Made by a program: the position numbers and the translations under genes | Part shown: in pieces, positions 1 through 64,000 of the stretch | Layout of the letters: the number at the start of each line of letters is the position of its first letter | Numbering within the stretch: position 1 is the stretch's first letter | Notes under the pieces: model-generated | Told to the model about the DNA's origin: nothing | Database searches by the model: none | What the model saw: only the letters and a program-made list of their open reading frames with translations | Assembly (NCBI GenBank): GCA_965178125.1 | Contig: OZ237760.1 | Span: forward strand, 806,001-870,000 | Reading direction: 5' to 3' | DNA from: Bilabrum cf. latius | Lineage: Eukaryota | Length of the DNA stretch: 64,000 bases

Positions 1-663
1 TCTCGCGCGAGAATTTGTGCACAAAGGCCGTCTCGAGGATGCGCTTGAGGTAGTGAAGCACCCAGGCGGCCACACCCAGCTTGGCGGCGAGCGTCCAGGG
101 CTTGCTGGCGGCGTCATCGCCGAAGAAGAAACCGGGACGCAGAGCCATGAGAGCCATGATAACCATCGGTCCGCCGTACTCGGCGTAGAAGACGCCCTCG
201 TATGGGAACTGCATGCCAATGTCCTTCAAGATCAGAGTTTTGTCATTGACGTCCATCTCGTTGAGAGTTTTCAGGTCGCGGTCGAATCGAATGGGGGTGG
301 GCTTCTTCCCATCCGTGCCTTCGATTTCGTACTTGAGGCCCTGGCGCTGGCGGTGGATCCTTCGGACTGCGCGGGGACTAGACACTGGTGGGGATCACCA
401 GAGACGATCGCTGGCCAGTTTCGTGCATGTATTGGCGCAAATGCCGGCTGTACGAGCTTTACCAATGCAGTTTACGGCTTTGAACGCAAATAATTGGTGC
501 CAGGAGCGCAAAATGCGCGCTTTCCGAAACTCTCACGGTCTTTGTTGGACGCGATCTCTTCCTTCAGCTAGCGCACAGTTGTATCGCCTGGCATGGTCAT
601 TTTCACGGGCTTCTCCATGTTCTTGCCACGCTATAGGACTACTTCAAACGATACATTCGCCAT
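1..663 (-). CDS. TECR: Very-long-chain trans-2-enoyl-CoA reductase (TECR/TSC13), 3' end outside window. Exons 663-537 and 366-<1; in-frame TAGs at 631-633 and 568-570
   Basis: Manual minus-strand translation: MANVSFEVVL*RGK...TTVR*LKEEI, GTGAGA...CGCAG intron (536-367), then LILKDIGMQFPYEGVFYAEYGGP and HYLKRILETAFVHKFSR, matching the TECR KDLGPQ..VF..EY.GP and H..KR..ET.FVH.FS motifs. Absent from the ORF track. Confidence 0.9.
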
Positions 664-845
664 GATCTACTCTACCTAGCGAAGAAGCTGCAACAACTTA
701 TCGGACGCGAGCGAAGTGAAATTATACACGCTACATAAAAACTTCAATCTGATATAGATGCGAGCAGAACGGGGATCGCCCTCAATTTCAAAAGTCTGAG
801 CGGACACGAATGATTTAACTGCATTAAATAATAATTTGGTTTCTT

Positions 846-3800
846 ATGCCGTTTCTGAAGAAGCGAAAATCGTTCAAAGTTCCGTTCCGTGTGCCTAGAG
901 GGGACGGGCAGAGCGGACCACCTGCGTCGAGCACGGCAACGCCAAAGGTGGCTCTCACACAGGCAAATCCGAATACTACCGGTAGCCATGTTAAGGTAGT
1001 TGGTACTGATCGATCGGGGGTGGCTGCAACCAGCTGCTCGGTTGCAGCTGTTAGCACTGCAGCTGGATTGCCCGAGCAAATGCCTGGAACGCGCGCTGGC
1101 ACTCAACAACAGCCGTCTACCGCTGCTGGCCCGGTGCGTGCCAAGTAGGCACTTGTGCGACCGGCCAAAAAGCCGGGCTTTGCCCCGCCCAAGCCGAGGG
1201 GCGGTCTAAGCAGCGCCGCTGGCACATCTGCCTGCAAATCCAGCGGCGAAGAGGTGCCAGACGCAAGCACGACGAGGGTGTTCCAGGTCATGTACACGAA
1301 AGTGAGCACTAAGAAGCGCAAGACGTGGGAAGACGGCGTCATGGTGCTGGACGGAAAGTACGCCCGGCTGTTCAACCAGGACGGCAAGCAGCTCGCCAAG
1401 CAGCTCACCAAGTTCCGCTCGCTTCGCGAGAGCGAGTCCCTCGCCGTGCAGCGGTACGACACCGAGTGCTACGGAGAGGTGCCCGCGGCCGAGTACATCT
1501 CCGGCAGGATCTTCGTGAAAGGCGCGGCCGCAGGCGCGGGCGCCAAAGCGAGCACCGGCCTGGGAGGAGCTGGAGGAGGCACGGGGGCAGCAGTGCCGAT
1601 TGCCAGGCGAAGTGCACTGGCGCCAGGGAAAGGCAGGACCTCCGTCGGCATGAAAGGGAGCGCGTCCACCTCGAGCGGCCCCTGGCAGGTGGGCAGGGGA
1701 CCGAGGCTGCCCCGCGTGCCCTCCCCCCGGCACAGCCCCTTTGCCCCCGGAGCGCTGCCCCTGTACGTGCCCCCCGGGGCGCAGGCGGAGGCGAGACCGG
1801 CCGCGCCCGACGGGTCCATGCCTGCTGTCCCCGCTGGGTCCGTGCTTCCAGTGTCGGGGGGCGACCGCCCGGGTTCCCAGCGAAGGTTCGGGGCCCCCTG
1901 CGTGTCGGTGGTGCTTGACCCCGTGCTTGCGTCGAGGCTGAGGCCGCACCAGAGGGAGGGCGTCCGTTTCCTGTTCGAGTGCGTGGCTGGGCTCCGCGAT
2001 TTCGACGGGTCTGGCTGCATCCTGGCAGATGCGATGGGCCTGGGCAAGACCCTGCAGACGATCTGCCTCCTGTGGACGTGCCTCAAGCAGGGGCCCAGGG
2101 GTGCGCCCCTATGCAGCAAGGCCGTGGTGGTGACCCCGTCCACGCTTGTGAAGAACTGGGCAAAGGAGGTCAAGAAGTGGCTGGGCAACGAGAGGCTCCG
2201 GCCGGTGGCGGTCACGAAGGGGGGCAAGGAGGCCAAGGCTGCTGTGGAGCAGTTCCTCACGGCCCCCGTGAGCCCCCTCCTGATCATATCGTACGAGCAG
2301 TACAGGCGATTCGCCAAGCAGATCAACGGGATGGGCAGCGCCAGGAGGTCCAAGGCGGGCGCGGCGGCTGGGGGCGCGGGCGCGTCCTCTCACCCCGTCG
2401 GGCTGCTGGTGTGTGACGAGGGGCACAGGCTCAAGCAGGCGGGCGGCAACCAGACCATCCGCGCGCTGGCTGGCTGTCCCTCCATGAGGCGAGTGCTGCT
2501 GACAGGCACACCCGTGCAGAACCACCTCGGCGAGTTCTACGCCATGGCCTCCTTCGTGAACCCCGCGGTGCTGGGCCCCCTGCAGACCTTCCGCCGGGTG
2601 TTCGAGCAGCCCATCCAGAGGGGCAGGGACAGGGGGGCCTCCCCGGCGGAGCAGGCCATGGGGGAGGAGAGGTCACAGGAGCTCGCGAGACTCACCTCGG
2701 TGTTTGTGCTCCGGCGCACCCAGGCCATCCTCGACAAGTACCTCCCGCCCAAAACGGAGCTGACGGTGTTCTGCCGTCTGAGCCTCCTGCAGCACAGGGT
2801 GTACGACCACCTGGTCAAGCACGTGTCCCCCCGGTACTTGCGAGGGTCCTCCTCGGGTCAGGGCGGAGAGCAGGCCCAGCCACTCACGCTGATCAACACG
2901 CTGACTTCTCTCTGCAACCATCCAGACCTGATCGCGCACAGACTCTGGGCGGAGCTCGCGAGGAAGCTGGAGGCGGGGACGGACGGGGAGGGCGATGGCA
3001 AGATCCTCTCGGTGAGGGAGGCGGCGCAGGAGGTGGAGAAGAGGACCGGTGCGGGTGGGATGGCCGCTTTGGCTGCGGAAGGCTCGTCCTCATACGCGGA
3101 CCAGGCAGCAAGGGGCCAGGCCACCAATGGAAAATCAGGCAACTCGAGGAAGAGGGCCCGACCGGAGCTGGCCGTGGGGGGCAAGGCAAGCAAGTCTGGG
3201 GGCCGCAAGGCCAAGCGCATCCGTGCGAGCAGCAGCACAAGTGGCGGCAAAGGTGGCAAAGGCGCCAAGGCTGGTGACGGCCATGCCAGCGACGGCTCCC
3301 TCGATTACGAGGACATGGAAGCGGAGGGAGAGGATGGAGAGGATGGAGAGGATGGAGAGGATGGAGAGGATGGAGAGGGCGAGGCCGCTGCGAGCGACTC
3401 AGACGGGCCGGAGATCGAGCTGAGCGACAGCGACGAAAATGATGGCGAAGACGATGATGACGATGATGATGGCGACGATGATGATGATGATGATGATGAC
3501 GAAGAGGAGGGGGAAGAGGAGGAAACGAAGGGCTACAAGGCCCCCCGCATGCAAGGGGTCGCCGCTAGGGGCGGCAGGGGGGAGGAGGACGGGTACGAGG
3601 GGGCGGGGCGGGTGCTGCGGCTGGGGCCCGACGCAGGGGAGGGCGAGTACCTGTACAACCGGCTGGGGAGGGCTGCATTGGAGGACGCGGGGCTAGACAG
3701 GGGGCTGGAGCTGCTGCACCTGCAGGCGGAGACCGCCGCGCATGCAGGCCGCGAGTCGTCGTCGAGCGGGGTGTCTGCATCCGTGCTGGACCAGCAGTCG

Positions 3801-4886
3801 CTGGTGGGCGGGCTGGCTGCCTCGAGCAAGCTAGCCGTGCTGGATGGGTTCCTGCAGAGCGTGCGGGCAGGAGACGCGTCCCCAACGGGTGGCCGTGCCA
3901 AGGTGGTGCTGGTGTCCTCCTCGACCAAGATGCTGGACTTGGTGCAGCTGCTTGCGGGGGCCCGGGGCTGGCCGCTGCTGCGGCTCGACGGGTCCGTGCA
4001 GACCCAGAAGCGTGACGAGCGTGTTGGCCACTTCAACAACCCCAGGCACCCGTCCTTTCTCTTCCTCCTGTCTGCTCGGGCGGGCGGGACGGGTATCAAC
4101 CTGGTGGGTGCCACTCGGCTGGTGATGATGGACTCGTCCTGGAATCCAGCCACCGACAGGCAGGCCATGGCGCGGGTGTGGAGGGACGGGCAGAGGCAGC
4201 ACGTTCACCTGATGCGGCTCGTGTGCGCGGGAACTTTGGAAGAGAAGATCGTGCAGCGACAGATGAGCAAAGAGGAGGTGAGCCAGGCTGTGGTGGGGCG
4301 GGACGGCGGCAAGGGGGGCAAGGGCAAGGCGCTGGGAGGCGGCAGCAGTGGGCAGCAGCGGAGCTTCACCCGGGATGAGCTGAAGGAGGTCTTCCGGCTT
4401 GTCCCCAGGGACGCCGAGGGATGCGAGACGCAGAGGCTGCTGGGTGCCAGTGCGAGCGCATCGGCTGCGGCTGCCAGGGAGCTCGAGGGAGAGGGAGAGG
4501 GAGAGGGAGAGGGAGGTGAGAGCTCCGCAGAGGATGGCACATCAGCAGGGGCATCAGCAGCAGGGGCTCAGCCCGCTGAGGACGCGTGGGGTGCGTGGGC
4601 GGGACCCGAGGCCGTGGAGGACCCTTGCCTGCGAGACGCGCTAGTGAGTCATGACGGGCTGGCGCAGCTGGTGGCGCACGTGCACCACCTGCGGGTCAAC
4701 CATGGGGGCGGGCAGGTGTTGGCCGCTGGCCCCGGGACAGGGGCGGCACGGGGGCCTGGGCGCGGCTCGAAGAGAGGGGGGCACCGGGTCCCGGCCAAGG
4801 CGTCGTCTGGGCGGCTGGAGGCAGCTGCTAGCAGCGCAATCGGGTCAGGGAGCCAAGGGGGGCAGCTTGGATCATCATCATCTTCA

Positions 4887-4921
<35 letters not shown>

Positions 4922-5240
4922 CTCGTCATCCTCATCCCTCGGGGCCGCGGCTCAGCAGGAGGCGCGCAGCCTGCTGGGGGCGATCCATGCAAAGTCTCAG
5001 GGCAGAGGGCTTGGGATGGCGCAGGGGGGCTCTGGGCTGGTGGAGAGGGGAGGCGAGGCCGGGGCAGAGGTCCCGGTGACCTCCAGCGTGTCTGGTGGGG
5101 CAGCGGGTGTGACCAGTGCGACCGGGGGGAATGGGGGTCACCCCTCTCAGTCTGCCGGGGAGGAGGCCGAGCTGGAGGGGCTGCTGCTGGAAGGGGAGGG
5201 TGGCGGCGGGGTCCCGAGTGGGTGGAACACCCGGCTGTGA
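846..5240 (+). CDS. RAD54B: RAD54B/Rdh54-like SNF2 DNA translocase, ~1464 aa, in-frame TAG at 1146-1148
   Basis: ORFs 846-1148 and 1155-5240 share a frame and are joined by a TAG. N-terminal VMYTKVSTKKRKTWEDG; SNF2 motifs LRPHQREGV, GCILADAMGLGKT, CDEGH, LTGTPVQN, GGTGINL, WNPATDRQAMARVWRDGQ. Ends TGA. Confidence 0.9.
3328..3522 (+). repeat. Coding microsatellites (GAGGATGGA)n and (GAT/GAC)n giving an acidic EDG/poly-D tract in RAD54B
   Basis: Visible tandem repeats; translation EDGEDGEDG...DDDDDDD. Confidence 0.85.
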
Positions 5241-5493
5241 GGGTGAGGGTGAGGGTGGTTGGCAGCAATGATGCAAGCTAAAATCATCGATCTCATGCAA
5301 CACAAGCATGCACAATCCCGGTATGGTAACGATGGAAGCAGTGTGCCGCACGCAAGTCGCACGCTCTTGCGAGCCATGGGCTTGCGTGGAGCCCTCGGTC
5401 CCTCCAGAAGCCACCCCCCACAGGTGCCTCCACCTTCCCAATGTCCGGAGCATTCAGACATCCAGTTACTCGCATAGGGGCACTATGGCCAGT

Positions 5494-6453
5494 TTACGGC
5501 ATCGTGGCGATCCCTAGGACCGGCGGCTCGAGTCCCTTGGTAGCGGGCATCACCTTCAAGATGGGCCCCTTGTGGGTGCCAGAGCCGCACCCGGGCATCG
5601 TCTTGGTCAGGGCCGCGGCGGGGTCCGCGCACTGGATGGCCTTGGTGTTTTTCCACATGCCCGGGCTCGCGAAATCCGTGGGCGACTTGAAAAAGTAGGT
5701 GCGTCCTGCGGATATGAGCTCTTTGCCTGCCGGGGTGGACTTGTTGGGCAGCTCCCCCGCGCCGCCCACAACGTTAAACGACACGACGTCCTTGAGATTT
5801 CCTCCAAGATACGTGTTGTACGCGCGGTTCACAGACTTGGCGGTCTCCAGCAGCAGGAGCGTGGTGGCGCACTTGCTTGCCTGGAAGCGCCTGGCAAGGT
5901 CGATGGCCGTAACGCCCGCGACCCCGCGACCCACCACTGTGAGGCTGCCCCCTGCCGCACACTTCGCATCCTTAACAAATTGCTGCAAAGCGCTGTCGGG
6001 GATACTGTCTGCGGTGCGCCTTGCGAAGTCCGAAGTCTTGCAATCCTTGCACGGCTAGCCTCCCTTGATCACCACCGGTGCAAGCTTCTCGAATTGCGGC
6101 AATGGTGCTGGCCCAGCAGAGGCGTCGGTCACCACGATGATGTTGCCATCCTTGCTGCCCTGGATGTGCGTGATGGTGACGTCCTTCTGCGTTACGGCGC
6201 TCTTTGGTTTCACAGCAGCAGCCGGCCCGCATTTGGCCTTGGCTGCAGGGTCATTCTAGCCGCCACCCACGGCACAGAGCCCCTTGATAGCAGTCTGAAA
6301 TGACTTCATGTCGGCAACCTCGATAGCCGAGGAGTGGCGAAGGCTGCGCGAGTTTACCCGAAGAAGCTTGTCGTGCTGCAGCCGGCTCTCTGAAGCCGCC
6401 CATGCTGAAGCTACAGCAAGGGCTGCAAAGGTAAGTGCCATTGCGCTTCGCAT
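5494..6453 (-). CDS. Predicted secreted protein (~319 aa), possibly a degenerate class-3 lipase fold. In-frame TAGs at 6256-6258 and 6055-6057; ends TAA
   Basis: ORF 6453-6256 (signal peptide MALTFAALAVASAWA) runs in frame through two TAGs into ORF 5988-5494. LTVVGRGVAGVTA and ETAKSVNRAYNTYL loosely resemble lipase_3 motifs. Confidence 0.7.
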
Positions 6454-7176
6454 TGATCAACGATTGGATCGGATGATACGCGCAATGAAGCTCGCGATGA
6501 AGTGCTCGAAGGAGTCGGACAGAGGTGTGCTTGTCTGCGGCACACGGCCAGTGGTTTCGTTAACGTTAAACCATTTTTCTGTTGAACTGCACGTAACCTT
6601 AAACAAAAAAGTTCAATCGCTACCATGGCCCTTCTTCTTGTTACTGGCAGCCGTGACAGCCATGGAAGCCCTCAAGCTGACAGCACTACCAGTAGACTAG
6701 CAGCCCCAAGGGCACGACTTCCACTCCTTCAAGCTGCGGCCCATTCGATCGACCAGGATGCTGATGCTTCCAAAGTCAGGCACCTCAAGAGACTTGCTGG
6801 ATGGCATCGCATCAAAGCAAGGTGCGCCCGTGCTTCGCCCCAAAGCCACATGTGGAGTTCAATGCAGTGCGGGCACCCGTCAGTTTGGTTGCCTCCAGCG
6901 CATCATGATCTGACGAACCATTCCCTCCATTGAGACTGTGGTGCGGCGTGGTGTGACGAGGTGGCTGCCGGGGCCTCTGTGGCATGCAAGTGCAGTGAGG
7001 TGCATGCGCATGGGCACCGCCATCTGTTTGGCTAGGGAGGACCAGCAGCACGTGCTCGTTGCTCGGTGCACATCCCACGAGCCACAAGCCACCGGCTGCA
7101 GGCGGGAGTTTGAGCTTATGTGAAGCCTCTCTGCCGTGCTCGTCCCGTGATTGTAGTGGAACCCAACGCTTAACGA

Positions 7177-7660
7177 TCAGACGTAGTACATTTCCAGTCC
7201 CATGCCGTCGTGAATTTCGTAGTCTTCAAGCGTAATCTGGTCCTTAAAGATTGTGTACCACTTCTGTAACTTGATCTTCTCTGGTTTTGTTCCTGTGCAT
7301 CTATGGAATACAAATAAGCTGACTACCCGGATAGGACGAAGCCGCGCGGCATGGCATGGACGTACCAAGAAAACCAGAAGAAACCATGTACCGGTGGCTC
7401 ACCAATCTGGGCTGCTACAAGCTTTTTGAGGTCTCCAATTGTATCATCCTCGTTGCACTTTACACGAACTCGCTTCCTGCATCGAAACAAACGAAGAATA
7501 ATCCTAGTTGATGGCGTGTGGATGCCACGACAGAAAAAGGGATAATAAACTCCTCTGAAAACGGCAGAAACGCAGCTGCCAGATGCCTCCAACCCCCTAT
7601 GAGCTGATGCATGAGACTAGTGACTCACCCAAGCCTATCGTTGCATACTACTTCGATCAT
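7177..7660 (-). CDS. UBL5: Ubiquitin-like protein 5 (Hub1), 73 aa. Exons 7660-7629, 7476-7403, 7292-7177
   Basis: Spliced product [73 protein letters not shown], canonical length. GTGAG donors, CAG acceptors, TGA stop. Confidence 0.97.
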
Positions 7661-7932
7661 GTTGAATCAAGTACCGCTAAATTTGTTGGGATGTCGCGCG
7701 TTCTGGTCGACGAACCTGCAAATCCACTATATCGAACGTTCTTCTGCATCGAGACGCCGCCGAACCGACAGGACCCAATGAACACAAATCCACGCCTTTC
7801 ACGTCTCAAATAGGCGGTATAGTGCTGACATACCATTTATACTAGAGACATGAGCACAAAAAGCAGACAAGAGGTTAGATATTGACAGGAAATCCGTAGC
7901 CTGACACCGATTCCATCGTGCTCGATGGACGA

Positions 7933-10900
7933 ATGTTGCACCCCAACTATTTGCATATAACGCAGGTTGACTCGAGTGTTCCAGCCCACCTGCGGCTCCG
8001 GAAATTGAACCACTACTTCTTTTCACGCGTTGTAAGTCTCTAGCTGCAATGCTCCACAGCATGTTGGCCGATATATGTAGCTGGGATCGAAACGCCGATT
8101 GTTTTGACCCTGCACCCAAATTTGTATCTACTATCGAGCATTTAATCCGCAGGTAGAACCGCTGGCATACTATGATGTCGGCCAGAATATGTACCAGGTT
8201 GACATGGACGAGAGTAGGACGCTCGTTATGGAGACTGGTGAGCTTACCATCTCTCGACTCTTCCACCTTTTGTTCAGACCTGCCCAGGGCAGCAGTGCAC
8301 GATCAACATACAATTTTTCTCTTTTATACTGGGCACTGCTCTCTCGCAGCTCGCGCCGTCAAGGCCAGCGAGGAGGGCCTCCGCAAGATCGAGCGAGAGA
8401 TGCTCCGCTCGACCAACGTGAGGCACAACCTCACGTACGGGGAGGTGCTCCCGCACTCAGTGGAGCAGAAACTCGTCCCTATGCTGGGCCCCACCTCCTC
8501 CTAGGATGTCTTCTACGACCTGGGCTCGGGCACGTGCAAGATCCCGCTGCAGGTGGCGCTGCAGACCCGCATCGGCGTGTGCAAGGGCATCGAATACGCC
8601 AAGGCCAGGCACGACGCGGCGGTGACTGCCCTGAGGAGACTGAGGGTGGTGGGGGACGAGGAGGTGCACGGGGCGGTGCGCCAGGCCGACCTTAAGTACC
8701 ACCACAAGAAGCTGGCGGGGAGCGGCCTGCAGGGGGCCGCTGGGGCCGTGGACGGCGCCTCCTCGTCCGATTCCGAATCCGACTCGGACATGGTGAAAGA
8801 GGTGGTCAAAGGCAGGGGGAACAGGAACAAGAGGGGCGGGGGGCGGCCGGCTCGGAAGAGGGCCAGGGTGGGTGCCGGGCGAGCTGCCGCGGGCAAGGGC
8901 AAGGGCAAGGGCAAGAGCAGGGGAAAAGGGAGGAGGCAGCTGTGGCGGCAGGATGACGATTTTGAAGATGAAGAAGAGGACGAGGACGCCGCCTTGGACC
9001 GCATGCACAGGGCGCTGGCCCGCCGCAGGAAGCGCCTGGATGCCAAGCGAGCGGCGCAGGGCAAGAGCAAAACAGCCGGTGCCTCCGACGACGACGATGA
9101 CGTGGACATCGACGTGGATGATGCGGCAGTGAGCAGCGATGGCGCACTGGTCAGCACCAGCGACAGTTCGGACGCAGACGACGCCGAGGAGGAAGAAGAG
9201 GACCTGCTGACGGACGCTTAGAAGAAGGAGATGATGCGCCGCAGGAGGGCCAGGAGGAGGAGACAGACCCGCAAGCAGCGGGCCAGGGTGAGGGACTCGG
9301 ATGACGAGAGCGGGGGAGGGGAGGATGGGGAGCTGGGGGAAGTCATGGAGGTGGTGGACATGGCCTCCGCGCCCTCTCCTGCGACCAACTCGATCATCTC
9401 GCTGTCCCCAGGGGGGGACCGGTCCGTGGCAGGTTCCGCAGTGCGCGGCGCCATCGTGGATCTCGCGGGCCGGGAGTCGGACGAGGACAACGAGGGAACA
9501 CCCGCGCGGTCCGTAATGCGCGGCGCCTCTGGTTCCGCAGCCCGCACCCTCTCGCGCAATCCTCCCGCTACAGGCGCGGGTGAGCAGTCTGTGCTGGGCG
9601 CGGGCCAGCTCTATGTTGACCTGGAGGAGGACGAGGACGTGGATGCGGACGACGAAGGCGAGAAGGAGGAGCAGGAGGAGCAGGAGGAGGACGAGGAGGC
9701 TGGGTCCAGGTCGAGGTCCAGGCACAGCAGGGTCGCTCTGCTTGGGGCCACTCCGGGCGGGGGATCCCCGGGGGTACCCCGGCTGTCCCCCTAGGGGGGC
9801 TCAAGCCCCCAGGGGCTGGAGGGGCAGCCCGTGCGCCTCACCGGCATGATCGGGGCGCTTGCTGCGGAGCAAGACCGGAAGAAGGCACAGGCCCGGCGCC
9901 GCGCATTGCGGAACCGGGAGGGCGCGAAGGAGGAGCAGGCCATGCGGGTCGCTCTGCAGAGAGCCAAGGCGACGGAGACAGAGGCCAGGAGAGCGGCCAG
10001 GAGGTCTGCTGCAGGGGCCTCCTGCAGCTCTGGGTCGTGCTCGTGCTGCTCCTCTAAGAGGGGCAGCAGCAGCAGCAGCAGGAGTGCTTCCTCGGCCTCT
10101 TCATCGTCGGCCTCCTCGAGCGGGGTCGCATCGGGGGCCTCCCCCTCTGCCCGCCGGCCCGCCGTCAAGCGCAGGAGAGATGGATCGCCGGCAGCGAGCC
10201 GGAGCGCCCAGCCAGCAGCCGCCTCTGCCCCTGGGCCCAGCGCCAGCCCCCTTCCCGCGGCAGTGGCGCACGCGGTTGCGCGCAAGGGAGCAGCGGTGCA
10301 GGCCCGCAGGTTTCTGCAGGCGAGCACGGGGCTGCTGGCGGCGGCACTGCGCGATGCCAGCAGCAGGACGTATGCCGTGCAGGGGGATTTCTGCAGGTAC
10401 GACCTGACGGACGCGACGATCGTGTTCGTGAACAACGTTTTGTTCCAGGACGCGCTCAAGCAGAGGCTGCTGGCCATCCTTGCTTCGCTGCCGAACGTTC
10501 GCGTGCTCGTGACCCTGCGCAAGCTGTGCTGCCGGCACCGGGCCTTCCACGAGACGAGGAACTACCCGTGCTCTGCCTTTCAGCTGGTCCGGGAGGAGCT
10601 CATCAACCCCACTTGGGACGGGGAGACCACTCTGTTCTTGTACCACAAGGTGAAGACCGTGCCTCTGTCGGAGCAGGACTCGAATTTTGTGGACGAGGAC
10701 GCCGGCCAGGGCAAGATGCAGGCGGGGGCCGACGCGGAGGTGGGAGATCTGGAGGGCGAGCACGAGCACGCGGGTGGGGCACTTGCTTCCGCGGCGGGGA
10801 GCGCGCTGGGAGTCGCGGGCGGAGACGGTGTTGTTCCCTCTGGCAGGAGGCATGGGAGGAAGGTTGGTCTCGTCTCGGCAAAGGGGGGCAAGGGGGGAGC

Positions 10901-10973
10901 AGCTGGCAGCGGCAAGGCAGGCGGCGGCGGTTCGAGGCTGCGTGCCGGTGCAAGGCGGGCGCTTCTTGGCTGA
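7933..10973 (+). CDS. DOT1: DOT1-family histone H3K79 methyltransferase-like protein. Exons ~7933-8031, 8153-8237, 8350-10973 (start uncertain); in-frame TAGs at 8502, 9219, 9792
   Basis: NLTYGEVLP, LGPTSS*DVFYDLGSGTCKIPLQVAL and CKGIEY, then far downstream VQGDF...DATIVFVNNVLF. Four ORF-track fragments share one frame and are joined only by TAGs. Ends TGA. Confidence 0.85.
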
Positions 10974-11274
10974 GGTTGTGTATGCATGGATGATATAAAC
11001 CAGAAATACACTCGTCAAGGCAAATTTTCCTCTATATATTCCCGACGCAGCCAAGAACACGAAAATGTCCATCACTGCATAGTAACGTGCAGTTATGGAA
11101 AGTCTGGTTTAGCATCGAAGCCAAAAAGCTGGCTCTCATCGACTGCTCTCTCTTTGGAGCTTGTCTATCAGTTTCAAGGCGCTTTTGGTCATCGCTGCAA
11201 CGTTTTATCACTTAATTGTTGCACTGAGCTGAGTTCTCGTGCTGTACAGCGTATCAAACGCGAGGTAGCTGGCG

Positions 11275-12884
11275 ATGCCGTCTGCACGGACCGGCGTGGC
11301 TGCATTTGTTGCATTCACCGCGGCCCATGCCTTGATAGCCAGTGCGACTGTAAGTATACTTGCGTATCGGACATTGTTCTCCTACGCCTGCTTGCCTTTG
11401 TAGATTTTCTCGCAAACACCGACGCCTATGTTGCCCAAAGCTAAACACCCTCCCCGACCGCTTGTTGCGCGCAGTCGACCGTGAGGAGATCTTCGAGCCT
11501 CCGAACGGCCTCGTTGGCACAAATAAATGGGCAGGAATCGCAGCAGAACTCTGCTGGAAAGCCTGACTTGAAGTGGCCGACCGGCGAGAATGTGGATTGG
11601 AGCGGTGGAGTGCCTGGGACATAGATGGGGCGCATGCCGGAGGGTATGCACTCCGTGCACGGCGTAGCCGGCCAGGCAGTCGATAGGGGAGTCGGTAAGA
11701 TATTGGAATGGGGCAACCGCGGCGAGGCCGACGCCTACGAGCGCGCGATCCGCAACAGCATGCGCGACATCAACGCGGCCGAGGACGGCACCGCCCCGCT
11801 CAATACGCCCGCGTCCCTGCTGCAGTCAGGCGCCTCCCGCGCCACCGGGCTGTCACAGGGCACCCTGGACGCCCGCTCCGACGCGATCGCTGGGGCGGAC
11901 GAGGCTCTTGGCCTGGCGGGTGCCGGCGGCCGCTCGGAGGCCTTCATGAAGGGGGCCCTGGAGGCTCTCGACGAGGCAGGGGCCGATGGGGAGGGGGAGG
12001 GAGAGGAGGAATAGGGGGAGGCAGTGGAGCAGGCGGCCAAGGGCGAGAGCGAGGGAGAGGCAGCCTCGTCCCAGCTGCTGAACGCGGTGGCGCAGGGGGA
12101 GGAGAGCGTCAGGCAGGCGGTGGGGGACCCCAAGAAGGACGCCCACCCGCTGGACGGGGGCTCGCAGGGCATCCGCATGGAGCCCATGCCAGGCATGACC
12201 GAGCAGCCCATCCAGATCGGATCGCCCCAGGGGCTTCCTCAGGACCTCGCTGCAACGACCGCGTTCGCAGGGACGCACGCTTACAACGAGGACGTGCGGT
12301 CGCTGTGGAGGGAGCGGTCCGCCGCCGAGGATCGGATCAGTTCCTTGCGGCTCCGAGTCGTGGAGAAGGTGAACTTCTACGAGAGCCTGATGAAGCGCGC
12401 CGAGCTGATCAAGGCGGACATTTAGGTGGACCAGGACTCGCTCAAGGCGCTGCAGGCGCACGCCACTGCCGTGCAGGCGAGGATCGACAGGCTCAAGGGA
12501 GAGGCCGCGCAGTCGGAGCTGTCGGCGCAGCAGCACCAGTACGACATGGCCAAGAGCAAACTGGACCAGGAGGTGGCCCAGATGGCCAGCGTGCGGGATG
12601 CCCTGGGGGAGAGGGTGCAGGCCCTTGCCCGCGAGTCGGAGGCCAGCCAGCGCAAGGAGACGGAGAACATGAGGACCTCGCTCATGGTGGACGGCGCGGC
12701 GGGGAACAACGGGACCGGGGCAGCGGGCGCGGCAGATGCCGCGACGACGGCTCCTGCTGCCACAGAGGAGGGCGGCGAGGCCGTGCTTTTGCAGGCACAG
12801 GCAGGCGCAGGGGGGGAGGCGAGGCGCAGCACCGGCGGGGTGGCCTCCATGCTCACGCAGGCGTGGCAGGCTCTCATGGGATGA
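11275..12884 (+). CDS. Predicted secreted protein with C-terminal coiled coil. Intron 11350-11474; in-frame TAGs at 11622, 12012, 12423
   Basis: Signal-peptide exon MPSARTGVAAFVAFTAAHALIASAT, then a phase-0 GTAAGT...GCAG intron. ORFs 11625, 12024 and 12426 are co-frame. Ends TGA. Confidence 0.75.
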
Positions 12885-13122
12885 GTGAATGAAGCGGGAT
12901 CGCTTGCATTTGGAATTCGTAGATCTATTTCATCCTTCAAATCGCCACGCGAATGTTCGGTATTGAATATGCAGAAAAGACACGCAACTCAAGCCGCGAG
13001 AAGCCAGTTCGGGATCGGGACACTTCTGTAGCTGGTACTGCCCCCCAAGACAATTTGATCGGGTCGGATAAGAGCCAATTGGAACTAAATTGGACTATTT
13101 ATCACTTCTGTTTTTGCCAAGC

Positions 13123-14358
13123 ATGAAGAGCATTGCTTTTGTGTTTGCTAGCCTGGTCGCTATCTCAGCCCTGTCAAGCGTGGGAGCTGTGCGTCGACAC
13201 TAGAGCGCCGCAGCCGTCCTATCTCCCCAAGAAGGCATGAATGCATTGACTAATGCTCTGCGTGGGGCTGGAGAGGAGCAGGCAGCGTATGAAAAGGAAA
13301 CCGCTGGCGGCGAGGCCTCCGGTGACAAGGCAGCAAAGGAGGCGGGTGCTGGCGAGGAAACTGCAGAGAAGAAGACCGAGGAGAAGGACACTGTAGAAAA
13401 GAAGGAAGATACAAAGCCAGAGGAGGCAAAGAAGTAGACCAAAGAAGAGGCGGTCAAGCCATCCATCCAATGGACGAGCGAGGCAAAGTGCGACACCGTC
13501 CCAAAGAAGGGGTCCATGCACTGCTTGTGCGTGGTTGGCAAGGAGGGCCTGGAGGCCATGGGAGCCTCTCTGCCGAAAGACTCCGCTGCCACGCACGCCG
13601 GCGTGTGCGTACCTGGCGTTGACGCCTCCTGGGGTCTGTTCGGTCTGGACCTGTTCCAGATCTCTTGCCTGCAGGTGTGCGGGCACAAGGGCAGCAAGCA
13701 GGACATCTTCGCGTTCGCCGAGAAGCGCGCATAGGAGAGGGACGGCAAGGTCACCGCGGATTGGACTGCTCAGGCGAACAAGGCGGCGGGAGTGACGCAG
13801 CCCAAGGAGCAGGGCGGTGGCTTCAAGGCGCAGCCGGAGGTGGCGGAGGCCACCAGGGTGCTGCTGGCCAAGCACCTGGGCATTGGGGGGGGCGATGGTG
13901 AGAAGAAGAATGAGGAAGAGGCCAAGGAGGAAGTGGTCAAGGAGGAGGAGCCCGCCGCCGAGGAGACCAAGGAGGAGGAGGAGCCCGCCGCCGAGGATAA
14001 GAAGGAGGAGGAGACCAAGGAGGAGGAGCCCGCCGCCGAGGATAAGAAGGAGGAGGAGACCAAGGAGGAGGAGCCCGCCGCCGAGGATAAGAAGGAGGAG
14101 GAGCCCGCCGCCGAGGAGACCAAGGAGGAGGAGCCCGCCGCCGAGGATAAGAAGGAGGAGGAGCCCGCCGCCGAGGAGACCAAGGAGGAGGAGCCCGCCG
14201 CCGAGGAGACCAAGGAGGAGACCAAGGAGGAGGAGCCCGCCGCCGAGGAGACCAAGGAGGAGGAGACCAAGGAGGAGGAGCCCGCCGCCGAGGAGAAGAA
14301 GGAGGAGGAGCCCGCCGCCGAGGAGACCAAGGAGGAGGAGGCTGCTACTGCGGCATGA
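13123..14358 (+). CDS. Secreted Glu/Lys-rich repeat protein (~411 aa) with a small Cys-rich core; in-frame TAGs at 13201, 13435, 13732
   Basis: Signal peptide MKSIAFVFASLVAISALSSVGA. ORFs 13237, 13516 and 13792 are co-frame through TAGs. KEEEPAAE repeats; ends TGA. Confidence 0.8.
13939..14340 (+). repeat. Coding minisatellite AAGGAGGAGGAGCCCGCCGCCGAGGA(GACC/TAAG), encoding KEEEPAAE(ET/DK), ~11 copies
   Basis: Near-perfect tandem repeats visible in the sequence. Confidence 0.92.
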
Positions 14359-14360
14359 TC

Positions 14361-14467
14361 TGATGAATCGCGAGTTGAACACTTATTGCGACCCACTTGG
14401 TGACTAGTTGTTAATTGATGAATCGCGAGTTGAACACTTATTGCGACCCACTTGGTGACTAGTTGTT
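14361..14467. repeat. Tandem duplication of a 52-bp non-coding unit (period 55)
   Basis: TGATGAATCGCGAGTTGAACACTTATTGCGACCCACTTGGTGACTAGTTGTT at 14361 and 14416. Confidence 0.92.
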
Positions 14468-14598
14468 CATTGTGCGACCGCCAGTGCAGTGCTGCATGCG
14501 ACCAGCCGCGCCTTGGATCACCCGGAGCTAAATTTATCGTGGTCCGTTGGGGGTTTTCTATCTGGTCCAAATTCTTCATTCGACAGCGTGACATTGCA

Positions 14599-17500
14599 AT
14601 GTTTGTCGTTCGATCCTTGCGTCCAGATCATGGAGAAGAGGCGGGGAGTGATGATGAGGACCACAGAGGTCGTTTGCGGCATTTGCAAGAGTCCAAGACT
14701 CAGTCCGGCACACGGCAGGCCCTAGATCGGGACAAACATGCTAACGTGTCCAGTAGAAATTCCAATCGCGCAACAGATTATTCATCTATGCATAATATAG
14801 ACCATCGACCAGCCCTGTCGGCGGGCCGCCGCCCACCGCCTAGTGCAAGGCAGCTTGGTTTCAAGTCGAAGATGACGCGGGATCGAGAGAAATAGGCAGC
14901 CGCTAGGGAGGCAATCGCAAGCTCAATCCGACAGCAACGGTCTGGTATCCGACCTGCAGATGTACTGCGCGACGCGGACAGGGCCGCCAGTGCCAGCCCC
15001 GGTGCGAGGCTGCCCCAACTCGGCCCCGCTGGCAGTGGCAGTGGAGCGACTGCCAGCGGACAGAGCACACCTATCCGGAGATTAGGAAGACTGCTCGAGA
15101 CAAACGACATCCTAGGCACTTCCTCCGCCCCTCCCTAGGCGTGGGCCACGCCGATGGCCCCGGCCCGGTCAACAACCGGGAGCCGGCCATCTGTTCCAAC
15201 GTCCCGCCCCCACTCTGCTTCGACGGCGCCGCAGCGGCCCAACCGGCTCGGCAGGCTGCCACAAGACCCTCAATGGGCAATTTCGACAGCAGAAAGTGGC
15301 ACATCAGGACCTGATGCTGGGCCCCAATCGGCTCGGAGGCCCGTCAGCGCCCGGAGCAGCACCGGTGCCAGTGCCTGGCGAGCTGGCGGCGGCACTCCCG
15401 GATATGGGAGTGGGAGGGGGTCCAAGACCGCCTCTAGGGTGCAGGGCATTGCGGCGCGAGCCAGTGCCAGGATCCCCGTGACCCCTCGCGGGACCAGGCC
15501 CTCTCTCGCCGGGCCTTCGCCGCTCGTGCGCAGGAGGCTGAGCAGCCGGCTGTCTTCGGCTCTCCCTGATAAGCAGGAGGGGGGCAGGGCTTTGGGCGCG
15601 ATAGGTGGAATTGGCGGGGATGGTGAATGGGATCAGGGAGGGGAGGGTTCCCCGCGGGGGCGCAAGTCGGTGACCTGGGGCCGCGTGGACGGCCGCGGAG
15701 GCGAGGTCAAGGGCGGAGGGGAGGAGGAGCAACGGGGTCTGTCCGGTGCTGATGGCGGTGAAGATGCTCGGTTTAAGCGGGAGCTGGAGGATGCCATGGC
15801 CCCATTACGGGAGCTGGAGGAGGACAGGGCGAGGGAAAGGGAGCTGCTGGCGAGGGGCGAGCTGCTGGCATCCAGCACGATGGAGGACAGGGAAGGGCTC
15901 GCTGCGGGGCTGTGGCAGGGCGTGGACATGGACACGGGAAGAGGAAGGGGAAGGGGTGATGGAAGGCCGATGCCGCCAACAGAAAGGCAGAGGAGGGCCA
16001 TGGGGGCTGGCGGAATGATGGGCATGAATCGTGGTGGGAGTGCTGGAGGCGCCCGCAAGAATCGAATGCTTCGAGTGTCCTCCATGGCTGTTGCGGCGGA
16101 GTCTGGCGGTGTGACGAGTGTCCTGAGAGGGGGTCTGGGGCTGCAAGACGGGGACGGTGATGGGTTAGACGATGGTGTGCACGGGGACGGGACTGATGCC
16201 GGGGCCGGCGCTGCAGGTGCCGGGAGGGGCGAGACCTCCCCTCGCATGGGCGGCAGCTCTGGTCGCGTGTTCTTCCTGCCCACTTCCAAGGCGGCTGGAT
16301 ACGGGTAGGTCGGGGAGGAGGCCCCCGCACCAGACGCAAGGAGGACACAGGAAGAGCCGGAACAACCGCAGACCCAGGCCCAGGCCCAGACCCAGACCCA
16401 CGGAGGGCTGCAGCGGCCCGTTGCTCCCGGGGCGTCAAGCGGCGGGCTGGTTGCACCGGAAGACCGGAAGTACCGCAAGGGCGCGGGTATGTACGGACAG
16501 GTAAGGCTTGTTCCCTGGACCGTGCTGCGCGCCGCCGAGGACGCGATGGCCACCACGCACGCTCTCGACGAGGACACGGCCTGGCACGTGGACGCCAGGG
16601 CGGAGAAATCCGCCCTGGTGGAGGAGGCCCGGGCCCGGAGGAACAGCGCGGGGGAGAGGAGCGGGGTCCTGGACACAGTGCTCAGCAGGCGGGGCTCCGT
16701 GACTGACGACAGGAGGGTCCTTTTGCGCGCTGCGGTGGACAAGGAGGCGGGTCGCATGGGAGTCGCCGCTGACCTGCCGCACCTGGACGGGGCTCGGACC
16801 GCGCACGAAGCCGCCCACACTCCCAGCGTGCGGAGCTTCAGACGGTCCCACGAGACGCACAGCGAGGCCACGCGCAGGACGAGGGCGGCTCTCGCGGCCA
16901 TGAAGGCCAGGCGGGCGGCTGCAGCCGCGGCAAGGGCCCAGCCCTCCCTGCGAGGACGGGCGCAGGAAATCAGGGCAGACGACACGGGGCTGGGGCGGCT
17001 GCTGCTGAACTCGGGAGTGTCGGAGGCGGTGCGTGCCATCATGGCGGGGGCTCCTTTCGACGCAGAGGCCGAGGGAGGAGACGGTGGATCAGGAGCTGGT
17101 GGTAGTGCTGGTGGGGGCGGCCATGGAAGGGGACCCCTAATGAGAGGAGGAGGAGGAGGGAGAGGTGCAGTTGCCGGCGGAACCGCGTCTGTGGACTCGA
17201 TGGCTCTCAGCGAGGGAGGCGCGGGATCGAGACCCGGTGGGAGCCGGGAGGCGCAGGATCCCCTGAACGTGGCGCGGGCGGCGATCGAAGCCGCGCAGAA
17301 ATCGCGTGGGATGGGTCAGGGCGGGTCCGTTGCGTTGGGAGGGGCCGGTTCTGGGCAGGACCCGCTGGAGCGCGTGGATGTGCGGCTGCTTGCAGCGGAG
17401 CTTGACGTTCGGGCGAGGGCGGAGGAAGTGGACGACGAGGCGGCGAGCGCGCGGGCGAGGGGAGAGGCCGGCGCTGTTCCCTCGAGTGCCTCTGCCATGG

Positions 17501-20500
17501 TGCTCGCCGCAGCGGCGGATGAGGAGGGGCCCGGCGTCAGCCGAAGGGAGATTTCCGGCGTGGCGCTGAGACGTTGGCTGGCTGCTTTCGAGCGGGGCAT
17601 GGGGGGGTTCGCTTCTCCCGTGCTGTACGCTGAGTCCAAGCTCAAAGAAGCCATGGCGCTGGTGAGACAGACAGCGAGGGCCGTTCCTAGGCCAAGGGCC
17701 CCTCGGCTGGTGAGCTAGGAGGAGCAACGGAGAGGGGATGGGCACAGACCGTTTCATAAGGCGGGGCCGTCCCGGGAATCGTTGGGCGTGCACGAGCTGG
17801 GCGAGATGCAGGCTGCGGGCGAGACAGCGTACCTCGTGGTGGACCGACCGCACCCCTTCACCGTGTCGCTGTCGCTGTACCTGCTGCAGCGGCTCAAACC
17901 AGAGCACCTTCTGGGCCCCGACAGCAGCGAGGAAGAGCAGAGGGCCCTGCAGCTGCTGAGCAGGGAGGCGGCGCGGGCGGTGTTCTTCCAGGCAGCCGAG
18001 GGCGGAGTGCCTGGGGGTGGGGGGTTGATCCACGCAGGCCGGCGCTCCTCTTTGTCCTCCTCCCTCGCTGGCTCGCTGGCTGGCACTGGCGGGGACAGGC
18101 CGACTCGCCCCGAGTCTGCTCTCTCCTCTGCACTAACAGGGGGCCTCGATACGCCCCTTGGGACAGACGGTACAGAGGATGGCGGGGGCGACGATGGACG
18201 GAACACGGACGCGGTGGGCCCTCTCGAAGAGGACCAGGACCGGGAGTCCGTGGGCGGCACGTCCGTGGGGTCTGCTGCCGATGCGGCTCGGGAGCAGGAG
18301 GCGGAGCGCGGCCGCAGCCAGCGGCTTGCTCTGGGCGCCGCGGGGTCGGTTCCGCTGCAAGGGGCGCAGAGGGTGTTTGGGTGGACGCCCCACTTCGCGC
18401 TAGCTAGGCGACTCAGGACAGACGTGCGCCATCTGCAGGTAGAAGAGGCCACCCAGCAGGTGGACAGGGCGTGGATGCAGGAGGAGCTGGGTCGCAGGAG
18501 GCAGGTGTTCAACACCACGGTGCGGCACTGGCAGTCGGGCATCTTGGCATCGTGCTTTCGTGGGTGGGTGAGGGCCGTGTCCCACGAGAAGGCGCAGAAG
18601 AGGAGGGCGCTGCGGTTCTTCCGCAACATGCACGGTGGATCGCAGGACCTTGAGAGGAAGAGGTTCGTGTTCGGGAGGTGGAGGACCAACGGTGCGGTCA
18701 ACCGCACGCGCAAGGCCAGGGCGGCGGAGCAGAGGGCAAAGACGAGGAGGGATCAGGCCAGGCGGCAGGTGGACGTGGCCTCGGACGCGCTGAGGGAGCT
18801 GGAGACCAAGGTGAGGGAGCTGGACGAGGAGAGGGGCAAGCGGAGGCAGAAGGTGGTCGCGCTGGAGAGAGAGCTCGGCGCGCTGCAGGACGAGAGCGAG
18901 GCAGCGGATCCGGAGTCGGAATTGCAGCGCGCGATGGCGTGGGTGCAGGCGGGGAGGCTGGGCGTGTCGCTGTCTGTGGGGGCTGCGCTTCGGTATGGCA
19001 GATGGGTGAGGGAGGGCGTGGGCGCGTCCGGGGCTGCGCTGGAGGGCGGTCAGGGTGCGGGCCGCTGGGTGCGGCTGGGGCACAGCAGCGGGTAGTAGGC
19101 AGAAAAAGAGAAGGAGGAAGAGACAGAAAAAGAGAACGAGGGTGATTCTCAGGACACTGGCACTGGGGGCGGTCCTTGGACCCGAGTCGTGTGGCGGGGC
19201 GCCGACTGGGCCTCTGTCTCGAGAGAGGCGGCGGTGTGCTCGGCGGGAGCCGAGGCTCGAGTGCGGAGGGCGGCAAAGGCCGCGCAGGAGATGGCTCGCC
19301 GTGCCAGTGTGACGAGTGCTGAGGAGCTCCGGTTGGTGCTTGCGATGGAGCGGCAGGAGCTCCGTGAAGAGGCTCTCAGGGAACAGCGGGAGGCGGTTCG
19401 GAGGAAGCGGGCGCTGACCGAGCAGCGGCTCAAGGCGTCAAGGAGGGCGCGGTTGGGGATCGTGCAGCATCACCAGCAGCAACCAGAGCCCCGTGGGGTG
19501 GGGCTCAGGGGCCGAACAGTCAGCACAGGCGAGGGCACGGGGCTGGATACTGCCCTGGATGCGCCCCCATGGGTCGAGGAGGGAGGCGATGAGGAGGAGG
19601 ACATGCCTTTGAGGGGGCGTTCGCGCTCGGAGCTGACCCCGAGGCGCCGGCGAGGACCCGCGGGGGCAGGTCAGGAGGCTGCAGGACAGGGAGGCGGAGG
19701 ATCGGCTGGGATTTGCGTGCCTGTGCCGGCCCCCGGAGAGCTGCTGGTGGCAGGCATGCGCCGCATGCTGGGCCCGTCCGCCGCCCGACGTGCCATCCTG
19801 GATGCACCGGCCGTGTTCCAGGCAGCGGTGTTGCCCCGGCTCTTGGGCAGTACCACTTCCATAGGGGCGGGGAGCGGCAGCAGCGCCGCTTCCGCGAGCA
19901 AGGCTTCACGCAGCCAGGGGCGTGCAGGGGGGCGCCTGCAGCCGCCAGCTCGCACCCGCAATCGGACGGCAGACTCCGCCCCGCCCTCGCCCTTCCAAGA
20001 CGGCAGGCCGATTACTCCGGGGTCGGTTCGTGGAGCCACACCGTCGGGCGGAGCCCAGGGAACAAGGAACAGAGCAGGGCGTAGACCCTTCAGCGAGGAG
20101 GACTCGAACCCCCCTCTAGGCTCTGCCGCCTCCACGCAGTCTGGGCTGGGCCCGGGCAACGGCCTGCCTCCCTCAGGCATGGTGCCCCGGCTTAGACGCA
20201 CGGCCAGCTCGCAGGAAACTGGAAGGGCCGGGTCCGATGCGTGGATGGGCGGGGCCCTGGCTCACCTGACCTCGCGGCAGACCGTGGCAGCAGCCCGGCT
20301 GGGCACCAGGATGGGGCTCCTCCCGGACTCGGACCCGTCCGGTTCCCCGGTGTGGGCTCGAGGGATCGATCTCTCCGTGGTGCTGGGTGGTGGCGACGGG
20401 GCGTCCAAGCACGCGCACTGCGTTTGGCCCGTTGTGCTCGAGGCGGCTGGTCTGCTGCATCCTGGGTGGCGGGCGAGGGGCATGCAGGGCGGCAAGGGTA

Positions 20501-23500
20501 GTGGCAGTGGCAGCGCCGCTTCAGCCGCGGGTATCATGCCAAGCAGTCCCCGAGGCAGCGGGCGCGGGATGCTGCGCTCCCTCGGGGGTTCGGGGCGCTC
20601 CATGGTGGGCCGTGAGTCACCTGAGAGTGGTCAAACCGGCGCGACGGGAGCGAGGGGTATCCTCGAGTCCGTGCTGGCCAGGCTGGGACCCTCTCGGGGT
20701 GAGGCCCAGGCGCTCTCTCCCTCTGCCGGGCGCGAGGAGCTGGAGGCACACCATGCAATAGTGGCGTTCTTCCTGTCGCTGGCAGGGGCGGGACACGGGG
20801 CGGCCAGCGCGCAGCAGAGACTGCTGCAGATCGCCCCGCCGGCGCCCGATGCGGGTGCCAAACCAGCAAGACGGAGCAAGGGCCAGGGACTGAGCGGCAG
20901 GACTGGCCAGACCCCGTACGTGAAGGCACTCGGGGATCTGCTGTCCCGCCGCACTGGTCTGGGTGAGAGAGACAAGCGAAGGTGGGCGGCATGGCTGGCG
21001 GCGAGGTCCCAGGGGATGGGGGTCTGCAGGACCAGCTCGGTCGGTCGGGGGTCATCGCGGGCGGCGGCTCGACTGAGGCGCGGGCAGGAGGCTGACGTGT
21101 CCGAGTACCTGTGGGGTCCGGGGGTCACGGGGCGAGCTGCAGAGGAGGCGCTGCACCTGGCGCAAGTGCCCCGGTGGCCCGACCTCCTGGCGGCGTGGAC
21201 GGCGAGGGCGAAGCGAGTGGCACTGCCAGCCCTGTACCTCGAGTCGGTGAGGCATGCGTGGTCCAGCGGCCGGCTGCAGACGCAAGGGTCTGCTGGCGCA
21301 TCGAGCAGTCGCAACGGCGGTGGGGTGATAGTGAGACCGTCCTCCTTGCGCGTGGACAGCGGTGCGGGACAGGGGCAGGGGCAGGGGCAGGGCGGGGCAG
21401 CGACCCCCTCAAGCATCGCTGGGGGCCAGCCAGATCCCTTGGTGCAGGCAGGCAACCAGGCGCTCAGGGCACCCGCGCAGGTGGTGAGCCTGCCGTATCC
21501 AATGGGTGGCTGCCATGCCCCCGGGCTAGTCTACTCACTCTCGACAGGGGGCTCGCAGCCATTGAGGGGCAGCGCGCAGTCCACGACAGCGCTGGATCGG
21601 CTATCCAATGCCGCGAGTGGGAGGGGAGTGGCAGGGAACTCCGCTGCAGCTAGCGCGACGACGATGCACGGCGGGGATCGGGAGGATGGGGGCATAGCAA
21701 CGGTTGGGGGCGACAAGGCTGAGGCACGGATTCGCCGCGTGTCGATTCGACTGCCGCACGAGACATCGGGCCAGCCCACTGAGTCGGGTGACGGAAGGAG
21801 TAGCCCGCGCGCCAAGCACCCTAGCCAGTCCAGGTCCGTGTTTGACCGCGCGAGCGTCGGAGCGGAAGACGACGCTGTGCTTGGGATGGCAACGCTGGCA
21901 GGGGCCGCGCTGGAGCGAGCAAGGGAGGCATTCTGGCAGCTGCAGGGACAAGCCGACCGGGTTGCATCTGGCAACGTGCTTGGCATCGACGACCTGCCAC
22001 CCCTGGGTCACAGTGCAAGTGGCAGGCAGGGCGATGAAGAGGAAGGCGGGGCAGAGGGGCACGGGCCCAGAGAAAAGGGCATGCTGGCGATGTGGGCGAC
22101 AAGTCGGGGGCCTGCCGCGGCTGGCAGAAGCAGCGGGGGCACAAGCGCGGCCTCGGTGCCGCCTCCATCACCATCTCCGCGCACGCCCCGGTGGTCGCAG
22201 TCCCCCGGCGCGTCACCCGCGATGATGCTGCAGGACAGCACAGTGGTGCTGGCGATGGGTTTGCTGTCCTTGGTTGGTACAGTGCACGAAGGTGCAGGTC
22301 CGCCGTTGGATAGTGGGAACGGCGCGTCGGTTGCCTAGCAGGTGAGATAGGTATATCGGCTGGGCTGGTCCTCTTCGCAGTGGCCGTGGAAGACGGTGGG
22401 CACCGGCACCGGCAGTGGCACCGGCAGCGGCAGCGGCAGCGGCAGCGGCAGTGGTGGAGGGTGCGAGGCTTCCAGCACCACGGTCATTGCGGACTCGAGG
22501 GGCGGCGCGATGGGGCGGGTGTTGCGCGTGTTGGCAGAGGCTAACAGCCACCTGCGCAGCACTGGACACGCCAGCATGCCCACCGGTGCCATAGGCAGCC
22601 CCAGCTCGATGGGCGGCAGCCGCAGGCAGCTCATCGCGCTCAAGAAGAAACAAGCCAGCGCGGCGCCGCCCAGGAGCAAGAGCTTCCGCCGACTCGCGTT
22701 GGGAACTGAAAGCGGGGAACACGGCGACGGATCATCCGGACCGAAAGCTCGTGCTGCTGCCCAGCTGGCGCCAACCCCCGGGCACGTGGCCCTCGCGGTC
22801 GCGTCCTGGGCTAGCGGCATCGGGGTGCTGGAGCGGGGCGGGGTGGGCCCAATGACGCTGTCCATCGGGCTGAGGCAGTTTGCCAGGGCTGTGACGAGTG
22901 CAGCTGTAGGATACTCGGATGGTGGAACGAAAGGAGCGGCAGGCAGGAACAGCAAGGGCAGCGATGTCGCTGGCGATGATGCTGACGATGGTCGCGCCAC
23001 ACCCGAGGCGGCCCAGCCAGAGGTTATCCACGAGGCTGGCGCGGATGATTGCGACTTGCAGCTGGTCTCGCTCGTGTTGGGCGATGACGATGAAGACGTG
23101 AAGGAGGGGAAATAGGGGGAGCATGTCACGGGTAAGGTGGACGGCAGCACAGCCTCGGGTGGTACCGAAGGACCTGATCCCACGGATGGCCCAGCCCCCA
23201 TCCCATCCGTCCCGATGCCTACGGAAAACCCGGAAGATGACGCAGATCGGGCGCTGTACGCTTCAGCGCTCGCTGCCAGGCTGCAGCACACTCGAGCAGT
23301 GCGCTGGGACGAGCTGTGGGAGGCTTTCCGCCTCGATGCTGCGGAGGGGGAGGAAGGGGGAGGCTTGCTGGGCGCGGCCAGGGGGGCTTGGGACGGGGGT
23401 CTGCACGCAGGCAGGCAGCCGCAGAGGAAACCATCTTCGTCATCGATGTGGGGTTCCTCCCGGTGGCTGCTGCAGGATCAGTCCGGGGATGTGGGGACCG

Positions 23501-26500
23501 ACCGGGGCGGCGGAGAATCGAATGGGCGAGAGGAAGATCCCCACATCCCCGGCCTGTTGCTCCCCTCCCGCGCCCCCACCTTCCTCCTGGGATCCATCCC
23601 GTTCCCTGCGGCAGGGGGGCAGGCAGACCCGCTGGCTAGCTCCGCCTCGAGCAAGGCCGGATTCGCGCCCCACCCCACCGCTGCAGACGCGTCGAGTGCC
23701 TCCCCAATGGCCGCTCCGCCCGCCTCCGTGCCTCTGCAGCTGCTTGCATTGTCGATGCGCACGCGGGGTGCCATCCCTCGCCGCGTGCAGCAGATGGGCT
23801 TTTAGCTCACGCAGGCGGCTGTGGAGGCAGCAGAGTCGCAGCTGCTGCCCCTTCTGCTGTCCCCTGACGCCACAGAGGAGCTGGTGGACTACTGCGAAGA
23901 CTCTGCAGGGGGGCTAAGGCGGTGGGCGCCCTTCGTGAGGGGACCCTCGGGCACATCTGCGGCTCACCACACAGAGCTCATGCACTCCTACAAGGCAGCC
24001 TCCTCCTCTTCATCGGAGGCCCACGCTCTCCTCGATAGGGTAGGAGGGAGCGAGGAAGAGCCAGCAGTTGCCCTGGGTCACCCCGCTGCCATTGTCGTGT
24101 TCCACCAGGAGCTATCGCTGGCGCACGCAGAGGCGCAGGGCGCGGCGGACCGCCTCCCCTTTGTATCCGCGGGCATGTCTGAGCTGGCGTGGGTCGGACG
24201 GGCCAGTACGCTGGCAGTGCAGCGGCAGGAGCAGGCCCGGCTGATGCAGGGCATCAAGTTGCAGTCACTTGGCTCCTCATCGGCACCGGGAGGCCCGCTG
24301 CAAGCTGGCAGGGGCTCTTCTGCTGCTGGCCCAGGCACTCCCTACTCCACGGCGACTCCGCGGTCGACGTCCCCGAGTCGGATGCAGAGCCAATCGGAAG
24401 AGGGCAGCGGCGTTCCTTCGCCATTGCCTCAGGGAGTCGGCACTGCCCGTGCTAGGAGGCACAGCCCGCCGTCTAGGAGGAGGGCACCCCGGCGGAGCGT
24501 GCTGCCGCCGGCCAGCAAACCATCGCGCACGGCCAGTCCATCCAGCGCGGTGTTCCGATCTCCCACACCGTTCGCGATGCCCAGCGTGGCGCTGACACCG
24601 ATGGGACCGCCACCCACCCCGGGCGAGGGCGCCATGATGTGGCAGCCTCAGCTCGCCCTTGCCCTGCTGCCCGCCCCTGAGACAGTCCCCTCCCCTCAGC
24701 TGCTGCCCATGCCGGGGTCGAGCTTCGACTGGCTGCGGCGGGACTCTGTGGCGAGCGGGATCGCGATGCTGGGGCAGGCGTTGGGATCTCGGGCCGCGCT
24801 GTCCCAGGCACCGGTCCAGGTGGCTGCTGCTGCCCTTCGGTCGAGGATAGGACGCCGCGGGGCTGGAACGGGCGGTGGTAGCGGCGGCCAGGAGCACCCG
24901 GAGAGTGGTGGTCCTGCGTAGCCGCGTCTGAACGACTCTACCAGGGGTAGCGTCCTAGCACAGCATGCCAGGGCACTAGGCGCGAGAGGGGAGCAGCTGT
25001 CCATCTACTCCATTGGGGCGGTGGAAGGGGATGGCGATGGACCCGAGGTACGGGGGGGTGCAGGTGCAATGCATGGCGGCGCGTTACCCCACAGAGCAGG
25101 CTCGACAGCAGACTAGGAGCTGCTCAAGGCGGTGGCAGAGGAGAGCCCGGAGGACAGGGCGGGCGAGACGCACGTCTCGCGGAGGAGGGCCCTGTGCAGG
25201 GGCCTGCTGGCGGGGGCGGCCACGGCCATCGCGGCGGGTGTCGGAAGCACGGAGCTCCTCGTCGCGGGGTCTTTGGGAAGCGGCAGAGGGCCTGCAGCAG
25301 GCGGAGAGCAGCGCTCCTTGCCCCCCGACGGCCCAGACCCAGCCCCGGGGGCAGCCTCCCGCGCGAGCACCGCTGGCAACGATGTGGACAGTGCGAGCAT
25401 CCCGGCCGTGGCTCATCCGGATGCGGCCTCCGTGGTGGGAACCAGCGCGGTTGCAACCAGCCGTGCCCTCAAGCAGGAGCGCGGTTGGCTGGAGTCGAGG
25501 GTCACGCGCGCCTCGTCCGTGGTAGGGGTGGCAGTACCAGCCGCCGTGGGCTCGGGAGCCGGTCCGCTGGATGGTTCCTGTCCGCTGGAGTCGCCAGATT
25601 CCTACGAAGAGCTTCTGCAAGGGGTGCTGCGTGACGAGTGGAACCGCAGTGCGGTGCTTCCATGCGGGCTGGGGCCGCAGCAGATCGCGGCCCGCGTGCC
25701 CTCCGCCTCCCGCCTGGCCTTCGAGGCAGAGGACCTCGCTGAATCGCAGGCTCGACAGGCCGTGGCCGAGCTGCACGCGATGGATGCAGCGGCGCACAGG
25801 GTGGAAAGGGGCGTGTGGCACGCGCTGGCGAGCGAGATGCGCGCGATCGAATCCGTGCGGGGGACCGAGGTGGGCGCGGGAAGCTTCGTGGAACCGTCTG
25901 CTGCCGTGGTGGGTCCTACAGCAGGGGCAGCATCAGAAGCGGGGGCGACAGGGCACAGGGGCCGGCCGCCTCGAGCGGGTGGTACCTCTAAGGCTGCCCC
26001 CCTGGTGGCCATTGGCTCCAAGGGGGGGGAGGAGGAGCCCGAAGCGTTCTCCTTGGAGGCATTCGGGCGAGTCAGCTCGGAGCGGGTGGCGGATCTGCTG
26101 GCCACTGAACTGCACAAGGCAGCGGAAGCCGCTGCCGAGGCTGCCGGCGAGAACTTGGCGGGGGGTACGAGCAGCTCTGTGCGAGGAGGGTCCGCCTCCA
26201 GTGGCAGGGGCAGGGGCAGGGGCAGGGGCACGGGGGGGCAAGCTGGGGACGGCCCCGCCCTGCGCAGGGCCCGCAGCAGCCGCCGCATGAGCTCCAGTGA
26301 CCTTGCTGAAGCTGCTCCGATCATCGAGGCTGTGCAGGCCGTGCTGTCGCAGTATGCTGGACTATTGCGGGGGGTGTTCCGACTGTACGCGGGCGGGGGG
26401 AGTCAGTGGAAGCCCATGTCTTCTTCCCAGTTCATGCGGCTGCTCAAAGACTGCCGCGTGCTGGGCAAGCGGGGGGGCGGTGGCAGCAGCGGGGGGTCAC

Positions 26501-28272
26501 ACCGGCGCAAGGAGAGGCGCGACGGTGGGGCGGCGGCCTTCTCCCGCGCGCAGGCGGACGAGCTCTTCCACATCGCCAACCGGGAATCGGGGGTGCCTGC
26601 CACCCTGGATGCCATCAGGGAACACCAGGCCTCCAAGGAACAGGCGGCCGTCGCGGCAGCTGCGAGCCCAAGGGGTATCGCCGCCGGGTCCCCCCTCCGT
26701 CGGAAGCGCAGCATGCGCAAGAAGCCTTCCTTCTCCTTCTCCCCGTCGGCTGGCAGGGGAAAGGCGAGGTCGGGGCTGCAACAGACGATGGACGCGGCCC
26801 TGCCACTGGCAGATGCAGTCAGCTCCAGCCCCCGGCGGAACCGACGCGGCACCGCATCGTCCTCCGGTAGCAGGCACCGCGGCAGGAAGCACTCGTCACA
26901 CCAACCGAAGCAGGGCCAGGGTGTGGAGGGCCAGTCGGCCGCGTCCTCCCGCACGGACTAGGGGTGGGCACTGGAGGAGGACGCCGGAGTGGAGAACCCG
27001 GAGGATGCGCTGACTCCAAGAGAGTTCATTGAGGCGATCGTGAGGGTGGCGTGCGCGGTATACGCGGATCTGAGAGTGGGCGCGGTGGCGCGGGAGGGTG
27101 GTCAAACCGCGCTAGAGGCTCTGGAGGATGCAGGTGTCGGCATAGGAATGAGAGCGGGAGAAACGGGAGGGACAGACGCACAAGCAGCAGAGGGGGCGAG
27201 GAGCTTCGACGAGCAGGCACCCGCGCCCATGCACGTGCGTCTGGAATTCATGCTGAGCAGGCACCTGCTGCGGCACGCGAACTCGAGGGAGCCCGGTGCG
27301 TTCCGGGTGGCGCTGGCCCAGGACGGTCCGTAGCTGGTCATCGCGCATTTCTCCAGGCAAATCCGCGCTGTGTTCGAGCACGCGTGCAGGAGCCAGCACC
27401 GGCACTGGGTCAGGCGATACCGCGGTCGCTGGGAGCAGCACCTGGTGCACGTCAGGGAACAGCGGGAGCTGGCTGCCCGCCGGCAGAGGAGGAGGAACTT
27501 TGGCATCGCGGGATCGCGGGGGAGCGGAAAAGGGAAGGGTAACACCGGGGTACCTGGTGGTGTAGATGCCTCCGGCATGCCTCCGTCCATCTTCCGGTCC
27601 AGCACCATGCCTGACAGGCCGCAGGGCAGGTAGGACCGGCTGAGAAGCGCGTCCGGTCAGGAGTAGGAGCAGGAGCAGGATCTCGATGCCGGGATGGATA
27701 TCGTGGACGTCAAGAACGGGGGCTCAGGAGGTGCGGTCGGGTGGAGGGGCGGCCCTGATGGCCGGCAGTCAGCTCCCCTTGACGTGGGTGAAGGCGAGGG
27801 GGGGGGTGCGACACCCGATGAGGAGGATGCAGTGCCGCCGCCCCCCAAGCGAGCCCTTGTTCTCTGGGGCTGGATCCGGTGCCTCAAGTTCCTGGGGGTG
27901 CTGGCTCCGAAAGGGGGTCAGCTCACCGCGGGGGGCGGGCGCAGGCTGCCGGCCCGGCGAGCTGACGGGAGGTGGGGCCTGTTGTCTGCCAAGCACGCCG
28001 CCCGCATCTTCAGCAACTGTCAGAGCGAGGAGGAGGAGCAGCAGAACGAGGAGGAGGGGGAGGGGGGGGAGGGTGGGGCAGGCCCGACCGTGGGGATGCA
28101 GGCAGGGGCTGGCGATAGTCCCGCCCGAGACGCAGACGATGAGATGGTGTTCCCCGAGTTCGTGGAGGCGCTGTGCGCCACTGCAAACTTTGTTGTGAGG
28201 GAGCCGCAGCTGCCGGCGGAGACGAGGCTGGAGCTGTGCTTCCAGCATGTGCTGCCTGCCGTGCGAGGGTGA
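14599..28272 (+). CDS. Very large (~4557 aa) uncharacterised protein, mostly low-complexity, with a coiled coil and C-terminal degenerate EF-hand-like segments; 16 in-frame TAGs
   Basis: ORF-track pieces 14452, 15154, 16489, 17782, 19189, 22396, 23137, 23821, 25132, 26989, 27370 and 27694 share one frame. TAGs at 14893, 15136, 16306, 17716, 19093, 19096, 22336, 22348, 23113, 23803, 24919, 25114, 26959, 27331, 27631, 27664. Motifs MSSSQFMRLLKDCRVL, LTPREFIEAIVRVA, MVFPEFVEALCATA. Ends TGA. Confidence 0.8.
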
Positions 28273-28513
28273 CCTTCGAGGGGGGATGTACGGTGCACAT
28301 GGCCCAAAGGTGGATCGGATCAATGGCTTTGGGCTCCGGATCAGGTATTTTGCGATCCAAATTTCCATTAAATCTTACCATTGTAGAAGTTAAGAAAGCT
28401 ATAGCAGCACAATAGGCAATTATTTCATTTAACTGTTACAATTCCTTTGTTTAGTGGCAGAAGAAAGTCATTGCTACCCACTGAACACCGTGATAGGCCG
28501 GCGATTGGCTTCC

Positions 28514-31500
28514 ATGTGCAACTGCTCAAACAAACTTGCGATCAGCACCCTTTTACTGGTGGCGGTCATTGGTTCTGCGAGTACCCAACACAAAATGATC
28601 TCGGAAACATGCTGCTCAGTGGCCCAAATTATTCCACGGATTCTGAGAAAGGGAAGCTACACTGAAGAAGCCAAGCAAGTACAGAGCTGGGCACGAACCG
28701 CATGCAATTCGGCTGATCAGCAAAATCTGCCTGACGATAGCGTTCATAGTTGCATACCACACATATTTGCAGTTGTGAACGTCACCGCTATGGTCTCTCG
28801 CCACGGTCCAGGCGCAGCAGTGCACGGCTCCTTGCGAACATTGGAGAGCACTTTCACAGGCAACAGTACCGTGCTGCAATAGATCGAGAGGTCAAGCTTG
28901 CAGATTGTGCGGACATGTGGCGCCTAGCACGGCTGGTGGAAGTGCGATCATTCTCCCGGTGCTGGCACTGGCGCCGGCCCCGGAAGCAGACGGCCTCAAG
29001 CTGCTGCATCCCGACTTCATGCAGCCAGGGCGGAAGCAGCCTCCATCCTGCTGAACCGACTGGCCACCGCCTCGGAACTTGAGGAGCGAACCGACGCAAG
29101 CCTCCGCGTCGTATCTCACTGGGTGTCTGCCACCGCACGATCTAGCCAGCCGTCGCTTGGTACGGCCGACGGCGCTGGCAAAGACACCGATGAGACTGGC
29201 ACATCTTCACACTACAAGTAGGACCCGCTCCCAAAGATCGGCACAGCGTCCCTCCTGCTGCGATTGGCCGCTGCGCGAGCCTTGCTGGCCGGTGCCGCGC
29301 GCGTGCTGGGTTCATCTGCAGAGGAGAGCGGCAGCGGCAGTCCGGACCCCCACGCCTTGTTGCTTGCAGGCCACGCGAGCCAGCAGGCCGCTGAGGGCCT
29401 GTCGAGGGTAATCCACGAGCAAGGGGCCAGGGGCAGCCTGCCAGGACACGAGGCTCTGGCGCTGATGAGGGTGCAGTCCACTGCAGTCCAATTGCTGCTG
29501 CAGGCAGGTGCGCAGAGCGGGAGGCAGCTTCGGCGAGACGCCCGAGCAGCTGGGGTTGGGCTGGTGAACCAACGGCAAGCAGGGGCAGGGGAAAGACAAA
29601 TCGAGAGTAGAGGAGGTGCCTTGGAGCCCGAGAGCGGTGGAAGCTCTAATCAATCAGAGTTGATGGATCAAGCGTACAGTGGCACCATCAGTGGTGATAG
29701 TCTCGGCAAGGAGCAGCTGCCAGCGCATTGCACCGAGCTGTGGCCTGCAGAGGGGCTTGCCACAGAGGTTTGCGCCACTGTGCAGCTCGTACACACAATT
29801 GGTGCCTGGAATCAAGCACAGCAGCAAAATGGAACTGACGGAGACCCCAGAAGCAGCAGCAGCGCTTCAGGCCTCTAGATCCGTGTCCCGGCAGCAGCCA
29901 GGCTCGCCCCTCGATTCGCGCTGCGTGCTGCCCGCGCCCTTGCTGCCACTATTCGCAATGCTGGTCCGATGGACATCGCAATGAATGCAACGCAAGGCGT
30001 GCTCGTGCTGCGACAGGTGGCAGGCAGCGTGAACGAGACTTGGGAACAGCGCGCAGCTTGGCTCAAAGGGGTGCAGCTGCAGCGATAGGTGGCTGCTGCT
30101 GCGGTGGGCATGGACCACACGGCAGTCGCGCTGGCGAAGATGCCTGCAGTGGGCCTGTCACCGAGCTGGCGCATGGGCAGAGACAATCGGTACGGGCGAG
30201 AGAGGGGGGAGCGAGACCCGCCGGCCGAGGCATCCTGGGGCGCGGAGAGGCGCAAGGCGGACGATGCCCAAAGGGTGGATGGGACGTACGACGCGACGGG
30301 AAGTCTAGCACGAGCAATTGGCGGGGCGATCGTAAGCTGTGCCAATAGTTTGGCAGCAGGGGGTCCTGCAGACAGGACATGCGCGCCCGTGCAGTGGGCA
30401 AGCAGCAGCACTAGCAGCGGCGGCGAGCGTGATGGACAGCTCACAGCCCTTGTGGATACCCTGGTCCCACCGCAACTTGTGATGGATGCTAGAGAAGCGC
30501 GGGGCTAGAACGTCTCGAGAGGGATCCGGTTGGTGGTTCCCTCTGCTGCGCAGGGCCCGGTCGTGCTGGCGCGGTTTGCCTGTGGCCGTGCACAAGCGAT
30601 GCAACAGCTGTGGGACCTCGAGCTGGCCTTCAACACCACGTCTCGCGACCCAAGAATTCATGCCGGTTCCCACGGCCTGACCTCGATCAATTTCGATGGG
30701 CCGGACTTTGAAGAGGCTCAGGCGAGCTACCTGGCAGGCCTCGCTGCTGCCCGGGTTGCCACCGACACGATAGGTGCCTTGCACAGCTGCTGGGACGCAA
30801 GGCAGAGGGCTTTGCGGGCTGTGGCAGCCGCCTGTAGGTTGCAGCGTGCGGCCGTGCCGTTGCATGACCAGGACATGTGCCAGGAGGTGTTCACTCGCAT
30901 GGCCTCTGGTTGGCTTGGCAATGCTGCAGGTGGCGCCACGAGAGCCGATGGGGTGCTAGATCGAGCTGTGCTCGTGGGTGCTCAGGCGGAGGCCATGCTG
31001 ACAGCGCGAGGCGCAAGACTGCTGCGATCTGCACCATATATCACACGGAAGGATCGTACGGGGGGGGCGGGTGACGTGCCCAGGATCGGGCCAGCTGGAG
31101 ACCCCCACCTGAGCTCTCACTTGGTGGAGTGGGAGCGGCTGGTGCAGCATCGGGTCACTGCTGCAGCGCGCAGGGAGGGCGCCTTGTCCGAGACGCTCTC
31201 TCTGTGGGCAGATTCCCCCGAGAGGTCTGCACAGGAGCATGTGCGGGTCCTGGGGCGAGCGGCGGTCCAACATGGTCAGGTCTTGCTTGGCTCGACTGCC
31301 GATGCACTGTCAGAGGCGGGTCTGGGCCACACCTCTGCCGCAAGCCAAGGCACGCGCGTATTCAAGGGCGTGCAAACCTTGTCTCGGCAGTCGGTACTGC
31401 ACCTTGCTCTCCGGTCGATGGGCGGTAGCCTAGCGGGTATCCTGTGTCAGGCACCCCGCCCGGAGAATAGGACTGGTGGCGAGACCAACGACGGCGACGG

Positions 31501-34500
31501 AGGAGCCAATGCCACTGCAGCATTTGGGCCAGCAGTGGTGGTGCCAGTCAGCAGCTCGTGCCCTGCGTCGGAAGCGATGACCAGGCTGCACGCACTTCTC
31601 ATCTTTCGCATGCGGCAGGCTCTCCTTGGTGCTCTCATGGCTGGAGTGGACGGGAACGATGCGTTGGGCAGCACCGTGAGAGCTTGGAGCTGGGACATAG
31701 ATCGCAAGGAGATGGAATCGATCCCTTGTGTAAGCGAGTGCATCCCAGAGGCGCTGGCAGCGGGCACGCCAGAATTTGAGGGGGCAAGCGAAGGCGCCGG
31801 CCCAATCGTCACGCTGACACGCGCCGTGCAAGCCAGGCCAGCGTGCACCGCGTGCCTGGCCGCCCTCTCGACACATATCCGGGTGGAGGGCATAGAGCAA
31901 GCACGCACCAGGAGCACGCGATCCTTCAATGATTCTCATGGGTAGCATGCGTTGGACCTGTACGAAGGCGAAGCGCCCTGGTGGGCCGTCTCGCCCCGAG
32001 GGACGGGGTCTTGCACCTGGGCATCCGTGGCGCACGAGAATGGAGACACGCGCAGCTAGGGGCTGCGCACATCGCTCGAGGCTTTCTCCGTGGAGGACTG
32101 CCAGATCGGTGCGGTGATGATGGCACGCAGGGTGCAGCGCACTGCAAATGCGGCAGCCAGCCTGGGTATGGGCACTGACGCGACCACCGCCGCGATGCTG
32201 GTGCTGCGTCATCGAGCAGGATGCACAGGCGCGTACGCCCGTGGGGAGCCGTGCGACCGGGACTGGAGCCTGGAGGCCGGTATGGGAGACCATGCCGCCA
32301 GCGTGCTCGACGTGGGAGGGGGTGAGCAGCTCGTGAGGATGTCCGCACTGGCGCGAGTGGCCCTCGAGGCTGCCAGGCCGAGTCTCGGCTCACCTGCTGG
32401 GTCGCATGGCTCCAGCTTCAGCGCTGGTGTGCAGGTCGGCTGGGAAAGAGCCTGGCTGGATGCGCTCCCCGGGTCCATCCGAGCCGCTGAGAACCATGAG
32501 GTGTTGGCTGGACACGCGATGGCGAGGGGACTGGCGCCCGGGCGACTCAAGGGGCGTGCAGCGCGGTGGTGCAGGGCGGGGGGAGAGGCGGGCCGGGCCC
32601 GAGGGGCTGACGCGGGCTGCTTCGAGGTCCTTAAAGGCGGAGGTGGGCGCGCTGTGGACGGGTTCCTCGAGATTCCGACCAGTTCGTCGGGCCTGGATCC
32701 GTGCTTGGTGGCAGGAGGTGACGCTGCGCAGTCCTTGCGGAACATATCAGCGCAGGTAGACCGTCTGGTGGCCGGCAGTGCACTGGACCGTACCAGCTCC
32801 GGACATCTGGTGCCACGAGTGAATGGCAGCCAGGTGCTAATTCGGCCTGGGTTGGGATATCGGGGCGGGTCATGGGCCGATGCGCCGCCCCCTGCTGCGA
32901 CCCAGCCGCTGCTTCCCTCACCACCAATCCAGCACCACGGCCACGAAGAGGCAGAGATGGACAGGGCTGTCGATCGCCTGGACGCCGCGTTCAGAACCCG
33001 GAATCTGCAACTGTGCGGGGACAGGGAGCAGATTGAGCCCCAGCTCAAGGCATACGCAGCCTATCACCTGGTGGGTCCTCAGCTGCGCAGGGAGGCCCTG
33101 TTCGCCCTCGGGGTATGCGATAGCGTGTGTGCTGTAGTGAGGAGGCGAGAGGAAGCTGGAGCTGGTGCATGGGCAAGTGAGAGTGCGAGCAACCACAGGG
33201 GCAGTGCGGGGCCATACCCCGGCGCTTGGGTCGGTAAGCTCCTTTGGTACGGTGCGCAGTGCGGGTGTGGTGCTCCCCGCTGGGGTGGGCGGGGTGGTCT
33301 GCTCGCCCAGGACGTCCGGGGCGACCACGATGAGGAGCGACTGGCTTCTGGGGGCACCTGGCTGCAGATGAACGTGCGGCACCCGGGTTGGGCCGAGCAT
33401 ACGCTCCCTGCCCTGCGACCCCCCCGCCAGGCCATCGAGTCCAGCGGGGGGGTGCCCCCCTCTAGCGTGCTGCAGCTGTCAGCGATATGGCCGGGCTCCC
33501 ACGTGAAGCCGCACTGCGGGCCTCATAACCTGCGATGGAGGCTTCAGGTGCCACTGCTTGTGCCCTGCTATCGAGACTGCAACTCGAGCAGCCCCGGCTT
33601 CGATGGGCCCCGCATCCGGGTGCACGGCACTGCGCATGGATGGGACGAGCAGAGCCCGGACATGGCACCAGGCGAGCTTGGCTCCGGTGGCGCGGGGAGT
33701 GAGGCAAGCGCCGCTTCACTGCTGCAGGGGCGTGCACTGCACTTTGACGACGCCTTCGTGCACGAAGTGGATTCGCCCCATGCCCCGGGGACGTGCCGGT
33801 GGGGCGGATCACCCAGTCGAGCCCGGGGCGCGCCATTCCCTGCTGCCAATGCACAAGTGCTGCCTGACGGATCACAGGGCGTGCAGGAGGAACCGCCGAG
33901 CGACACCTGGCTGAATGCCGCACATGTCCTGACCGCAGGCCTGCACACTCTGGGCCCCGTATCGGCCCAGCCCGAGGGCACGATGCCGTGCAGGCTCAGG
34001 AAGAGGTGGGGCCTGACTGGGAGAGGGGGGGAGGGATTGTGGCCGAGGAGGAGTCTCAGTGGAGGTGCATTGCATGGGGGTGATCAAGGGCCGGTGCACA
34101 CGTGGTGGAGCGGTTCCATCCTGCACAATGCAAGCGCGGGGCTGCCCACGAACCGCAGTGCGCGCTCCGGTGATGATCACAGTACGGTACCATCCCTATC
34201 ATTACCATCACTATCATCATCACTGCCGCTGCCAGGCCGCCGAGGAGAGGAGAACGAGACCGAGGCAGGGGAGGGCAAAGCAGCAGCGGATGCAAGCGGC
34301 ATGTGCAGGCAGTACCCACAGCCGGTGGTGGACCCCTCAGATGAGGCATTAAACCTGGAGGACCGATCTGATGCAGGTCACGTCGGCGGGTGGCGGCGGT
34401 CGGTCCACCGCAGGCTGTGCGTCCTCGACGCGGAGGCTGCTTGGCAGGTGTGGACGGGGCTGCCGAGGATTGTGCTGCTGACCGACTTATGGCCGCCATC

Positions 34501-34552
34501 CATGCACCTGGATGCTGATCTCCGACAGAGAGTGTCCTCGACACAGTCATGA
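28514..34552 (+). CDS. Large (~2012 aa) signal-peptide protein with a C-terminal aspartyl/asparaginyl beta-hydroxylase (2OG-Fe(II)) domain; 8 in-frame TAGs
   Basis: N-terminus MCNCSNKLAISTLLLVAVIGSAST. TAGs at 28880, 28925, 29219, 29876, 30086, 30506, 31943 and 32057 join co-frame ORFs. ASPH-type motifs PGSHVKPHCGPHNLRWRLQVPLLVP, FDDAFVHEV, RIVLLTDLW. Ends TGA. Confidence 0.82.
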
Positions 34553-34677
34553 TCGGTTGGTACTGCAGTGACCCTGCCCCTAGATCGCGGAAGGCTGCTG
34601 CTTCAGTTGCTCCGAGTCGCTCAGGCAAGTTTGCCTGTCGTTAGCGCAAATACTGCGGGTAGGCCTGCCCAAGCTCG

Positions 34678-36555
34678 ATGGAGCGCGAGCACAAAGAGTC
34701 ATCGCTAGACGAGCGGGGTCGAAGTAGGCCTCCTGTTCTTGCCGAGGTCGAGGCTTTGCTTGGCTTGTCGAATGGAGGTCCAAGCTCCAGTCGTCAGGGT
34801 CAATCCGAAGCCGCTGGGTCCAGAATTTCCGAAACCCTGAACTTAGCAAATATAATAAGCTCTGTCGCATCGCCAGCGGTTTCGGTGGAGCCTTCCGCTT
34901 CCGATAAAAAGCGAACGTCTGTGCCAGCACCTCCTCAAGAAAATTTAAAACTGTTCTCAGATGGGAACCTGGCGTACCGTGTGCGCTGCTTGAGGCAGCC
35001 AGAACATAGAGTACTAGTATCTTATCAGGTGGAACAACAACCATTTTCTGCAGTGTTTACTGCAAGACCAAGCTCGGGCATGCAACTGCCGGATGCCATC
35101 GGGAGGGACCCTGATGGCACCATATCCGAATGGCAGCTAGAGCGGGAGCCAGATTCGGTTGCAGGTTCATGGTTGCCGTACGGCAGGCGGCGTTGGGGCG
35201 CGGAATGGTGGGAAAAGGCTACTCTGGGAGACAATGCGCCGGCAGCGGTTGCCGATGGAGACGATACCCCAAGCGCTCCGAAATCGGTGGTACCTAGCCT
35301 CCCCAGGGCGTTGGAGGAGGCCGCATCAAGGCTTATTGCAAAATCAATCCGAGCCCAGGCCCCCGCTCAGACGGATGCTACCGCTAGCGCGCGCGATGAG
35401 AAGCCGAGCAAGCCTCGGGAGGCACTGCCGTCAGTCACGAGCCTCCCGCCGATCGGTGGATCCAGTGGAGGGTCCCAATCACCGCCTGCGTTGACTAGCC
35501 ACACAACCACTGACCGTCCAACCGCGAGCGTGCAACAGCTCGGCACTGCGCCCGAGCGAGCAGGCGAGCAAGCACCTGCCCCGCGAGACGCAGAGGTGCT
35601 CGGGGCGGGGTACTGCGGGGTCCTCTCCGAGTGGCTCCTACTCGAGATGCGATGCGTCGTGGGGAACAAAAAAGGCGTCAGCGCCGCCGCCGCACCCGCC
35701 GCTGCATCAGACCCGCCGGGTGCAGACGAGCTGAGGGCGATGCGAGCAAGCCTCAGGTAGCAGCTGCGCGATGCGGAATCGAAGCTCCAGGCAGTTGGAG
35801 CGGAACCTGCCGGCGCGGCGCCGGGATCCAGCGCAGAGGAGCGCATGAGGGTGATGGATCTGAGGGTGATGGCCCGGGCCCTGGAGGACCCTGCCTACGG
35901 GGAATCTGGGGCTGAGGCTGGGGCTGAGGCTGGGGCAGGGGCTGGGGCAGGGGCTGGGGAGAGCAAGGGTGGTGAGGGGGACGAGGAGGAGGGATGCGTG
36001 GGTGGCACGGATTTGTCTACTCCCGTGGAAATCGGCGTGCTCCGGTTCTTCGTGGCTCACGCAGAGGCATCCTCATCGTCGTCATCGTCACAGCCCTCCC
36101 CATCATCACTATTATCACCATCCTTACTCACCACAGCTACAGGCGCGGCAAAGGGGAGTGCAGGGGTCAGCCGGTGTGCCGCCTCCAGGGCAGAGGCAGA
36201 GGGGGTGCTTCCATCCGGGGTCTGGCTGCTGACGAGACCAATCGAGGCCTTGTCCCCGCGCCACTGCAGGTTCTCCTGTGCCTCTTTGGCCGCTGCAGCA
36301 GCGGATGGGCTGGCCCCAGGTGGCTGGCTGGACGGGAATGCGGTGCGGGAGGGGAAGGAAGGGGCTGCCCCGGCCTTGCCACTGGGAAGCGGGCCCTCTG
36401 TGCTGCCGCTGGAAGCTGCGCAGTAGGCGTGGCTGGCTGCCAAAAGGTCTCCCGAGCTGAGGGAGGGTCGCGGGTGGGCCGCTGCCCAGGCGTGGACTAG
36501 GCACGCGCTGGGACTCGCAGCCGATCGCGCCATGGAATACCTTCAATCTGATTGA
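34678..36555 (+). CDS. Hypothetical protein (~625 aa), in-frame TAGs at 35758 and 36424
   Basis: ORFs 34678 and 35845 are co-frame. The frame stays open past the TAG at 36424 to a TGA at 36553, where GC content drops. Confidence 0.65.
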
Positions 36556-36945
36556 TGGCAAGAAGTTAGATAGCTAGATCTACTAGTAGTAGACAGCTAG
36601 ATCGTGTTGACGGCAGCAAACAGGCAAGGTCTGGCGGGTAAATACGTCACGGTATCTAGATTGGCGCAGTGCTTGGGCGAGTCGACACGTGCAAGTAAGG
36701 CCTCAATCGGCGCACAATTCAAATTTTCAATTTATTTTTGGGTGCACGGTGCACCTCCTCTGCCTGTGTACACTGTACAGACCCCCGCGCGGGGGGTGGA
36801 CGGCGCGGACGGGTTAAGGGGGGGTGGGGGGGGTTGCAACTGGCAGTGGGGGGGGGGTGATGAGGGGTGCTGCCAGTGGACTTCCGATATTCCACCCCTC
36901 TGCCTGCCTCGACACGCACCAATACACTCCTAACTCACCGCTGCA

Positions 36946-38364
36946 ATGCGCTCAAGAAAGCGCGAAGCGAGCCATGACAAGGTTTCATCTGCTCGGCTCG
37001 GCAGCGGCACATTCTCTGGTGCATTCACTGCTATGAAGAGCGGCAACTGCAATATTCTGGTTGCCTGCGTGGGTTTGGCGGTTCTCTTGAGCACTACCTT
37101 TTACTTGGGGCGCCAATCAAACGGGGCAGCTCTGCAATATCCAGAAGATTTGTCGCTGCGTTCCGGTCAACAGACTACCAGAGCTCGAATGGACGATCAG
37201 AATACAGACAGTATTGGACCTAGCTTTGTTGAGCCAGCCGTGATGGGTGCGCTGGAGGACGACGACATCCGGTGCGCTGCAAGGCTGCTGGTGGAAGCCA
37301 AGCAACATATAAAGCCTGTCCTCGTTCCTAAGGACGTCATTGGGCTGAGCTTGATTTTCTGTGGCAGTTCCGGAAGATCATACTTGGAGTACGGTAGCGG
37401 TGGTTCCACTCGAATGGCCACTGCTTCAAAGATGCTGCACGACAATGGGGGCGGACAGCACAGCGTGCTCATGGTGGAGGGCAGCCAACACTTTCTTGCC
37501 ACTTTGGCAGACAAGCTGTCGGCGGATGTGACCAGGCTGCAGCCAGGGACTCCGCCCCTCGTGTACTCTACGGCCCCCTTGCTCGGCCCCCTTGCTCCTT
37601 GGAGCTACCCGGTTGGTTCGAAGCAGGTACGGAACAAGCACGGGGTGGCAACATCGAGCGATACCAATGTGTTCATGCATTCCTACCCCATCTACTCGAA
37701 GGGAGGCCAGGAGATGATGCGCCAGTCCGCCCTATTCACCCCTTCGAACCCGCCTCCCCTTCGCCCAGGATGGCCGCAGAGGGTATTTGGCAGGCCGGCC
37801 AGCCGCCAGGACAGGGACGTACCGGAGTTCGTGTTCGTGGACGGCCGATTCCGAGTTGCCTGCGTGCTCCGGGTGATCAAGGAGTGGGGAGACGTTCCCT
37901 TGATTATGATGGACGACTTCAGCGCGAGGGAGTGGCAGTTCGGTACGGTGCTGAGGTTCTCAAGGCCATGGCTAGGGCTGGACACCTTCGTGAGGCAGGG
38001 CGTAGCCTCCATGATGAAGATGGCAGAAGATGGAACCACTGGAACGGCACATCGCAAGCCGGTGTCAGCTGAAGAGCTGCGCGAGCACTTGGAGCCTCTG
38101 TCCGAGCTGCCCGTAGTAGGGCTGGAGGAGGCCAAGCAGTACACTGACACGCAGATGCCCAAGTTTTTGTCCAAGATCCTGAAGAAGGCAGGCCCCGCTC
38201 CAGCCGGTTTCCTCAACGACAACTTCTTGGAGCAGTCGGAGAAGATGTCCCTACGAAGCATGGGAATGCAGAGGGCTCTCTGGTTCAGGGGCTTGCCCAG
38301 GGGGGAGCGGGACGAGGCGGCGCTAGATGCAGCGATCGAGGCGTTCAGCTTCATCGCGCAGTGA
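36946..38364 (+). CDS. Type II membrane class I SAM-dependent methyltransferase-like protein (472 aa; start could be the later ATG at ~37034)
   Basis: TM segment ILVACVGLAVLLSTTFYL; motifs YLEYGSGGST and FVFVDGRFRVAC..MMDDF. No TAG; ends TGA. Confidence 0.7.
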   Translation: MRSRKREASHDKVSSARLGSGTFSGAFTAMKSGNCNILVACVGLAVLLSTTFYLGRQSNGAALQYPEDLSLRSGQQTTRARMDDQNTDSIGPSFVEPAVMGALEDDDIRCAARLLVEAKQHIKPVLVPKDVIGLSLIFCGSSGRSYLEYGSGGSTRMATASKMLHDNGGGQHSVLMVEGSQHFLATLADKLSADVTRLQPGTPPLVYSTAPLLGPLAPWSYPVGSKQVRNKHGVATSSDTNVFMHSYPIYSKGGQEMMRQSALFTPSNPPPLRPGWPQRVFGRPASRQDRDVPEFVFVDGRFRVACVLRVIKEWGDVPLIMMDDFSAREWQFGTVLRFSRPWLGLDTFVRQGVASMMKMAEDGTTGTAHRKPVSAEELREHLEPLSELPVVGLEEAKQYTDTQMPKFLSKILKKAGPAPAGFLNDNFLEQSEKMSLRSMGMQRALWFRGLPRGERDEAALDAAIEAFSFIAQ

Positions 38365-38672
38365 TGATGGCAGGCGCATTGATCGTTTGAATGACCCTCG
38401 AATCCACGACAGAGCGAGCCAGATCGCGCACGCGTCAACTACAACCGCGTTGACGATAAGCCTATACTGCAGCAGACCAACATTGCAGTATAAGATACCA
38501 CACCTGCGTGACACTTTGACTACCAGCCTTGTCTAGAATAGACCTATAGCCCTATGGGGACCACTGGTGGCACTATAATGCCGTGCAGGTCAGGATCACG
38601 CCTGTGGCATCCTGTTTTTACCCATAATCTCGAGTCTGTTCAACAGTCAACTCCACAATCAATATTAAAGAT

Positions 38673-39715
38673 ATGCTTCGGCGCGCATGCGTTGGATGCA
38701 GGGCGTTTGCACAGCGTTCCAAGCCCATGCTGCGGTGGCAATCCTCTCTTCGTGGGCCACCAGCCTCGTCGATCGAGGCACGGACTGTCCGGTTCGCTGA
38801 CATGGAAGGTAACTAGCAGTTTGGAGTGTTGATTGATGGTGAGTTTAAGCTGGACGTACGATGCTCGTGTTGCATGAAGCGCACTGCCGTCCACGCAACC
38901 ACCCAAAGATCCCACATCAACGCCCCGCAGAAGCGACAGGCAGGTGGGCCAATTCCATATGGAGAGATGATAACGGGTAGATTCAGGTTGGCGACGACAA
39001 GATCGAGGTAGGCCTAATCATGCCGCCCGTGGACCCACCGGCAATCTTTTGCATTGGCCTGAACTACCTAAACCACGCCGCGGAAGTCAAAATGGAACCG
39101 CCCAGGCGGCCCGTGGTGTTCATGAAAGCAAACTCGTCGGCAGTTGGCCACCTGAATCACATTGTTATCCCAGAAGTGTGCTAGAAGCCGCCCGAGGTGG
39201 ACTACGAGGCGGAGCTGGCAGTTGTGATCGGCCGTGAGGCCCTCAACGTCTCGAAGGAGGACGCGCTTGACTACGTGCTGGGATACACATGTGCTAATGA
39301 CGTGACCGCGCGGCGATGGCAGGGCAAGAAGGGCGGCGGGCAGTGGGCGAGGGGCAAGTCTTTCGACACGTTCGCTCCCTTGGGGCCGTGGGTGGTCCCC
39401 GCCAAGCTCATTCCCGACCCGCAGGCCCTCCGCATCCGCACGATTCTCAACGGAAAGGTGGTCCAGGATGGTAACACGAGCGACATGCACTTTGGGGTGG
39501 CAGAGCTCATCGAGTTCTTGTCACAGGGCACCACGCTGCACCCCGGGACAGTCATCCTGACGGGCACTCCTGCGGGCGTGGGGTACACGCAGGACCCCCC
39601 TGTGTTCCTCAAGGCAGGAGACACGGTGGAGGTGGAGATCGAAGGGGTGGGTAAGCTGACAAATCCGGTTATGGAGCAGCAAGGTGACGTGCTAGTCGGG
39701 GGGCAGAGGATATGA
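38673..39715 (+). CDS. FAHD2: Fumarylacetoacetate hydrolase family protein (FAHD2-like) with predicted mitochondrial presequence. Intron 38839-38930; in-frame TAGs at 38814, 38978, 39182
   Basis: [12 protein letters not shown]... presequence; [77 protein letters not shown]. Ends TGA. Confidence 0.9.
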
Positions 39716-39798
39716 GTCCTTGTAAAGCCTTTGATTTGCTTGGTTCATGGTGCCGAGACTGATCACTGGTAGGATCTATCAGCAACAACACACCCCCT

Positions 39799-42700
39799 TT
39801 AGTGAGCCCCGCTTGGGACCTGAAGCCCACCCACGGAGCTGACCGACCCCCGCCGGCCCCCCGCCGCCCTCTTTGGCGCCATCTGCCTTGCCCCCCCCTC
39901 TGCCGCCAGGGCCGCGAGGCCGGGCAGCAGGTCGGGAGCGAGAGGCCCGTCGTGGGACCGTGCGCTGTTGGGCTGAGGCTGCTCTTGCCCTAGCTCGTGA
40001 TCGCGCTCGAGCGTGTACCCGCTCCTCTCGTGTGCTCTAGCCGCTGCATTGCTCCCGCCCAAACTCCCACTCCCACTCCTACCGCCAGCTGGCCCCCACA
40101 GGCCCCTCGCGCTGTTCCTCGCGCTCCCCTCCACGGCTGCCTCCACGTCAGCCGCAGTGGGCTCCAAAGCTGCAAGTCCCAGCAGCGGTACTTTCCCTCC
40201 CCCCACCCTAGGGGAGGCCCCTGCCCCCGCCCCCGCCCCCGCCCCTCCTGCGCGTGGGGACACCACCCCGACCGACCCTCCACCCGTGGACCCGTACAGG
40301 TCTCCGTCCTCGGGAGGCAGCGGCTGCACCGCGGGCCCGCCCCCTCGCTGCCTCTCGCCCCTTCTCGCTGCCCGCAGCCTCTGCCGCGCCGCTCCCACCT
40401 GCACGCCTCCTCCATCTGTCCCAGCCGGGTGCTGCGCCTACCATGCTGGTTCTCCCGCCCTGCCCACGGGGAATCCACCCGCCCGCCTCGCATCCGCACC
40501 TGCACCTGCACCCGGCGATTTGACTCCTCCTCCCCCCGGCGATGCCCCGGAGCCAGGCGCAGGACCGTCTTCGGCTGCGATGAACCGCAGCAGCTTGGGG
40601 CTGGTGATGGAGTTGCGGCGGAGCCTGCCTCCCTGCAGTCGAGGGGAACGGGAGGAAGAGGCGGTGGAGGCAGAGGGGGTATTCATTTGTGCCCTGGCCT
40701 GGGCCGCGTCTCGCTTCCTCCTGCGGATGGAGGGGCTCTGCAGCAGAGAGGGGGACCCGCTGGGCTCCGGACTGCCCGCCCCCCTGCGCCCACCCCTTCT
40801 TCCCCGTGTTCCCCGGCGCTGTGCATCCGTACTGACTCCGAAGGACCCGTCCCCCTGTAGCCCGACGATGCCCGACAGCTCCGATTCAGATCCAGGGGAG
40901 AAAGAGTCCAGGCCCGGGCGGCCCTTCCGCCTGCCCCGGCCCCGACTGCCCCCACTCCCCTTGGAGAGCGTGGGCAGCCGAGACGCAGACCCTATCTTCT
41001 TGACTGGCGAGGCCCAGACGCCTCCCCGCTCCTCCACCTCCTGCTTCCTCTCCATCGCACCACCGGGGACCAGGTGGGGCGAGGGTGATGCTGCCCCGAG
41101 ACCCCTCTGCTGCAGCCTCATCTGCTGCCTCGCCCTCGCCCTGGCCCTCACCGCAGACGACCTCGACTCCAGCGAGCCGCCCATCACTGACACAGCCCCC
41201 GGGCTGTCGAAGGGGTCTGCCTTGCTCTCCGATCCACCTGGCCCGGCCTTGGTGTCGCCCCCCTCGCCCCCCTCCTCCCCGCGGGGTGACCCGGACACGA
41301 GCGCGGCTGCCGTGTCCCCCATCTGTGCCAGCCGCTTGCGCAGGGCGGCCACCTCCCGCCGCCAGGCCGCCTCTCGCCGCGCCGCCTTGCCCGCCGCTTC
41401 CTGCGCTCCCTCCAGCTGCCCGCGGAGCCTCCTCAGCGCCCGCTCGCTCACCTGAGTGGCCCGCAGCACCAGCGCCTCCGACTCCTGTTCCTGCTGCCTG
41501 ACCCGCGCCCTGGCCCCGCTCGCCTCCCGCCTCAGCCGCTGGAGCTCCTCCCTAAGACTCGCCGCCTCTTGTCGCGCACGACGGGCCGCCTCCCCCGCCG
41601 CCCGCGCCTCTTGCCGCGCCTTGGCGGCCCCCCGCCCCGCAGCCGCCCCACGCTGGCGCACGGCCTCCACCTGCCCCTCCGCCGCCTCCGCCCGTCCCTC
41701 GGCCTCGTCTCGCTGCCGCCGCAGCTGCACCTGCGCGTCGTGCGAGCCCCGCAGCCTGCGCTCCGCCAGGGACGCCCGGTCGTCCGCCTCCAGCCGCTCC
41801 GCCTCGGCCCGCCTCGCCGCGTCCCTCGCCCCCAGCGCCCTCCTCCTCCACTTCTCCGCGTCCCTTGCCGCCCTCCGCATCTCGCCCTCGAAGTAGCTGG
41901 CGTCCGCTCTCGCCAGCCTCAGCTCTTCGCCGCTGGCTGGGGCCCCGCGCTCCAGCGCCTCCCGCTCGGCGGCCCGCGCCCTGTCCCGCTCGGAGTGGGC
42001 CCTGCGCACCGCGTCAGCAGCGGCCTGCAGCCTGCGCTTGGCCTCGGCCACAGCCTTTTCGTAGGCCTTGCGGGCCCGGGCCGCGAGTGCCCTTGCTTTC
42101 CTGGCCTCGGCGCGCGCCGCCTCCGCCTCTGCCTCCAGCTGCTGCCTCTGCTCCTCACGACGGGCCTCTGCCTCGGCTTGATCCTCTTTGCCCTTCTCCT
42201 GCTCTGGATCCGCAGCGTTGTCTCCTCCAGTGTCGCTCTCCTGCCCGGGGGACCCCGTACCCCCGATGGAGCCCAGCACACTCCTCCTCGCGTCCTCCGC
42301 CGCGCGCCTGGCCTGCTCCACCGCCTTTTCGGGGGACAGCGCGGGGGCAACGGTGGTGGCGGGACTCAGGCTCAGGACCGCGCTGCCCCTGCCGCCGTCT
42401 CTGTCCACTCGCTGCCCGGCGCTGCCCGGCGTGCTGGGTGGCGGCGGGGACGAGGAGGAGGTGGAGGGAGCGGGCGGTGCTGCGGCTGGGGCCTTGGCCT
42501 CGGGCTGCGCCTCTTCGTCTTCCCCGTGCCCCGACGAAGGCATCGGCTCTAGCTGGGCCAGCAGCAGTCCCTCCACGGACTGCAGACGAGCCAGGCGCAC
42601 GGCCCGGTCCCTTTCCCTGCCCCGCACAGCCGCCTCCAGTCTCTCCTCCGCTGCAGCCGCCCTCCTCCGCGCATCCACGAGGGCCTCCTGCGCCGCCGTC

Positions 42701-44208
42701 ACCTCAGCTCGAAGCGCCGCCCGCGTCTACCGGCCGGATCGGCGGGAAGAATCCACCGCCCCCGCGGAGGAGGGCCGCCCCGCGCTGTTCCCTGGCCCCG
42801 CACCACCACCACGGCTCTCTCGCTCATCGTCGTCCTCGCTGTCGCTGTGCCCACCCGGGCCGCCGCCCCGTGCCGTTCCACTCGACCGGCCCATCGGCCC
42901 CGGGGACCCCACAGACTCCGATCGATGCCTCACTCCCGGCCCATGCGGACCCCCATCATCCCTTGCCGCGCCCCCGCTCCCCACGCTCCCACTCAGCGCG
43001 CTCTCGATCCCCCTCCTCGTCCTGAGGGCACCATCAGCCGCCTCCCGCGCCGCCTTCAGCTCGCCCTCCAGCTCCTCGCCCCTGCGCCGCTGCCGCTCCA
43101 GCTCCCCCTCGGCCTCGGCCAGCTGCTTCGACACCGCCTCGGCCTCCCGAACCGCCGAGGCCCTCTTCTCCTCCGCCGCCTGCCGGCCCTCCTCCGCCTT
43201 TTCCGCCTCGCCGGCCGCCCCCGCCGCCCTCTGCTCCGCGGCCTGCCTCTCCCCCAGGGCAGCGGATCGCGCCCTCTCCGCGGCCTGGAGGGCCTCCTTG
43301 AGCGAAGACACCTCGCCCATCAGGCGACGCGCCGCTGCTGACTGCTTGGACGCGCTGCTGATGCTGCTTGGGCTCCCGTGGCCAGACCCGGCCTCTGTTG
43401 TGCCCCGCCTCGGGCTGCGGCCGCCCACCGACTTGCCGTCGACGCTGAGCGCGCCCGTCTCGGACTACTGCTCCTCTTTCTGCTCCTGCACCGCCGCCGC
43501 CGCCGCCGCCGCCGCCAGTTCTTCCTGCAGCCGGGCGCTCTCCTTCCGCGCCTCCTCTGCCTCCTGCCTGGCCCCATCCCTCTCCTTCCGCGCCTCCCTC
43601 GCAGCCTTGAGGGCCTGCCCAGCCTCCCGCCGGGCCTGCGCCAGGGCGTCCTTGGCCTCCCGCAGCTGCTCCCGCAGCCGTCCCGCCTCCTTCTGCGTCT
43701 CACCCCCCGAAAGCCGCCCCGCCTCGGCCTGCCGCTCGGCGTCGTCGCGCGTGCGCCGCGCCACGGCCAGCGCAGACTCCAGCTCCTCGATGCGTCGATC
43801 CCTCTCCCTCCCGCTCTGAGCCAGCTTGCGGGAGAGCCGCGCCTGTGCCTCTGCTTCCTGCTCCGCGGCTCGCGCCTTTCGCTTGGCTTCGCTCACGTCC
43901 CGCAGCAGGGCGTCGAACCGGTTCCGCATGCGCTCGTACTCGGCGGTGCGAGCGGCCACCACGCGCTCCTTGGACTGCAGGTCGCGCCACCTCGCATCCA
44001 GCGATCCGCCCTGCGGTGCTGCAGAAGAGCCCGACCTCGGGCTGGAGCCGTGGAGGTGGCTACGGGCGGATCCAGGCGCGGCATCGCCGGCCCGGGGTGA
44101 CCGGGCCGAGCCGCGGCCAGCCTAGGAAGCGCCTATGCGTGGGGATGCCCCTCGATTCGAGCTGCCACGGGACAGCGCTGATGCGGTGAGTTTCGGCACG
44201 TGGGCCAT
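39799..44208 (-). CDS. Long Ala/Arg/Glu-rich coiled-coil protein (~1469 aa); in-frame TAGs at 44122, 43465, 42727, 40438; ends TAA
   Basis: ORFs 43962, 43428, 42702 and 40404 (minus strand) are co-frame and joined by TAGs. ATG at 44208 has an upstream in-frame TAA. AT-richer sequence follows the terminal TAA. Confidence 0.78.
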
Positions 44209-44669
44209 CAGATTTCGTCGTTAACAGCAGCCAGCACGGGCCAGCGAGAGAAAAAACTAGGCGGCCAACGGACAGCTGGCTTTTCTCTCGCTGTGCTTAT
44301 AATAGCATGCTACAACTCATACGTCTTTATGTTCACTATATAGTTTACCCGGATCCTGTTCAATCGTGCTCCAAGCGTGTGTATTTGTCGCTAGGTTCCA
44401 AAACGGTTGATTTCGCAACGGACAGCTCGAGCGGTGACGAGTGCGGCAGACACAGCACCAGGCTGCTTTGGTGGCAGTCCTCAGATTGTCTCTGGTATTG
44501 AATTGCGTGCGAAAAACTCTATTTTCTCTCTCTCTTTCTCTCTCAGGCTGATGCTGGGGTAGATGCTGCGCTCTTTGAGTATGCAACCCGCTCGCTCTAA
44601 TCCGAGGCTTCTGTAGCACTCATCCACAAACACAACTGGCCATCCAGCCGCCCGGATCCATCCCTCGCC

Positions 44670-46094
44670 TCACCGGAACTCGCCCTCTTTCCAAGCAGCC
44701 GGCTCGGGCTTGTCCAGCTTGGCCGCTAGCCTCACCTCGATCTCGCGCATGAACTCGAACGTGTTGAGCCAGTGCTTGCGCTCCATGGCCTTGCCGTGGA
44801 TGCACAGGGCCAGGTCCTTGGTCATGCGCCCGTCCTCCACCGCGGACACGCACGCGTTCTCCAGGGCCTTGGCGAAGTGGACCAGCTCCGAGTTCTTGTC
44901 CAGGAGGCCCCTCTGCTCCAGAGCGCGGGTCCACGCGAAGATGCTCGCGATCGGGTTGGTGCTGGTCTCGCTGCCCTTCTGGTGCTGCCGGTAGTGCCTC
45001 GTGACAGTGCCGTGGGCGGCCTCCGCCTCGAAGGATCCGTCCTCGGCGGTCAGCACGCTCGTCATGAGGCCAAGGGAACCGAACGCTTGGGCTACCTGGT
45101 CGCTCATCAAGTCACCATCATAATTCTTGGCCATCCATAGCAGCCCTCCGCTCTGCTTGAGCACGAAAGCAACCATGTCGTCGATCAGCCTGTGCTCGTA
45201 CCAGAGGCCCTTGGCCTCGAACTGGTCCTTGAACTCCTTCTCGTACACCTCGGCGAAAATGTCCTTGAAGCGGCCGTCGTACGCCTTGAGGATCGTGTTC
45301 TTGGTGCTCAAGTAGGCCGGCATGCCCCTCTCCAGCGCGTACCTGAGCGAGCTGCGCGCGAACCCCCGGATCGAGTCGTCCTCGTTGAACATGCCCATGG
45401 CCACGCCGCCGCCCGCCGGGAAGTCGTGCACGCAAAAGGTGCGCGGCTCAGAGCCGTCCGCCGGGGTGAACTTGAGCTCCAGCTTGCCCGCGCCCTTCAC
45501 CACGAAATCGGTCGCCTTGTACTGGTCCCCGAAGGCGTGCCTCGCGATCACGATGGGCTTGGTCCATCCGGGCACCAGCTTCGGCACGTTCTTGATCACG
45601 ATTGGCTCCCTAAACACCGTGCCGCCCAGCTCGTTGCGGATCGTGCCGTTCGGGCTCTTCCACATCTTCTTGAGGCCAAACTCCTTCACGCGGGCCTCGT
45701 CTGGGGTGATGGTGGCGCATTTGGTCGCCACCTTGTGCTCCTTGATGGCGGCTGCCGCGTCTAATGTGACCTTATCGTCTGTCTTGTCGCGGTTCTCCAT
45801 GCTCAGGTCAAAATATACCAAATCGACGTCCACGTGCGGCAGAATCAGCTTTTCGCGGATCATCTGCCAGATAATTCGGGTCATCTCGTCGCCGTCCAGC
45901 TCCACCACTGCGAAGACAGGAGGCGTTACAAATATCAGAGGAACAGCCCGAGCATTCCGCTTGATCGCGTTGCGACGTCTGCCACAGTAGTCCGAATGCC
46001 AGGAACAGCACATTCTACCGACGCTCTCTGGCGTTGACTCACCCTTTCCCTCTACTTTAATCTTTCCTGAGCTCCCACCCGCGACTGCTGCCAT
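44670..46094 (-). CDS. IDH1: NADP-dependent isocitrate dehydrogenase; intron 46042-45908
   Basis: After splicing, [21 protein letters not shown]; also [49 protein letters not shown]. No TAG; ends TGA. Confidence 0.96.
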
Positions 46095-46648
46095 TGTCTT
46101 GCTGAAATGCCGGGATTGCACCCCTTGATCGAGAGGTGCTTTGTACGGTTATGGTTTCGATATAATTAAAGTGCATTGCACTGATATGCGCACCCAACGA
46201 CTTGGAACACGATCGGGCTCTTTCCGTCCGTTATCAGGCGTAGATTAGTTTAGTGAGTGTGCATGTCGTGAAATAATGATACAATGGACCGTGATAGTGG
46301 GCGGTTGTACCGGATGCTCTCGTCACGACTGCTAGTGCGCCGTGTTTCGCTGCGACTTGATTTCAACTGCAACCGGACCGGCAGCCGCCCAGACAGCCAG
46401 CTCGCGCGGATATTCCGCAATCAGATACGTATACGATTGAGCTGGGGTCGTGCGTGACATGATCATTGCAGCTGCGCATTTCGTTCGCCTGCTCTCTGCT
46501 TCATCGCAGGCAAGCAAAACCGGCAGCACTCTTCGATTGGCCTGCCGCGCAGGGTCTTGGAGAGAGCGGCGACCAGTCTTGCAAGCGGCAAGACCCTAAG
46601 AACGATTTAATTACCCGCTAATCCGGCGCATTACACAAAGAGGTCGGC

Positions 46649-49600
46649 ATGTCGGGTGCCGCACCTCCCGAAGACGACGGGCCCAACAGCCCAGCGGCGG
46701 ACGGCGACCAGGACGACCGCAGCCCCGACCGCTCGCCCCGTGGCGGTGGTGACGAGGGCGGCAGCGATGGCGGCAGCGGCTCCCCTCGGAGCGACGAAGA
46801 CGGGCCTAGCGGCGGCAGACGCAGCGAGGACGAGGACGAGGAAGGGGACGGCAGCGAGCGCACGCGTGAGCAGCTGCTGGACGACCTGGGAATGCTGGCG
46901 GAGCGGCTGCAGGAGCAGGAGGAGGCCCTGAACGAGGCTCGCGAAGAGAGGGACCAGGCCAGGGCGGAGGCCCAGTCGGAGCGCGAGGCAGCCAGGGCCA
47001 ACTCCCAGCGGGCCACGGACGGCCAGAGGGAGGCGGAGGAGGCAAGGCACTTGGCCAGGGAGGCGGAGTCGGACCGGGACCAGGCGGTGCGAAGGGCCGA
47101 GATGGCGGAACGCGCTTAGCGAGAGATCAAAGAGAGGCTCACGCGGGAGCAGCAGAAGCTTGCCGAGCTCATGTCCAAGGCGGACAGGGACTTTAGGTCC
47201 CGGCAGGCCTCTGGCCGGGAGCTGGACCGCAGCGCGAGGGAGAACGGGCAGATGCGGGAGGAGATGCGGGGCATGGCCGAGGAGATCAACGTGCAGCGGG
47301 CGGCGGTGGCGCGGCTCAAGGCCCTGGAGCGGGAGCGCGAGAACGTGCAGGACCGTCTCAAGCACGGGCTGCAGGAGGGGGAGCGCAGGGAGATCGAGCT
47401 GCGGGAGGCAGTGGACGACGCGCTGGAGGCAAAGGCGGAGGAGGCCGCCGCGAGGGTGGCGGCAGAGGAGGCCGCGCAAGCCGCCCAGGCCGCCGCCGAG
47501 GACGCCCGCCGGGAGGCCGACGAGGAAACGGCCCGGCAGCGGCAGATCGTGGCGCAGGCCCGGAAGGAGGCCGCCTCGCTGAGGACGCAGGTGGAGTCCT
47601 TGCGCACGCAGACCCGGGCGGGCGAGCTGGAGGTGCTGCTGCAGCGGGCGCAGGAGGAGCTGGCCCGCGTGGTGGAGGACAGAGACGCGCTGGAGCAGCG
47701 GCTGCGGCGGCAGCTGGCCCTGGTGGGGGAGCTGCAGGGGCAGATGGGCTCTGTGCGGCGGGGGATGGACGAGGAGATCGCGAGGGCGGTGGAGGAGGAG
47801 CGCGCCCGGTGGCAGGGGCAGGAGGGGGAGCAGCGGCGGCTCATGGGCCTGCTAGAGGCGGAGAGGGAGCGGGCGGCCGCCGCGGAGGAGGAGCTGCGGC
47901 TGACCCGCACGGCCCTGGAGGAGAGCAAGTACCGGGTGGCGCAGTTCGAGGCGGGGCTGGAGGTGGAGGACGTGGTGGCGCAGCTGGACGAGATGAGGGA
48001 GGAGAACCGGGAGATGTCGGCGGCGCTGGACGACGCCACGCGTGAGCTGGAGGACGAGCGGGCGCGCTTCTTCACCGTGGTGGAGATCGCGAGGAGGCTG
48101 GCCAAAGAGGCGGGACACCCCGACGGCGTGGACGTGCTTCGGCTGTACGACGAGGGCGAGATGCGGCAGGAGTACGCCACCGCGGTGGACCGAATCCGTC
48201 AGGACAACGAGTTCCTGGCCAAGCGGGTGCAGGAGCTGGAGGACGACCGCGTGGAGCTCCTGCGGCAGCTGAGGGTGAACGCGCAGCAGGTGGGCAAGCA
48301 CTCGCTCAAGTACTTTGCCCTCTCGGGGGAGCAGATGCAGCTGGTGAACCGATTCGCGGAGTCCCTCCGCAGCGGCAAGGCCAGGCTCCCCAAGACGGAC
48401 GCCACGCTGCGGCTCGAGAGAGACATGGTGCGCATGCGCGCCAGGCACGCAGACGAGGCCGCCGCCTTGAGGGAGGAGGCGCGGCGGCTGCGGTCCGAGA
48501 TGGAGGCCCTGCGGAGGGACGGGACGGGCGGGGGCGGTGCTGGGCGCGGGGGGGAAGACGAGGAGGCCCGGCGCAAGCGGGAGGAGGAGGAGGAGGCCAG
48601 GCGCGCGAGGGAGCGGCAGGAAGGCGCGCGGGAGGCCGTACGGGAGGCCCTGGAGGCCATTCGTGCGGAGAACAAGCAGGTGAGGGAGCAGCTGGCCAAG
48701 CTGGAGAGCGGGATGGGAGGGGGCAACACGGGTGGTGGCGGTGGAGCGGCGGACCCCGCCGAGCTGGAGCGGCTGCGGCGGGAGGTGGAGGACCTCCGCA
48801 GGGAGCGCGACGAGCGGAGGCGGGCGGACCAGCGCGCGAGGGACGCGAGACAGAAGCTCAGGTCTTCGGAGGCGGGGGCCTCGGCCGCCGCGGGGTCCGC
48901 TTCGGTGTCCGAGGAGGCCCTCCGGCTGGCGAGGCGCTGCGAGGACGCCGCCGGGCTGCCGCACCCCGACGGGGGGGGGGCCGCAGAGGTCGGCGGCGAT
49001 GATGGTGATGGGCGGCAGGGGGTTGGGGACCAGGGGAAGGGGTCGGGCGATGCGTCCGGGGCGGACGGGGTCCCGCTAGACGACGACGAAGCGGCCCGAC
49101 TGGCGAGCGCGCTGCGGAAGCTGCTGGCGGACCGCAAGCGGCTGCAGGACGCTCTGGGCAAGGAGCACGCCGCGGGGGATGACGCTCGGCGGCAGGCGGA
49201 CCGGGCCGAGGAGCGGGCGAGGGCCCTGCAGGACGCGGAGGAGGCGAGGGACAGGGCGCAGCGGAGGCTCAAGGAGGCCCGGGAGGAGCTGGAGAGGGTG
49301 CGGGCGCAGCTGGCCGCCCGCCCCAAGGCCGTGGGCAAGTTCCTGCCGCAGTCCGCCGCCGGGAGGGAGCTGGCGGCGGCGGCGGCGCGGTCGGCCCTGG
49401 ACAAGACGGCGACCGCGTCCGGGGCAGGGGCCGGAGCCGGGGCGGCGTCGGGCGCTGGGGCAGAAGGCGACGCCCAGGGAGGGTCCCGGGCCCTCGTCAC
49501 GACACGGGCGGGCGAGGGCGCCTCCGGTGGTCGCGGCGTGGTGGACGCTGAGCTTTGGGTGCAGGAGGCCGAGACCGTGTACGGTGCCCTGGCCCGGTCG

Positions 49601-52600
49601 CTGGAAGAGCTGCAGCGGCGGGAGGAGGAGGCCGAGGAGGCGGAGCGGGCGCTGCGGGAGCAGGAGGAGGGCATGCAGGTGATGGCGGCGCAGCAGGCCG
49701 CGCTGTACGCGCAGTACGTGCGGGAGCGCAAGGGCTGGGAGGCTGCCGTGGAGGGCGCCAGGGAGGCCAAGGAGGAGGCCGAGACGGAGCTGGAGGCCGT
49801 GAGGGCGCGGCTGTCGGTCGTGGAGCGAGTGGTGGGGCTGCTCGGCGAGGGCGGGGGCGGGGGCGAAGAGGGCGGCAGCAAGACCTCGTCGCAGGGCAGG
49901 CTGCGGGAGGAGCTCCGGAGGCTCACGGGCGAGCTGGCTGCATGGGAGGAGGAAGGGCCCAGGATGAGGCGCAAGCTGCGGCTGGCGGCGGACGAGGCCG
50001 ATGCCGCGAGGCGGGCCCAGGCGGCCGCGGAGGACGCCGCGATCGAGTCCGAGGCGGCCCTTCGCCGGCGGGTGGTGTACCTGGAGAGCTGGCGGGAGGG
50101 GGCGCGGGCCCGGCTGCAGCGCATGCAGGAGGAGCTGGAGGGGGCGGTGCGCGGGCCCGTGCACGAGGCGGCGCTGCAGCGGGAGGCGGGGCTGCGGTCC
50201 CGCGTGGCTGCCTCCGGCGCGGAGGTGGCGCGGCTGACGGCGGAGCTGGCCGAGCTCAGGGGCCAGCGGCGGCTGCGGCGGGAGGCGCAGGAGAGGGCAA
50301 GGCTGCTTGCGGTGGAGGCCGAAGGACTCAAGGGGCAGCGGGACGCGGCCCGGCAGGAGGCAGATGCCCTCAGGAAGGCCGCCGAGGAGCGGGACCGGGG
50401 AACAGGGGGCGGGGGTGCCCCGGGTGCTCCGGGTGCTCGGGGGGAGCAGGACTTCGCGGGAATGTCGCGGGCTCAGCTGGCGGCGGCGGTGGCGCGTGCC
50501 AGGGGTGACGCGGCCGCGGCTCAGGTGCTCGCGGGCGAGGAGGCGGCGAGGGGCAAGGTGCTGTCGGACCGAGCCGAGGAGCTGCGGGCCGAGGCGCAGG
50601 CGGCGCGGGCCCGAGCCGACGAGGCCGAGGCTCAGCTGCGGGCCGCGCAGGAGCAGGCGGTCTCCGCGCAGGAGGCCCGGGACGATGCCGTGAAGCGGGC
50701 GGCCGAGGGGCTGGGCGGGGAGGAGGCCAGCGCGGCCAGGGCGAAGCTCGCGGCGGCCGTGGCCGCAGCGGCCGACGGGTCTGCCGCCGCGCGGGCCGCC
50801 CGTGAGCAGGCGGTCGCGGCCGAGGAACACGCCGCGGGGATGCTTTCGCTGGCGAGGCGGCGCCTCGAGGCGGCAGAGCGGGCGCGCAAGGACGCCCGCG
50901 AAGCCGCGGAGAGGGGCCCCTCGGACGACGACGCGGCCATCATCGGGCGGCTGCAGGCGCGGCTGGTGGCGGCGCAGGGGGCCTACATGGCGCTGGCGGC
51001 CAGGTTCGAGCGGGCGCGGGCGGCGCTGCGGAGGGAACAGGTGGCGCGCGCGGCGGTGGAGACGGCCTCTGACGGGGACCAGGCCAGGCACGCGGCGGCT
51101 GCGGAGGAGTGGCGGGCGGCGCGCGAGGGACTCGGCCAGGAACTGAGGCGGGTGCGGCTGCGGGCGGCCGTGTCCGAGGCCGTGGCGCGGGCGCTGCGGG
51201 AGGGCACCGAGGTGCCTCCGGGGGCGCTGGAGCGGGCGGGGGGGCTTGAAGGGGGCGGCTCGGCCAGGGGCTCGAACGAGGCGGCCGCGCCGCGCGGCGG
51301 GGGCGCCGCCGTGGCAGCTCTAGTGGACCAGGTGCTTCCCGCGGATGGGGAGGAGGAGGCCGCCGCCGGAGGCAGCAGGCGCGCGAGGGGGGCGGGGGCG
51401 GCGGCTTCTGGCGCCCCATCACCCGCCTCCGGGGGGGGGCAGGAGGATGACGCGCTGCTGTCCGCGCTGCTGGCCATGGAGGGCTCCCTGCGGCGGCTGG
51501 CGGCGGACGCGTCCTCGAGGGACGGCAAGGCGGCCTCGGATGCGCGGCGGAGGGCAGAGGCGGAGGCGGCGCTGGCGGAGGCGAAGGAGCAGCAGAGGGG
51601 AGCAGAGGCACTCGTGGGCGACGTGCGGGCGGCGCTCGCGGCAGCCGAGGCCGCCAGCCGCAGGGGTGACCCGGCGGTGGGCCCCGTGGAGGACGTGGCC
51701 ACTGCTGGCAAGGTGCTCCGGCTGCACGAGGAGCTGAGGAGGGCGCGGCTGGAGGGGCTGCGGTCTGGCCGCCGGGCCAAGGACCAGGAGGATCGCGCCG
51801 TGGCGGCGGAGCGGAGGGCGGGGGGCCTGCGGCGGGAGCTTCACCGCGCCGAGGAGGAGTCCGAGGCGGCGCTGCACCGCGCGAGGGACGCCGAGGAGGA
51901 GGCCAGGAGGGAGCGGGTGAGGGGGGGCAGGGCCGAGGAGGAGGCCGCGGCGGCCGAGGCCGTGGCCCGGGCGCTGCAGGGGCGAGACGAGGCCCCTGAG
52001 GGGGAGCCCGGGTCTCACCGTGGGGAGGCAGGCTCGGGTGGGTAGGGCAAGGGGGCGCGCCGAGGAGGGGGCAGCAGGATGGCACCGGGGGAGGCAGAGG
52101 CCGAGATCGCGCGGCTGCGGCGGGAGGCCGAGGGCTCTCGCGGGGTGCTGCGCGCGGTGCAGCGCAGGGCTGGTCTGCTGCGGGACCTGGTGCGTCTGCG
52201 GGGCGACTGGGTGCGGCGGCTGTCCCGGGCCCTCCGGTCGCACGGGGTCCGCAGCTCCAGCCTGGTGTCGGAGGAGGAGCAGGACGAGGAGAGGGAGCTG
52301 ATCCGGCGCGCGGGGGAGGCCCGGCGGGAGGAAAAGAGGGCAGCCCGTGGTGGGGGCGCTGCCGCCGGGGACGGAGGCGAGTTCGGGTTCGATGGGGAGC
52401 CAGAGGGCGGGCGAGGCGGGAAGAGGACCCGCCTCTCGGACGACGGCGAAGGGGGAGGTGCCAGCGGAGAGGACGAGGACGAGGACGCGCTGGCGGGCGT
52501 GGGAGCGCAGGCCGCGGACCTCACCAACGACGGGGACGACGACACCGGCACGGACTCTGACGCCGAGGAGGGCCTAGGGGGCCGGAGAAGAGGAGGGGGC

Positions 52601-55440
52601 TCCGCGTCCGCGCTCCGGCGGCTGGCAGCGCAGCACGAGGCCGAGAAGAAGCGGCTGACAGAGGCCACCCGCCAGACGGTGGGCGAGCTCAGGCGGCTGT
52701 TGGCCGACAAGAACGATGCCCTGGAGCGTGCCAGGCGGGAGCTGGACCGCCTGGGCCGGGCGGGCGCCTCGGAGGCGGCTCGGCGGCGGGAGCTGGAGGG
52801 CGTCGCTGCCGCCGAGGAGGCCTTCGGGGAGTCGAGGAAAGCGGCGGCCCGGCTGCGGGAGGCCGTGGACGACGTGGAGGCGAGGTACGGCGATGGGGCG
52901 GGGGAGGAGGAGGCGCTGGCCAGGATGGGGGCCAACGCGAGGGATGCGGCGCTGGCCAGTCGCAGGGCGATGGAGGCCGAGCGCGAGCTGGAGGCGCTCC
53001 GAGGGGAGGCGGAGGGGCTGCAGCGGCGGCTGGAGGCGGCCGAGCAGGCTCTGGCCGCGTCCGAGCGGGGCCAGCTGGAGGCGGAGGCCCGGGCGGGGGA
53101 GCTGGAGGCGGACCGCGGGAGGCGCAGCCTGGAGCGCATGGTTGCGACGATGCGCAAGCAGCTCGCGGCGCGCGAGGGCAAGCTGCGTGCCCTGCAGGCT
53201 AGTCTGGCTGCTCTGAAGGACGAGGTGGTGCGGCTGGAGGGGGAGGGCGCGGCGGCGAGGCAGGGGGAGGACGCGGCACGTGCTGCGCTGGAGAGCGAGC
53301 GGAGTGCGCGGGGGGAGGCGCAGGCCGGGAAAGGGGGCGAAGGCAAGGGTGGAGATGCCGGCGAGGGCGAGGGCGAGGGCGAGGGGGAGTGGAAGCGCAG
53401 GTACGAGGCGCAGCGGCGGCGTCTGGCTGGCTTGCGACGAGAGAAGGACGAGGCGCAGGCGGCTCTGCGGGCCGCGGAGGAGAGGCTGGCCTCTGCGCGC
53501 CGGGGGGAGGGCACGGCCCGACAGGAGGCGAGGGAGGCCCGGGCGAAGGGGCAGGCGCTCGCGGAGGAGGTCAAGGGGCTGCGCAAGGAAGCCGACCAGC
53601 TGAGGAGGGCCGCGGACCGGGACAGGGAGGGCGAGGCGCGGCGGCTGGCGACGGCCATGGCGCGAGGGGCGGAGGAGGCCGGGGTGGCCGAGGGGGGCGG
53701 GGGCGCGGAGCTCCGGCGGAGGGTGCGCGTCCTTGAGGCGCAGGCCGCGGCTCTGCGGGCGGAGAACAGCGACTTGCAGCGGAGGCTGCGGCAGGCCGAG
53801 AGCAGACGGGCCCGGCAGGCGGGCAGGGAGACGGCTGGCGGCGGGTCGGCGGCCCCGGCGGCGCCCCACGAGGCTCACCCGCCGCCACCAGGCACCATGG
53901 GTGGTGGCCGCGCCTCTGCCGCAGCACCGGTCACCGCCGGGGCCGCGACGACGACGTGGGAGGCCGACTCGAAGCTGCGGCGGCGGGTGGAGCAGCTGTC
54001 CAGGCAGCTGCAGGCGCGGGCCGAGGAGGCGAGGGAGGCCCGGGGCAGGGCCGAGGCGAGCGCGAGGAAGGAGGAGCAGGCCCGCAAGGAGAGGGCCGCG
54101 GCGGACAAGCGGCTGGCCAAGGCCCTGCGGAGGGCGGCCAAGGCCGAGGAGGCGGCCCGGGTGGCGCTGGAGAGAGCCGCGCCCGCGGAGGAGGAGCGGC
54201 GCATGCGCCTGGAGGCCGAGGACGAGGCGGCGCGATGGAGGGCAAGGGCCGAGGGGGAGCAGAAGGCGGAGCTGAGGAGGGCGCGGGCCGAGGCCCAGGA
54301 TGCGAGGCGGCGGGCGGAGCGGGCGGAGGGTGAGGCCGAGGCAGCAATGCAGGAGGCCAAGGGCGCGGAGGCGGCACTGCGGCGGGAGCGGGAGGCCGGC
54401 GGGGGCGGGGAGCGAGAGGAGGCCCTGTCGCGGGACGCTCGCGCTGCGAGGGAGGAGCTGGCCGCGGTGCGTCGGGAAGCGGCGCGCACCCGGCGCGCAC
54501 TGGCCGAGGCGGAGAGCGCGGCCGTGCTGCGGGACGGCGAAGCGGCCGAGCTTCGGTTCGCGCTGGACGAGGCCAAGCAGGGGGAGGCGAGGGCCAGGCG
54601 ACGGGCCGAGGAGGCAGAGGCGATCGCCCACGCTGCCGGGCTGGTGGGTGCTGGTGGCAGGATGGGTGCCTCGGAGGCAGGGGCAGGGGCATTGACAGGG
54701 GCAGGTGACGGCGTGCTGCGTGCCAAGCTCCGGAGGGCAGAGGAGGAAGGGGCCAAGGCGCGCCGGGAGGCCAAACGCCTCCGCAGGCGGCTGCAGGAGC
54801 TGCAGGAAGGGGGCGCTGACAGCGCGGGTGCCGGGCCCGGTGGCTCCCCTGCCTCCTCCGCGGGCGACGCCGCTTCGTCGCTGCGGAGGGAGGTGCAGGC
54901 GGCCAGGCAGTCCGCCGACAGAGAGGCGGCCAGAGCCAGGGAGGCGCAGGGCCGCGCCACGGAGGCAGAGGAGAGCCTGCGGGCGGCGAGGAGGCAGCAG
55001 CAGCGGGCAGAGACCGCCAGGGAACAGGCGCAGGAGCAGCTCAAGTCCGCTCGAGGGGAGGCGGAGCGACTGGGGGCAGAGCTGGAGGCGGCCAGGCGCG
55101 CTAGTGCGGGTGCCACAGCAGCGGGGGGCGGCAGCAGCGCGCCTGTCGCTGTTGGTGCGAGTGCTGCAGCAGGAAGCGGCTCCGTGGGCGGCGGCTCTGC
55201 TAGCTCGGGGGAGGGTGTGGCCCCTTCCAGCGGGAACGGGCCTGGTGCTGCTTCTGCATCTGGTGCTGCTTCTGCTTCTGCCTTGCGCGCCGCGCAGTCC
55301 TCAGCTCAAGAGGAGCGGAGGCGGCGGGAGGCGGCCGAGAGGGCTGTGGCAGGGCTGGAGGAGAGGGTGCGGCGGGCGGAGCAGGCGGCTCGAGAGGCCA
55401 GGGAACAGGCAAAAGGGGGGAGTGCCGGTGGCGATGCAAG

Positions 55441-55471
<31 letters not shown>

Positions 55472-55774
55472 CAGGGGGCGCTGCAAGAGGCCCAGCGCCG
55501 GATCGCTGCCCTCTCGAAGGAGAACGCCGACCTGCGGGCCGAGCTGGGTGCCTTTGACCTGGAGTTCTTCGAGGAGCTGGAGGACCTCAAGTGGAGGTAC
55601 TAGCAGGCCGCGGCCAAGTGCCGGGCCTTCGACCAGTGGCTGACGGCGAGGGGGGAGGGGCCCTACGAGGGCGGGGAGGGGGACGGGTCGGGGAGGGGGC
55701 CCAGGGCGAGGGGGGGCGGAGCGGGGGGGGTTGCGGCTGGGGGCAGCGGGGAGGGCAAGGAGCAGGACGACTGA
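46649..55774 (+). CDS. CEP290: CEP290 ciliary transition-zone coiled-coil protein (~3041 aa); in-frame TAGs at 47117, 52043, 55601
   Basis: CEP290-like blocks ELEDDRVELLRQLR, LYAQYVRERKGW, SDDDAAIIGRLQ, WEADSKL, and the C-terminal FDLEFFEELEDLKWRY signature. Three co-frame ORFs; the frame continues to TGA at 55772. Confidence 0.88.
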
Positions 55775-56113
55775 GGCTTGACCGGAAGTGCAGGGGGGCT
55801 GAATCCGCCGAAGCCGGATAGGGTCATCAGATCAGATAGGATAGGATAGGATCGTTGACAGGTAGACATTGCAGACATGTTGTGCGGCGCGATGAAATCG
55901 AAACCAATTGATGCTTGATGCAAGGCAGTGCGCGTGTGTCATGATCAACTCATCGTGCACCGTTAGCAGATACGGGCTCTGGCTTCTCGGCGTGCTTAAC
56001 TGGTGGTGCACGCTTGCCACCCACAAGCCTCACATCACAGCTCCTGCTCCTGCTCCCGACTATCGGGTGACACATATTGGGGAGGAGGGGTTGCAGTGCG
56101 GCTCTGGGCGGGC

Positions 56114-57306
56114 TCATGCGCTGTAGGCGTCCAAGTTGCTGGACAGGAAGGCCATGTTGGAGTCCATCACGCGGATGGTGTACAGCACCTTGCCCCCGCC
56201 GTCCATCTCGGCCCAGTTGGGCCCCGAGACGATCTCCTTCTGCCCGGCGGGCACAGTCGGCAGCGTGATCAACTGCTTGCCCATGTACGTGTCCCACAGC
56301 ATGCCGCGGTCGTACACCTGGATGGTAGCGCGGGTCACGCTCTCATCCACCATCACGACGTACCCGAGGTTGTCTGCGGGGCGAGAGCTGGGTAATAAAT
56401 ATTAGCGACAGCAGTCTGGTTGATAGCACGGCGTCCGGCACCAGAGCAGACACAAACTATTTGTGCGATCATTCCAACATGATGCTCAAATTACCTCCTT
56501 ACACTTGGGATCCACAGTCTCGTCCAGCGATGGTGTGGCGATCGATGTACCAAAGTTGGAGTTGGCACCGATTACGCTGTTCCTGTCGGTTCCATCGAAG
56601 CTTACTGCGGAAAAAGAATTAAATTTCTAAACCAACAAGCATGGGCCATGTTTCTGCTTGCTCTTACGAGCGGCCTTGTCAAAGAAGCCTTGGGAACTGG
56701 GCTATGGCTGGGTAGCAGCCTCCCAGCGACGGCAAAGAGAGAGACAACCAACATAAATCTAGCGCAACAGCTCACCATGGATATACGGGTCGCTCTTTCC
56801 GCAGCACTCCACGTTGGGCAGCCCCTCAGCTCTGTGGATGAACCTGCAAGATATGTAGAGACGGTGAGTTTGGCAAGAGCCAGTCCACTCGGATGGTACA
56901 GCACGGCATGGCAAGGTACCAAAGCTAGCCGTTCAGTGCATTAGCGCGTTAAACGTTTACAGCTGCACGGAACTAGGTGCTGAGCCTCTGTTCGGTCCCA
57001 TGCCGTAATTCACTCTCACACTCCGAGCATCCTGCGGGGAGAAGCGAAATACGTCGACAAGAAAATCAAACTACGCTGCGCACCGAAATGCATACAATAT
57101 AAGTGCATCAATGTAGCCATAAACGGGAGACAAGCCCCGCAAAAGTAACCCCTGCTGCGCTCAAAGCTTGCAGCTATGATTGATGGCGGCAGGAACGCCA
57201 TGCGTCGCTGCCCGTTCCGCGAAAGCTGGGTACCTTACCTCGTATACTTGGTTCCAAGACTAATCCTAGTCACGGCTTCCTTGTCTGCTGCGCTCGCCTG
57301 GGCCAT
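56114..57306 (-). CDS. Small C2-domain protein (169 aa). Exons 57306-57239, 57031-57020, 56843-56776, 56604-56503, 56373-56114
   Basis: Spliced product ...MLGVFIHRAEGLPNVECCGKSDPYIHVSF...TPSLDETVDPKYN...IQVYDRGMLWDTYMG follows the C2 pattern. All four GT-AG introns are phase-compatible. Ends TGA. Confidence 0.8.
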
Positions 57307-57661
57307 TTTACCAGAGTCTACTGAGAAACCTTTGCAGCGGCGCCAACGACCAAAGGTCAATCGGTTTCGCGCTAGTGGTCGCATTTGTGGTCGCAACAGG
57401 TTGCAACCACAAATGCGAACTTTCGGTCCGTTAGGAAAGCTTCGGCAAGCCAAAGGGTGCTACCAAAGCACTTCCTGCAAACGTTCAACGATAGGTTGCA
57501 TAAATTTTCTGCTTGCGAGCTGTTTCTGCGAGAAGAACTAGGAGCCGCTTGCCTGAAGGCTACGGGGCCAATTTCCGAATATGGAGACGGGCGGCACCGC
57601 TGTGACAAGAGATGCCCCTACCCTCATATTGGATGATATTTCAGAAGAAGCGATTGATAAA

Positions 57662-58651
57662 ATGTCGGAAGACATCTAGCGATGGAAGCATCAATCAGCT
57701 GAAAGCGACATGAGGGTGAGCGTGCGCGCACCAACTTGGAACTAGCTCCCATCGCACTCCATCGGGCAGCATCAAACCAAGTAACCCTTCTCTTTATCAT
57801 GTTCTAATGCAGGAACTGCGGCGAGAAGTGGACGAGGCGAAGCTAAGCGGCGACATTGGCGCCTAGCGGGATGCTCAGTTCTAGCTGGCAACGAGGTTGG
57901 CCCTGCACCGGGGTAATGAGGAAGCAATTGAGGGAATAGCCATGCTACAAGGTGAGAATATGCAGAATATTGGGGTGACTCTCGAGTTCTCGATTTTGGA
58001 CTGAGTTTCGTATGTGCCCTGTAAGCACCCCAGTCTAGCAGGCCTGGCCGATGCGGGACACCGCGAGCTCGACTGCATGCTCCGAGCTGCGGCAGCTCAA
58101 ATGGAACTGGGTAACTTTGCAGAGTGCCGTAGAATGGTAGGCGACCTGCTAGACCGCGCGCCTACCCTGGAAGATGGGCTTGCATTGCGTGAAATCATGG
58201 TACGAACCGTGCGAGCACGTGAGTTGGAACTACCTGCCCGGCAACGATCCAAACCAGAGCCGCCGCAGTGCATGCGATGCACACCCAACTTACCTTGTAC
58301 CTTCTACCTCCCATTGCCCTCACAGATGGAGTGCCTGGCATCGCGCTGCTCACGGGGGCCGGGCTGCTCGTGGCAGGGGTCCTCTTCGGGCTCGTGCTGT
58401 GGGCCGAAGGGGACGGGGATGCACCGCCAGGGGCAGGGGCAGCCAGGTCGGGGAGGGTGGGCAGGAGAGGAAGGGGTGGGCGAGGTGCTTCCTCAGGGCA
58501 GCGCACTGGCAGGCCAACGCTAGGTGGTGCTGGGCGGGGGGTGCGTGCCACCGCTCCTCCTTTCTCTGGCGCTAGCTCTGGCGCTGCTGGCAGCGGAGGG
58601 CCTAGGGCAGGCAGGTCGCTGCGAGGGATCGTGGATCGACTGCACGAGTGA
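57662..58651 (+). CDS. FIS1: FIS1-like TPR protein with transmembrane segment. Exons 57662-57715, 57813-57951, 58042-58218, 58326-58651; in-frame TAGs at 57677, 57864, 57882
   Basis: AQF*LATRLA...EGIAMLQ, DCMLRAAAAQMELGNFAECRRMVGDLLDRAP and GVPGIALLTGAGLLVAGVLFGLVLW follow FIS1 architecture. GTGAG donors are phase-compatible. Ends TGA. Confidence 0.65.
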
Positions 58652-58864
58652 TCCCCGGGTCGCGGTTCGTGGATTCGAAAGGATCGGATTCACAGTTGTT
58701 TGTTTTGTTTTTGTACAGCAGCATTAACCTGGAGACAACATGCAGCATTCGCCTTCCAATCGCAGTGAATTGTCTACTCGGTCGCAGTACAACATGATGG
58801 GCTAGATCTGCCAGATCTTGCCGTGGTAGGGGATCATCACTCCATCCACTAGTAGTACTTCACG

Positions 58865-61800
58865 TCAGCTACCCTCCGGCAAGGATATCGCATCCCTTGC
58901 GTACACCAAGGCTGGCTCCTTGGCAGCCAGCACGCTCGCCCTCGAGCCACTTCCATCCACGGTGCCCTCGCCACTGCCACCCGCGGGGATCGCTGCGACA
59001 GGGCTCTAGCCCCCCTCGGCGGGTGCGAGATGGTGCGGCCCTTGAGGCTGCCCGTATGCCCTGGCATTCCGCAGCTTTCTTTTCTTCTCAGCTGGCTTGC
59101 CCTCTATAGGTGGAGAACCGCTGCTGCCGCCCGCCGACCTCGACTCAGGTATCGAGCCCCTCACCGAGCCCCCTTGCACGGATCCCTCCATGGATCCCTG
59201 CACAGACCCGTGCATGGACCCGTCAATCGATCCCCTGAAAGAGCTCTCCACGGATCGACTCATCATGGACGCGCCAGTCATGCTGGTGCCTCGGCTCGCA
59301 GCCGTGACAGGAGCCCCGATGAGTCCACCGAGCTCGTGACCAGGATTGCCCGGGGAGCCTCCCGCGGCCTCTCCCCGTCTGCGCCTCGGGGCCTCCTCTG
59401 CGTGCGCGTCTAGCCTAGCTGTCACATCGATGCCTCCACTTCGCTGTGCTTCAGTTGGGTGTGCCGGACCTGGTACCTGGTTCCCGTGATCGGCCTCCAG
59501 CTAGCTGTGCCCGCTCGCCCAGGCCGACTGGCTGCAATACGCCGGGCTCACGGCGAAGGAGCTCCCCTCCCTGCTGGATCCACTTCGCTTGCCCTTTTCG
59601 CTTCGGCTTCGGCTGTCTGACTGCGTGCCCCGCTAGGTAAGGCCCCACTTTGGGAGTTTCCTGAACTGCGAAGAGATGTGCATGGACGCGAGTGAACCGC
59701 CTCGGCTGCCAGACATCCCAGAGTGCATGGACGTCTCTGCATCCGAAGCAGCCTCTGCAATGGTTCCAAGGCTCTCTCCTCCATCACCCGGCTCTTCCCC
59801 CTGCCCTATGATCCCTTCGCTCTCGCTGGACCGCGTGGGGCCCTCGGGGACATCGCCATTCGGAATGGGCCTCGGGTGCTGTGTGCTGCCTGCTGGCTTC
59901 GATACTCTTGTCTCCTGCATAGTCAGACGGCGCAGTCCGTTGGCTCCCTTGTCAATCACTATGTCAGTGGGTGCACCGTTGGGAGCGGGCACAGCCTCAC
60001 CGGCATCACTTGATCCGCTGGGCTTGGGCAAGGGCACGAGACCAGCCGCTTCAACCTGCACGGGCAGCTTGCTGCCGCCCGAGTGCGCTGAGCCTGTTTT
60101 CTGCTTTTTGTTCCTGTCGGTAAGTGGATGTGCCCTGCCCGTTGGCCTGGTTCGTGGGGCCGGCAGGGGCACCCGAAGAGAAGGGACTTCCTCAGCTGCT
60201 CGCTCGTCCATGACGCGGTAGTCGAACCCTTCAATGTACGCGATGGCCTGCTATGCATTTGCAGTCTTCTCGCCATCAGCCGAATTTATCCAGTCCCCAT
60301 CTGCGACTCTCGAATGCGCGCCATTGCCTCTGTCACTGCCATTCCCTGAGTGGAAGATCTCGATGGAGGCGCTCTGCGCAGCTGCCCTCATGCTAGACTC
60401 CACGTCCGCGTTTGTCTTGCGGCTGCTCTCTCTCTTGCGCGGACCTTCCATGATATTCCTGTCACTGGTGGTCTCGGCCTCAGACGCTTGCGTTGTGCCG
60501 CTTCCGCTCGAGCTGCCTGGTACAGTTGAGCCTTTAGCGCGAAGGAAGCGAGCATGCCCGACCGCGGCCTCCCCACGACTGCCCCTGGACGAATTGGACG
60601 ATGTGCGGCCAGCAGCAGAGCCAGCCCCAACGACAACCTTGGCTTTCGATGGATTGCGTTCGATTGATTTCTGCGCGACGCGAGCCAGCTGCAGCATGTG
60701 GGAGAGTGTCCTGGCTCCCGCTCGCTTCTGGGCCCGCCCGATCACGCCATCTTTCCGGATGGCAGCTGCCTCTGCCGTAATCTCCCGCCCACCTAGATCT
60801 GCAGGAGTGAGTGAGGCCGCACTACTCGGATGCGTGCTTTTCTCGTCAACGCTGGCCGCCCTGCTGCGATTGAGGAGCCCCCTCGGCGGCCCCCTTCCCA
60901 CCGGCGAGCCTGCCCCGCTCTGCCTCCTCCCGAGCCACAGGCCCTCGCCTTTGCGCGCTTTTGCCGCGCTCAATGGCGCTCGCATCGTCGCGAAGCTTCG
61001 TCTTCGCATCCGATCGGACGGCATGGCTTGCTAGCTCTTCGTCTTGCGGATGCCCCCAGCTGCTTGATGCGGCAGTTGGGGGGCGAGCCGGGACTGCAGC
61101 CCCGCCAAAGACAGCCGCTCGCTGGAGGCAGGAACCCACGGGGGTGTTAGCAGTCTCGCCCTGAGTGCTTGCCAGTCGATTTCCTCGAACCACGGGTGCT
61201 CCATCACCTCCTGGATCCCATCGCCCCCGAGCCGCCAATGCTCGTTGCAGATGAGCAGCCTCTCCACGAAGTCCAGGCCCTCCTTGGATGGTTTCGGGGG
61301 AGGGATCGGGACTTCTCCGGCGCCAGGGCTTAGCAGACCCTACATAGTGCCGATACTAGATTTCTTCTTGCTCTTCTTGAATTCGGCCTCGTGCATGGAC
61401 CTGGTACCCTTGAGCCCTCCCCGACTGGCAGCCATGACCTCGGCAGCGATCTGTGCCTGCTCCTCGCTGTCGTCCAGGGTGCACCCAAAGACCACTCCTA
61501 TGGAGCGCCACCGCTTACGCTGGGCTTTGACTAGCACCCGCTGAGCCACGCTCCTCTCTAGGACCGCCTTGGCAGGGATAAAGCTGCGCATGCGCACCAT
61601 CGTCTGGATGCTCTCGCGGTCTGCCGGATACGGCCGCGTCCCAAACAGCAGCTAGTGCACCGTCACTCCAAGTGCATACATGTCAGCCATTCGATCGTGC
61701 TTGCGGGTGCGGACAAACACCTCCGGGGGCATGAAGTGCAAGGTGCCGCTCAGTCCCCGCGAGCTTGGGGCTTCGGCGCTCGATTCTCGGCGCACGCGAG

Positions 61801-62479
61801 CACTCACCCCAAAATCACCGATGCGAACAAAGCCATCAGAATCAATCATGAGATTTTCAGGCTTTACGTCTCGGTGAATGATGCCACGGGCGTGGAGATC
61901 GGCCAAGGCAAGCACAGCTTGGGCGGCATAAAATTTTGCAGCGTACTCGGGCAACCGCCCGAACGCCTGCCCGTGTGCCAGCCAGAATAGATCGCCGCCT
62001 GTGCATAGATCCATGACAAGGTATGCATTTTCTCTGTCTTGGAACGCGAAATGGAGGTTCACGACAGAAGTGCTTCGGCTCGTTGCCTGAAGCTCCCTCT
62101 CCAAGACAAGGCGCCGAACCCGCTTTGGCGAGAGAGTTGACTTGTCAATTACTTTCATGGCATACACGATATTGTTTCGGAGCCATTTGACGGCATACAC
62201 GGACCCGAATCCGCCCTGCGATACCAAAAAGAAGTTATGCTGAGGAGCGTGCTAAGGCGCACAGGGAACTCTGCATGGCGAGCAGAGCGTCAGAGCGCCA
62301 CTCACTGATCCAATACTGCATATTTGCTCAAATTCGTACAGCTTCTTTGCCGATAGTTGGGAGAGTGTGCGCCGATTTGGCTGATCCATGCGATGCGAGG
62401 TCTGCCCTGTAGGGTTAGGGGGGTCTGGTCCGTCATACTAGCCTGCAGACGCACCAACACTACTCGTCCCGCACCCCAT
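58865..62479 (-). CDS. AGC-group Ser/Thr protein kinase with N-terminal MGCGTS acylation motif and long disordered C-terminus. Intron 62305-62216; 8 in-frame TAGs
   Basis: IGS|GGFGSVY spans the intron; YAMKVI, HRDVKPEN, DFG, GTLHFMPPE, DMYALGVTVH*LLFGTRPY, DFVERLL..RLG..HPWF. TAGs at 62438, 61652, 61340, 61031, 60251, 59633, 59501, 59006. TGA at 58865. Confidence 0.9.
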
Positions 62480-62709
62480 TACCGCAACTTCGTCGCAAGC
62501 ACGAATTATTTTTAGATTCGATCAATAGTGCGTGCCTCTGCCGAAGTTCAGGTCTGCCCTTGAGTCGAGCGCGAAAAGCATCACCGCATCATCAGATCCG
62601 GATTTGTGGCCCCGGGCCGAAGGTTCGGTTCAACAACGAAGTTCCGCCATGCGGCTTGATCATGGATCCCGAACCTGTATTTCGGATACTATCTCGTTGG
62701 TTGTTTCAA

Positions 62710-63719
62710 ATGGAGGAGGAGTATGACTACGATGATGATGAAAACTACGACTATATGGCAGAATATGAGGATAATGCATCGGAGCTTGCCGGAGAAGATG
62801 ATCTTGGAGAAGATGATCTTGATGGCGGCGAGGAGGACTCCCCCGGCGTAGTGACGACCCAAGCCAGCGCGTCTGGGTCCGATGGCGTGGCACTATCTGA
62901 TGATACCGTGCAGGTAGCGCAGACGTGCGCAGCTCGGAGGTCTGACAGCGACCAGCCTACTATCGACCGTGCCAACGGCACGCCCGCAATCAAGACAAAT
63001 GCAACTCCCGAGTCCCCGCGCACGTGGCAGCAGTATATACTACGTGTTCACGGAACCAATCCATAGGCCGCGAGGGTGATCGGAGCCAGCCCGGACGCTG
63101 CCAGCAGGCCGAGACATCAGCGCGGAATCCCGTTCTTGAAGCACGTCTCGTTTATTGAATCCCAGGCCTCCCGCCGGCGAGACATGTTCAAGGCTCGGGC
63201 CCGATTGGGATACTTGGCTGGCCTCGCCCGGATGGTTGCACGCCACGATCTAGGCAAGCTGCCGTCGCATGGAGCCCGCCACGCTTCCTCTCGAGCCGGA
63301 GCCCACGGCACCCACGGGGCCGGCGGCGGGTCAGGCGCGAGCGACCGCCAGCCCACCTCTGGCCAGGTGGCCCGCTGCGTGAGCCAGCTGCGGGAGCACC
63401 GCGAGTCCTCTCAGATGGTGGCCCGTCTGCTGTCGAGGCCGCTGCCCGAGTGCCTTGTGGCCCTCCGGCACACGGGCTGGGACGAGAACAGGGCCGTGCA
63501 GTGGCTGCTGGACAAGGCGGAGGGTATTGGGAGGGGCTCTGCCTTCTACAGGGAACTACAGGCATTCAGGGCTGCGGTGCGGCAGGACCAGCTGCACCCC
63601 CCGAGGGAGGACACGGTGAGGAGGCACAGGCCCGAGGCGGTGAGGCTCATGGAGTTCTTCGGGAGGAGCGAGGTGGACGCGATCGTGGCGCTGGACAACA
63701 ACGCGGGCAGCGTGGAAAG
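62710..63719 (+). CDS. First exon of a protein with an acidic N-terminus and UBA-like repeats; in-frame TAG at 63064; probably continues beyond the window
   Basis: MEEEYDYDDDENY...; UBA-like ECLVALRHTGWDENRAVQWLLD and DAIVALDNNAGSVER. The second is cut at AG|GTGAGA, a likely donor at 63720. Confidence 0.6.
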
Positions 63720-63777
63720 GTGAGAAGCCAACGATCCCAGCCCCAGTTGGCGACGGTGGTGCAGACGCCCCCGCCAG

Positions 63778-64000
63778 CTCTCGCCCCTGCTGCCACCCGC
63801 CCATGCAAGTGCCATTGCCTTCCAACTCTCGCCCCTGCTGCCACCCGCCCATGCAAGTGCCATTGCCTTCCAACTCTCGCCCCTGCTGCCACCCGCCCAT
63901 GCAAGTGCCATTGCCTTCCAACTCTCGCCCCTGCTGCCACCCGCCCATGCAAGTGCCATTGCCTTCCAACTCTCGCCCCTGCTGCCACCCGCCCATGCAA
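63778..64000. repeat. 48-bp tandem minisatellite, at least 4.6 perfect copies, runs off the window edge
   Basis: Unit CTCTCGCCCCTGCTGCCACCCGCCCATGCAAGTGCCATTGCCTTCCAA repeated head-to-tail. Confidence 0.95.

Follow-up and report, generated by a model that had tools for sequence, protein, structure and literature searches.

Across the nuclear genes of the 64-kb stretch of DNA analysed here (the window), UAG is read, with a probability of about 0.86, as a sense codon, most likely for glutamine, and UGA and UAA end translation. We take this code to be NCBI table 15. The TAG triplets lie in real coding frames and are retained in spliced mRNA. We tabulated 16 ORFs or exons on the two strands; 14 of them carry TAG in frame, 64 times in all, with 62 occurrences in the 15 long ORFs and two in exon 1 of an enoyl-CoA-reductase gene; all except one (63/64) lie past the first Met. 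A preliminary description had counted about 62 TAGs in 15 of 19 genes; the abundance on both strands stands, and the number is replaced by our recount, which refers to ORFs or exons and not to the full 19 gene models considered there. Among the entries tabulated, in-frame TAG was absent from the isocitrate dehydrogenase gene and from an ORF at 36934-38364. The window has a GC content of 65%, its exons reach 13.8 kb, and about 7% of the codons presumed to stand for glutamine are TAG.

In the reading frame of the 15 long ORFs (18523 codons), TAG occurs 62 times and TAA and TGA do not occur, whereas the two other frames of the same ORFs contain 80 and 74 TAG, 32 and 42 TAA and 272 and 217 TGA. 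Because TAA and TGA served to define the limits of the long ORFs, the zeros arise by construction; the evidence lies instead in how long the open frames are when the other frames have a TGA at about 1.3% of codons. When TAG is read through, the longest frame free of TAA and TGA extends over 4612 codons. The frame also stays coding behind a TAG: for 40-codon stretches, GC3 minus GC2 was 0.12 before and 0.17 after an in-frame TAG, compared with 0.017 after a terminal TGA or TAA, and the open-frame run had a median of 823 codons after TAG and of 46 codons after a terminal stop. The earlier statement that frames are broken by TAG and never by TAA or TGA is borne out.

The left end of the window holds the 5' part of a TECR-like very-long-chain enoyl-CoA reductase gene (1..671, minus strand). 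Its exon 1, from the ATG at 663 to about 537, carries TAGs at 633 and 570, in the N-terminal exon as described before; the intron spans 367-536, and exon 2 (1-366) continues off the window. The relatives P0253-P0260 contain PF02544, and the source names one of them a very-long-chain enoyl-CoA reductase. An SNF2/RAD54-like helicase ORF follows (828..5240, plus strand; 1470 codons, one TAG at 1146, stop TGA), with Pfam matches to SNF2-rel_dom (2.6e-57) and Helicase_C (6e-15). On the minus strand lie an expressed gene with a hydrophobic N-terminus (5494..6456; 320 codons, TAGs at 6258 and 6057, stop TAA) and a small ubiquitin-like gene (7177..7700, the upper bound being approximate) with introns at about 7292-7401 and 7476-7627, which ends in EMYYV followed by TGA. 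The latter is presumably UBL5-like; a Pfam search with a partial exon gave no match. The DOT1-like histone methyltransferase ORF (7971..10973, plus strand; 1000 codons, stop TGA; Pfam DOT1 1e-12, in two stretches) contains TAGs at 8154, 8502, 9219 and 9792, and the one at 8502 stands three residues ahead of DLGSG, in line with the placement directly before the DOT1 motif reported earlier.

Two strongly transcribed genes come next on the plus strand. The first is highly expressed (11174..12919), with an mRNA starting at 11174, an intron at 11350-11474 (GT..AG), TAGs at 11622, 12012 and 12423 and an ORF running to a TGA at 12884. The second is very highly expressed (13053..14358; TAGs at 13201, 13435 and 13732, stop TGA) and combines a hydrophobic N-terminus with a Lys/Glu/Pro/Ala-rich tandem array of 30/45 bases at 13938-14340. 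The 4612-codon open frame (14434..28272, plus strand; 16 TAGs, stop TGA) matched no Pfam family. It is followed on the same strand by a lineage-specific ORF (28433..34552; 2039 codons, stop TGA), for which only four matches were found among 1.84 billion representative proteins and whose eight TAGs lie at 28880, 28925, 29219, 29876, 30086, 30506, 31943 and 32057, and by an ORF of 678 codons (34519..36555; stop TGA) with TAGs at 34642, 34660, 35758 and 36424, the true start of which may be downstream of the first two.

Beyond the TAG-free ORF already mentioned, the fumarylacetoacetate-hydrolase-family (FAH) gene (38849..39715, plus strand; Pfam FAA_hydrolase 5.2e-80, stop TGA) has TAGs at 38978 and 39182, the second six codons ahead of DYE of the FAH domain, so that its earlier placement just before the VDYE motif holds. 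A coiled-coil-like ORF on the minus strand (39799..44220; 1473 codons, four TAGs, stop TAA) precedes the NADP isocitrate dehydrogenase (IDH) gene (44670..46148, minus strand; Pfam Iso_dh 6.3e-60, stop TGA), a gene without TAG that serves as an internal control. The remaining ORFs all end in TGA: another coiled-coil-like ORF (46622..55774, plus strand; 3050 codons, TAGs at 47117, 52043 and 55601), an AGC-like protein kinase ORF (58865..62521, minus strand; 1218 codons, nine TAGs; Pfam Pkinase 9.1e-51) and an ORF with a weak UBA match (62191..63723, plus strand; 510 codons, TAGs at 62410, 62416 and 63064), in which the first two TAGs may precede the true start. One kinase TAG, the codon 61654-61652 on the minus strand, falls inside the kinase domain as previously noted, in the alpha-F stretch after the D-x-x-x-x-G motif.

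Contigs from three RNA runs of two further studies, neither of them the likely source of the window (X5, X6, X7), and from an independent DNA run (X3) were compared with the window. The automatic type labels were guesses ('RNA?' for X5-X7, with X5 also called 'probably DNA'), and the RNA origin of X5-X7 rests on spliced joints. Four canonical intron-skipping joints were present in these runs and missing from X3: 366>537 in the reductase gene (CT..AC), 7291>7402 and 7475>7628 in the ubiquitin-like gene (CT..AC) and 11349>11475 in the highly expressed gene, the last in contigs of three runs at a depth of 132-822. RNA contigs covered 12 of the 21 in-frame TAGs within bases 1-20000, ten of them in all three runs, and showed 0 differing letters; none of the 12 coincided with a splice joint in X5-X7. 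Identical pieces include 537-670 of the reductase gene, contigs 5274-6368, 5274-6509 and 5274-6517 in three runs over gene 5494..6456, 8372-8781 and 9344-11021 of the DOT1-like ORF, the contigs of gene 11174..12919, and 13053-13965 and similar contigs in three runs, where bin depths rise to 71349. Variant places were listed only at 14090, 14091, 14221 and 14224.

None of the 17 readable gene ends is a TAG, as claimed before, the ends being set by the first TAA or TGA. The 15 long ORFs end in 13 TGA and two TAA, and further TGA ends were found for the UBL5-like gene and for an exon ending at 56117, so that TGA accounts for about nine in ten gene ends. TAA bounds 9/15 ORFs upstream in addition to ending 2/15, and the stretches from a bounding TAA outward to the next TGA (2-157 codons) have a non-coding-like GC3 of 0.0-0.58. 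In gene 5494-6456, RNA runs 220 bases beyond the TAA, and GC3 is 0.53 over the 66 codons from this TAA to the next TGA in frame. Within the 64-kb window both UAA and UGA remain stops and neither is sense. A table-6 type code with UAR as glutamine was considered and rejected: no in-frame TAA was found in the long ORFs against about 10 expected at a CAA:CAG ratio of 0.17, a zero that is partly due to construction, and TAA ends two of the 15.

The trait would not be confined to the window. On a contig of a relative (L001, 55% GC), three genes together contain 19 in-frame TAGs, and 5/5 complete genes end in TGA. Public collections hold the proteins of this clade only as fragments (P0003, P0253-P0255, P0261-P0268), with ends at or close to TAG sites of the window; P0266 terminates exactly at TAG 30506. 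Relatives preserve the frames, and the position of one TAG is conserved as well. With protein identities of close relatives at 99%, 95%, about 83% and about 55-75%, the code would be common to at least three to four species-level forms of 55-65% GC. The preliminary description had called the reassignment genome-wide; reassignment is supported by each of its proposed checks that could be run, and the extension from 64 kb is backed by the relatives' sequences elsewhere. One lineage of the clade gives abundant RNA in public runs.

That the TAGs stem from pseudogenes, a systematic assembly error, RNA editing or tiny introns removing each TAG is barely credible. We found no support for any of these, the one reservation being that the runs were compared as contigs, which lose rare variants, so that low-level or partial editing would escape. 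Random nonsense mutation would be expected to yield about 64% TAG (usage-weighted one-step neighbours 3282, 1103 and 739), and the probability of 62/62 is about 1e-12; frameshifts were absent over up to 13.8 kb, which agrees with the earlier dismissal of pseudogenes. An assembly error is contradicted by the contigs of the independent DNA run, identical in the pieces listed, and removal from the message by the RNA contigs, which keep 12/12 covered TAGs while four true introns are removed. Conservation of frames and of a TAG position in relatives points the same way. A dual meaning, sense within genes and stop at some ends by context, is more conceivable and still improbable. Context-dependent dual codons occur in some ciliates and in Blastocrithidia, a true TAG end would have been read on under our definition of the 17 ends, and in-frame TAGs do occur in untranslated stretches after terminal stops. 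Yet the FAH protein stops at its TGA level with its relatives (ends were compared with relatives or known homologs for this and the UBL5-like gene alone), the average coding signal does not drop behind any class of TAG, and the open stretch behind an in-frame TAG was never shorter than 42 codons.

As to the residue, the alternative that sense UAG stands for glutamate, or for another amino acid such as lysine, is about as improbable as a dual meaning, and draws mainly on distant homologs, where residues opposite TAG are mostly acidic: opposite the kinase TAG 61654-61652, ribosomal S6 kinase alpha-3, the one homolog compared, has E, two DOT1 chains of solved structure have E and K opposite TAG 8502, the reductase TAGs face D, D, N, E and D, and TAG 39182 faces E or D in 9/11 farther FAH homologs. 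A BLOSUM62 tally including far homologs accordingly gave E 24.3 and Q 21.0, and UAG as glutamate is described for one ciliate (PMC11687900). A tally with close relatives alone favoured Q (28 vs 16 for E). At large evolutionary distance glutamine is often swapped for E, K or R, and such columns do not separate Q from E; as the far-homolog tally puts E level or slightly above, the two can be separated by close relatives alone. Four TAG sites of the window have close relatives. TAG 39182 faces Q in P0265, which is 99% identical to the FAH protein of the window (1 mismatch in 231 residues), and in P0001 (75%) and P0002 (70%); TAG 38978 faces Q in P0001 and K in P0002; and contig L001 has CAG, one transition away, at both sites. 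TAG 30086 faces Q in 5/5 relatives' sequences (P0261 and P0266 at 82-84% identity; P0263, P0267 and P0268 at 40-60% over aligned parts) within an almost invariant block, whereas TAG 29876 faces E in 2/2 close relatives in a variable stretch. In L001 itself, the TAG of the tyrosyl-tRNA synthetase gene, just before KMSKS, lies opposite Q in 5/5 solved chains shown. Sequence comparison thus indicates that TAGs face glutamine or CAG in close relatives, which appear to share the trait, and glutamine is most likely the residue at UAG, for which the preliminary description proposed none, judging by these few sites. Leu or Ser was never opposite TAG at sites with close relatives (Q, K or E instead) and occurred solely in low-identity stretches; UAG as Leu, as in the rhizarian exLh, or as Ser, as in Scotinosphaera, was therefore ruled out.

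If the mechanism resembles that proposed for other lineages with UAG as Gln, UAG and not UAA would be decoded by a CUA-anticodon tRNA-Gln that arose from tRNA-Gln(CUG), and recognition of UAG by eRF1 would be lost or weakened. In the 78 kb scanned (window and L001) no tRNA gene was found, and no release-factor gene (eRF1) was seen in the sequence examined. The same observations could arise without a dedicated tRNA, if near-cognate tRNA-Gln(CUG) read UAG under weak release; tRNA-Gln decoding of UAG in standard-code organisms is described in PMC13192750. We regard this variant as unlikely, because genes with very high RNA depth (13072-14358 and 11475-12884) carry three TAGs each, making inefficient readthrough costly, and up to 16 TAGs per ORF demand a per-codon efficiency near 1.

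Iotanema and some ciliates are known to use a code in which only UAG stands for glutamine, and the organism studied here would represent a further lineage. Tentatively, and at slightly under even odds, we suggest that a non-ciliate, undescribed eukaryotic clade comprising the species-level lineages named above independently uncoupled UAG from UAA and assigned it to glutamine. If so, this is a further origin of a rare code in a GC-rich genome with TGA as main stop, and the close relatives would allow tracing of TAG-CAG turnover and of the order of tRNA and eRF1 changes, and would help to show how a tRNA with a CUA anticodon and an altered release factor come about. In the sources cited here, departures from the nuclear code are few, and those in which UAG and UAA differ in meaning fewer (Iotanema, a rhizarian, Scotinosphaera and a handful of ciliates). 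Two questions are raised: whether TAG spread mainly via CAG-to-TAG transitions, the route indicated by the two FAH sites, and whether high GC and heavy TGA stop use ease loss of the UAG terminator. In practice, standard-code gene callers break these genes at every TAG and leave most proteins in pieces.

Among known systems, UAR codes for glutamine in many ciliates, ulvophycean green algae, hexamitid diplomonads, oxymonads and the aphelid Amoeboaphelidium protococcarum (PMC5304391, PMC11687900, PMC6299283). The likeness is the reassignment of the UAG stop to glutamine; UAA is sense there, whereas the long frames here are free of TAA. Amoeboaphelidium genomes also have 40% GC (PMC10608142), in contrast to 65% in the window. 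Reassignment of UAG only is described for the rhizarian exLh (Leu) and Scotinosphaera (Ser) (PMC11687900, PMC5304391), and one ciliate has UAG as Glu and UAA as Lys (PMC11687900); these share the uncoupling of UAG from UAA and differ in the residue. In ciliates, UAG alone stands for glutamine in Protocruzia tuzeti and two phyllopharyngean lineages (PMC11687900). Their code table is the same as the one proposed here. Ciliate macronuclear DNA is typically AT-rich and consists of short gene-sized or gene-dense molecules; the window, with 65% GC and exons to 13.8 kb, lacks these features, which would set it apart from ciliates on composition and exon length. Closest is the fornicate Iotanema spirale, with UAG as glutamine and UAA and UGA as stops (PMC5304391). 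In both, UAG alone is reassigned, most likely to glutamine in the present case, and UAG was not seen as a terminator, which for the window refers to the 17 gene ends read; the retention of UAA as a stop requires a CUA anticodon. Unlike Iotanema, a seemingly unrelated kind of organism, the genome studied here has 65% GC, an NADP isocitrate dehydrogenase gene and canonical introns, uses TGA and not TAA as its main stop, and shares its trait with several related lineages.

With standard stops, the window (65% G+C) was split into many medium-sized ORFs, and when TAG was read through these fused to very long frames without TAA or TGA: 14434-28272 (+, 4612 codons), 46622-55774 (+, 3050 codons), 28433-34552 (+, 2039 codons), 39799-44220 (-, 1473 codons), 828-5240 (+, 1470 codons), 58865-62521 (-, 1218 codons) and 7971-10973 (+, 1000 codons). 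Pfam matches in the window comprised an SNF2/RAD54-like helicase, a DOT1 methyltransferase, a protein kinase, a fumarylacetoacetate-hydrolase (FAH)-family enzyme and an NADP isocitrate dehydrogenase (IDH). In total, 64 in-frame TAGs were counted, all but one downstream of the first Met; they are spread over both strands and occur in 14 of the 16 ORFs or exons. The preliminary description had counted about 62 in 15 of 19 genes; many TAGs on both strands were indeed present, and its 15 of 19 genes compare with the 14 of 16 ORFs or exons covered here. The TAGs it had placed at 8502, 61652 and 39182 and in the N-terminus of the TECR-like reductase (gene 1-671, -) were all located correctly.

Long TAG-read-through frames alone are no evidence, as illustrated by a bacterial contig (L011) that was considered as a second TAG-reading contig, rejected, and used as a control. 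Its ORF grew from 748 to a false 1646 codons upon read-through, with three genes lying in one frame at 3331-8271 (encoding a protein of no named family, an FAH-family enzyme and a UvrB-like protein) and TAG stops between them. In the 15 long ORFs of the window (18523 codons) the reading frame contained 62 TAG, 0 TAA and 0 TGA, the two zeros being built in by delimiting ORFs with TAA/TGA; the two other frames contained 80 and 74 TAG, 32 and 42 TAA, and 272 and 217 TGA. The evidence against chance is that frames stay open over thousands of codons, when TGA by itself makes up about 1.3% of the out-of-frame codons. Decay of pseudogenes had been dismissed in the preliminary description, and rightly so: under random nonsense mutation about 64% TAG is expected, giving 62 of 62 a probability of about 1e-12, and the coding signature persists downstream of the TAGs. 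GC3 minus GC2 was 0.12 in the 40 codons before an in-frame TAG and 0.17 in the 40 after it, compared to 0.017 after a terminal TGA or TAA, and the median open frame was 823 codons past an in-frame TAG versus 46 past a terminal stop. The occurrence of TAG as a sense codon is thus confirmed as an observation, and its interpretation as codon reassignment is supported.

Bases 5001-15000 were present in 11 public sequencing runs, and the assembled contigs of four (X3, X5, X6, X7) were compared with bases 1-20000. X3 was DNA-like, with a flat depth of about 35 and no differing letter in all pieces listed. In X5, X6 and X7, which stem from two other studies, depth ranged from 0 to 71349, and four joints with canonical intron ends were observed that were missing from X3 (366>537, 7291>7402, 7475>7628, 11349>11475). 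Because of these spliced joints and the varying depth, X5-X7 were taken as RNA assemblies; none of the runs listed is recorded as RNA, and the automatic label merely guesses 'RNA?', in X5 'probably DNA'. Their contigs spanned 12 of the 21 in-frame TAGs of bases 1-20000, ten in all three runs (633, 570, 6258, 6057, 11622, 12012, 12423, 13201, 13435, 13732) and two in one run each (8502, 9792), with no differing letter, although contigs lose rare variants and partial RNA editing could go undetected. No joint excising a TAG was found among the X5-X7 contigs in bases 1-20000. Retention of UAG in mRNA, a check proposed earlier, therefore held at 12 of 12 spanned sites, and neither X3 nor X5-X7 had CAG or any other differing letter at spanned TAGs. 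No variant places besides 14090, 14091, 14221 and 14224 were listed, and all four are inside a tandem array.

Further features were noted. Gene 13053-14358, with three in-frame TAGs, reached an RNA contig depth of 71349, compared to 2-800 elsewhere in bases 1-20000; its protein combines a hydrophobic N-terminus with a Lys/Glu/Pro/Ala-rich array encoded by 30/45-base repeats (13938-14340). The heptamer GCTTGCA occurs within 5271-5283 (-) and 12902-12909 (+), and two genes have RNA contigs that stop inside it or a few bases past it (5274 and 12915-12919), one 3' untranslated region being just about 31 bases long; the heptamer possibly signals cleavage or polyadenylation. In the DOT1 domain (8600-10400) about 600 low-complexity residues, acidic, basic and rich in Ser, lie between the two matched stretches, and the kinase domain (58865-62521) has about 100 inserted residues ahead of the last subdomains. 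Only short exon-like ORFs without a Pfam match were seen at 55800-58860; one of them, 56117-56401 (-) with GC3 of 0.91, may be part of a putative intron-containing C2-like domain gene (56117-56932). Pfam likewise gave nothing on the small exons at 55.8-58.8 kb, the UBL5-like exons or the reductase exons. A tandem array of 48-base units (63774-64000, 4.7 copies, 99% matches) continues past the window end.

With gene ends set as the first TAA or TGA in frame, 15 of 17 were TGA, two were TAA and none was TAG, in line with the earlier statement that no gene ends in TAG. The TGA end of the FAH protein is level with the ends of its relatives. TAA forms the upstream border of nine of 15 ORFs, in eight of them 4-27 codons ahead of the first Met, and the stretches beyond these bordering TAAs have low GC3. 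If TAA also encoded Gln, the CAA:CAG ratio of 0.17 would predict about 10 TAAs in frame; no sign of this was seen within the 64-kb window.

As to the inserted residue, glutamate was weighed against glutamine. Acidic residues prevail in distant homologs: the kinase TAG faces E (the five alignments shown being constructs of a single protein), the DOT1 TAG faces E and K, a reductase TAG faces D, D, N, E and D, and nine of 11 farther FAH homologs have E or D. When distant homologs are included, E is level with Q in a BLOSUM62 tally; these alignments leave Q versus E undecided, and the decision comes from the close relatives. Protein P0265, which shares a 90% cluster with a fragment of the window FAH protein (gene 38849-39715, +) and matches the window in all but 1 of 231 residues, has Q exactly at TAG 39182, as do the relatives P0001 (75% identical) and P0002 (70%), which have Q and K at TAG 38978. 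In L001, the contig encoding P0001, the codons at both positions are CAG, a single transition from TAG. Likewise, TAG 30086 in the lineage-specific 2039-codon ORF faces Q in five of five sequences, within a block with about 2 mismatches over 125 residues against the 84% relative. The sole dissenter is TAG 29876, which lies in a variable stretch and faces E in both 82-84% relatives. Taken together, TAG most probably encodes glutamine (probability close to 0.9); glutamate is quite improbable, and any other residue has a small chance. Uninformative on the residue were the PDB alignment of the FAH loop, the WD-repeat protein of L001, TAG 633 of the reductase (facing S, V, V, V and V where identity is 12-20%), TAG 29219 (facing L in a 40%-identical relative) and a neighbour-residue likelihood, in which K, H, V and Q ranked top and E lower, all scores being negative.

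L001 (13854 bases, 55% GC) itself contains in-frame TAGs: 14 in a WD-repeat frame of 1142 codons, two in a tyrosyl-tRNA synthetase gene (TyrRS, 6302-7807) and three in a TMEM175-like gene. All five complete genes end in TGA, and opposite the synthetase TAG just upstream of the KMSKS motif each of the five solved chains shown has Q. Closer relatives are represented in the database by protein fragments (identities of 95%, 85% and 82% for the reductase, 95% for IDH, about 83% and about 55% for the large ORF); P0262 starts just past window TAG 29219 and P0266 stops exactly at TAG 30506. Judging by the in-frame TAGs of L001 and these fragment edges, the species-level lineages in which TAG is a sense codon number at least three or four.

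Regarding the host lineage, IDH was equally close to bacterial and eukaryotic homologs, at about 70% identity; as broad leads only, Atlas clusters matched it to animal, fungal and bacterial proteins, and ARP3 of L001 to fungal and arthropod ones. No relative of P0261, a homolog of the 2039-codon ORF, was found in a scan of prokaryote genome contigs. The four introns are GT-AG and 110-170 bases long, with exons of up to 13.8 kb. At 11174 and 13053 the 5' ends of two mRNA contigs directly adjoin sequencing adapter, so these mRNAs are without a spliced leader; reductase mRNA contigs stop 1-8 bases upstream of the ATG. PDB matches to the DOT1 domain were two DOT1 chains only (257-258 residues). 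The L001 TyrRS, extended at its N-terminus by about 140 low-complexity residues, matched one group of solved TyrRS (1e-137 to 1e-127) far better than chains named 'cytoplasmic' (1e-34 to 1e-29). Aphelid affinity was rejected on GC: Amoeboaphelidium, the one parasite of algae with UAR = Gln in the literature consulted, has 40% (PMC10608142) versus 65% in the window; the comparison value for Nuclearia is 44%.

Mechanistically, UAG would be decoded by a tRNA that, as UAA is still a stop, should have the anticodon CUA, and release by eRF1 at UAG would be lost. Neither gene was found in the 78 kb of window plus L001. Pánek et al. (PMC5304391) argue for a CUA anticodon of the UAG-reading tRNA in Iotanema. 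According to PMC11687900 and PMC5304391, UAG = Gln only is known from Iotanema spirale, Protocruzia tuzeti and two phyllopharyngean ciliate lineages, and other UAG-only changes yield Leu, Ser or Glu. Iotanema aside, the literature search yielded no GC-rich non-ciliate lineage in which UAG alone is read as Gln; its coverage was incomplete and organism names were not searchable. The window organism would share its code with Iotanema, Protocruzia and the two phyllopharyngean lineages; the code type is already known, and the lineage is new as far as the literature searched shows.

Follow-up and report, generated by a model that had tools for sequence, protein, structure and literature searches.

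Changes to the nuclear genetic code are rare among eukaryotes. To our knowledge, codes that separate UAG from UAA were not known before 2017, and only a handful are recognized today. The code in which UAA and UAG both specify glutamine (NCBI translation table 6) occurs in hexamitin diplomonads, many ciliates, Dasycladales and other green algae, and the aphelid Amoeboaphelidium. Ciliate genomes are typically AT-rich, with very short introns.

Reassignment of UAG alone to glutamine is reported for Iotanema spirale and for the ciliates Hartmannula sinica, Trochilia petrani and Protocruzia tuzeti (PMC11687900). In I. spirale, UAA and UGA are described as stops, with UAA dominant (PMC5304391), and Panek et al. 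(2017; PMC5304391) predicted a tRNA-Gln with a CUA anticodon and an eRF1 that has lost UAG. A change in the GTS motif of the I. spirale eRF1 is also reported (PMC9161772). UAA is given as the preferred stop in phyllopharyngeans and table 15 ciliates (McGowan et al., 2024, PMC11687900). UAG is reported to encode leucine in the rhizarian exLh and in TARA phyllopharyngean metagenome-assembled genomes (MAGs), and serine in Scotinosphaera (PMC5304391, PMC11687900).

We analysed a 64-kb stretch of DNA (the window, by which the whole stretch is meant). The best explanation, to which we assign a probability of about 0.92, is that it is nuclear DNA from a GC-rich (~65%), intron-poor eukaryote whose UAG has changed from a stop into a glutamine codon and whose genes end mostly in UGA and more rarely in UAA. 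The code is of the NCBI table 15 type (UAG = Gln only). As described for I. spirale (Fornicata), a nuclear code is involved, UAG alone has passed to glutamine and UAA is still a stop. In both cases glutamine was deduced from orthologue columns and a tRNA-Gln(CUA) decoder is predicted. I. spirale, an anaerobe described as lacking a visible mitochondrion-related organelle, uses UAA as its dominant stop, whereas 13 of 14 genes in the window end in TGA and the DNA is ~65% GC. H. sinica, T. petrani and P. tuzeti share table 15 with the window, which differs in its GC-rich DNA, its very long genes and its use of UGA as terminator, and which appears to have none of the ciliate traits named above. The reported fraction of UAG at conserved glutamine positions in table 15 ciliates is 58% and 70% (PMC11687900), compared with 8 of 12 sites here. 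GC content and stop usage set the source organism apart, which argues that it is neither I. spirale nor one of the table 15 ciliates. UAG is uncoupled from UAA here as in exLh, the TARA phyllopharyngean MAGs and Scotinosphaera, but the residue differs (leucine or serine there). TAG specifies glutamine as in table 6 organisms, and in both the codon is probably decoded by a tRNA-Gln whose anticodon has mutated. Unlike in those organisms, TAA is not a sense codon (0 of 17,784 codons).

A search of full-text literature, made without the organism name, returned no GC-rich eukaryote with UAG = Gln only, which is weak evidence that the case is unpublished. We tentatively suggest, as a possibility somewhat more doubtful than probable, an independent and undescribed origin of UAG = Gln with UAA as a stop. 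It would lie in a GC-rich clade that terminates chiefly at UGA and of which public assemblies include at least three members, in a compositional setting opposite to that of every described case. Another lineage, and in particular a GC-rich one with UGA as its main terminator, would count as independent evidence on why UAG and UAA usually shift jointly and on how eRF1 can drop UAG alone. A related question is whether GC pressure, under which TAA becomes rare and TGA remains as the stop, can make TAG available for capture. The finding also has a practical consequence. Annotation with the standard code fragments the genes of this organism and its relatives, as public protein fragments show, and metagenomic pipelines therefore misjudge such contigs.

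Genes of the window

The GC content of the window is ~65% (58–77% in segments of 4 kb), and the coding strand shows a purine excess on the same 4-kb scale. We identified a gene for a RAD54-like SNF2 helicase (846–5240, plus strand) with Pfam matches to SNF2-rel_dom (2.6e-57), Helicase_C and ZGRF1-like_N; it has one in-frame TAG and ends in TGA. A DOT1-like methyltransferase (8049–10973, plus strand; Pfam DOT1, 9.7e-13) has four in-frame TAG codons and a TGA end. The longest gene, referred to below as G5, encodes a giant low-complexity protein (14452–28272, plus strand) of 4606 codons as counted from the listed start, the true start being uncertain. G5 has 16 in-frame TAG codons and ends in TGA, and its C-terminal region is kept in relatives. 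The gene that follows (28454–34552, plus strand; 2032 codons) includes an Asp/Arg hydroxylase-like stretch, eight in-frame TAG codons and a TGA end.

A gene of the FAA_hydrolase family (38849–39715, plus strand; given as a stop-to-stop frame with the start not set) was recognized by Pfam (5.2e-80) and by PDB alignments. It contains two in-frame TAG codons and ends in TGA. Both TAG codons fall at variable or unaligned places of the PDB alignments and are uninformative on the residue. Two genes encode coiled-coil proteins: one on the minus strand (39799–44208) with four in-frame TAG codons, the sole gene model with a TAA end, and one on the plus strand (46649–55774) with 3041 codons, three in-frame TAG codons and a TGA end. 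Between them, an NADP isocitrate dehydrogenase (44670–46121, minus strand; Pfam Iso_dh, 5.9e-60) lacks TAG, ends in TGA and serves as a well-conserved control gene. Its PDB matches reach 2.9e-182, and atlas and PDB searches identify it as a generic eukaryotic NADP-IDH. An AGC-type protein kinase, referred to below as G12, is encoded on the minus strand (58865–62479; 1204 codons), with a Pfam Pkinase match at 8.9e-51 and a PDB alignment. G12 carries nine in-frame TAG codons and ends in TGA.

The window genes are genuine eukaryotic nuclear genes (SNF2/RAD54-like, DOT1, Pkinase, Iso_dh and FAA_hydrolase). Several encode very long low-complexity or coiled-coil proteins, and most are unbroken over kilobases. 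Introns exist in at least one gene: near 7398–7493 (minus strand) we identified an exon of UBL5, a single frame piece that matches only residues 9–37 of 73. The atlas search gave no named family at ≥0.9 for an unexplained protein of 472 amino acids. Scans of the 64-kb window found no tRNA genes and no Rfam matches, and no eRF1 gene was identified within it.

Sense and stop codons

With standard stops, the longest frame in the window is 1642 codons. Treating TAG, and no other stop, as a sense codon yields frames of 4613, 3051 and 2040 codons. TAG occurs in frame 58 times among the 17,784 codons of 13 gene models (terminators excluded), and 11 of the 13 contain at least one, including the SNF2, DOT1 and Pkinase genes. 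The two in-frame TAG codons of the FAA_hydrolase gene are additional to this count. TAG accounts for 58 of 814 Gln codons (7%). Internal TGA and TAA were both absent from the 13 models, against 232 and 28 expected from the rate in the remaining two frames on that strand; these zeros are partly built in by the way in which the frames were delimited, but the frame lengths are not. TGA and TAA together occur off-frame at 1.46% per codon (520/35,542). At this rate, by our own arithmetic, the chance of a 4613-codon frame without either is ~e^-67. Almost all genes tolerate TAG, which is a sense codon.

If TAG were still a stop, the in-frame occurrences would have to be due to pseudogenes, assembly errors, short in-frame introns, RNA editing or leaky readthrough. 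The UBL5 exon, which indicates introns in at least one window gene, is a point for this explanation. However, the same frames of 13 genes hold 58 TAG codons and no TGA or TAA, and pseudogenes would collect all three stops as well as frameshifts. The DNA is identical in several runs, which speaks against assembly errors. Introns are excluded because the relatives align gap-free, with one residue per TAG. Readthrough at 16 sites in one gene would leave almost no full-length product. We consider the probability that TAG remains a stop to be very low, and retain its reading as a sense codon.

Among 14 frames (the 13 models and the FAA hydrolase), 13 end in TGA and one, the coiled-coil gene on the minus strand, in TAA. 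The ends of G5 and G12, immediately before TGA, match the ends of P0123 and P0136, two proteins of relatives. No frame ends in TAG, in a set of frames that were delimited by reading TAG through and of which two C-termini are checkable in relatives. Termination is usually at UGA and less often at UAA, which ends one gene model. Given gene ends at TGA or TAA and no in-frame occurrence of either, the code is one in which UAG specifies glutamine and UAA and UGA are stops (table 15).

TAA is scarce throughout the window (36–59 per frame, versus 87–117 for TAG) and terminates just one gene model. Both observations could be explained if UAA and UAG were both glutamine codons, as in table 6 (hexamitin diplomonads, many ciliates and some green algae), with TAA made rare by GC-richness. 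CAA and CAG occur in the gene models at a ratio of 106:650, however, and at this ratio ~9.5 in-frame TAA codons would be expected if TAA were read as glutamine (28 at the off-frame rate), against none in 17,784 codons. Reading TAA through as well extends coding frames by 25–78 codons, or by 2–157 codons upstream of starts, and merges no large frames. The first in-frame stop met upstream of the listed start is TAA in 9 of 14 genes, at a distance of 1–13 codons, and TAA in these places fits untranslated leaders. A table 6 code is thus very improbable, and UAA is retained as a stop.

TAG could also have a dual use, as glutamine within genes and as a context-dependent stop at some gene ends (cf. 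Condylostoma and the karyorelicts). A gene that truly ended at TAG would be extended unnoticed, because the open reading frames were defined by TAG readthrough. An excess of TAG in the first tenth of the gene models (14 of 58) could be taken in the same direction, but it is more likely that some genes truly start downstream of the listed position and that these TAG codons are in leaders. In addition, all 14 frames end in TGA or TAA, and the two ends that relatives allow to be checked, those of G5 and G12, coincide with TGA. The plus-strand coiled-coil gene has a TAG at codon 2985 of 3041, and the 56 codons that follow are free of TGA and TAA. Dual use is accordingly quite improbable; the simpler assignment, with TAG as a sense codon throughout, is preferred.

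The residue at TAG in relatives

We searched the last 707 residues of G5 against 1.84 billion cluster representatives and identified P0122 (893 aa, 91% identical over the match), P0123 (192 aa), P0124 (163 aa, 61%) and P0125. For G5, P0132 (1580 aa) and P0133 (470 aa) were retrieved in addition by a word-index search of shorter proteins. For G12, the word-index search identified P0134 (588 aa, 88%), P0135 (75%), P0136, P0137 (78%) and P0138, whereas a search among proteins of similar length to G12 gave best identities of 28–41% and no close relative. A single contig of 16,547 bases from a run assembly encodes P0132, P0133, P0122 and P0123, which are consecutive pieces of one gene, and P0134 is encoded on a contig of 5.4 kb. 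This relative is ~87% identical overall, and its genes were apparently called with TAG as a stop and hence split. Because the gene pieces match calling with TAG as a stop, glutamine in the relatives was not imposed by an assumed code.

The 87% relative spans 13 window TAG sites, with 12 aligned residues and one gap (G5 codon 1548). Glutamine is present at eight sites (G5 codons 619, 3118, 3555, 4170 and 4294; G12 codons 276, 380 and 483), at five of which at least 14 of 16 flanking residues are identical. The remaining residues are aspartate at G5 codon 1089, valine at G5 codon 1549 (which adjoins the gap), lysine at G12 codon 949 (four residues before the end of the fragment) and glutamate at G12 codon 1158. 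Of these four sites, two are either next to a gap or among the final four residues of a fragment. Glutamine is also present in more distant relatives: P0135 (75% identical) at G12 codon 276 and P0124 (61% identical) at G5 codon 4294.

The initial annotation had proposed that TAG encodes glutamine, and a comparison of orthologue columns was set beforehand as the refuting test. The columns bear the proposal out, with glutamine at 8 of 12 sites, aspartate, valine, lysine and glutamate once each, and leucine, tyrosine and tryptophan at none; in the 75% and 61% relatives the residue is glutamine too. Neither leucine nor serine occurs at any of the 12 aligned sites. UAG = Leu, the assignment in the rhizarian exLh and some phyllopharyngeans (tables 16 and 22), was rejected on the absence of leucine.

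Residues other than glutamine at 4 of 12 sites amount to a mismatch of 33%, versus 11% at CAG and CAA in the same alignments. A substitution table from these alignments (3949 pairs) has glutamine kept in 139 of 156 cases and glutamate in 235 of 271. Based on this table, the log10 likelihood of the 12 residues is -9.0 if TAG is glutamine and about -18 for the next best residues (tyrosine, lysine and glutamate), making glutamine ~10^9 times likelier than any other residue. Glutamine constitutes 4.3% of the aligned residues of the relative. Window TAG codons are seldom at positions conserved among distant homologues. From sequence comparison, glutamine is supported as the residue at TAG.

Glutamate was considered as the residue, as for UAR in Blastocrithidia and peritrich ciliates or UAG in the ciliate PL0344. 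The TAG at G12 codon 276 is matched by the alpha-F helix glutamate in each of the four listed PDB alignments (to RSK2 kinases), the TAG at G12 codon 1158 faces glutamate in the relative, and several TAG codons are in acidic runs (e.g., EGEGEEE-TAG-GE at 12012). However, the two nearest relatives have glutamine, not glutamate, at G12 codon 276. The clade thus has glutamine where other AGC kinases have glutamate, which removes the sole point for glutamate. Over the 12 sites glutamate is ~10^9 times less likely than glutamine; a window glutamate faces glutamine in just 7 of 271 pairs of the same alignments; and glutamate codons adjoin TAG 6 times, against 9.7 expected. A glutamate code, with glutamate at 1 of 12 orthologue sites, was rejected as extremely improbable, and glutamine remains the assigned residue.

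The ends of the relatives' fragments provide a further comparison. P0133 ends before a window CAG at G5 codon 3480, P0122 before a window CAG at G5 codon 4391 and P0138 before a window CAG at G12 codon 953. These three breaks, which fall exactly on window CAG codons, agree with the earlier suggestion that TAG is one C-to-T step from CAG. P0134 and P0137 end exactly at window TAG codons (G12 codons 743 and 276, respectively). P0132 ends in a diverged stretch, ahead of a window GCT codon, and P0135 in an unaligned tail; neither end can be used for this comparison. We infer that the breaks in the relatives are probably TAG and that their glutamine codons are probably CAG or CAA. The window, the 87% relative and the 75–78% relative have in-frame breaks at the same codons. 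A scan of metagenome DNA with P0137 returned, among the best 80 loci, matches that are 33–49% identical and represent generic kinase motifs; the contig of the relative was absent. An alignment search of genome contigs and viral contigs with the G5 C-terminus identified no relative.

The CAGGAG repeat and decoding of UAG

The site that first suggested glutamine is a hexanucleotide repeat in G5. The letters at 27658–27681 are CAG GAG TAG GAG CAG GAG CAG GAT, as the initial annotation gave them. Tandem Repeats Finder identified a period-6 CAGGAG array at 27658–27680 (plus strand; 3.8 copies, 88% matches), in which the TAG at 27664–27666 replaces one CAG. The 18-mer made of three CAGGAG units occurs twice in the window with at most one mismatch, versus 0.01 occurrences expected from shuffles. 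The TAG is codon 4405 of the 4606-codon frame at 14452–28272 (plus strand), and the site reads Q-E-[TAG]-E-Q-E-Q. The substitution of TAG for CAG within the repeat agrees with a shared meaning of the two codons, but as a single site it is not proof. The coverage of the relatives excludes codon 4405 and the adjoining TAG at codon 4394; for codon 4405, this is because the gene calls of the 87% relative break between G5 codons 4390 and 4415.

Seven places where TAG neighbours a glutamine codon had been listed in addition to the repeat. Six of these are in frame in gene models (22336, 35758, 55601, 36421, 43465 on the minus strand, and 28877), and the seventh, at 38814, lies outside the 13 gene models. 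The frequency with which TAG adjoins glutamine codons does not significantly exceed chance: CAG or CAA occupies 8 of 116 neighbouring slots, versus 4.75 in shuffles (P = 0.11). The conclusion of the earlier reading is nevertheless supported as correct by the protein alignments, although its own evidence was weak.

Given that TAG specifies glutamine, the TAG at 27664 is a third Gln codon and the peptide is Q-E-Q-E-Q-E-Q. The simplest route to this TAG would be a C-to-T change in CAG. By analogy with known systems, the decoder may be a tRNA-Gln with a CUA anticodon, one base from tRNA-Gln(CUG), which would pair with UAG and not with UAA. The eRF1 would be predicted to lack UAG recognition and to keep recognition of UAA and UGA.

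Seven sequencing runs are known, and the contigs of four were compared over 14434–34433. No alternative letters were found in the contigs of these four public runs over this interval, and there is thus no TAG/CAG variation among them. Contigs of three other public runs have the same letters at the repeat, and a contig of run X5 spans 26537–27886 with 0 differences from the window. The identical letters in contigs of other runs show that the TAG at 27664 did not arise as a mistake of assembly. The joints in the run contigs are short (side 21–29), are located at low-complexity repeats and are read as repeat artefacts.

Distribution of in-frame TAG codons

The density of in-frame TAG differs between genes in the window, as counted for each gene model. 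None occurs in the genes for NADP isocitrate dehydrogenase (483 codons) and at 36946-38364 (472 codons), and the helicase gene has a single TAG in 1464 codons. The kinase gene (58865-62479, minus strand) has nine in 1204 codons, and the giant gene (14452-28272, plus strand) has 16 in 4606 codons. Across the whole window, most in-frame TAG codons are located in poorly conserved parts of genes. A fumarylacetoacetate-hydrolase-family gene (38849-39715, plus strand; Pfam 5.2e-80) contains two in-frame TAG codons, both at variable or gapped sites in alignments to solved structures.

In nine of the 14 genes, the closest in-frame stop 5' of the listed start, 1-13 codons away, is TAA (e.g., G1, the RAD54-like helicase; G10, the isocitrate dehydrogenase; and gene models G3, G4, G6, G8, G9 and G11), yet TAA is the least common stop triplet in the window. 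The leaders seem locally richer in A+T than the genes.

Individual proteins and gene structure

The product of G4 (13090-14358, plus strand; three in-frame TAG) is probably a secreted protein, given its hydrophobic N-terminus. A long acidic KEEEPAAEETKEEE-type repeat makes up the C-terminal half of this protein, and no Pfam family was identified for the gene. G11 encodes a coiled-coil protein of 3041 codons, the end of which (52043-55774, plus strand) also matched no Pfam family. Its C-terminal motif, FDLEFFEELEDLKWRY-TAG-QAAAK, may resemble the C-terminal end of CEP290, a ciliary protein.

A single UBL5/Hub1 ubiquitin-like exon was identified at 7398-7493 on the minus strand, inside the frame 7170-7805. 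The match is limited to residues 9-37 of the 73-residue protein (E 7.6e-08); thus, the gene is split by introns. The long genes around this small gene are, in contrast, uninterrupted.

In the ~3 kb at 55800-58860, GC is reduced to ~58%. All six frames lack a long open frame, also when TAG is treated as a sense codon, and two frames searched against Pfam gave no match. This region may contain intron-rich small genes or be non-coding.

Word depth in sequencing-run contigs

In contigs of the sequencing runs compared with the window, word depth increases 10- to 30-fold at 15768-16434 and 27774-28440 (e.g., 1055 vs. ~35 in public run X4). These are GAG/GGA-type low-complexity stretches common to many other contigs and do not reflect a changed copy number of the gene. 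Many loose contig ends occur at 28026-28072.

What the first reader, a model, noticed from the sequence alone, without database searches (positions are those of the whole stretch)
39790..39810. UAA appears to remain a stop, so UAG and UAA are uncoupled
Seen: no in-frame TAA inside any modelled gene although CAA is common. Two genes end in TAA (39799 and 5494) and 15 in TGA. Established: most nuclear stop reassignments change UAA and UAG together (ciliate-type code). UAG-only changes are rare, e.g. UAG=Gln in the fornicate Iotanema spirale. Inference: this may be an independent origin, predicting an eRF1 that reads UAA/UGA but not UAG, plus a tRNA-Gln(CUA) without a UUA partner. Neither gene is in this window. 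Caveat: both TAA-ending genes lack a conserved C-terminus to confirm the end.
Basis: partly seen in the sequence, partly recalled or inferred. Interest (0 to 1): 0.85.

Follow-up and report, generated by a model that had tools for sequence, protein, structure and literature searches.

The report
UAG reads glutamine, UAA still stops
This GC-rich microbial eukaryote reads the stop codon UAG as glutamine but seems to keep UAA, like UGA, as a stop, a rare but already described kind of genetic code that here turns up in a lineage where it has not been reported.

Summary
The window is compact, intron-poor, 66% G+C eukaryotic nuclear DNA. Fifteen long ORFs (18,387 codons) carry 62 in-frame TAG, 0 TAA and 0 TGA; 13 end in TGA and 2 in TAA, at 5494 and 39799.

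- **TAG is glutamine.** Both TAGs of the window's FAH gene align, without gaps, with CAG in a 75%-identical metagenomic orthologue, L001. L001 itself uses TAG as sense. One of its TAGs sits at the conserved Q of GQxKMSKS in TyrRS.
- **TAA behaves as a stop.**
  - About 16 in-frame TAA would be expected in the window plus L001 if TAA were used like CAA. None is seen.
  - No TAA has coding-like sequence on both sides in frame.
  - Third-position G+C drops right after both terminal TAAs.
  - An 84%-identical homologue of the 5494 gene ends at the same residue.
- **Not testable here.** The eRF1 sequence, the tRNA set and genome-wide stop usage could not be checked, because no genome is held.

The code type (UAG=Gln; UAA and UGA stop) is already known from Iotanema and several ciliates. 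This is therefore a new member of a known kind, probably an independent origin.

The parts
39799..39801 (-). TAA that ends the 1469-codon coiled-coil ORF; the finding's focal codon
   Evidence: The 11 codons between it and the next in-frame TGA have G+C at the third position in 5 of 11, against 0.81 in the gene body (binomial P=0.008; 0.034 against the last 100 codons).
39763..39765 (-). Next in-frame TGA, 11 codons beyond the TAA; this would be the stop if TAA were read through
39802..44208 (-). Coiled-coil protein ORF with 4 in-frame TAG (codons 29, 248, 494, 1257)
   Evidence: P0242 is 89% identical over 241 aligned residues (query 83-321) and lies on the same 11,287-base public contig as an IDH homologue. 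TAG codon 248 falls on Q if a one-residue gap is placed.
5494..5496 (-). TAA that ends the 319-codon secreted-protein ORF
   Evidence: Read-through would add 66 codons with third-position G+C in 35 of 66, against 0.74 in the body (P=2e-4). Homologue P0241 (84% identical) ends at the same residue.
5497..6453 (-). Secreted-type protein ORF, no Pfam family, 2 in-frame TAG (codons 66, 133)
   Evidence: Codon 133 aligns with K in P0241, next to an indel.
38930..39715 (+). Last exon of a fumarylacetoacetate-hydrolase-family gene; in-frame TAG at 38978-38980 and 39182-39184; TGA stop at 39713-39715, 83 bases from the convergent TAA
   Evidence: Pfam 2.1e-80. Intron 38838-38929 shown by spliced contigs. 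Both TAG align with CAG of L001 in an ungapped 261-residue alignment, and both proteins end at the same residue with TGA.
7177..7660 (-). Hub1/UBL5-like gene; 3 exons (7660-7629, 7476-7403, 7292-7177); 73 codons; TGA directly after the C-terminal ..LEMYYV
   Evidence: Read by eye. The likeness to UBL5 and its length are recalled, not tested.
61652..61654 (-). In-frame TAG inside the AGC-kinase domain (codon 276 of ORF 58865-62479)
   Evidence: Pfam Pkinase 5.3e-51 over residues 88-431. The TAG aligns with E in the three printed RSK2 chains.
8502..8504 (+). In-frame TAG inside the DOT1 methyltransferase domain (codon 152 of ORF 8049-10973)
   Evidence: Pfam DOT1 3.2e-13. The TAG aligns with E of chain 8fjm_A.

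Best explanation
The organism, and at least one environmental relative, uses a nuclear code in which UAG is read as glutamine while UAA and UGA end translation. This is the assignment listed as NCBI table 15.

**Shown**
- UAG is sense and stands for Gln.
- UAA is absent from reading frames.
- UAA stands at two ORF ends, one of them a conserved C-terminus.
- UGA is the usual stop, as expected at 66% G+C.

**Inferred from established knowledge (PMC5304391)**
- A tRNA-Gln with anticodon CUA, one mutation away from CUG, pairs with UAG but not with UAA.
- An eRF1 that has lost UAG recognition still recognises UAA and UGA.
- Neither molecule was seen here.
For: **TAG is sense**
- 62 in-frame TAG in 18,387 codons, as many as in the off-frames.
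- TAG lies inside the kinase, DOT1 and FAH domains.
- Listed pieces of contigs that show spliced introns cover 5 TAG codons without any difference: two in FAH and three in the coiled-coil gene.

**TAG is Gln**
- In 4 of 5 comparisons with close homologues or conserved sites the partner is Q: FAH twice (TAG against CAG), L001 TyrRS GQxKMSKS, and P0242 (needs a one-residue gap).
- The fifth comparison gives K.

**TAA is not sense**
- 0 in-frame TAA in 18,387 codons of the window and in 3,506 codons of L001.
- Expected numbers are 10.2 and 5.9 if TAA:TAG followed CAA:CAG. The joint Poisson probability of seeing none is 1e-7.
- No domain-bearing protein is interrupted by TAA.
- No TAA outside the ORFs has coding-like flanks on both sides.

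**TAA as terminator**
- Two ORFs end in TAA, and the coding bias is lost directly after each.
- P0241 ends at the same residue as the 5494 gene.
Against: - Only two TAA ends were seen, among 17 gene ends in the window. In L001, 0 of 5 ends are TAA.
- For the focal TAA at 39799 the next TGA is only 11 codons away, and no homologue covers the C-terminus.
- The stop codon used by P0241's gene is unknown. If it were TAG, the shared end would also fit a code with both UAR read as Gln.
- In L001 one frame (12624-13853, +) is open for 410 codons across a TAA at 13146-13148. Its coding signal is weak and it has no Pfam match. It remains unresolved.
- The zero count of in-frame TAA is partly by construction.
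- One TAG aligns with K, and two align with E in distant homologues.
Confidence: 0.8

Rival explanations
1. Both UAA and UAG are read as glutamine (ciliate-type, table 6) and UGA is the only stop. TAA is simply too rare in a G+C-rich genome to appear in 64 kb, and the two TAA-ended ORFs really run on to the next TGA.
For: - TAA is rare in every frame: 36-59 per 21,333 triplets.
- TGA ends 15 of 17 genes in the window and 5 of 5 in L001.
- The next TGA after 39799 is only 11 codons away.
- One open frame in L001 runs across a TAA.
Against: - About 16 in-frame TAA are expected from the CAA:CAG ratio and none is seen (P about 1e-7). This includes L001 at 55% G+C, where CAA is 24% of CAR codons.
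- Third-position G+C falls after both TAAs (P=0.008 and 2e-4).
- A homologue ends at the same residue as the 5494 gene.
Confidence: 0.08
2. UAA is neither a regular stop nor a sense codon. It is avoided or nearly unassigned, or it is read according to context. The two TAA ends are then rare or leaky terminators, or their gene models are wrong at the 3' end (for example a missed last intron).
For: - Only 2 TAA ends were found in 64 kb, and none among the 5 ends of the lower-G+C relative.
- Introns do exist in this genome.
Against: - The 5494 gene and its homologue end at the same residue, which a missed intron would not predict.
- The coding signal stops at both TAAs.
- 2 of 17 is an ordinary share for TAA in a genome at 66% G+C. 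This last point is general knowledge, not tested here.
Confidence: 0.08
3. UAG has a double meaning: it is sense inside genes and a stop at gene ends, as in Condylostoma-type context-dependent codes. UAG and UAA would then not be truly uncoupled.
For: With TAG read as sense, any TAG that really terminates a gene would be hidden by the model. Some in-frame TAGs have weaker coding scores downstream.
Against: - None of the gene ends that coincide with a homologue's end is TAG. These are window FAH against L001 FAH (both TGA), the 5494 gene (TAA) and L001 TyrRS (TGA).
- L001 Arp3 and PKA, and the window's Hub1, also end in TGA. That their ends are conserved is recalled, not tested.
- The ORFs run on for hundreds of codons after their TAGs without any TGA or TAA.
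- The sample is small.
Confidence: 0.04

Closest known systems
Iotanema spirale (Fornicata) nuclear code: UAG=Gln, UAA and UGA stop (PMC5304391; abstract and passages read)
   Same: Same assignments: UAG to glutamine, no in-frame UAA or UGA, and UAA and UGA at gene ends. The same mechanism is inferred: a tRNA-Gln(CUA) and an eRF1 that ignores UAG.
   Different: - There UAA is the predominant stop; here TGA ends 15 of 17 genes.
- That organism is an anaerobic metamonad known from a transcriptome. This one is a 66% G+C, intron-poor genome that groups elsewhere in a RAD54B tree.
- The evidence there rests on 730 alignments; here it rests on 64 kb plus 14 kb.
Ciliates with UAG-only reassignment to Gln: Protocruzia tuzeti and two phyllopharyngean lineages (PMC11687900; passages read)
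   Same: UAG to Gln with UAA kept as a stop. These cases show that the variant has arisen repeatedly.
   Different: No named ciliate RAD54B appeared among the listed best matches. High G+C and multi-kilobase genes packed on long contigs do not look like a ciliate macronucleus, though that comparison is recalled and was not tested.
UAG-only reassignment to other amino acids: rhizarian exLh (Leu) and Scotinosphaera (Ser) (PMC5304391, PMC11687900; passages)
   Same: UAG and UAA are uncoupled, and UAA and UGA are kept as stops.
   Different: The amino acid differs. Here the partner is Q in 4 of 5 close comparisons, never L or S.
UAR=Gln codes (table 6): many ciliates, hexamitin diplomonads, some ulvophytes, Streblomastix, Amoeboaphelidium (passages)
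   Same: UAG is read as glutamine.
   Different: Those lineages also read UAA as Gln. Here there is no in-frame TAA where about 16 are expected.
Phage 'genetic code 15' (crAss-like and Lak phages; search listing and abstracts only)
   Same: The same table: TAG=Gln, with TAA and TGA as stops.
   Different: That is a bacterial translation system with RF1 and RF2 and phage-borne suppressor tRNAs, not a eukaryotic nuclear genome with a single eRF1.

Membership tests
UAG=Gln / UAA+UGA=stop nuclear code (NCBI table 15 type, as in Iotanema) | In-frame UAG inside conserved protein-coding genes | tested here: met
   62 in-frame TAG in 15 ORFs. TAG lies inside the Pkinase, DOT1 and FAA_hydrolase matches.
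UAG=Gln / UAA+UGA=stop nuclear code (NCBI table 15 type, as in Iotanema) | UAG positions correspond to glutamine in homologues | tested here: met
   4 of 5 close comparisons give Q and 1 gives K. Two distant comparisons give E. The sample is small.
UAG=Gln / UAA+UGA=stop nuclear code (NCBI table 15 type, as in Iotanema) | No in-frame UAA or UGA in coding sequence | tested here: met
   0 TAA and 0 TGA in 18,387 codons of the window and 3,506 codons of L001. The scan of all 276 TAA found none with coding flanks on both sides in frame.
UAG=Gln / UAA+UGA=stop nuclear code (NCBI table 15 type, as in Iotanema) | UAA stands at bona fide ends of coding sequences | tested here: met
   Two ORFs end in TAA. 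One end matches a homologue's end to the residue. The other is supported only by the loss of coding bias.
UAG=Gln / UAA+UGA=stop nuclear code (NCBI table 15 type, as in Iotanema) | UAG is not used as a terminator | tested here: inconclusive
   No gene end that coincides with a homologue's end is TAG, but only a handful of ends could be judged.
UAG=Gln / UAA+UGA=stop nuclear code (NCBI table 15 type, as in Iotanema) | tRNA-Gln with anticodon CUA present, and no tRNA with anticodon UUA | not testable with these tools
   No tRNA gene in the window or in L001. No genome is held.
UAG=Gln / UAA+UGA=stop nuclear code (NCBI table 15 type, as in Iotanema) | eRF1 N-domain altered in the motifs that read the stop codon (GTS, TASNIKS, YxCxxxF) | not testable with these tools
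   eRF1 is not in the window or in L001, and there was no way to pick this organism's eRF1 out of the unnamed protein libraries.
UAR=Gln code (table 6, ciliate type) | In-frame UAA at glutamine positions | tested here: not met
   0 observed where about 16 are expected.
Context-dependent codes without a dedicated stop (Condylostoma or Blastocrithidia type) | All three stop codons, UGA included, occur in frame | tested here: not met
   0 in-frame TGA, against 110-271 per off-frame.

The most novel reading that the evidence does not exclude
A whole, so far unrecognised clade uses UAG=Gln with UAA and UGA as stops. The clade would comprise this organism, a roughly 85-95% similar organism or second haplotype seen in public assemblies, and the 55% G+C metagenomic contig L001. 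These are intron-poor, mostly G+C-rich heterotrophic eukaryotes, possibly stramenopiles near labyrinthulomycetes. It would be the first stop-codon reassignment reported for a stramenopile nuclear genome and a further independent origin of the uncoupled code. Having both a high-G+C and a mid-G+C member would allow a test of how base composition shapes the choice between UAA and UGA once UAG is lost as a stop.
Probability: 0.35. Interest if true: 0.7.

Novelty: new member of a known kind. Interest (0 to 1): 0.55.

Why it matters
Uncoupled UAG and UAA show that a single eukaryotic release factor can lose one of the two UAR codons without losing the other. Each independent origin adds a natural eRF1 variant and a natural tRNA-Gln(CUA)/GlnRS pair for comparison.

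This case adds three things:
- a non-ciliate, non-metamonad lineage;
- a strongly G+C-rich genome in which UGA, not UAA, is the main stop;
- an environmental relative that shares the trait, so the change is older than one species.

It also matters in practice. Standard-code gene calling shatters these genes. In L001, ORFs of at least 200 codons sum to 2,400 codons under the standard code and to 5,621 codons with TAG read as sense. Treating TAA as sense as well (table 6) would wrongly extend or fuse genes.

Tried and rejected
- **Whole genome.** None is held for this window. Genome-wide stop usage, eRF1 and the tRNA inventory could therefore not be done.
- **RNA genes.** No tRNA by ARAGORN and no Rfam family at gathering score, in the window or in L001.
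- **Sequencing runs.** No RNA holder is listed as such. Three runs of unrecorded library type gave contigs with spliced introns. No listed piece covers 39716-39798 or the TAA at 39799; the table was cut, with 737 pieces not shown. The 3' end of that transcript was therefore not seen.
- **Protein Atlas.** The search with the 36946-38361 protein gave only unnamed clusters and no useful taxa.
- **Pfam on small ORFs.** Ten small ORFs in 55.9-58.7 kb gave no match.
- **GTDB genome contigs, searched with IDH.** All 80 loci kept were bacterial, at 70% identity or less. No relative was found.
- **Metagenome FAH scan.** Of 80 loci, the 54 of at least 3 kb were screened for the TAG-sense signature. Only L001 shows it clearly.
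- **Aphelid idea (UAR=Gln in Amoeboaphelidium).** Dropped. L001's TyrRS matches the PDB chains I recall as plant, apicomplexan and kinetoplastid (E 1e-136 to 1e-126) far better than those I recall as human and yeast (1e-34, 1e-28). The organism behind each chain is recalled. The RAD54B tree does not place the window near opisthokonts.
- **Same organism as Iotanema or the rhizarian exLh.** Rejected, because both use mainly UAA as a stop.
- **Literature.** Six of the seven literature searches sought a published G+C-rich or stramenopile case of UAG=Gln. None was found in the held library. only sought the source for Scotinosphaera. Supplementary tables of PMC5304391 were not seen.
- **IDH for placement.** IDH is too conserved to place the organism.
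Full report
**What the window is**

The window has 66% G+C and clearly eukaryotic genes:
- a RAD54B-like SNF2 helicase (846-5240)
- a DOT1 methyltransferase (8049-10973)
- an FAH-family hydrolase (38930-39715)
- an NADP isocitrate dehydrogenase (44670-46121, minus)
- an AGC kinase (58865-62479, minus)

I also read a three-exon Hub1/UBL5-like gene by eye (7177-7660, minus). Genes are tightly packed and introns are few and short, with GT..AG ends. Contigs of three public runs skip 38838-38929 in FAH and 45908-46042 in IDH, while the DNA run X1 does not. No whole genome is held for the window, so everything below rests on 64 kb plus what could be fetched from elsewhere.

**TAG is a sense codon**

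- With TAG read through, fifteen ORFs of 284 to 4606 codons appear. Together they hold 18,387 codons, with 62 in-frame TAG and no TAA or TGA.
- In the five other frames of the same stretches TAG occurs 62-82 times, TAA 15-39 times and TGA 110-271 times. In frame, TAG is therefore as frequent as by chance, while TAA and TGA are excluded.
- TAG lies inside the kinase domain (codons 276 and 380 of a match spanning 88-431) and inside the DOT1 and FAH matches.
- Listed pieces of the intron-spliced contigs cover the two FAH TAGs and three TAGs of the 39799 gene without a single difference. The TAGs are therefore neither assembly errors of one data set nor visibly edited. The library type of those runs is not on record.

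**TAG stands for glutamine**

A scan of metagenome contigs with the FAH protein returned L001, a 13,854-base contig at 55% G+C whose FAH is 75-77% identical.

L001 shares the code.
- Its ORFs of at least 200 codons sum to 2,400 codons under the standard code and to 5,621 with TAG as sense.
- Its longest ORF grows from 432 to 1,142 codons.
- None of the other 53 loci of at least 3 kb behaves so (54 of 80 loci screened).
- Its genes are a WD40 protein, FAH, an actin-related protein, TyrRS, a TMEM175-like channel and a PKA-like kinase.

Comparisons at TAG positions:

| TAG site | Partner | Residue |
|---|---|---|
| Window FAH, first TAG | L001 FAH, ungapped alignment | Q (CAG) |
| Window FAH, second TAG | L001 FAH, ungapped alignment | Q (CAG) |
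| L001 TyrRS, GLKEGxGKMSKS | Three best solved TyrRS chains | Q |
| Window 39799 gene, codon 248 | P0242 (public assembly) | Q, if a one-residue gap is placed |
| Window 5494 gene, codon 133 | P0241 | K, next to an indel |
| Window kinase, codon 276 | Distant solved chains | E |
| Window DOT1, codon 152 | Distant solved chain | E |

Four of five close comparisons give Q, and none gives L or S.

**Is TAA a stop?**

The count of zero in-frame TAA is partly circular, because TAA delimited the ORFs. Four further tests bear on it.

1. *Expectation.* If TAA were a glutamine codon used relative to TAG as CAA is to CAG, I expect 62 x 110/666 = 10.2 in the window and 19 x 26/84 = 5.9 in L001. The joint Poisson probability of seeing none is 1e-7. 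L001 matters here because CAA is 24% of CAR codons at 55% G+C.
2. *Codon-usage scan.* I scanned all 276 TAA triplets of the window in their own frames. One has coding-like sequence on both sides, and it is off-frame inside the largest ORF. None lies outside the ORFs. By the same test 39 of 60 in-frame TAG pass. The in-frame TAAs just upstream of nine ORF starts lie in segments with third-position G+C of 0.37-0.60, against 0.67-0.89 in the ORF bodies.
3. *Loss of coding bias after the two terminal TAAs.* For 39799, third-position G+C is 5 of 11 in the codons up to the next TGA, against 0.81 in the body (P=0.008; 0.034 against the last 100 codons). For 5494 it is 35 of 66, against 0.74 (P=2e-4).
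4. *Homologue of the 5494 gene.* A full HMMER search of 1.84 billion representative proteins found exactly one relative, P0241, at 84% identity. Its sequence ends ..PPVLGIAKMA where the window's ends ..PPVLGIATMP, which is the same last position.

For the focal gene at 39799, the only homologue found (P0242) covers residues 83-321 and not the C-terminus.

**What speaks against or stays open**

- TAA ends only 2 of 17 genes in the window and 0 of 5 in L001.
- The stop codon of P0241's gene is unknown. If it were TAG, the shared end would also fit a code with both UAR read as Gln, although the loss of coding bias argues against that.
- In L001 one frame (12624-13853) stays open for 410 codons across a TAA at 13146-13148. 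The flanks score weakly, the spot is A+T-rich and there is no Pfam match. I could not decide between a gene end followed by a new gene in the same frame and a sense TAA.
- No tRNA gene lies in either sequence, and eRF1 was out of reach.

**Mechanism**

UAG as Gln, and UAA and UGA as terminators, are shown at the level of sequence statistics and homology. The rest is inferred from passages of PMC5304391:
- a tRNA-Gln(CUA), one substitution away from the CUG isoacceptor, which pairs with UAG but not UAA;
- an eRF1 whose N-domain no longer accepts UAG.

I put the table-15-type code at 0.8. Rivals are table-6-type with invisible TAA at 0.08, avoided or leaky TAA or wrong 3' gene models at 0.08, and dual-meaning TAG at 0.04.

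**Who is it?**

- IDH was too conserved to tell.
- RAD54B matches at most 59% identity in unnamed environmental proteins and about 50% in named green and red algae, animals and one labyrinthulomycete.
- I built a FastTree of 53 rows: the window, all 17 best unnamed hits, and 35 named or project-labelled hits. The other 68 of the 120 listed hits, mostly animals and lower-ranked unnamed proteins, were left out.
- The tree places the window in a supported group (96) of 19 rows: 17 unnamed sequences, the window and Hondaea. This group lies apart from plants, red algae and animals.
- That Hondaea is a stramenopile is my own knowledge. One gene with one named neighbour is a hint, not a placement.
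- The organism is neither Iotanema nor the rhizarian exLh, because both end most genes in UAA.

**Comparison with the literature**

I read the abstract and passages of PMC5304391, and passages of PMC11687900. The other papers were seen only as search listings or abstracts.
- UAG=Gln with UAA kept as a stop is described for Iotanema spirale, Protocruzia tuzeti and two phyllopharyngean ciliate lineages.
- UAG=Leu is described for a rhizarian and a ciliate, and UAG=Ser for Scotinosphaera.
- Six searches of the held library found no report of this code in a stramenopile or any G+C-rich non-ciliate eukaryote. The organism's name is hidden from me, so I cannot exclude that its code is published.

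**Verdict**

The claims about origin, eRF1 and tRNA remain predictions. This is a new member of a known kind of code, of moderate to good interest. It also carries a practical warning: table 15, not table 1 or table 6, should be used to annotate this genome and L001.

Noticed in passing
L001 1-13854 (metagenome contig): An environmental relative at 55% G+C shares the TAG=sense code: 19 in-frame TAG in 3,506 codons of six genes, whose five complete ends are all TGA. The reassignment is therefore a trait of a clade and not of one species.
   Followed up: yes
L001 12624-13853 (+): This frame is open for 410 codons with one TAA (13146-13148) and five TAG. The coding score is weak and there is no Pfam match. 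It is either a TAA-ended gene followed by another gene in the same frame, or a possible in-frame TAA in the relative.
   Followed up: partly
window 39716-39798: Only 83 bases separate the stop codons of the convergent FAH gene (TGA at 39713-39715) and the coiled-coil gene (TAA at 39799-39801). Their 3' untranslated regions must overlap or be very short.
   Followed up: no
window 44557: Contigs of three runs from two studies (X5, X6, X7) all begin at 44557, 113 bases beyond the IDH stop, each with 15-61 unaligned letters beyond that point. This may be the poly(A) site. It is only a weak hint, because contigs cannot show transcript ends.
   Followed up: no
window 44486-46121 and 43245-43962; proteins P0006, P0242: One 11,287-base public contig encodes an IDH that is 95% identical and a coiled-coil protein that is 89% identical, so gene order is kept. 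Run X1 also holds contigs about 85% identical to the window's IDH gene at roughly half the depth. This points to a close relative, a second haplotype or a segmental duplicate in the same sample.
   Followed up: partly
window 14452-28272 (+): A 4606-codon ORF with 16 in-frame TAG and no Pfam family. It is rich in low-complexity Ala, Gly, Ser and Arg stretches.
   Followed up: no
window 63774-64000: A tandem array of a 48-base unit, 4.7 copies at 99% match, runs off the right end of the window just after the UBA-domain gene.
   Followed up: partly
window 2-843 (-): A gene that runs off the left end. By eye it resembles an enoyl-CoA or steroid 5-alpha reductase with an N-terminal ubiquitin-like exon (not tested against Pfam). 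An in-frame TAA at 472-474 appears to lie in its intron.
   Followed up: no
window 56114-56932 (-): Short exons whose translation looks like a C2 domain (for example ..GKSDPYI..) and end in TGA. Pfam found nothing on the single exons.
   Followed up: partly
window 38362-38367: Two TGA codons in tandem end the 36946-38364 gene.
   Followed up: no
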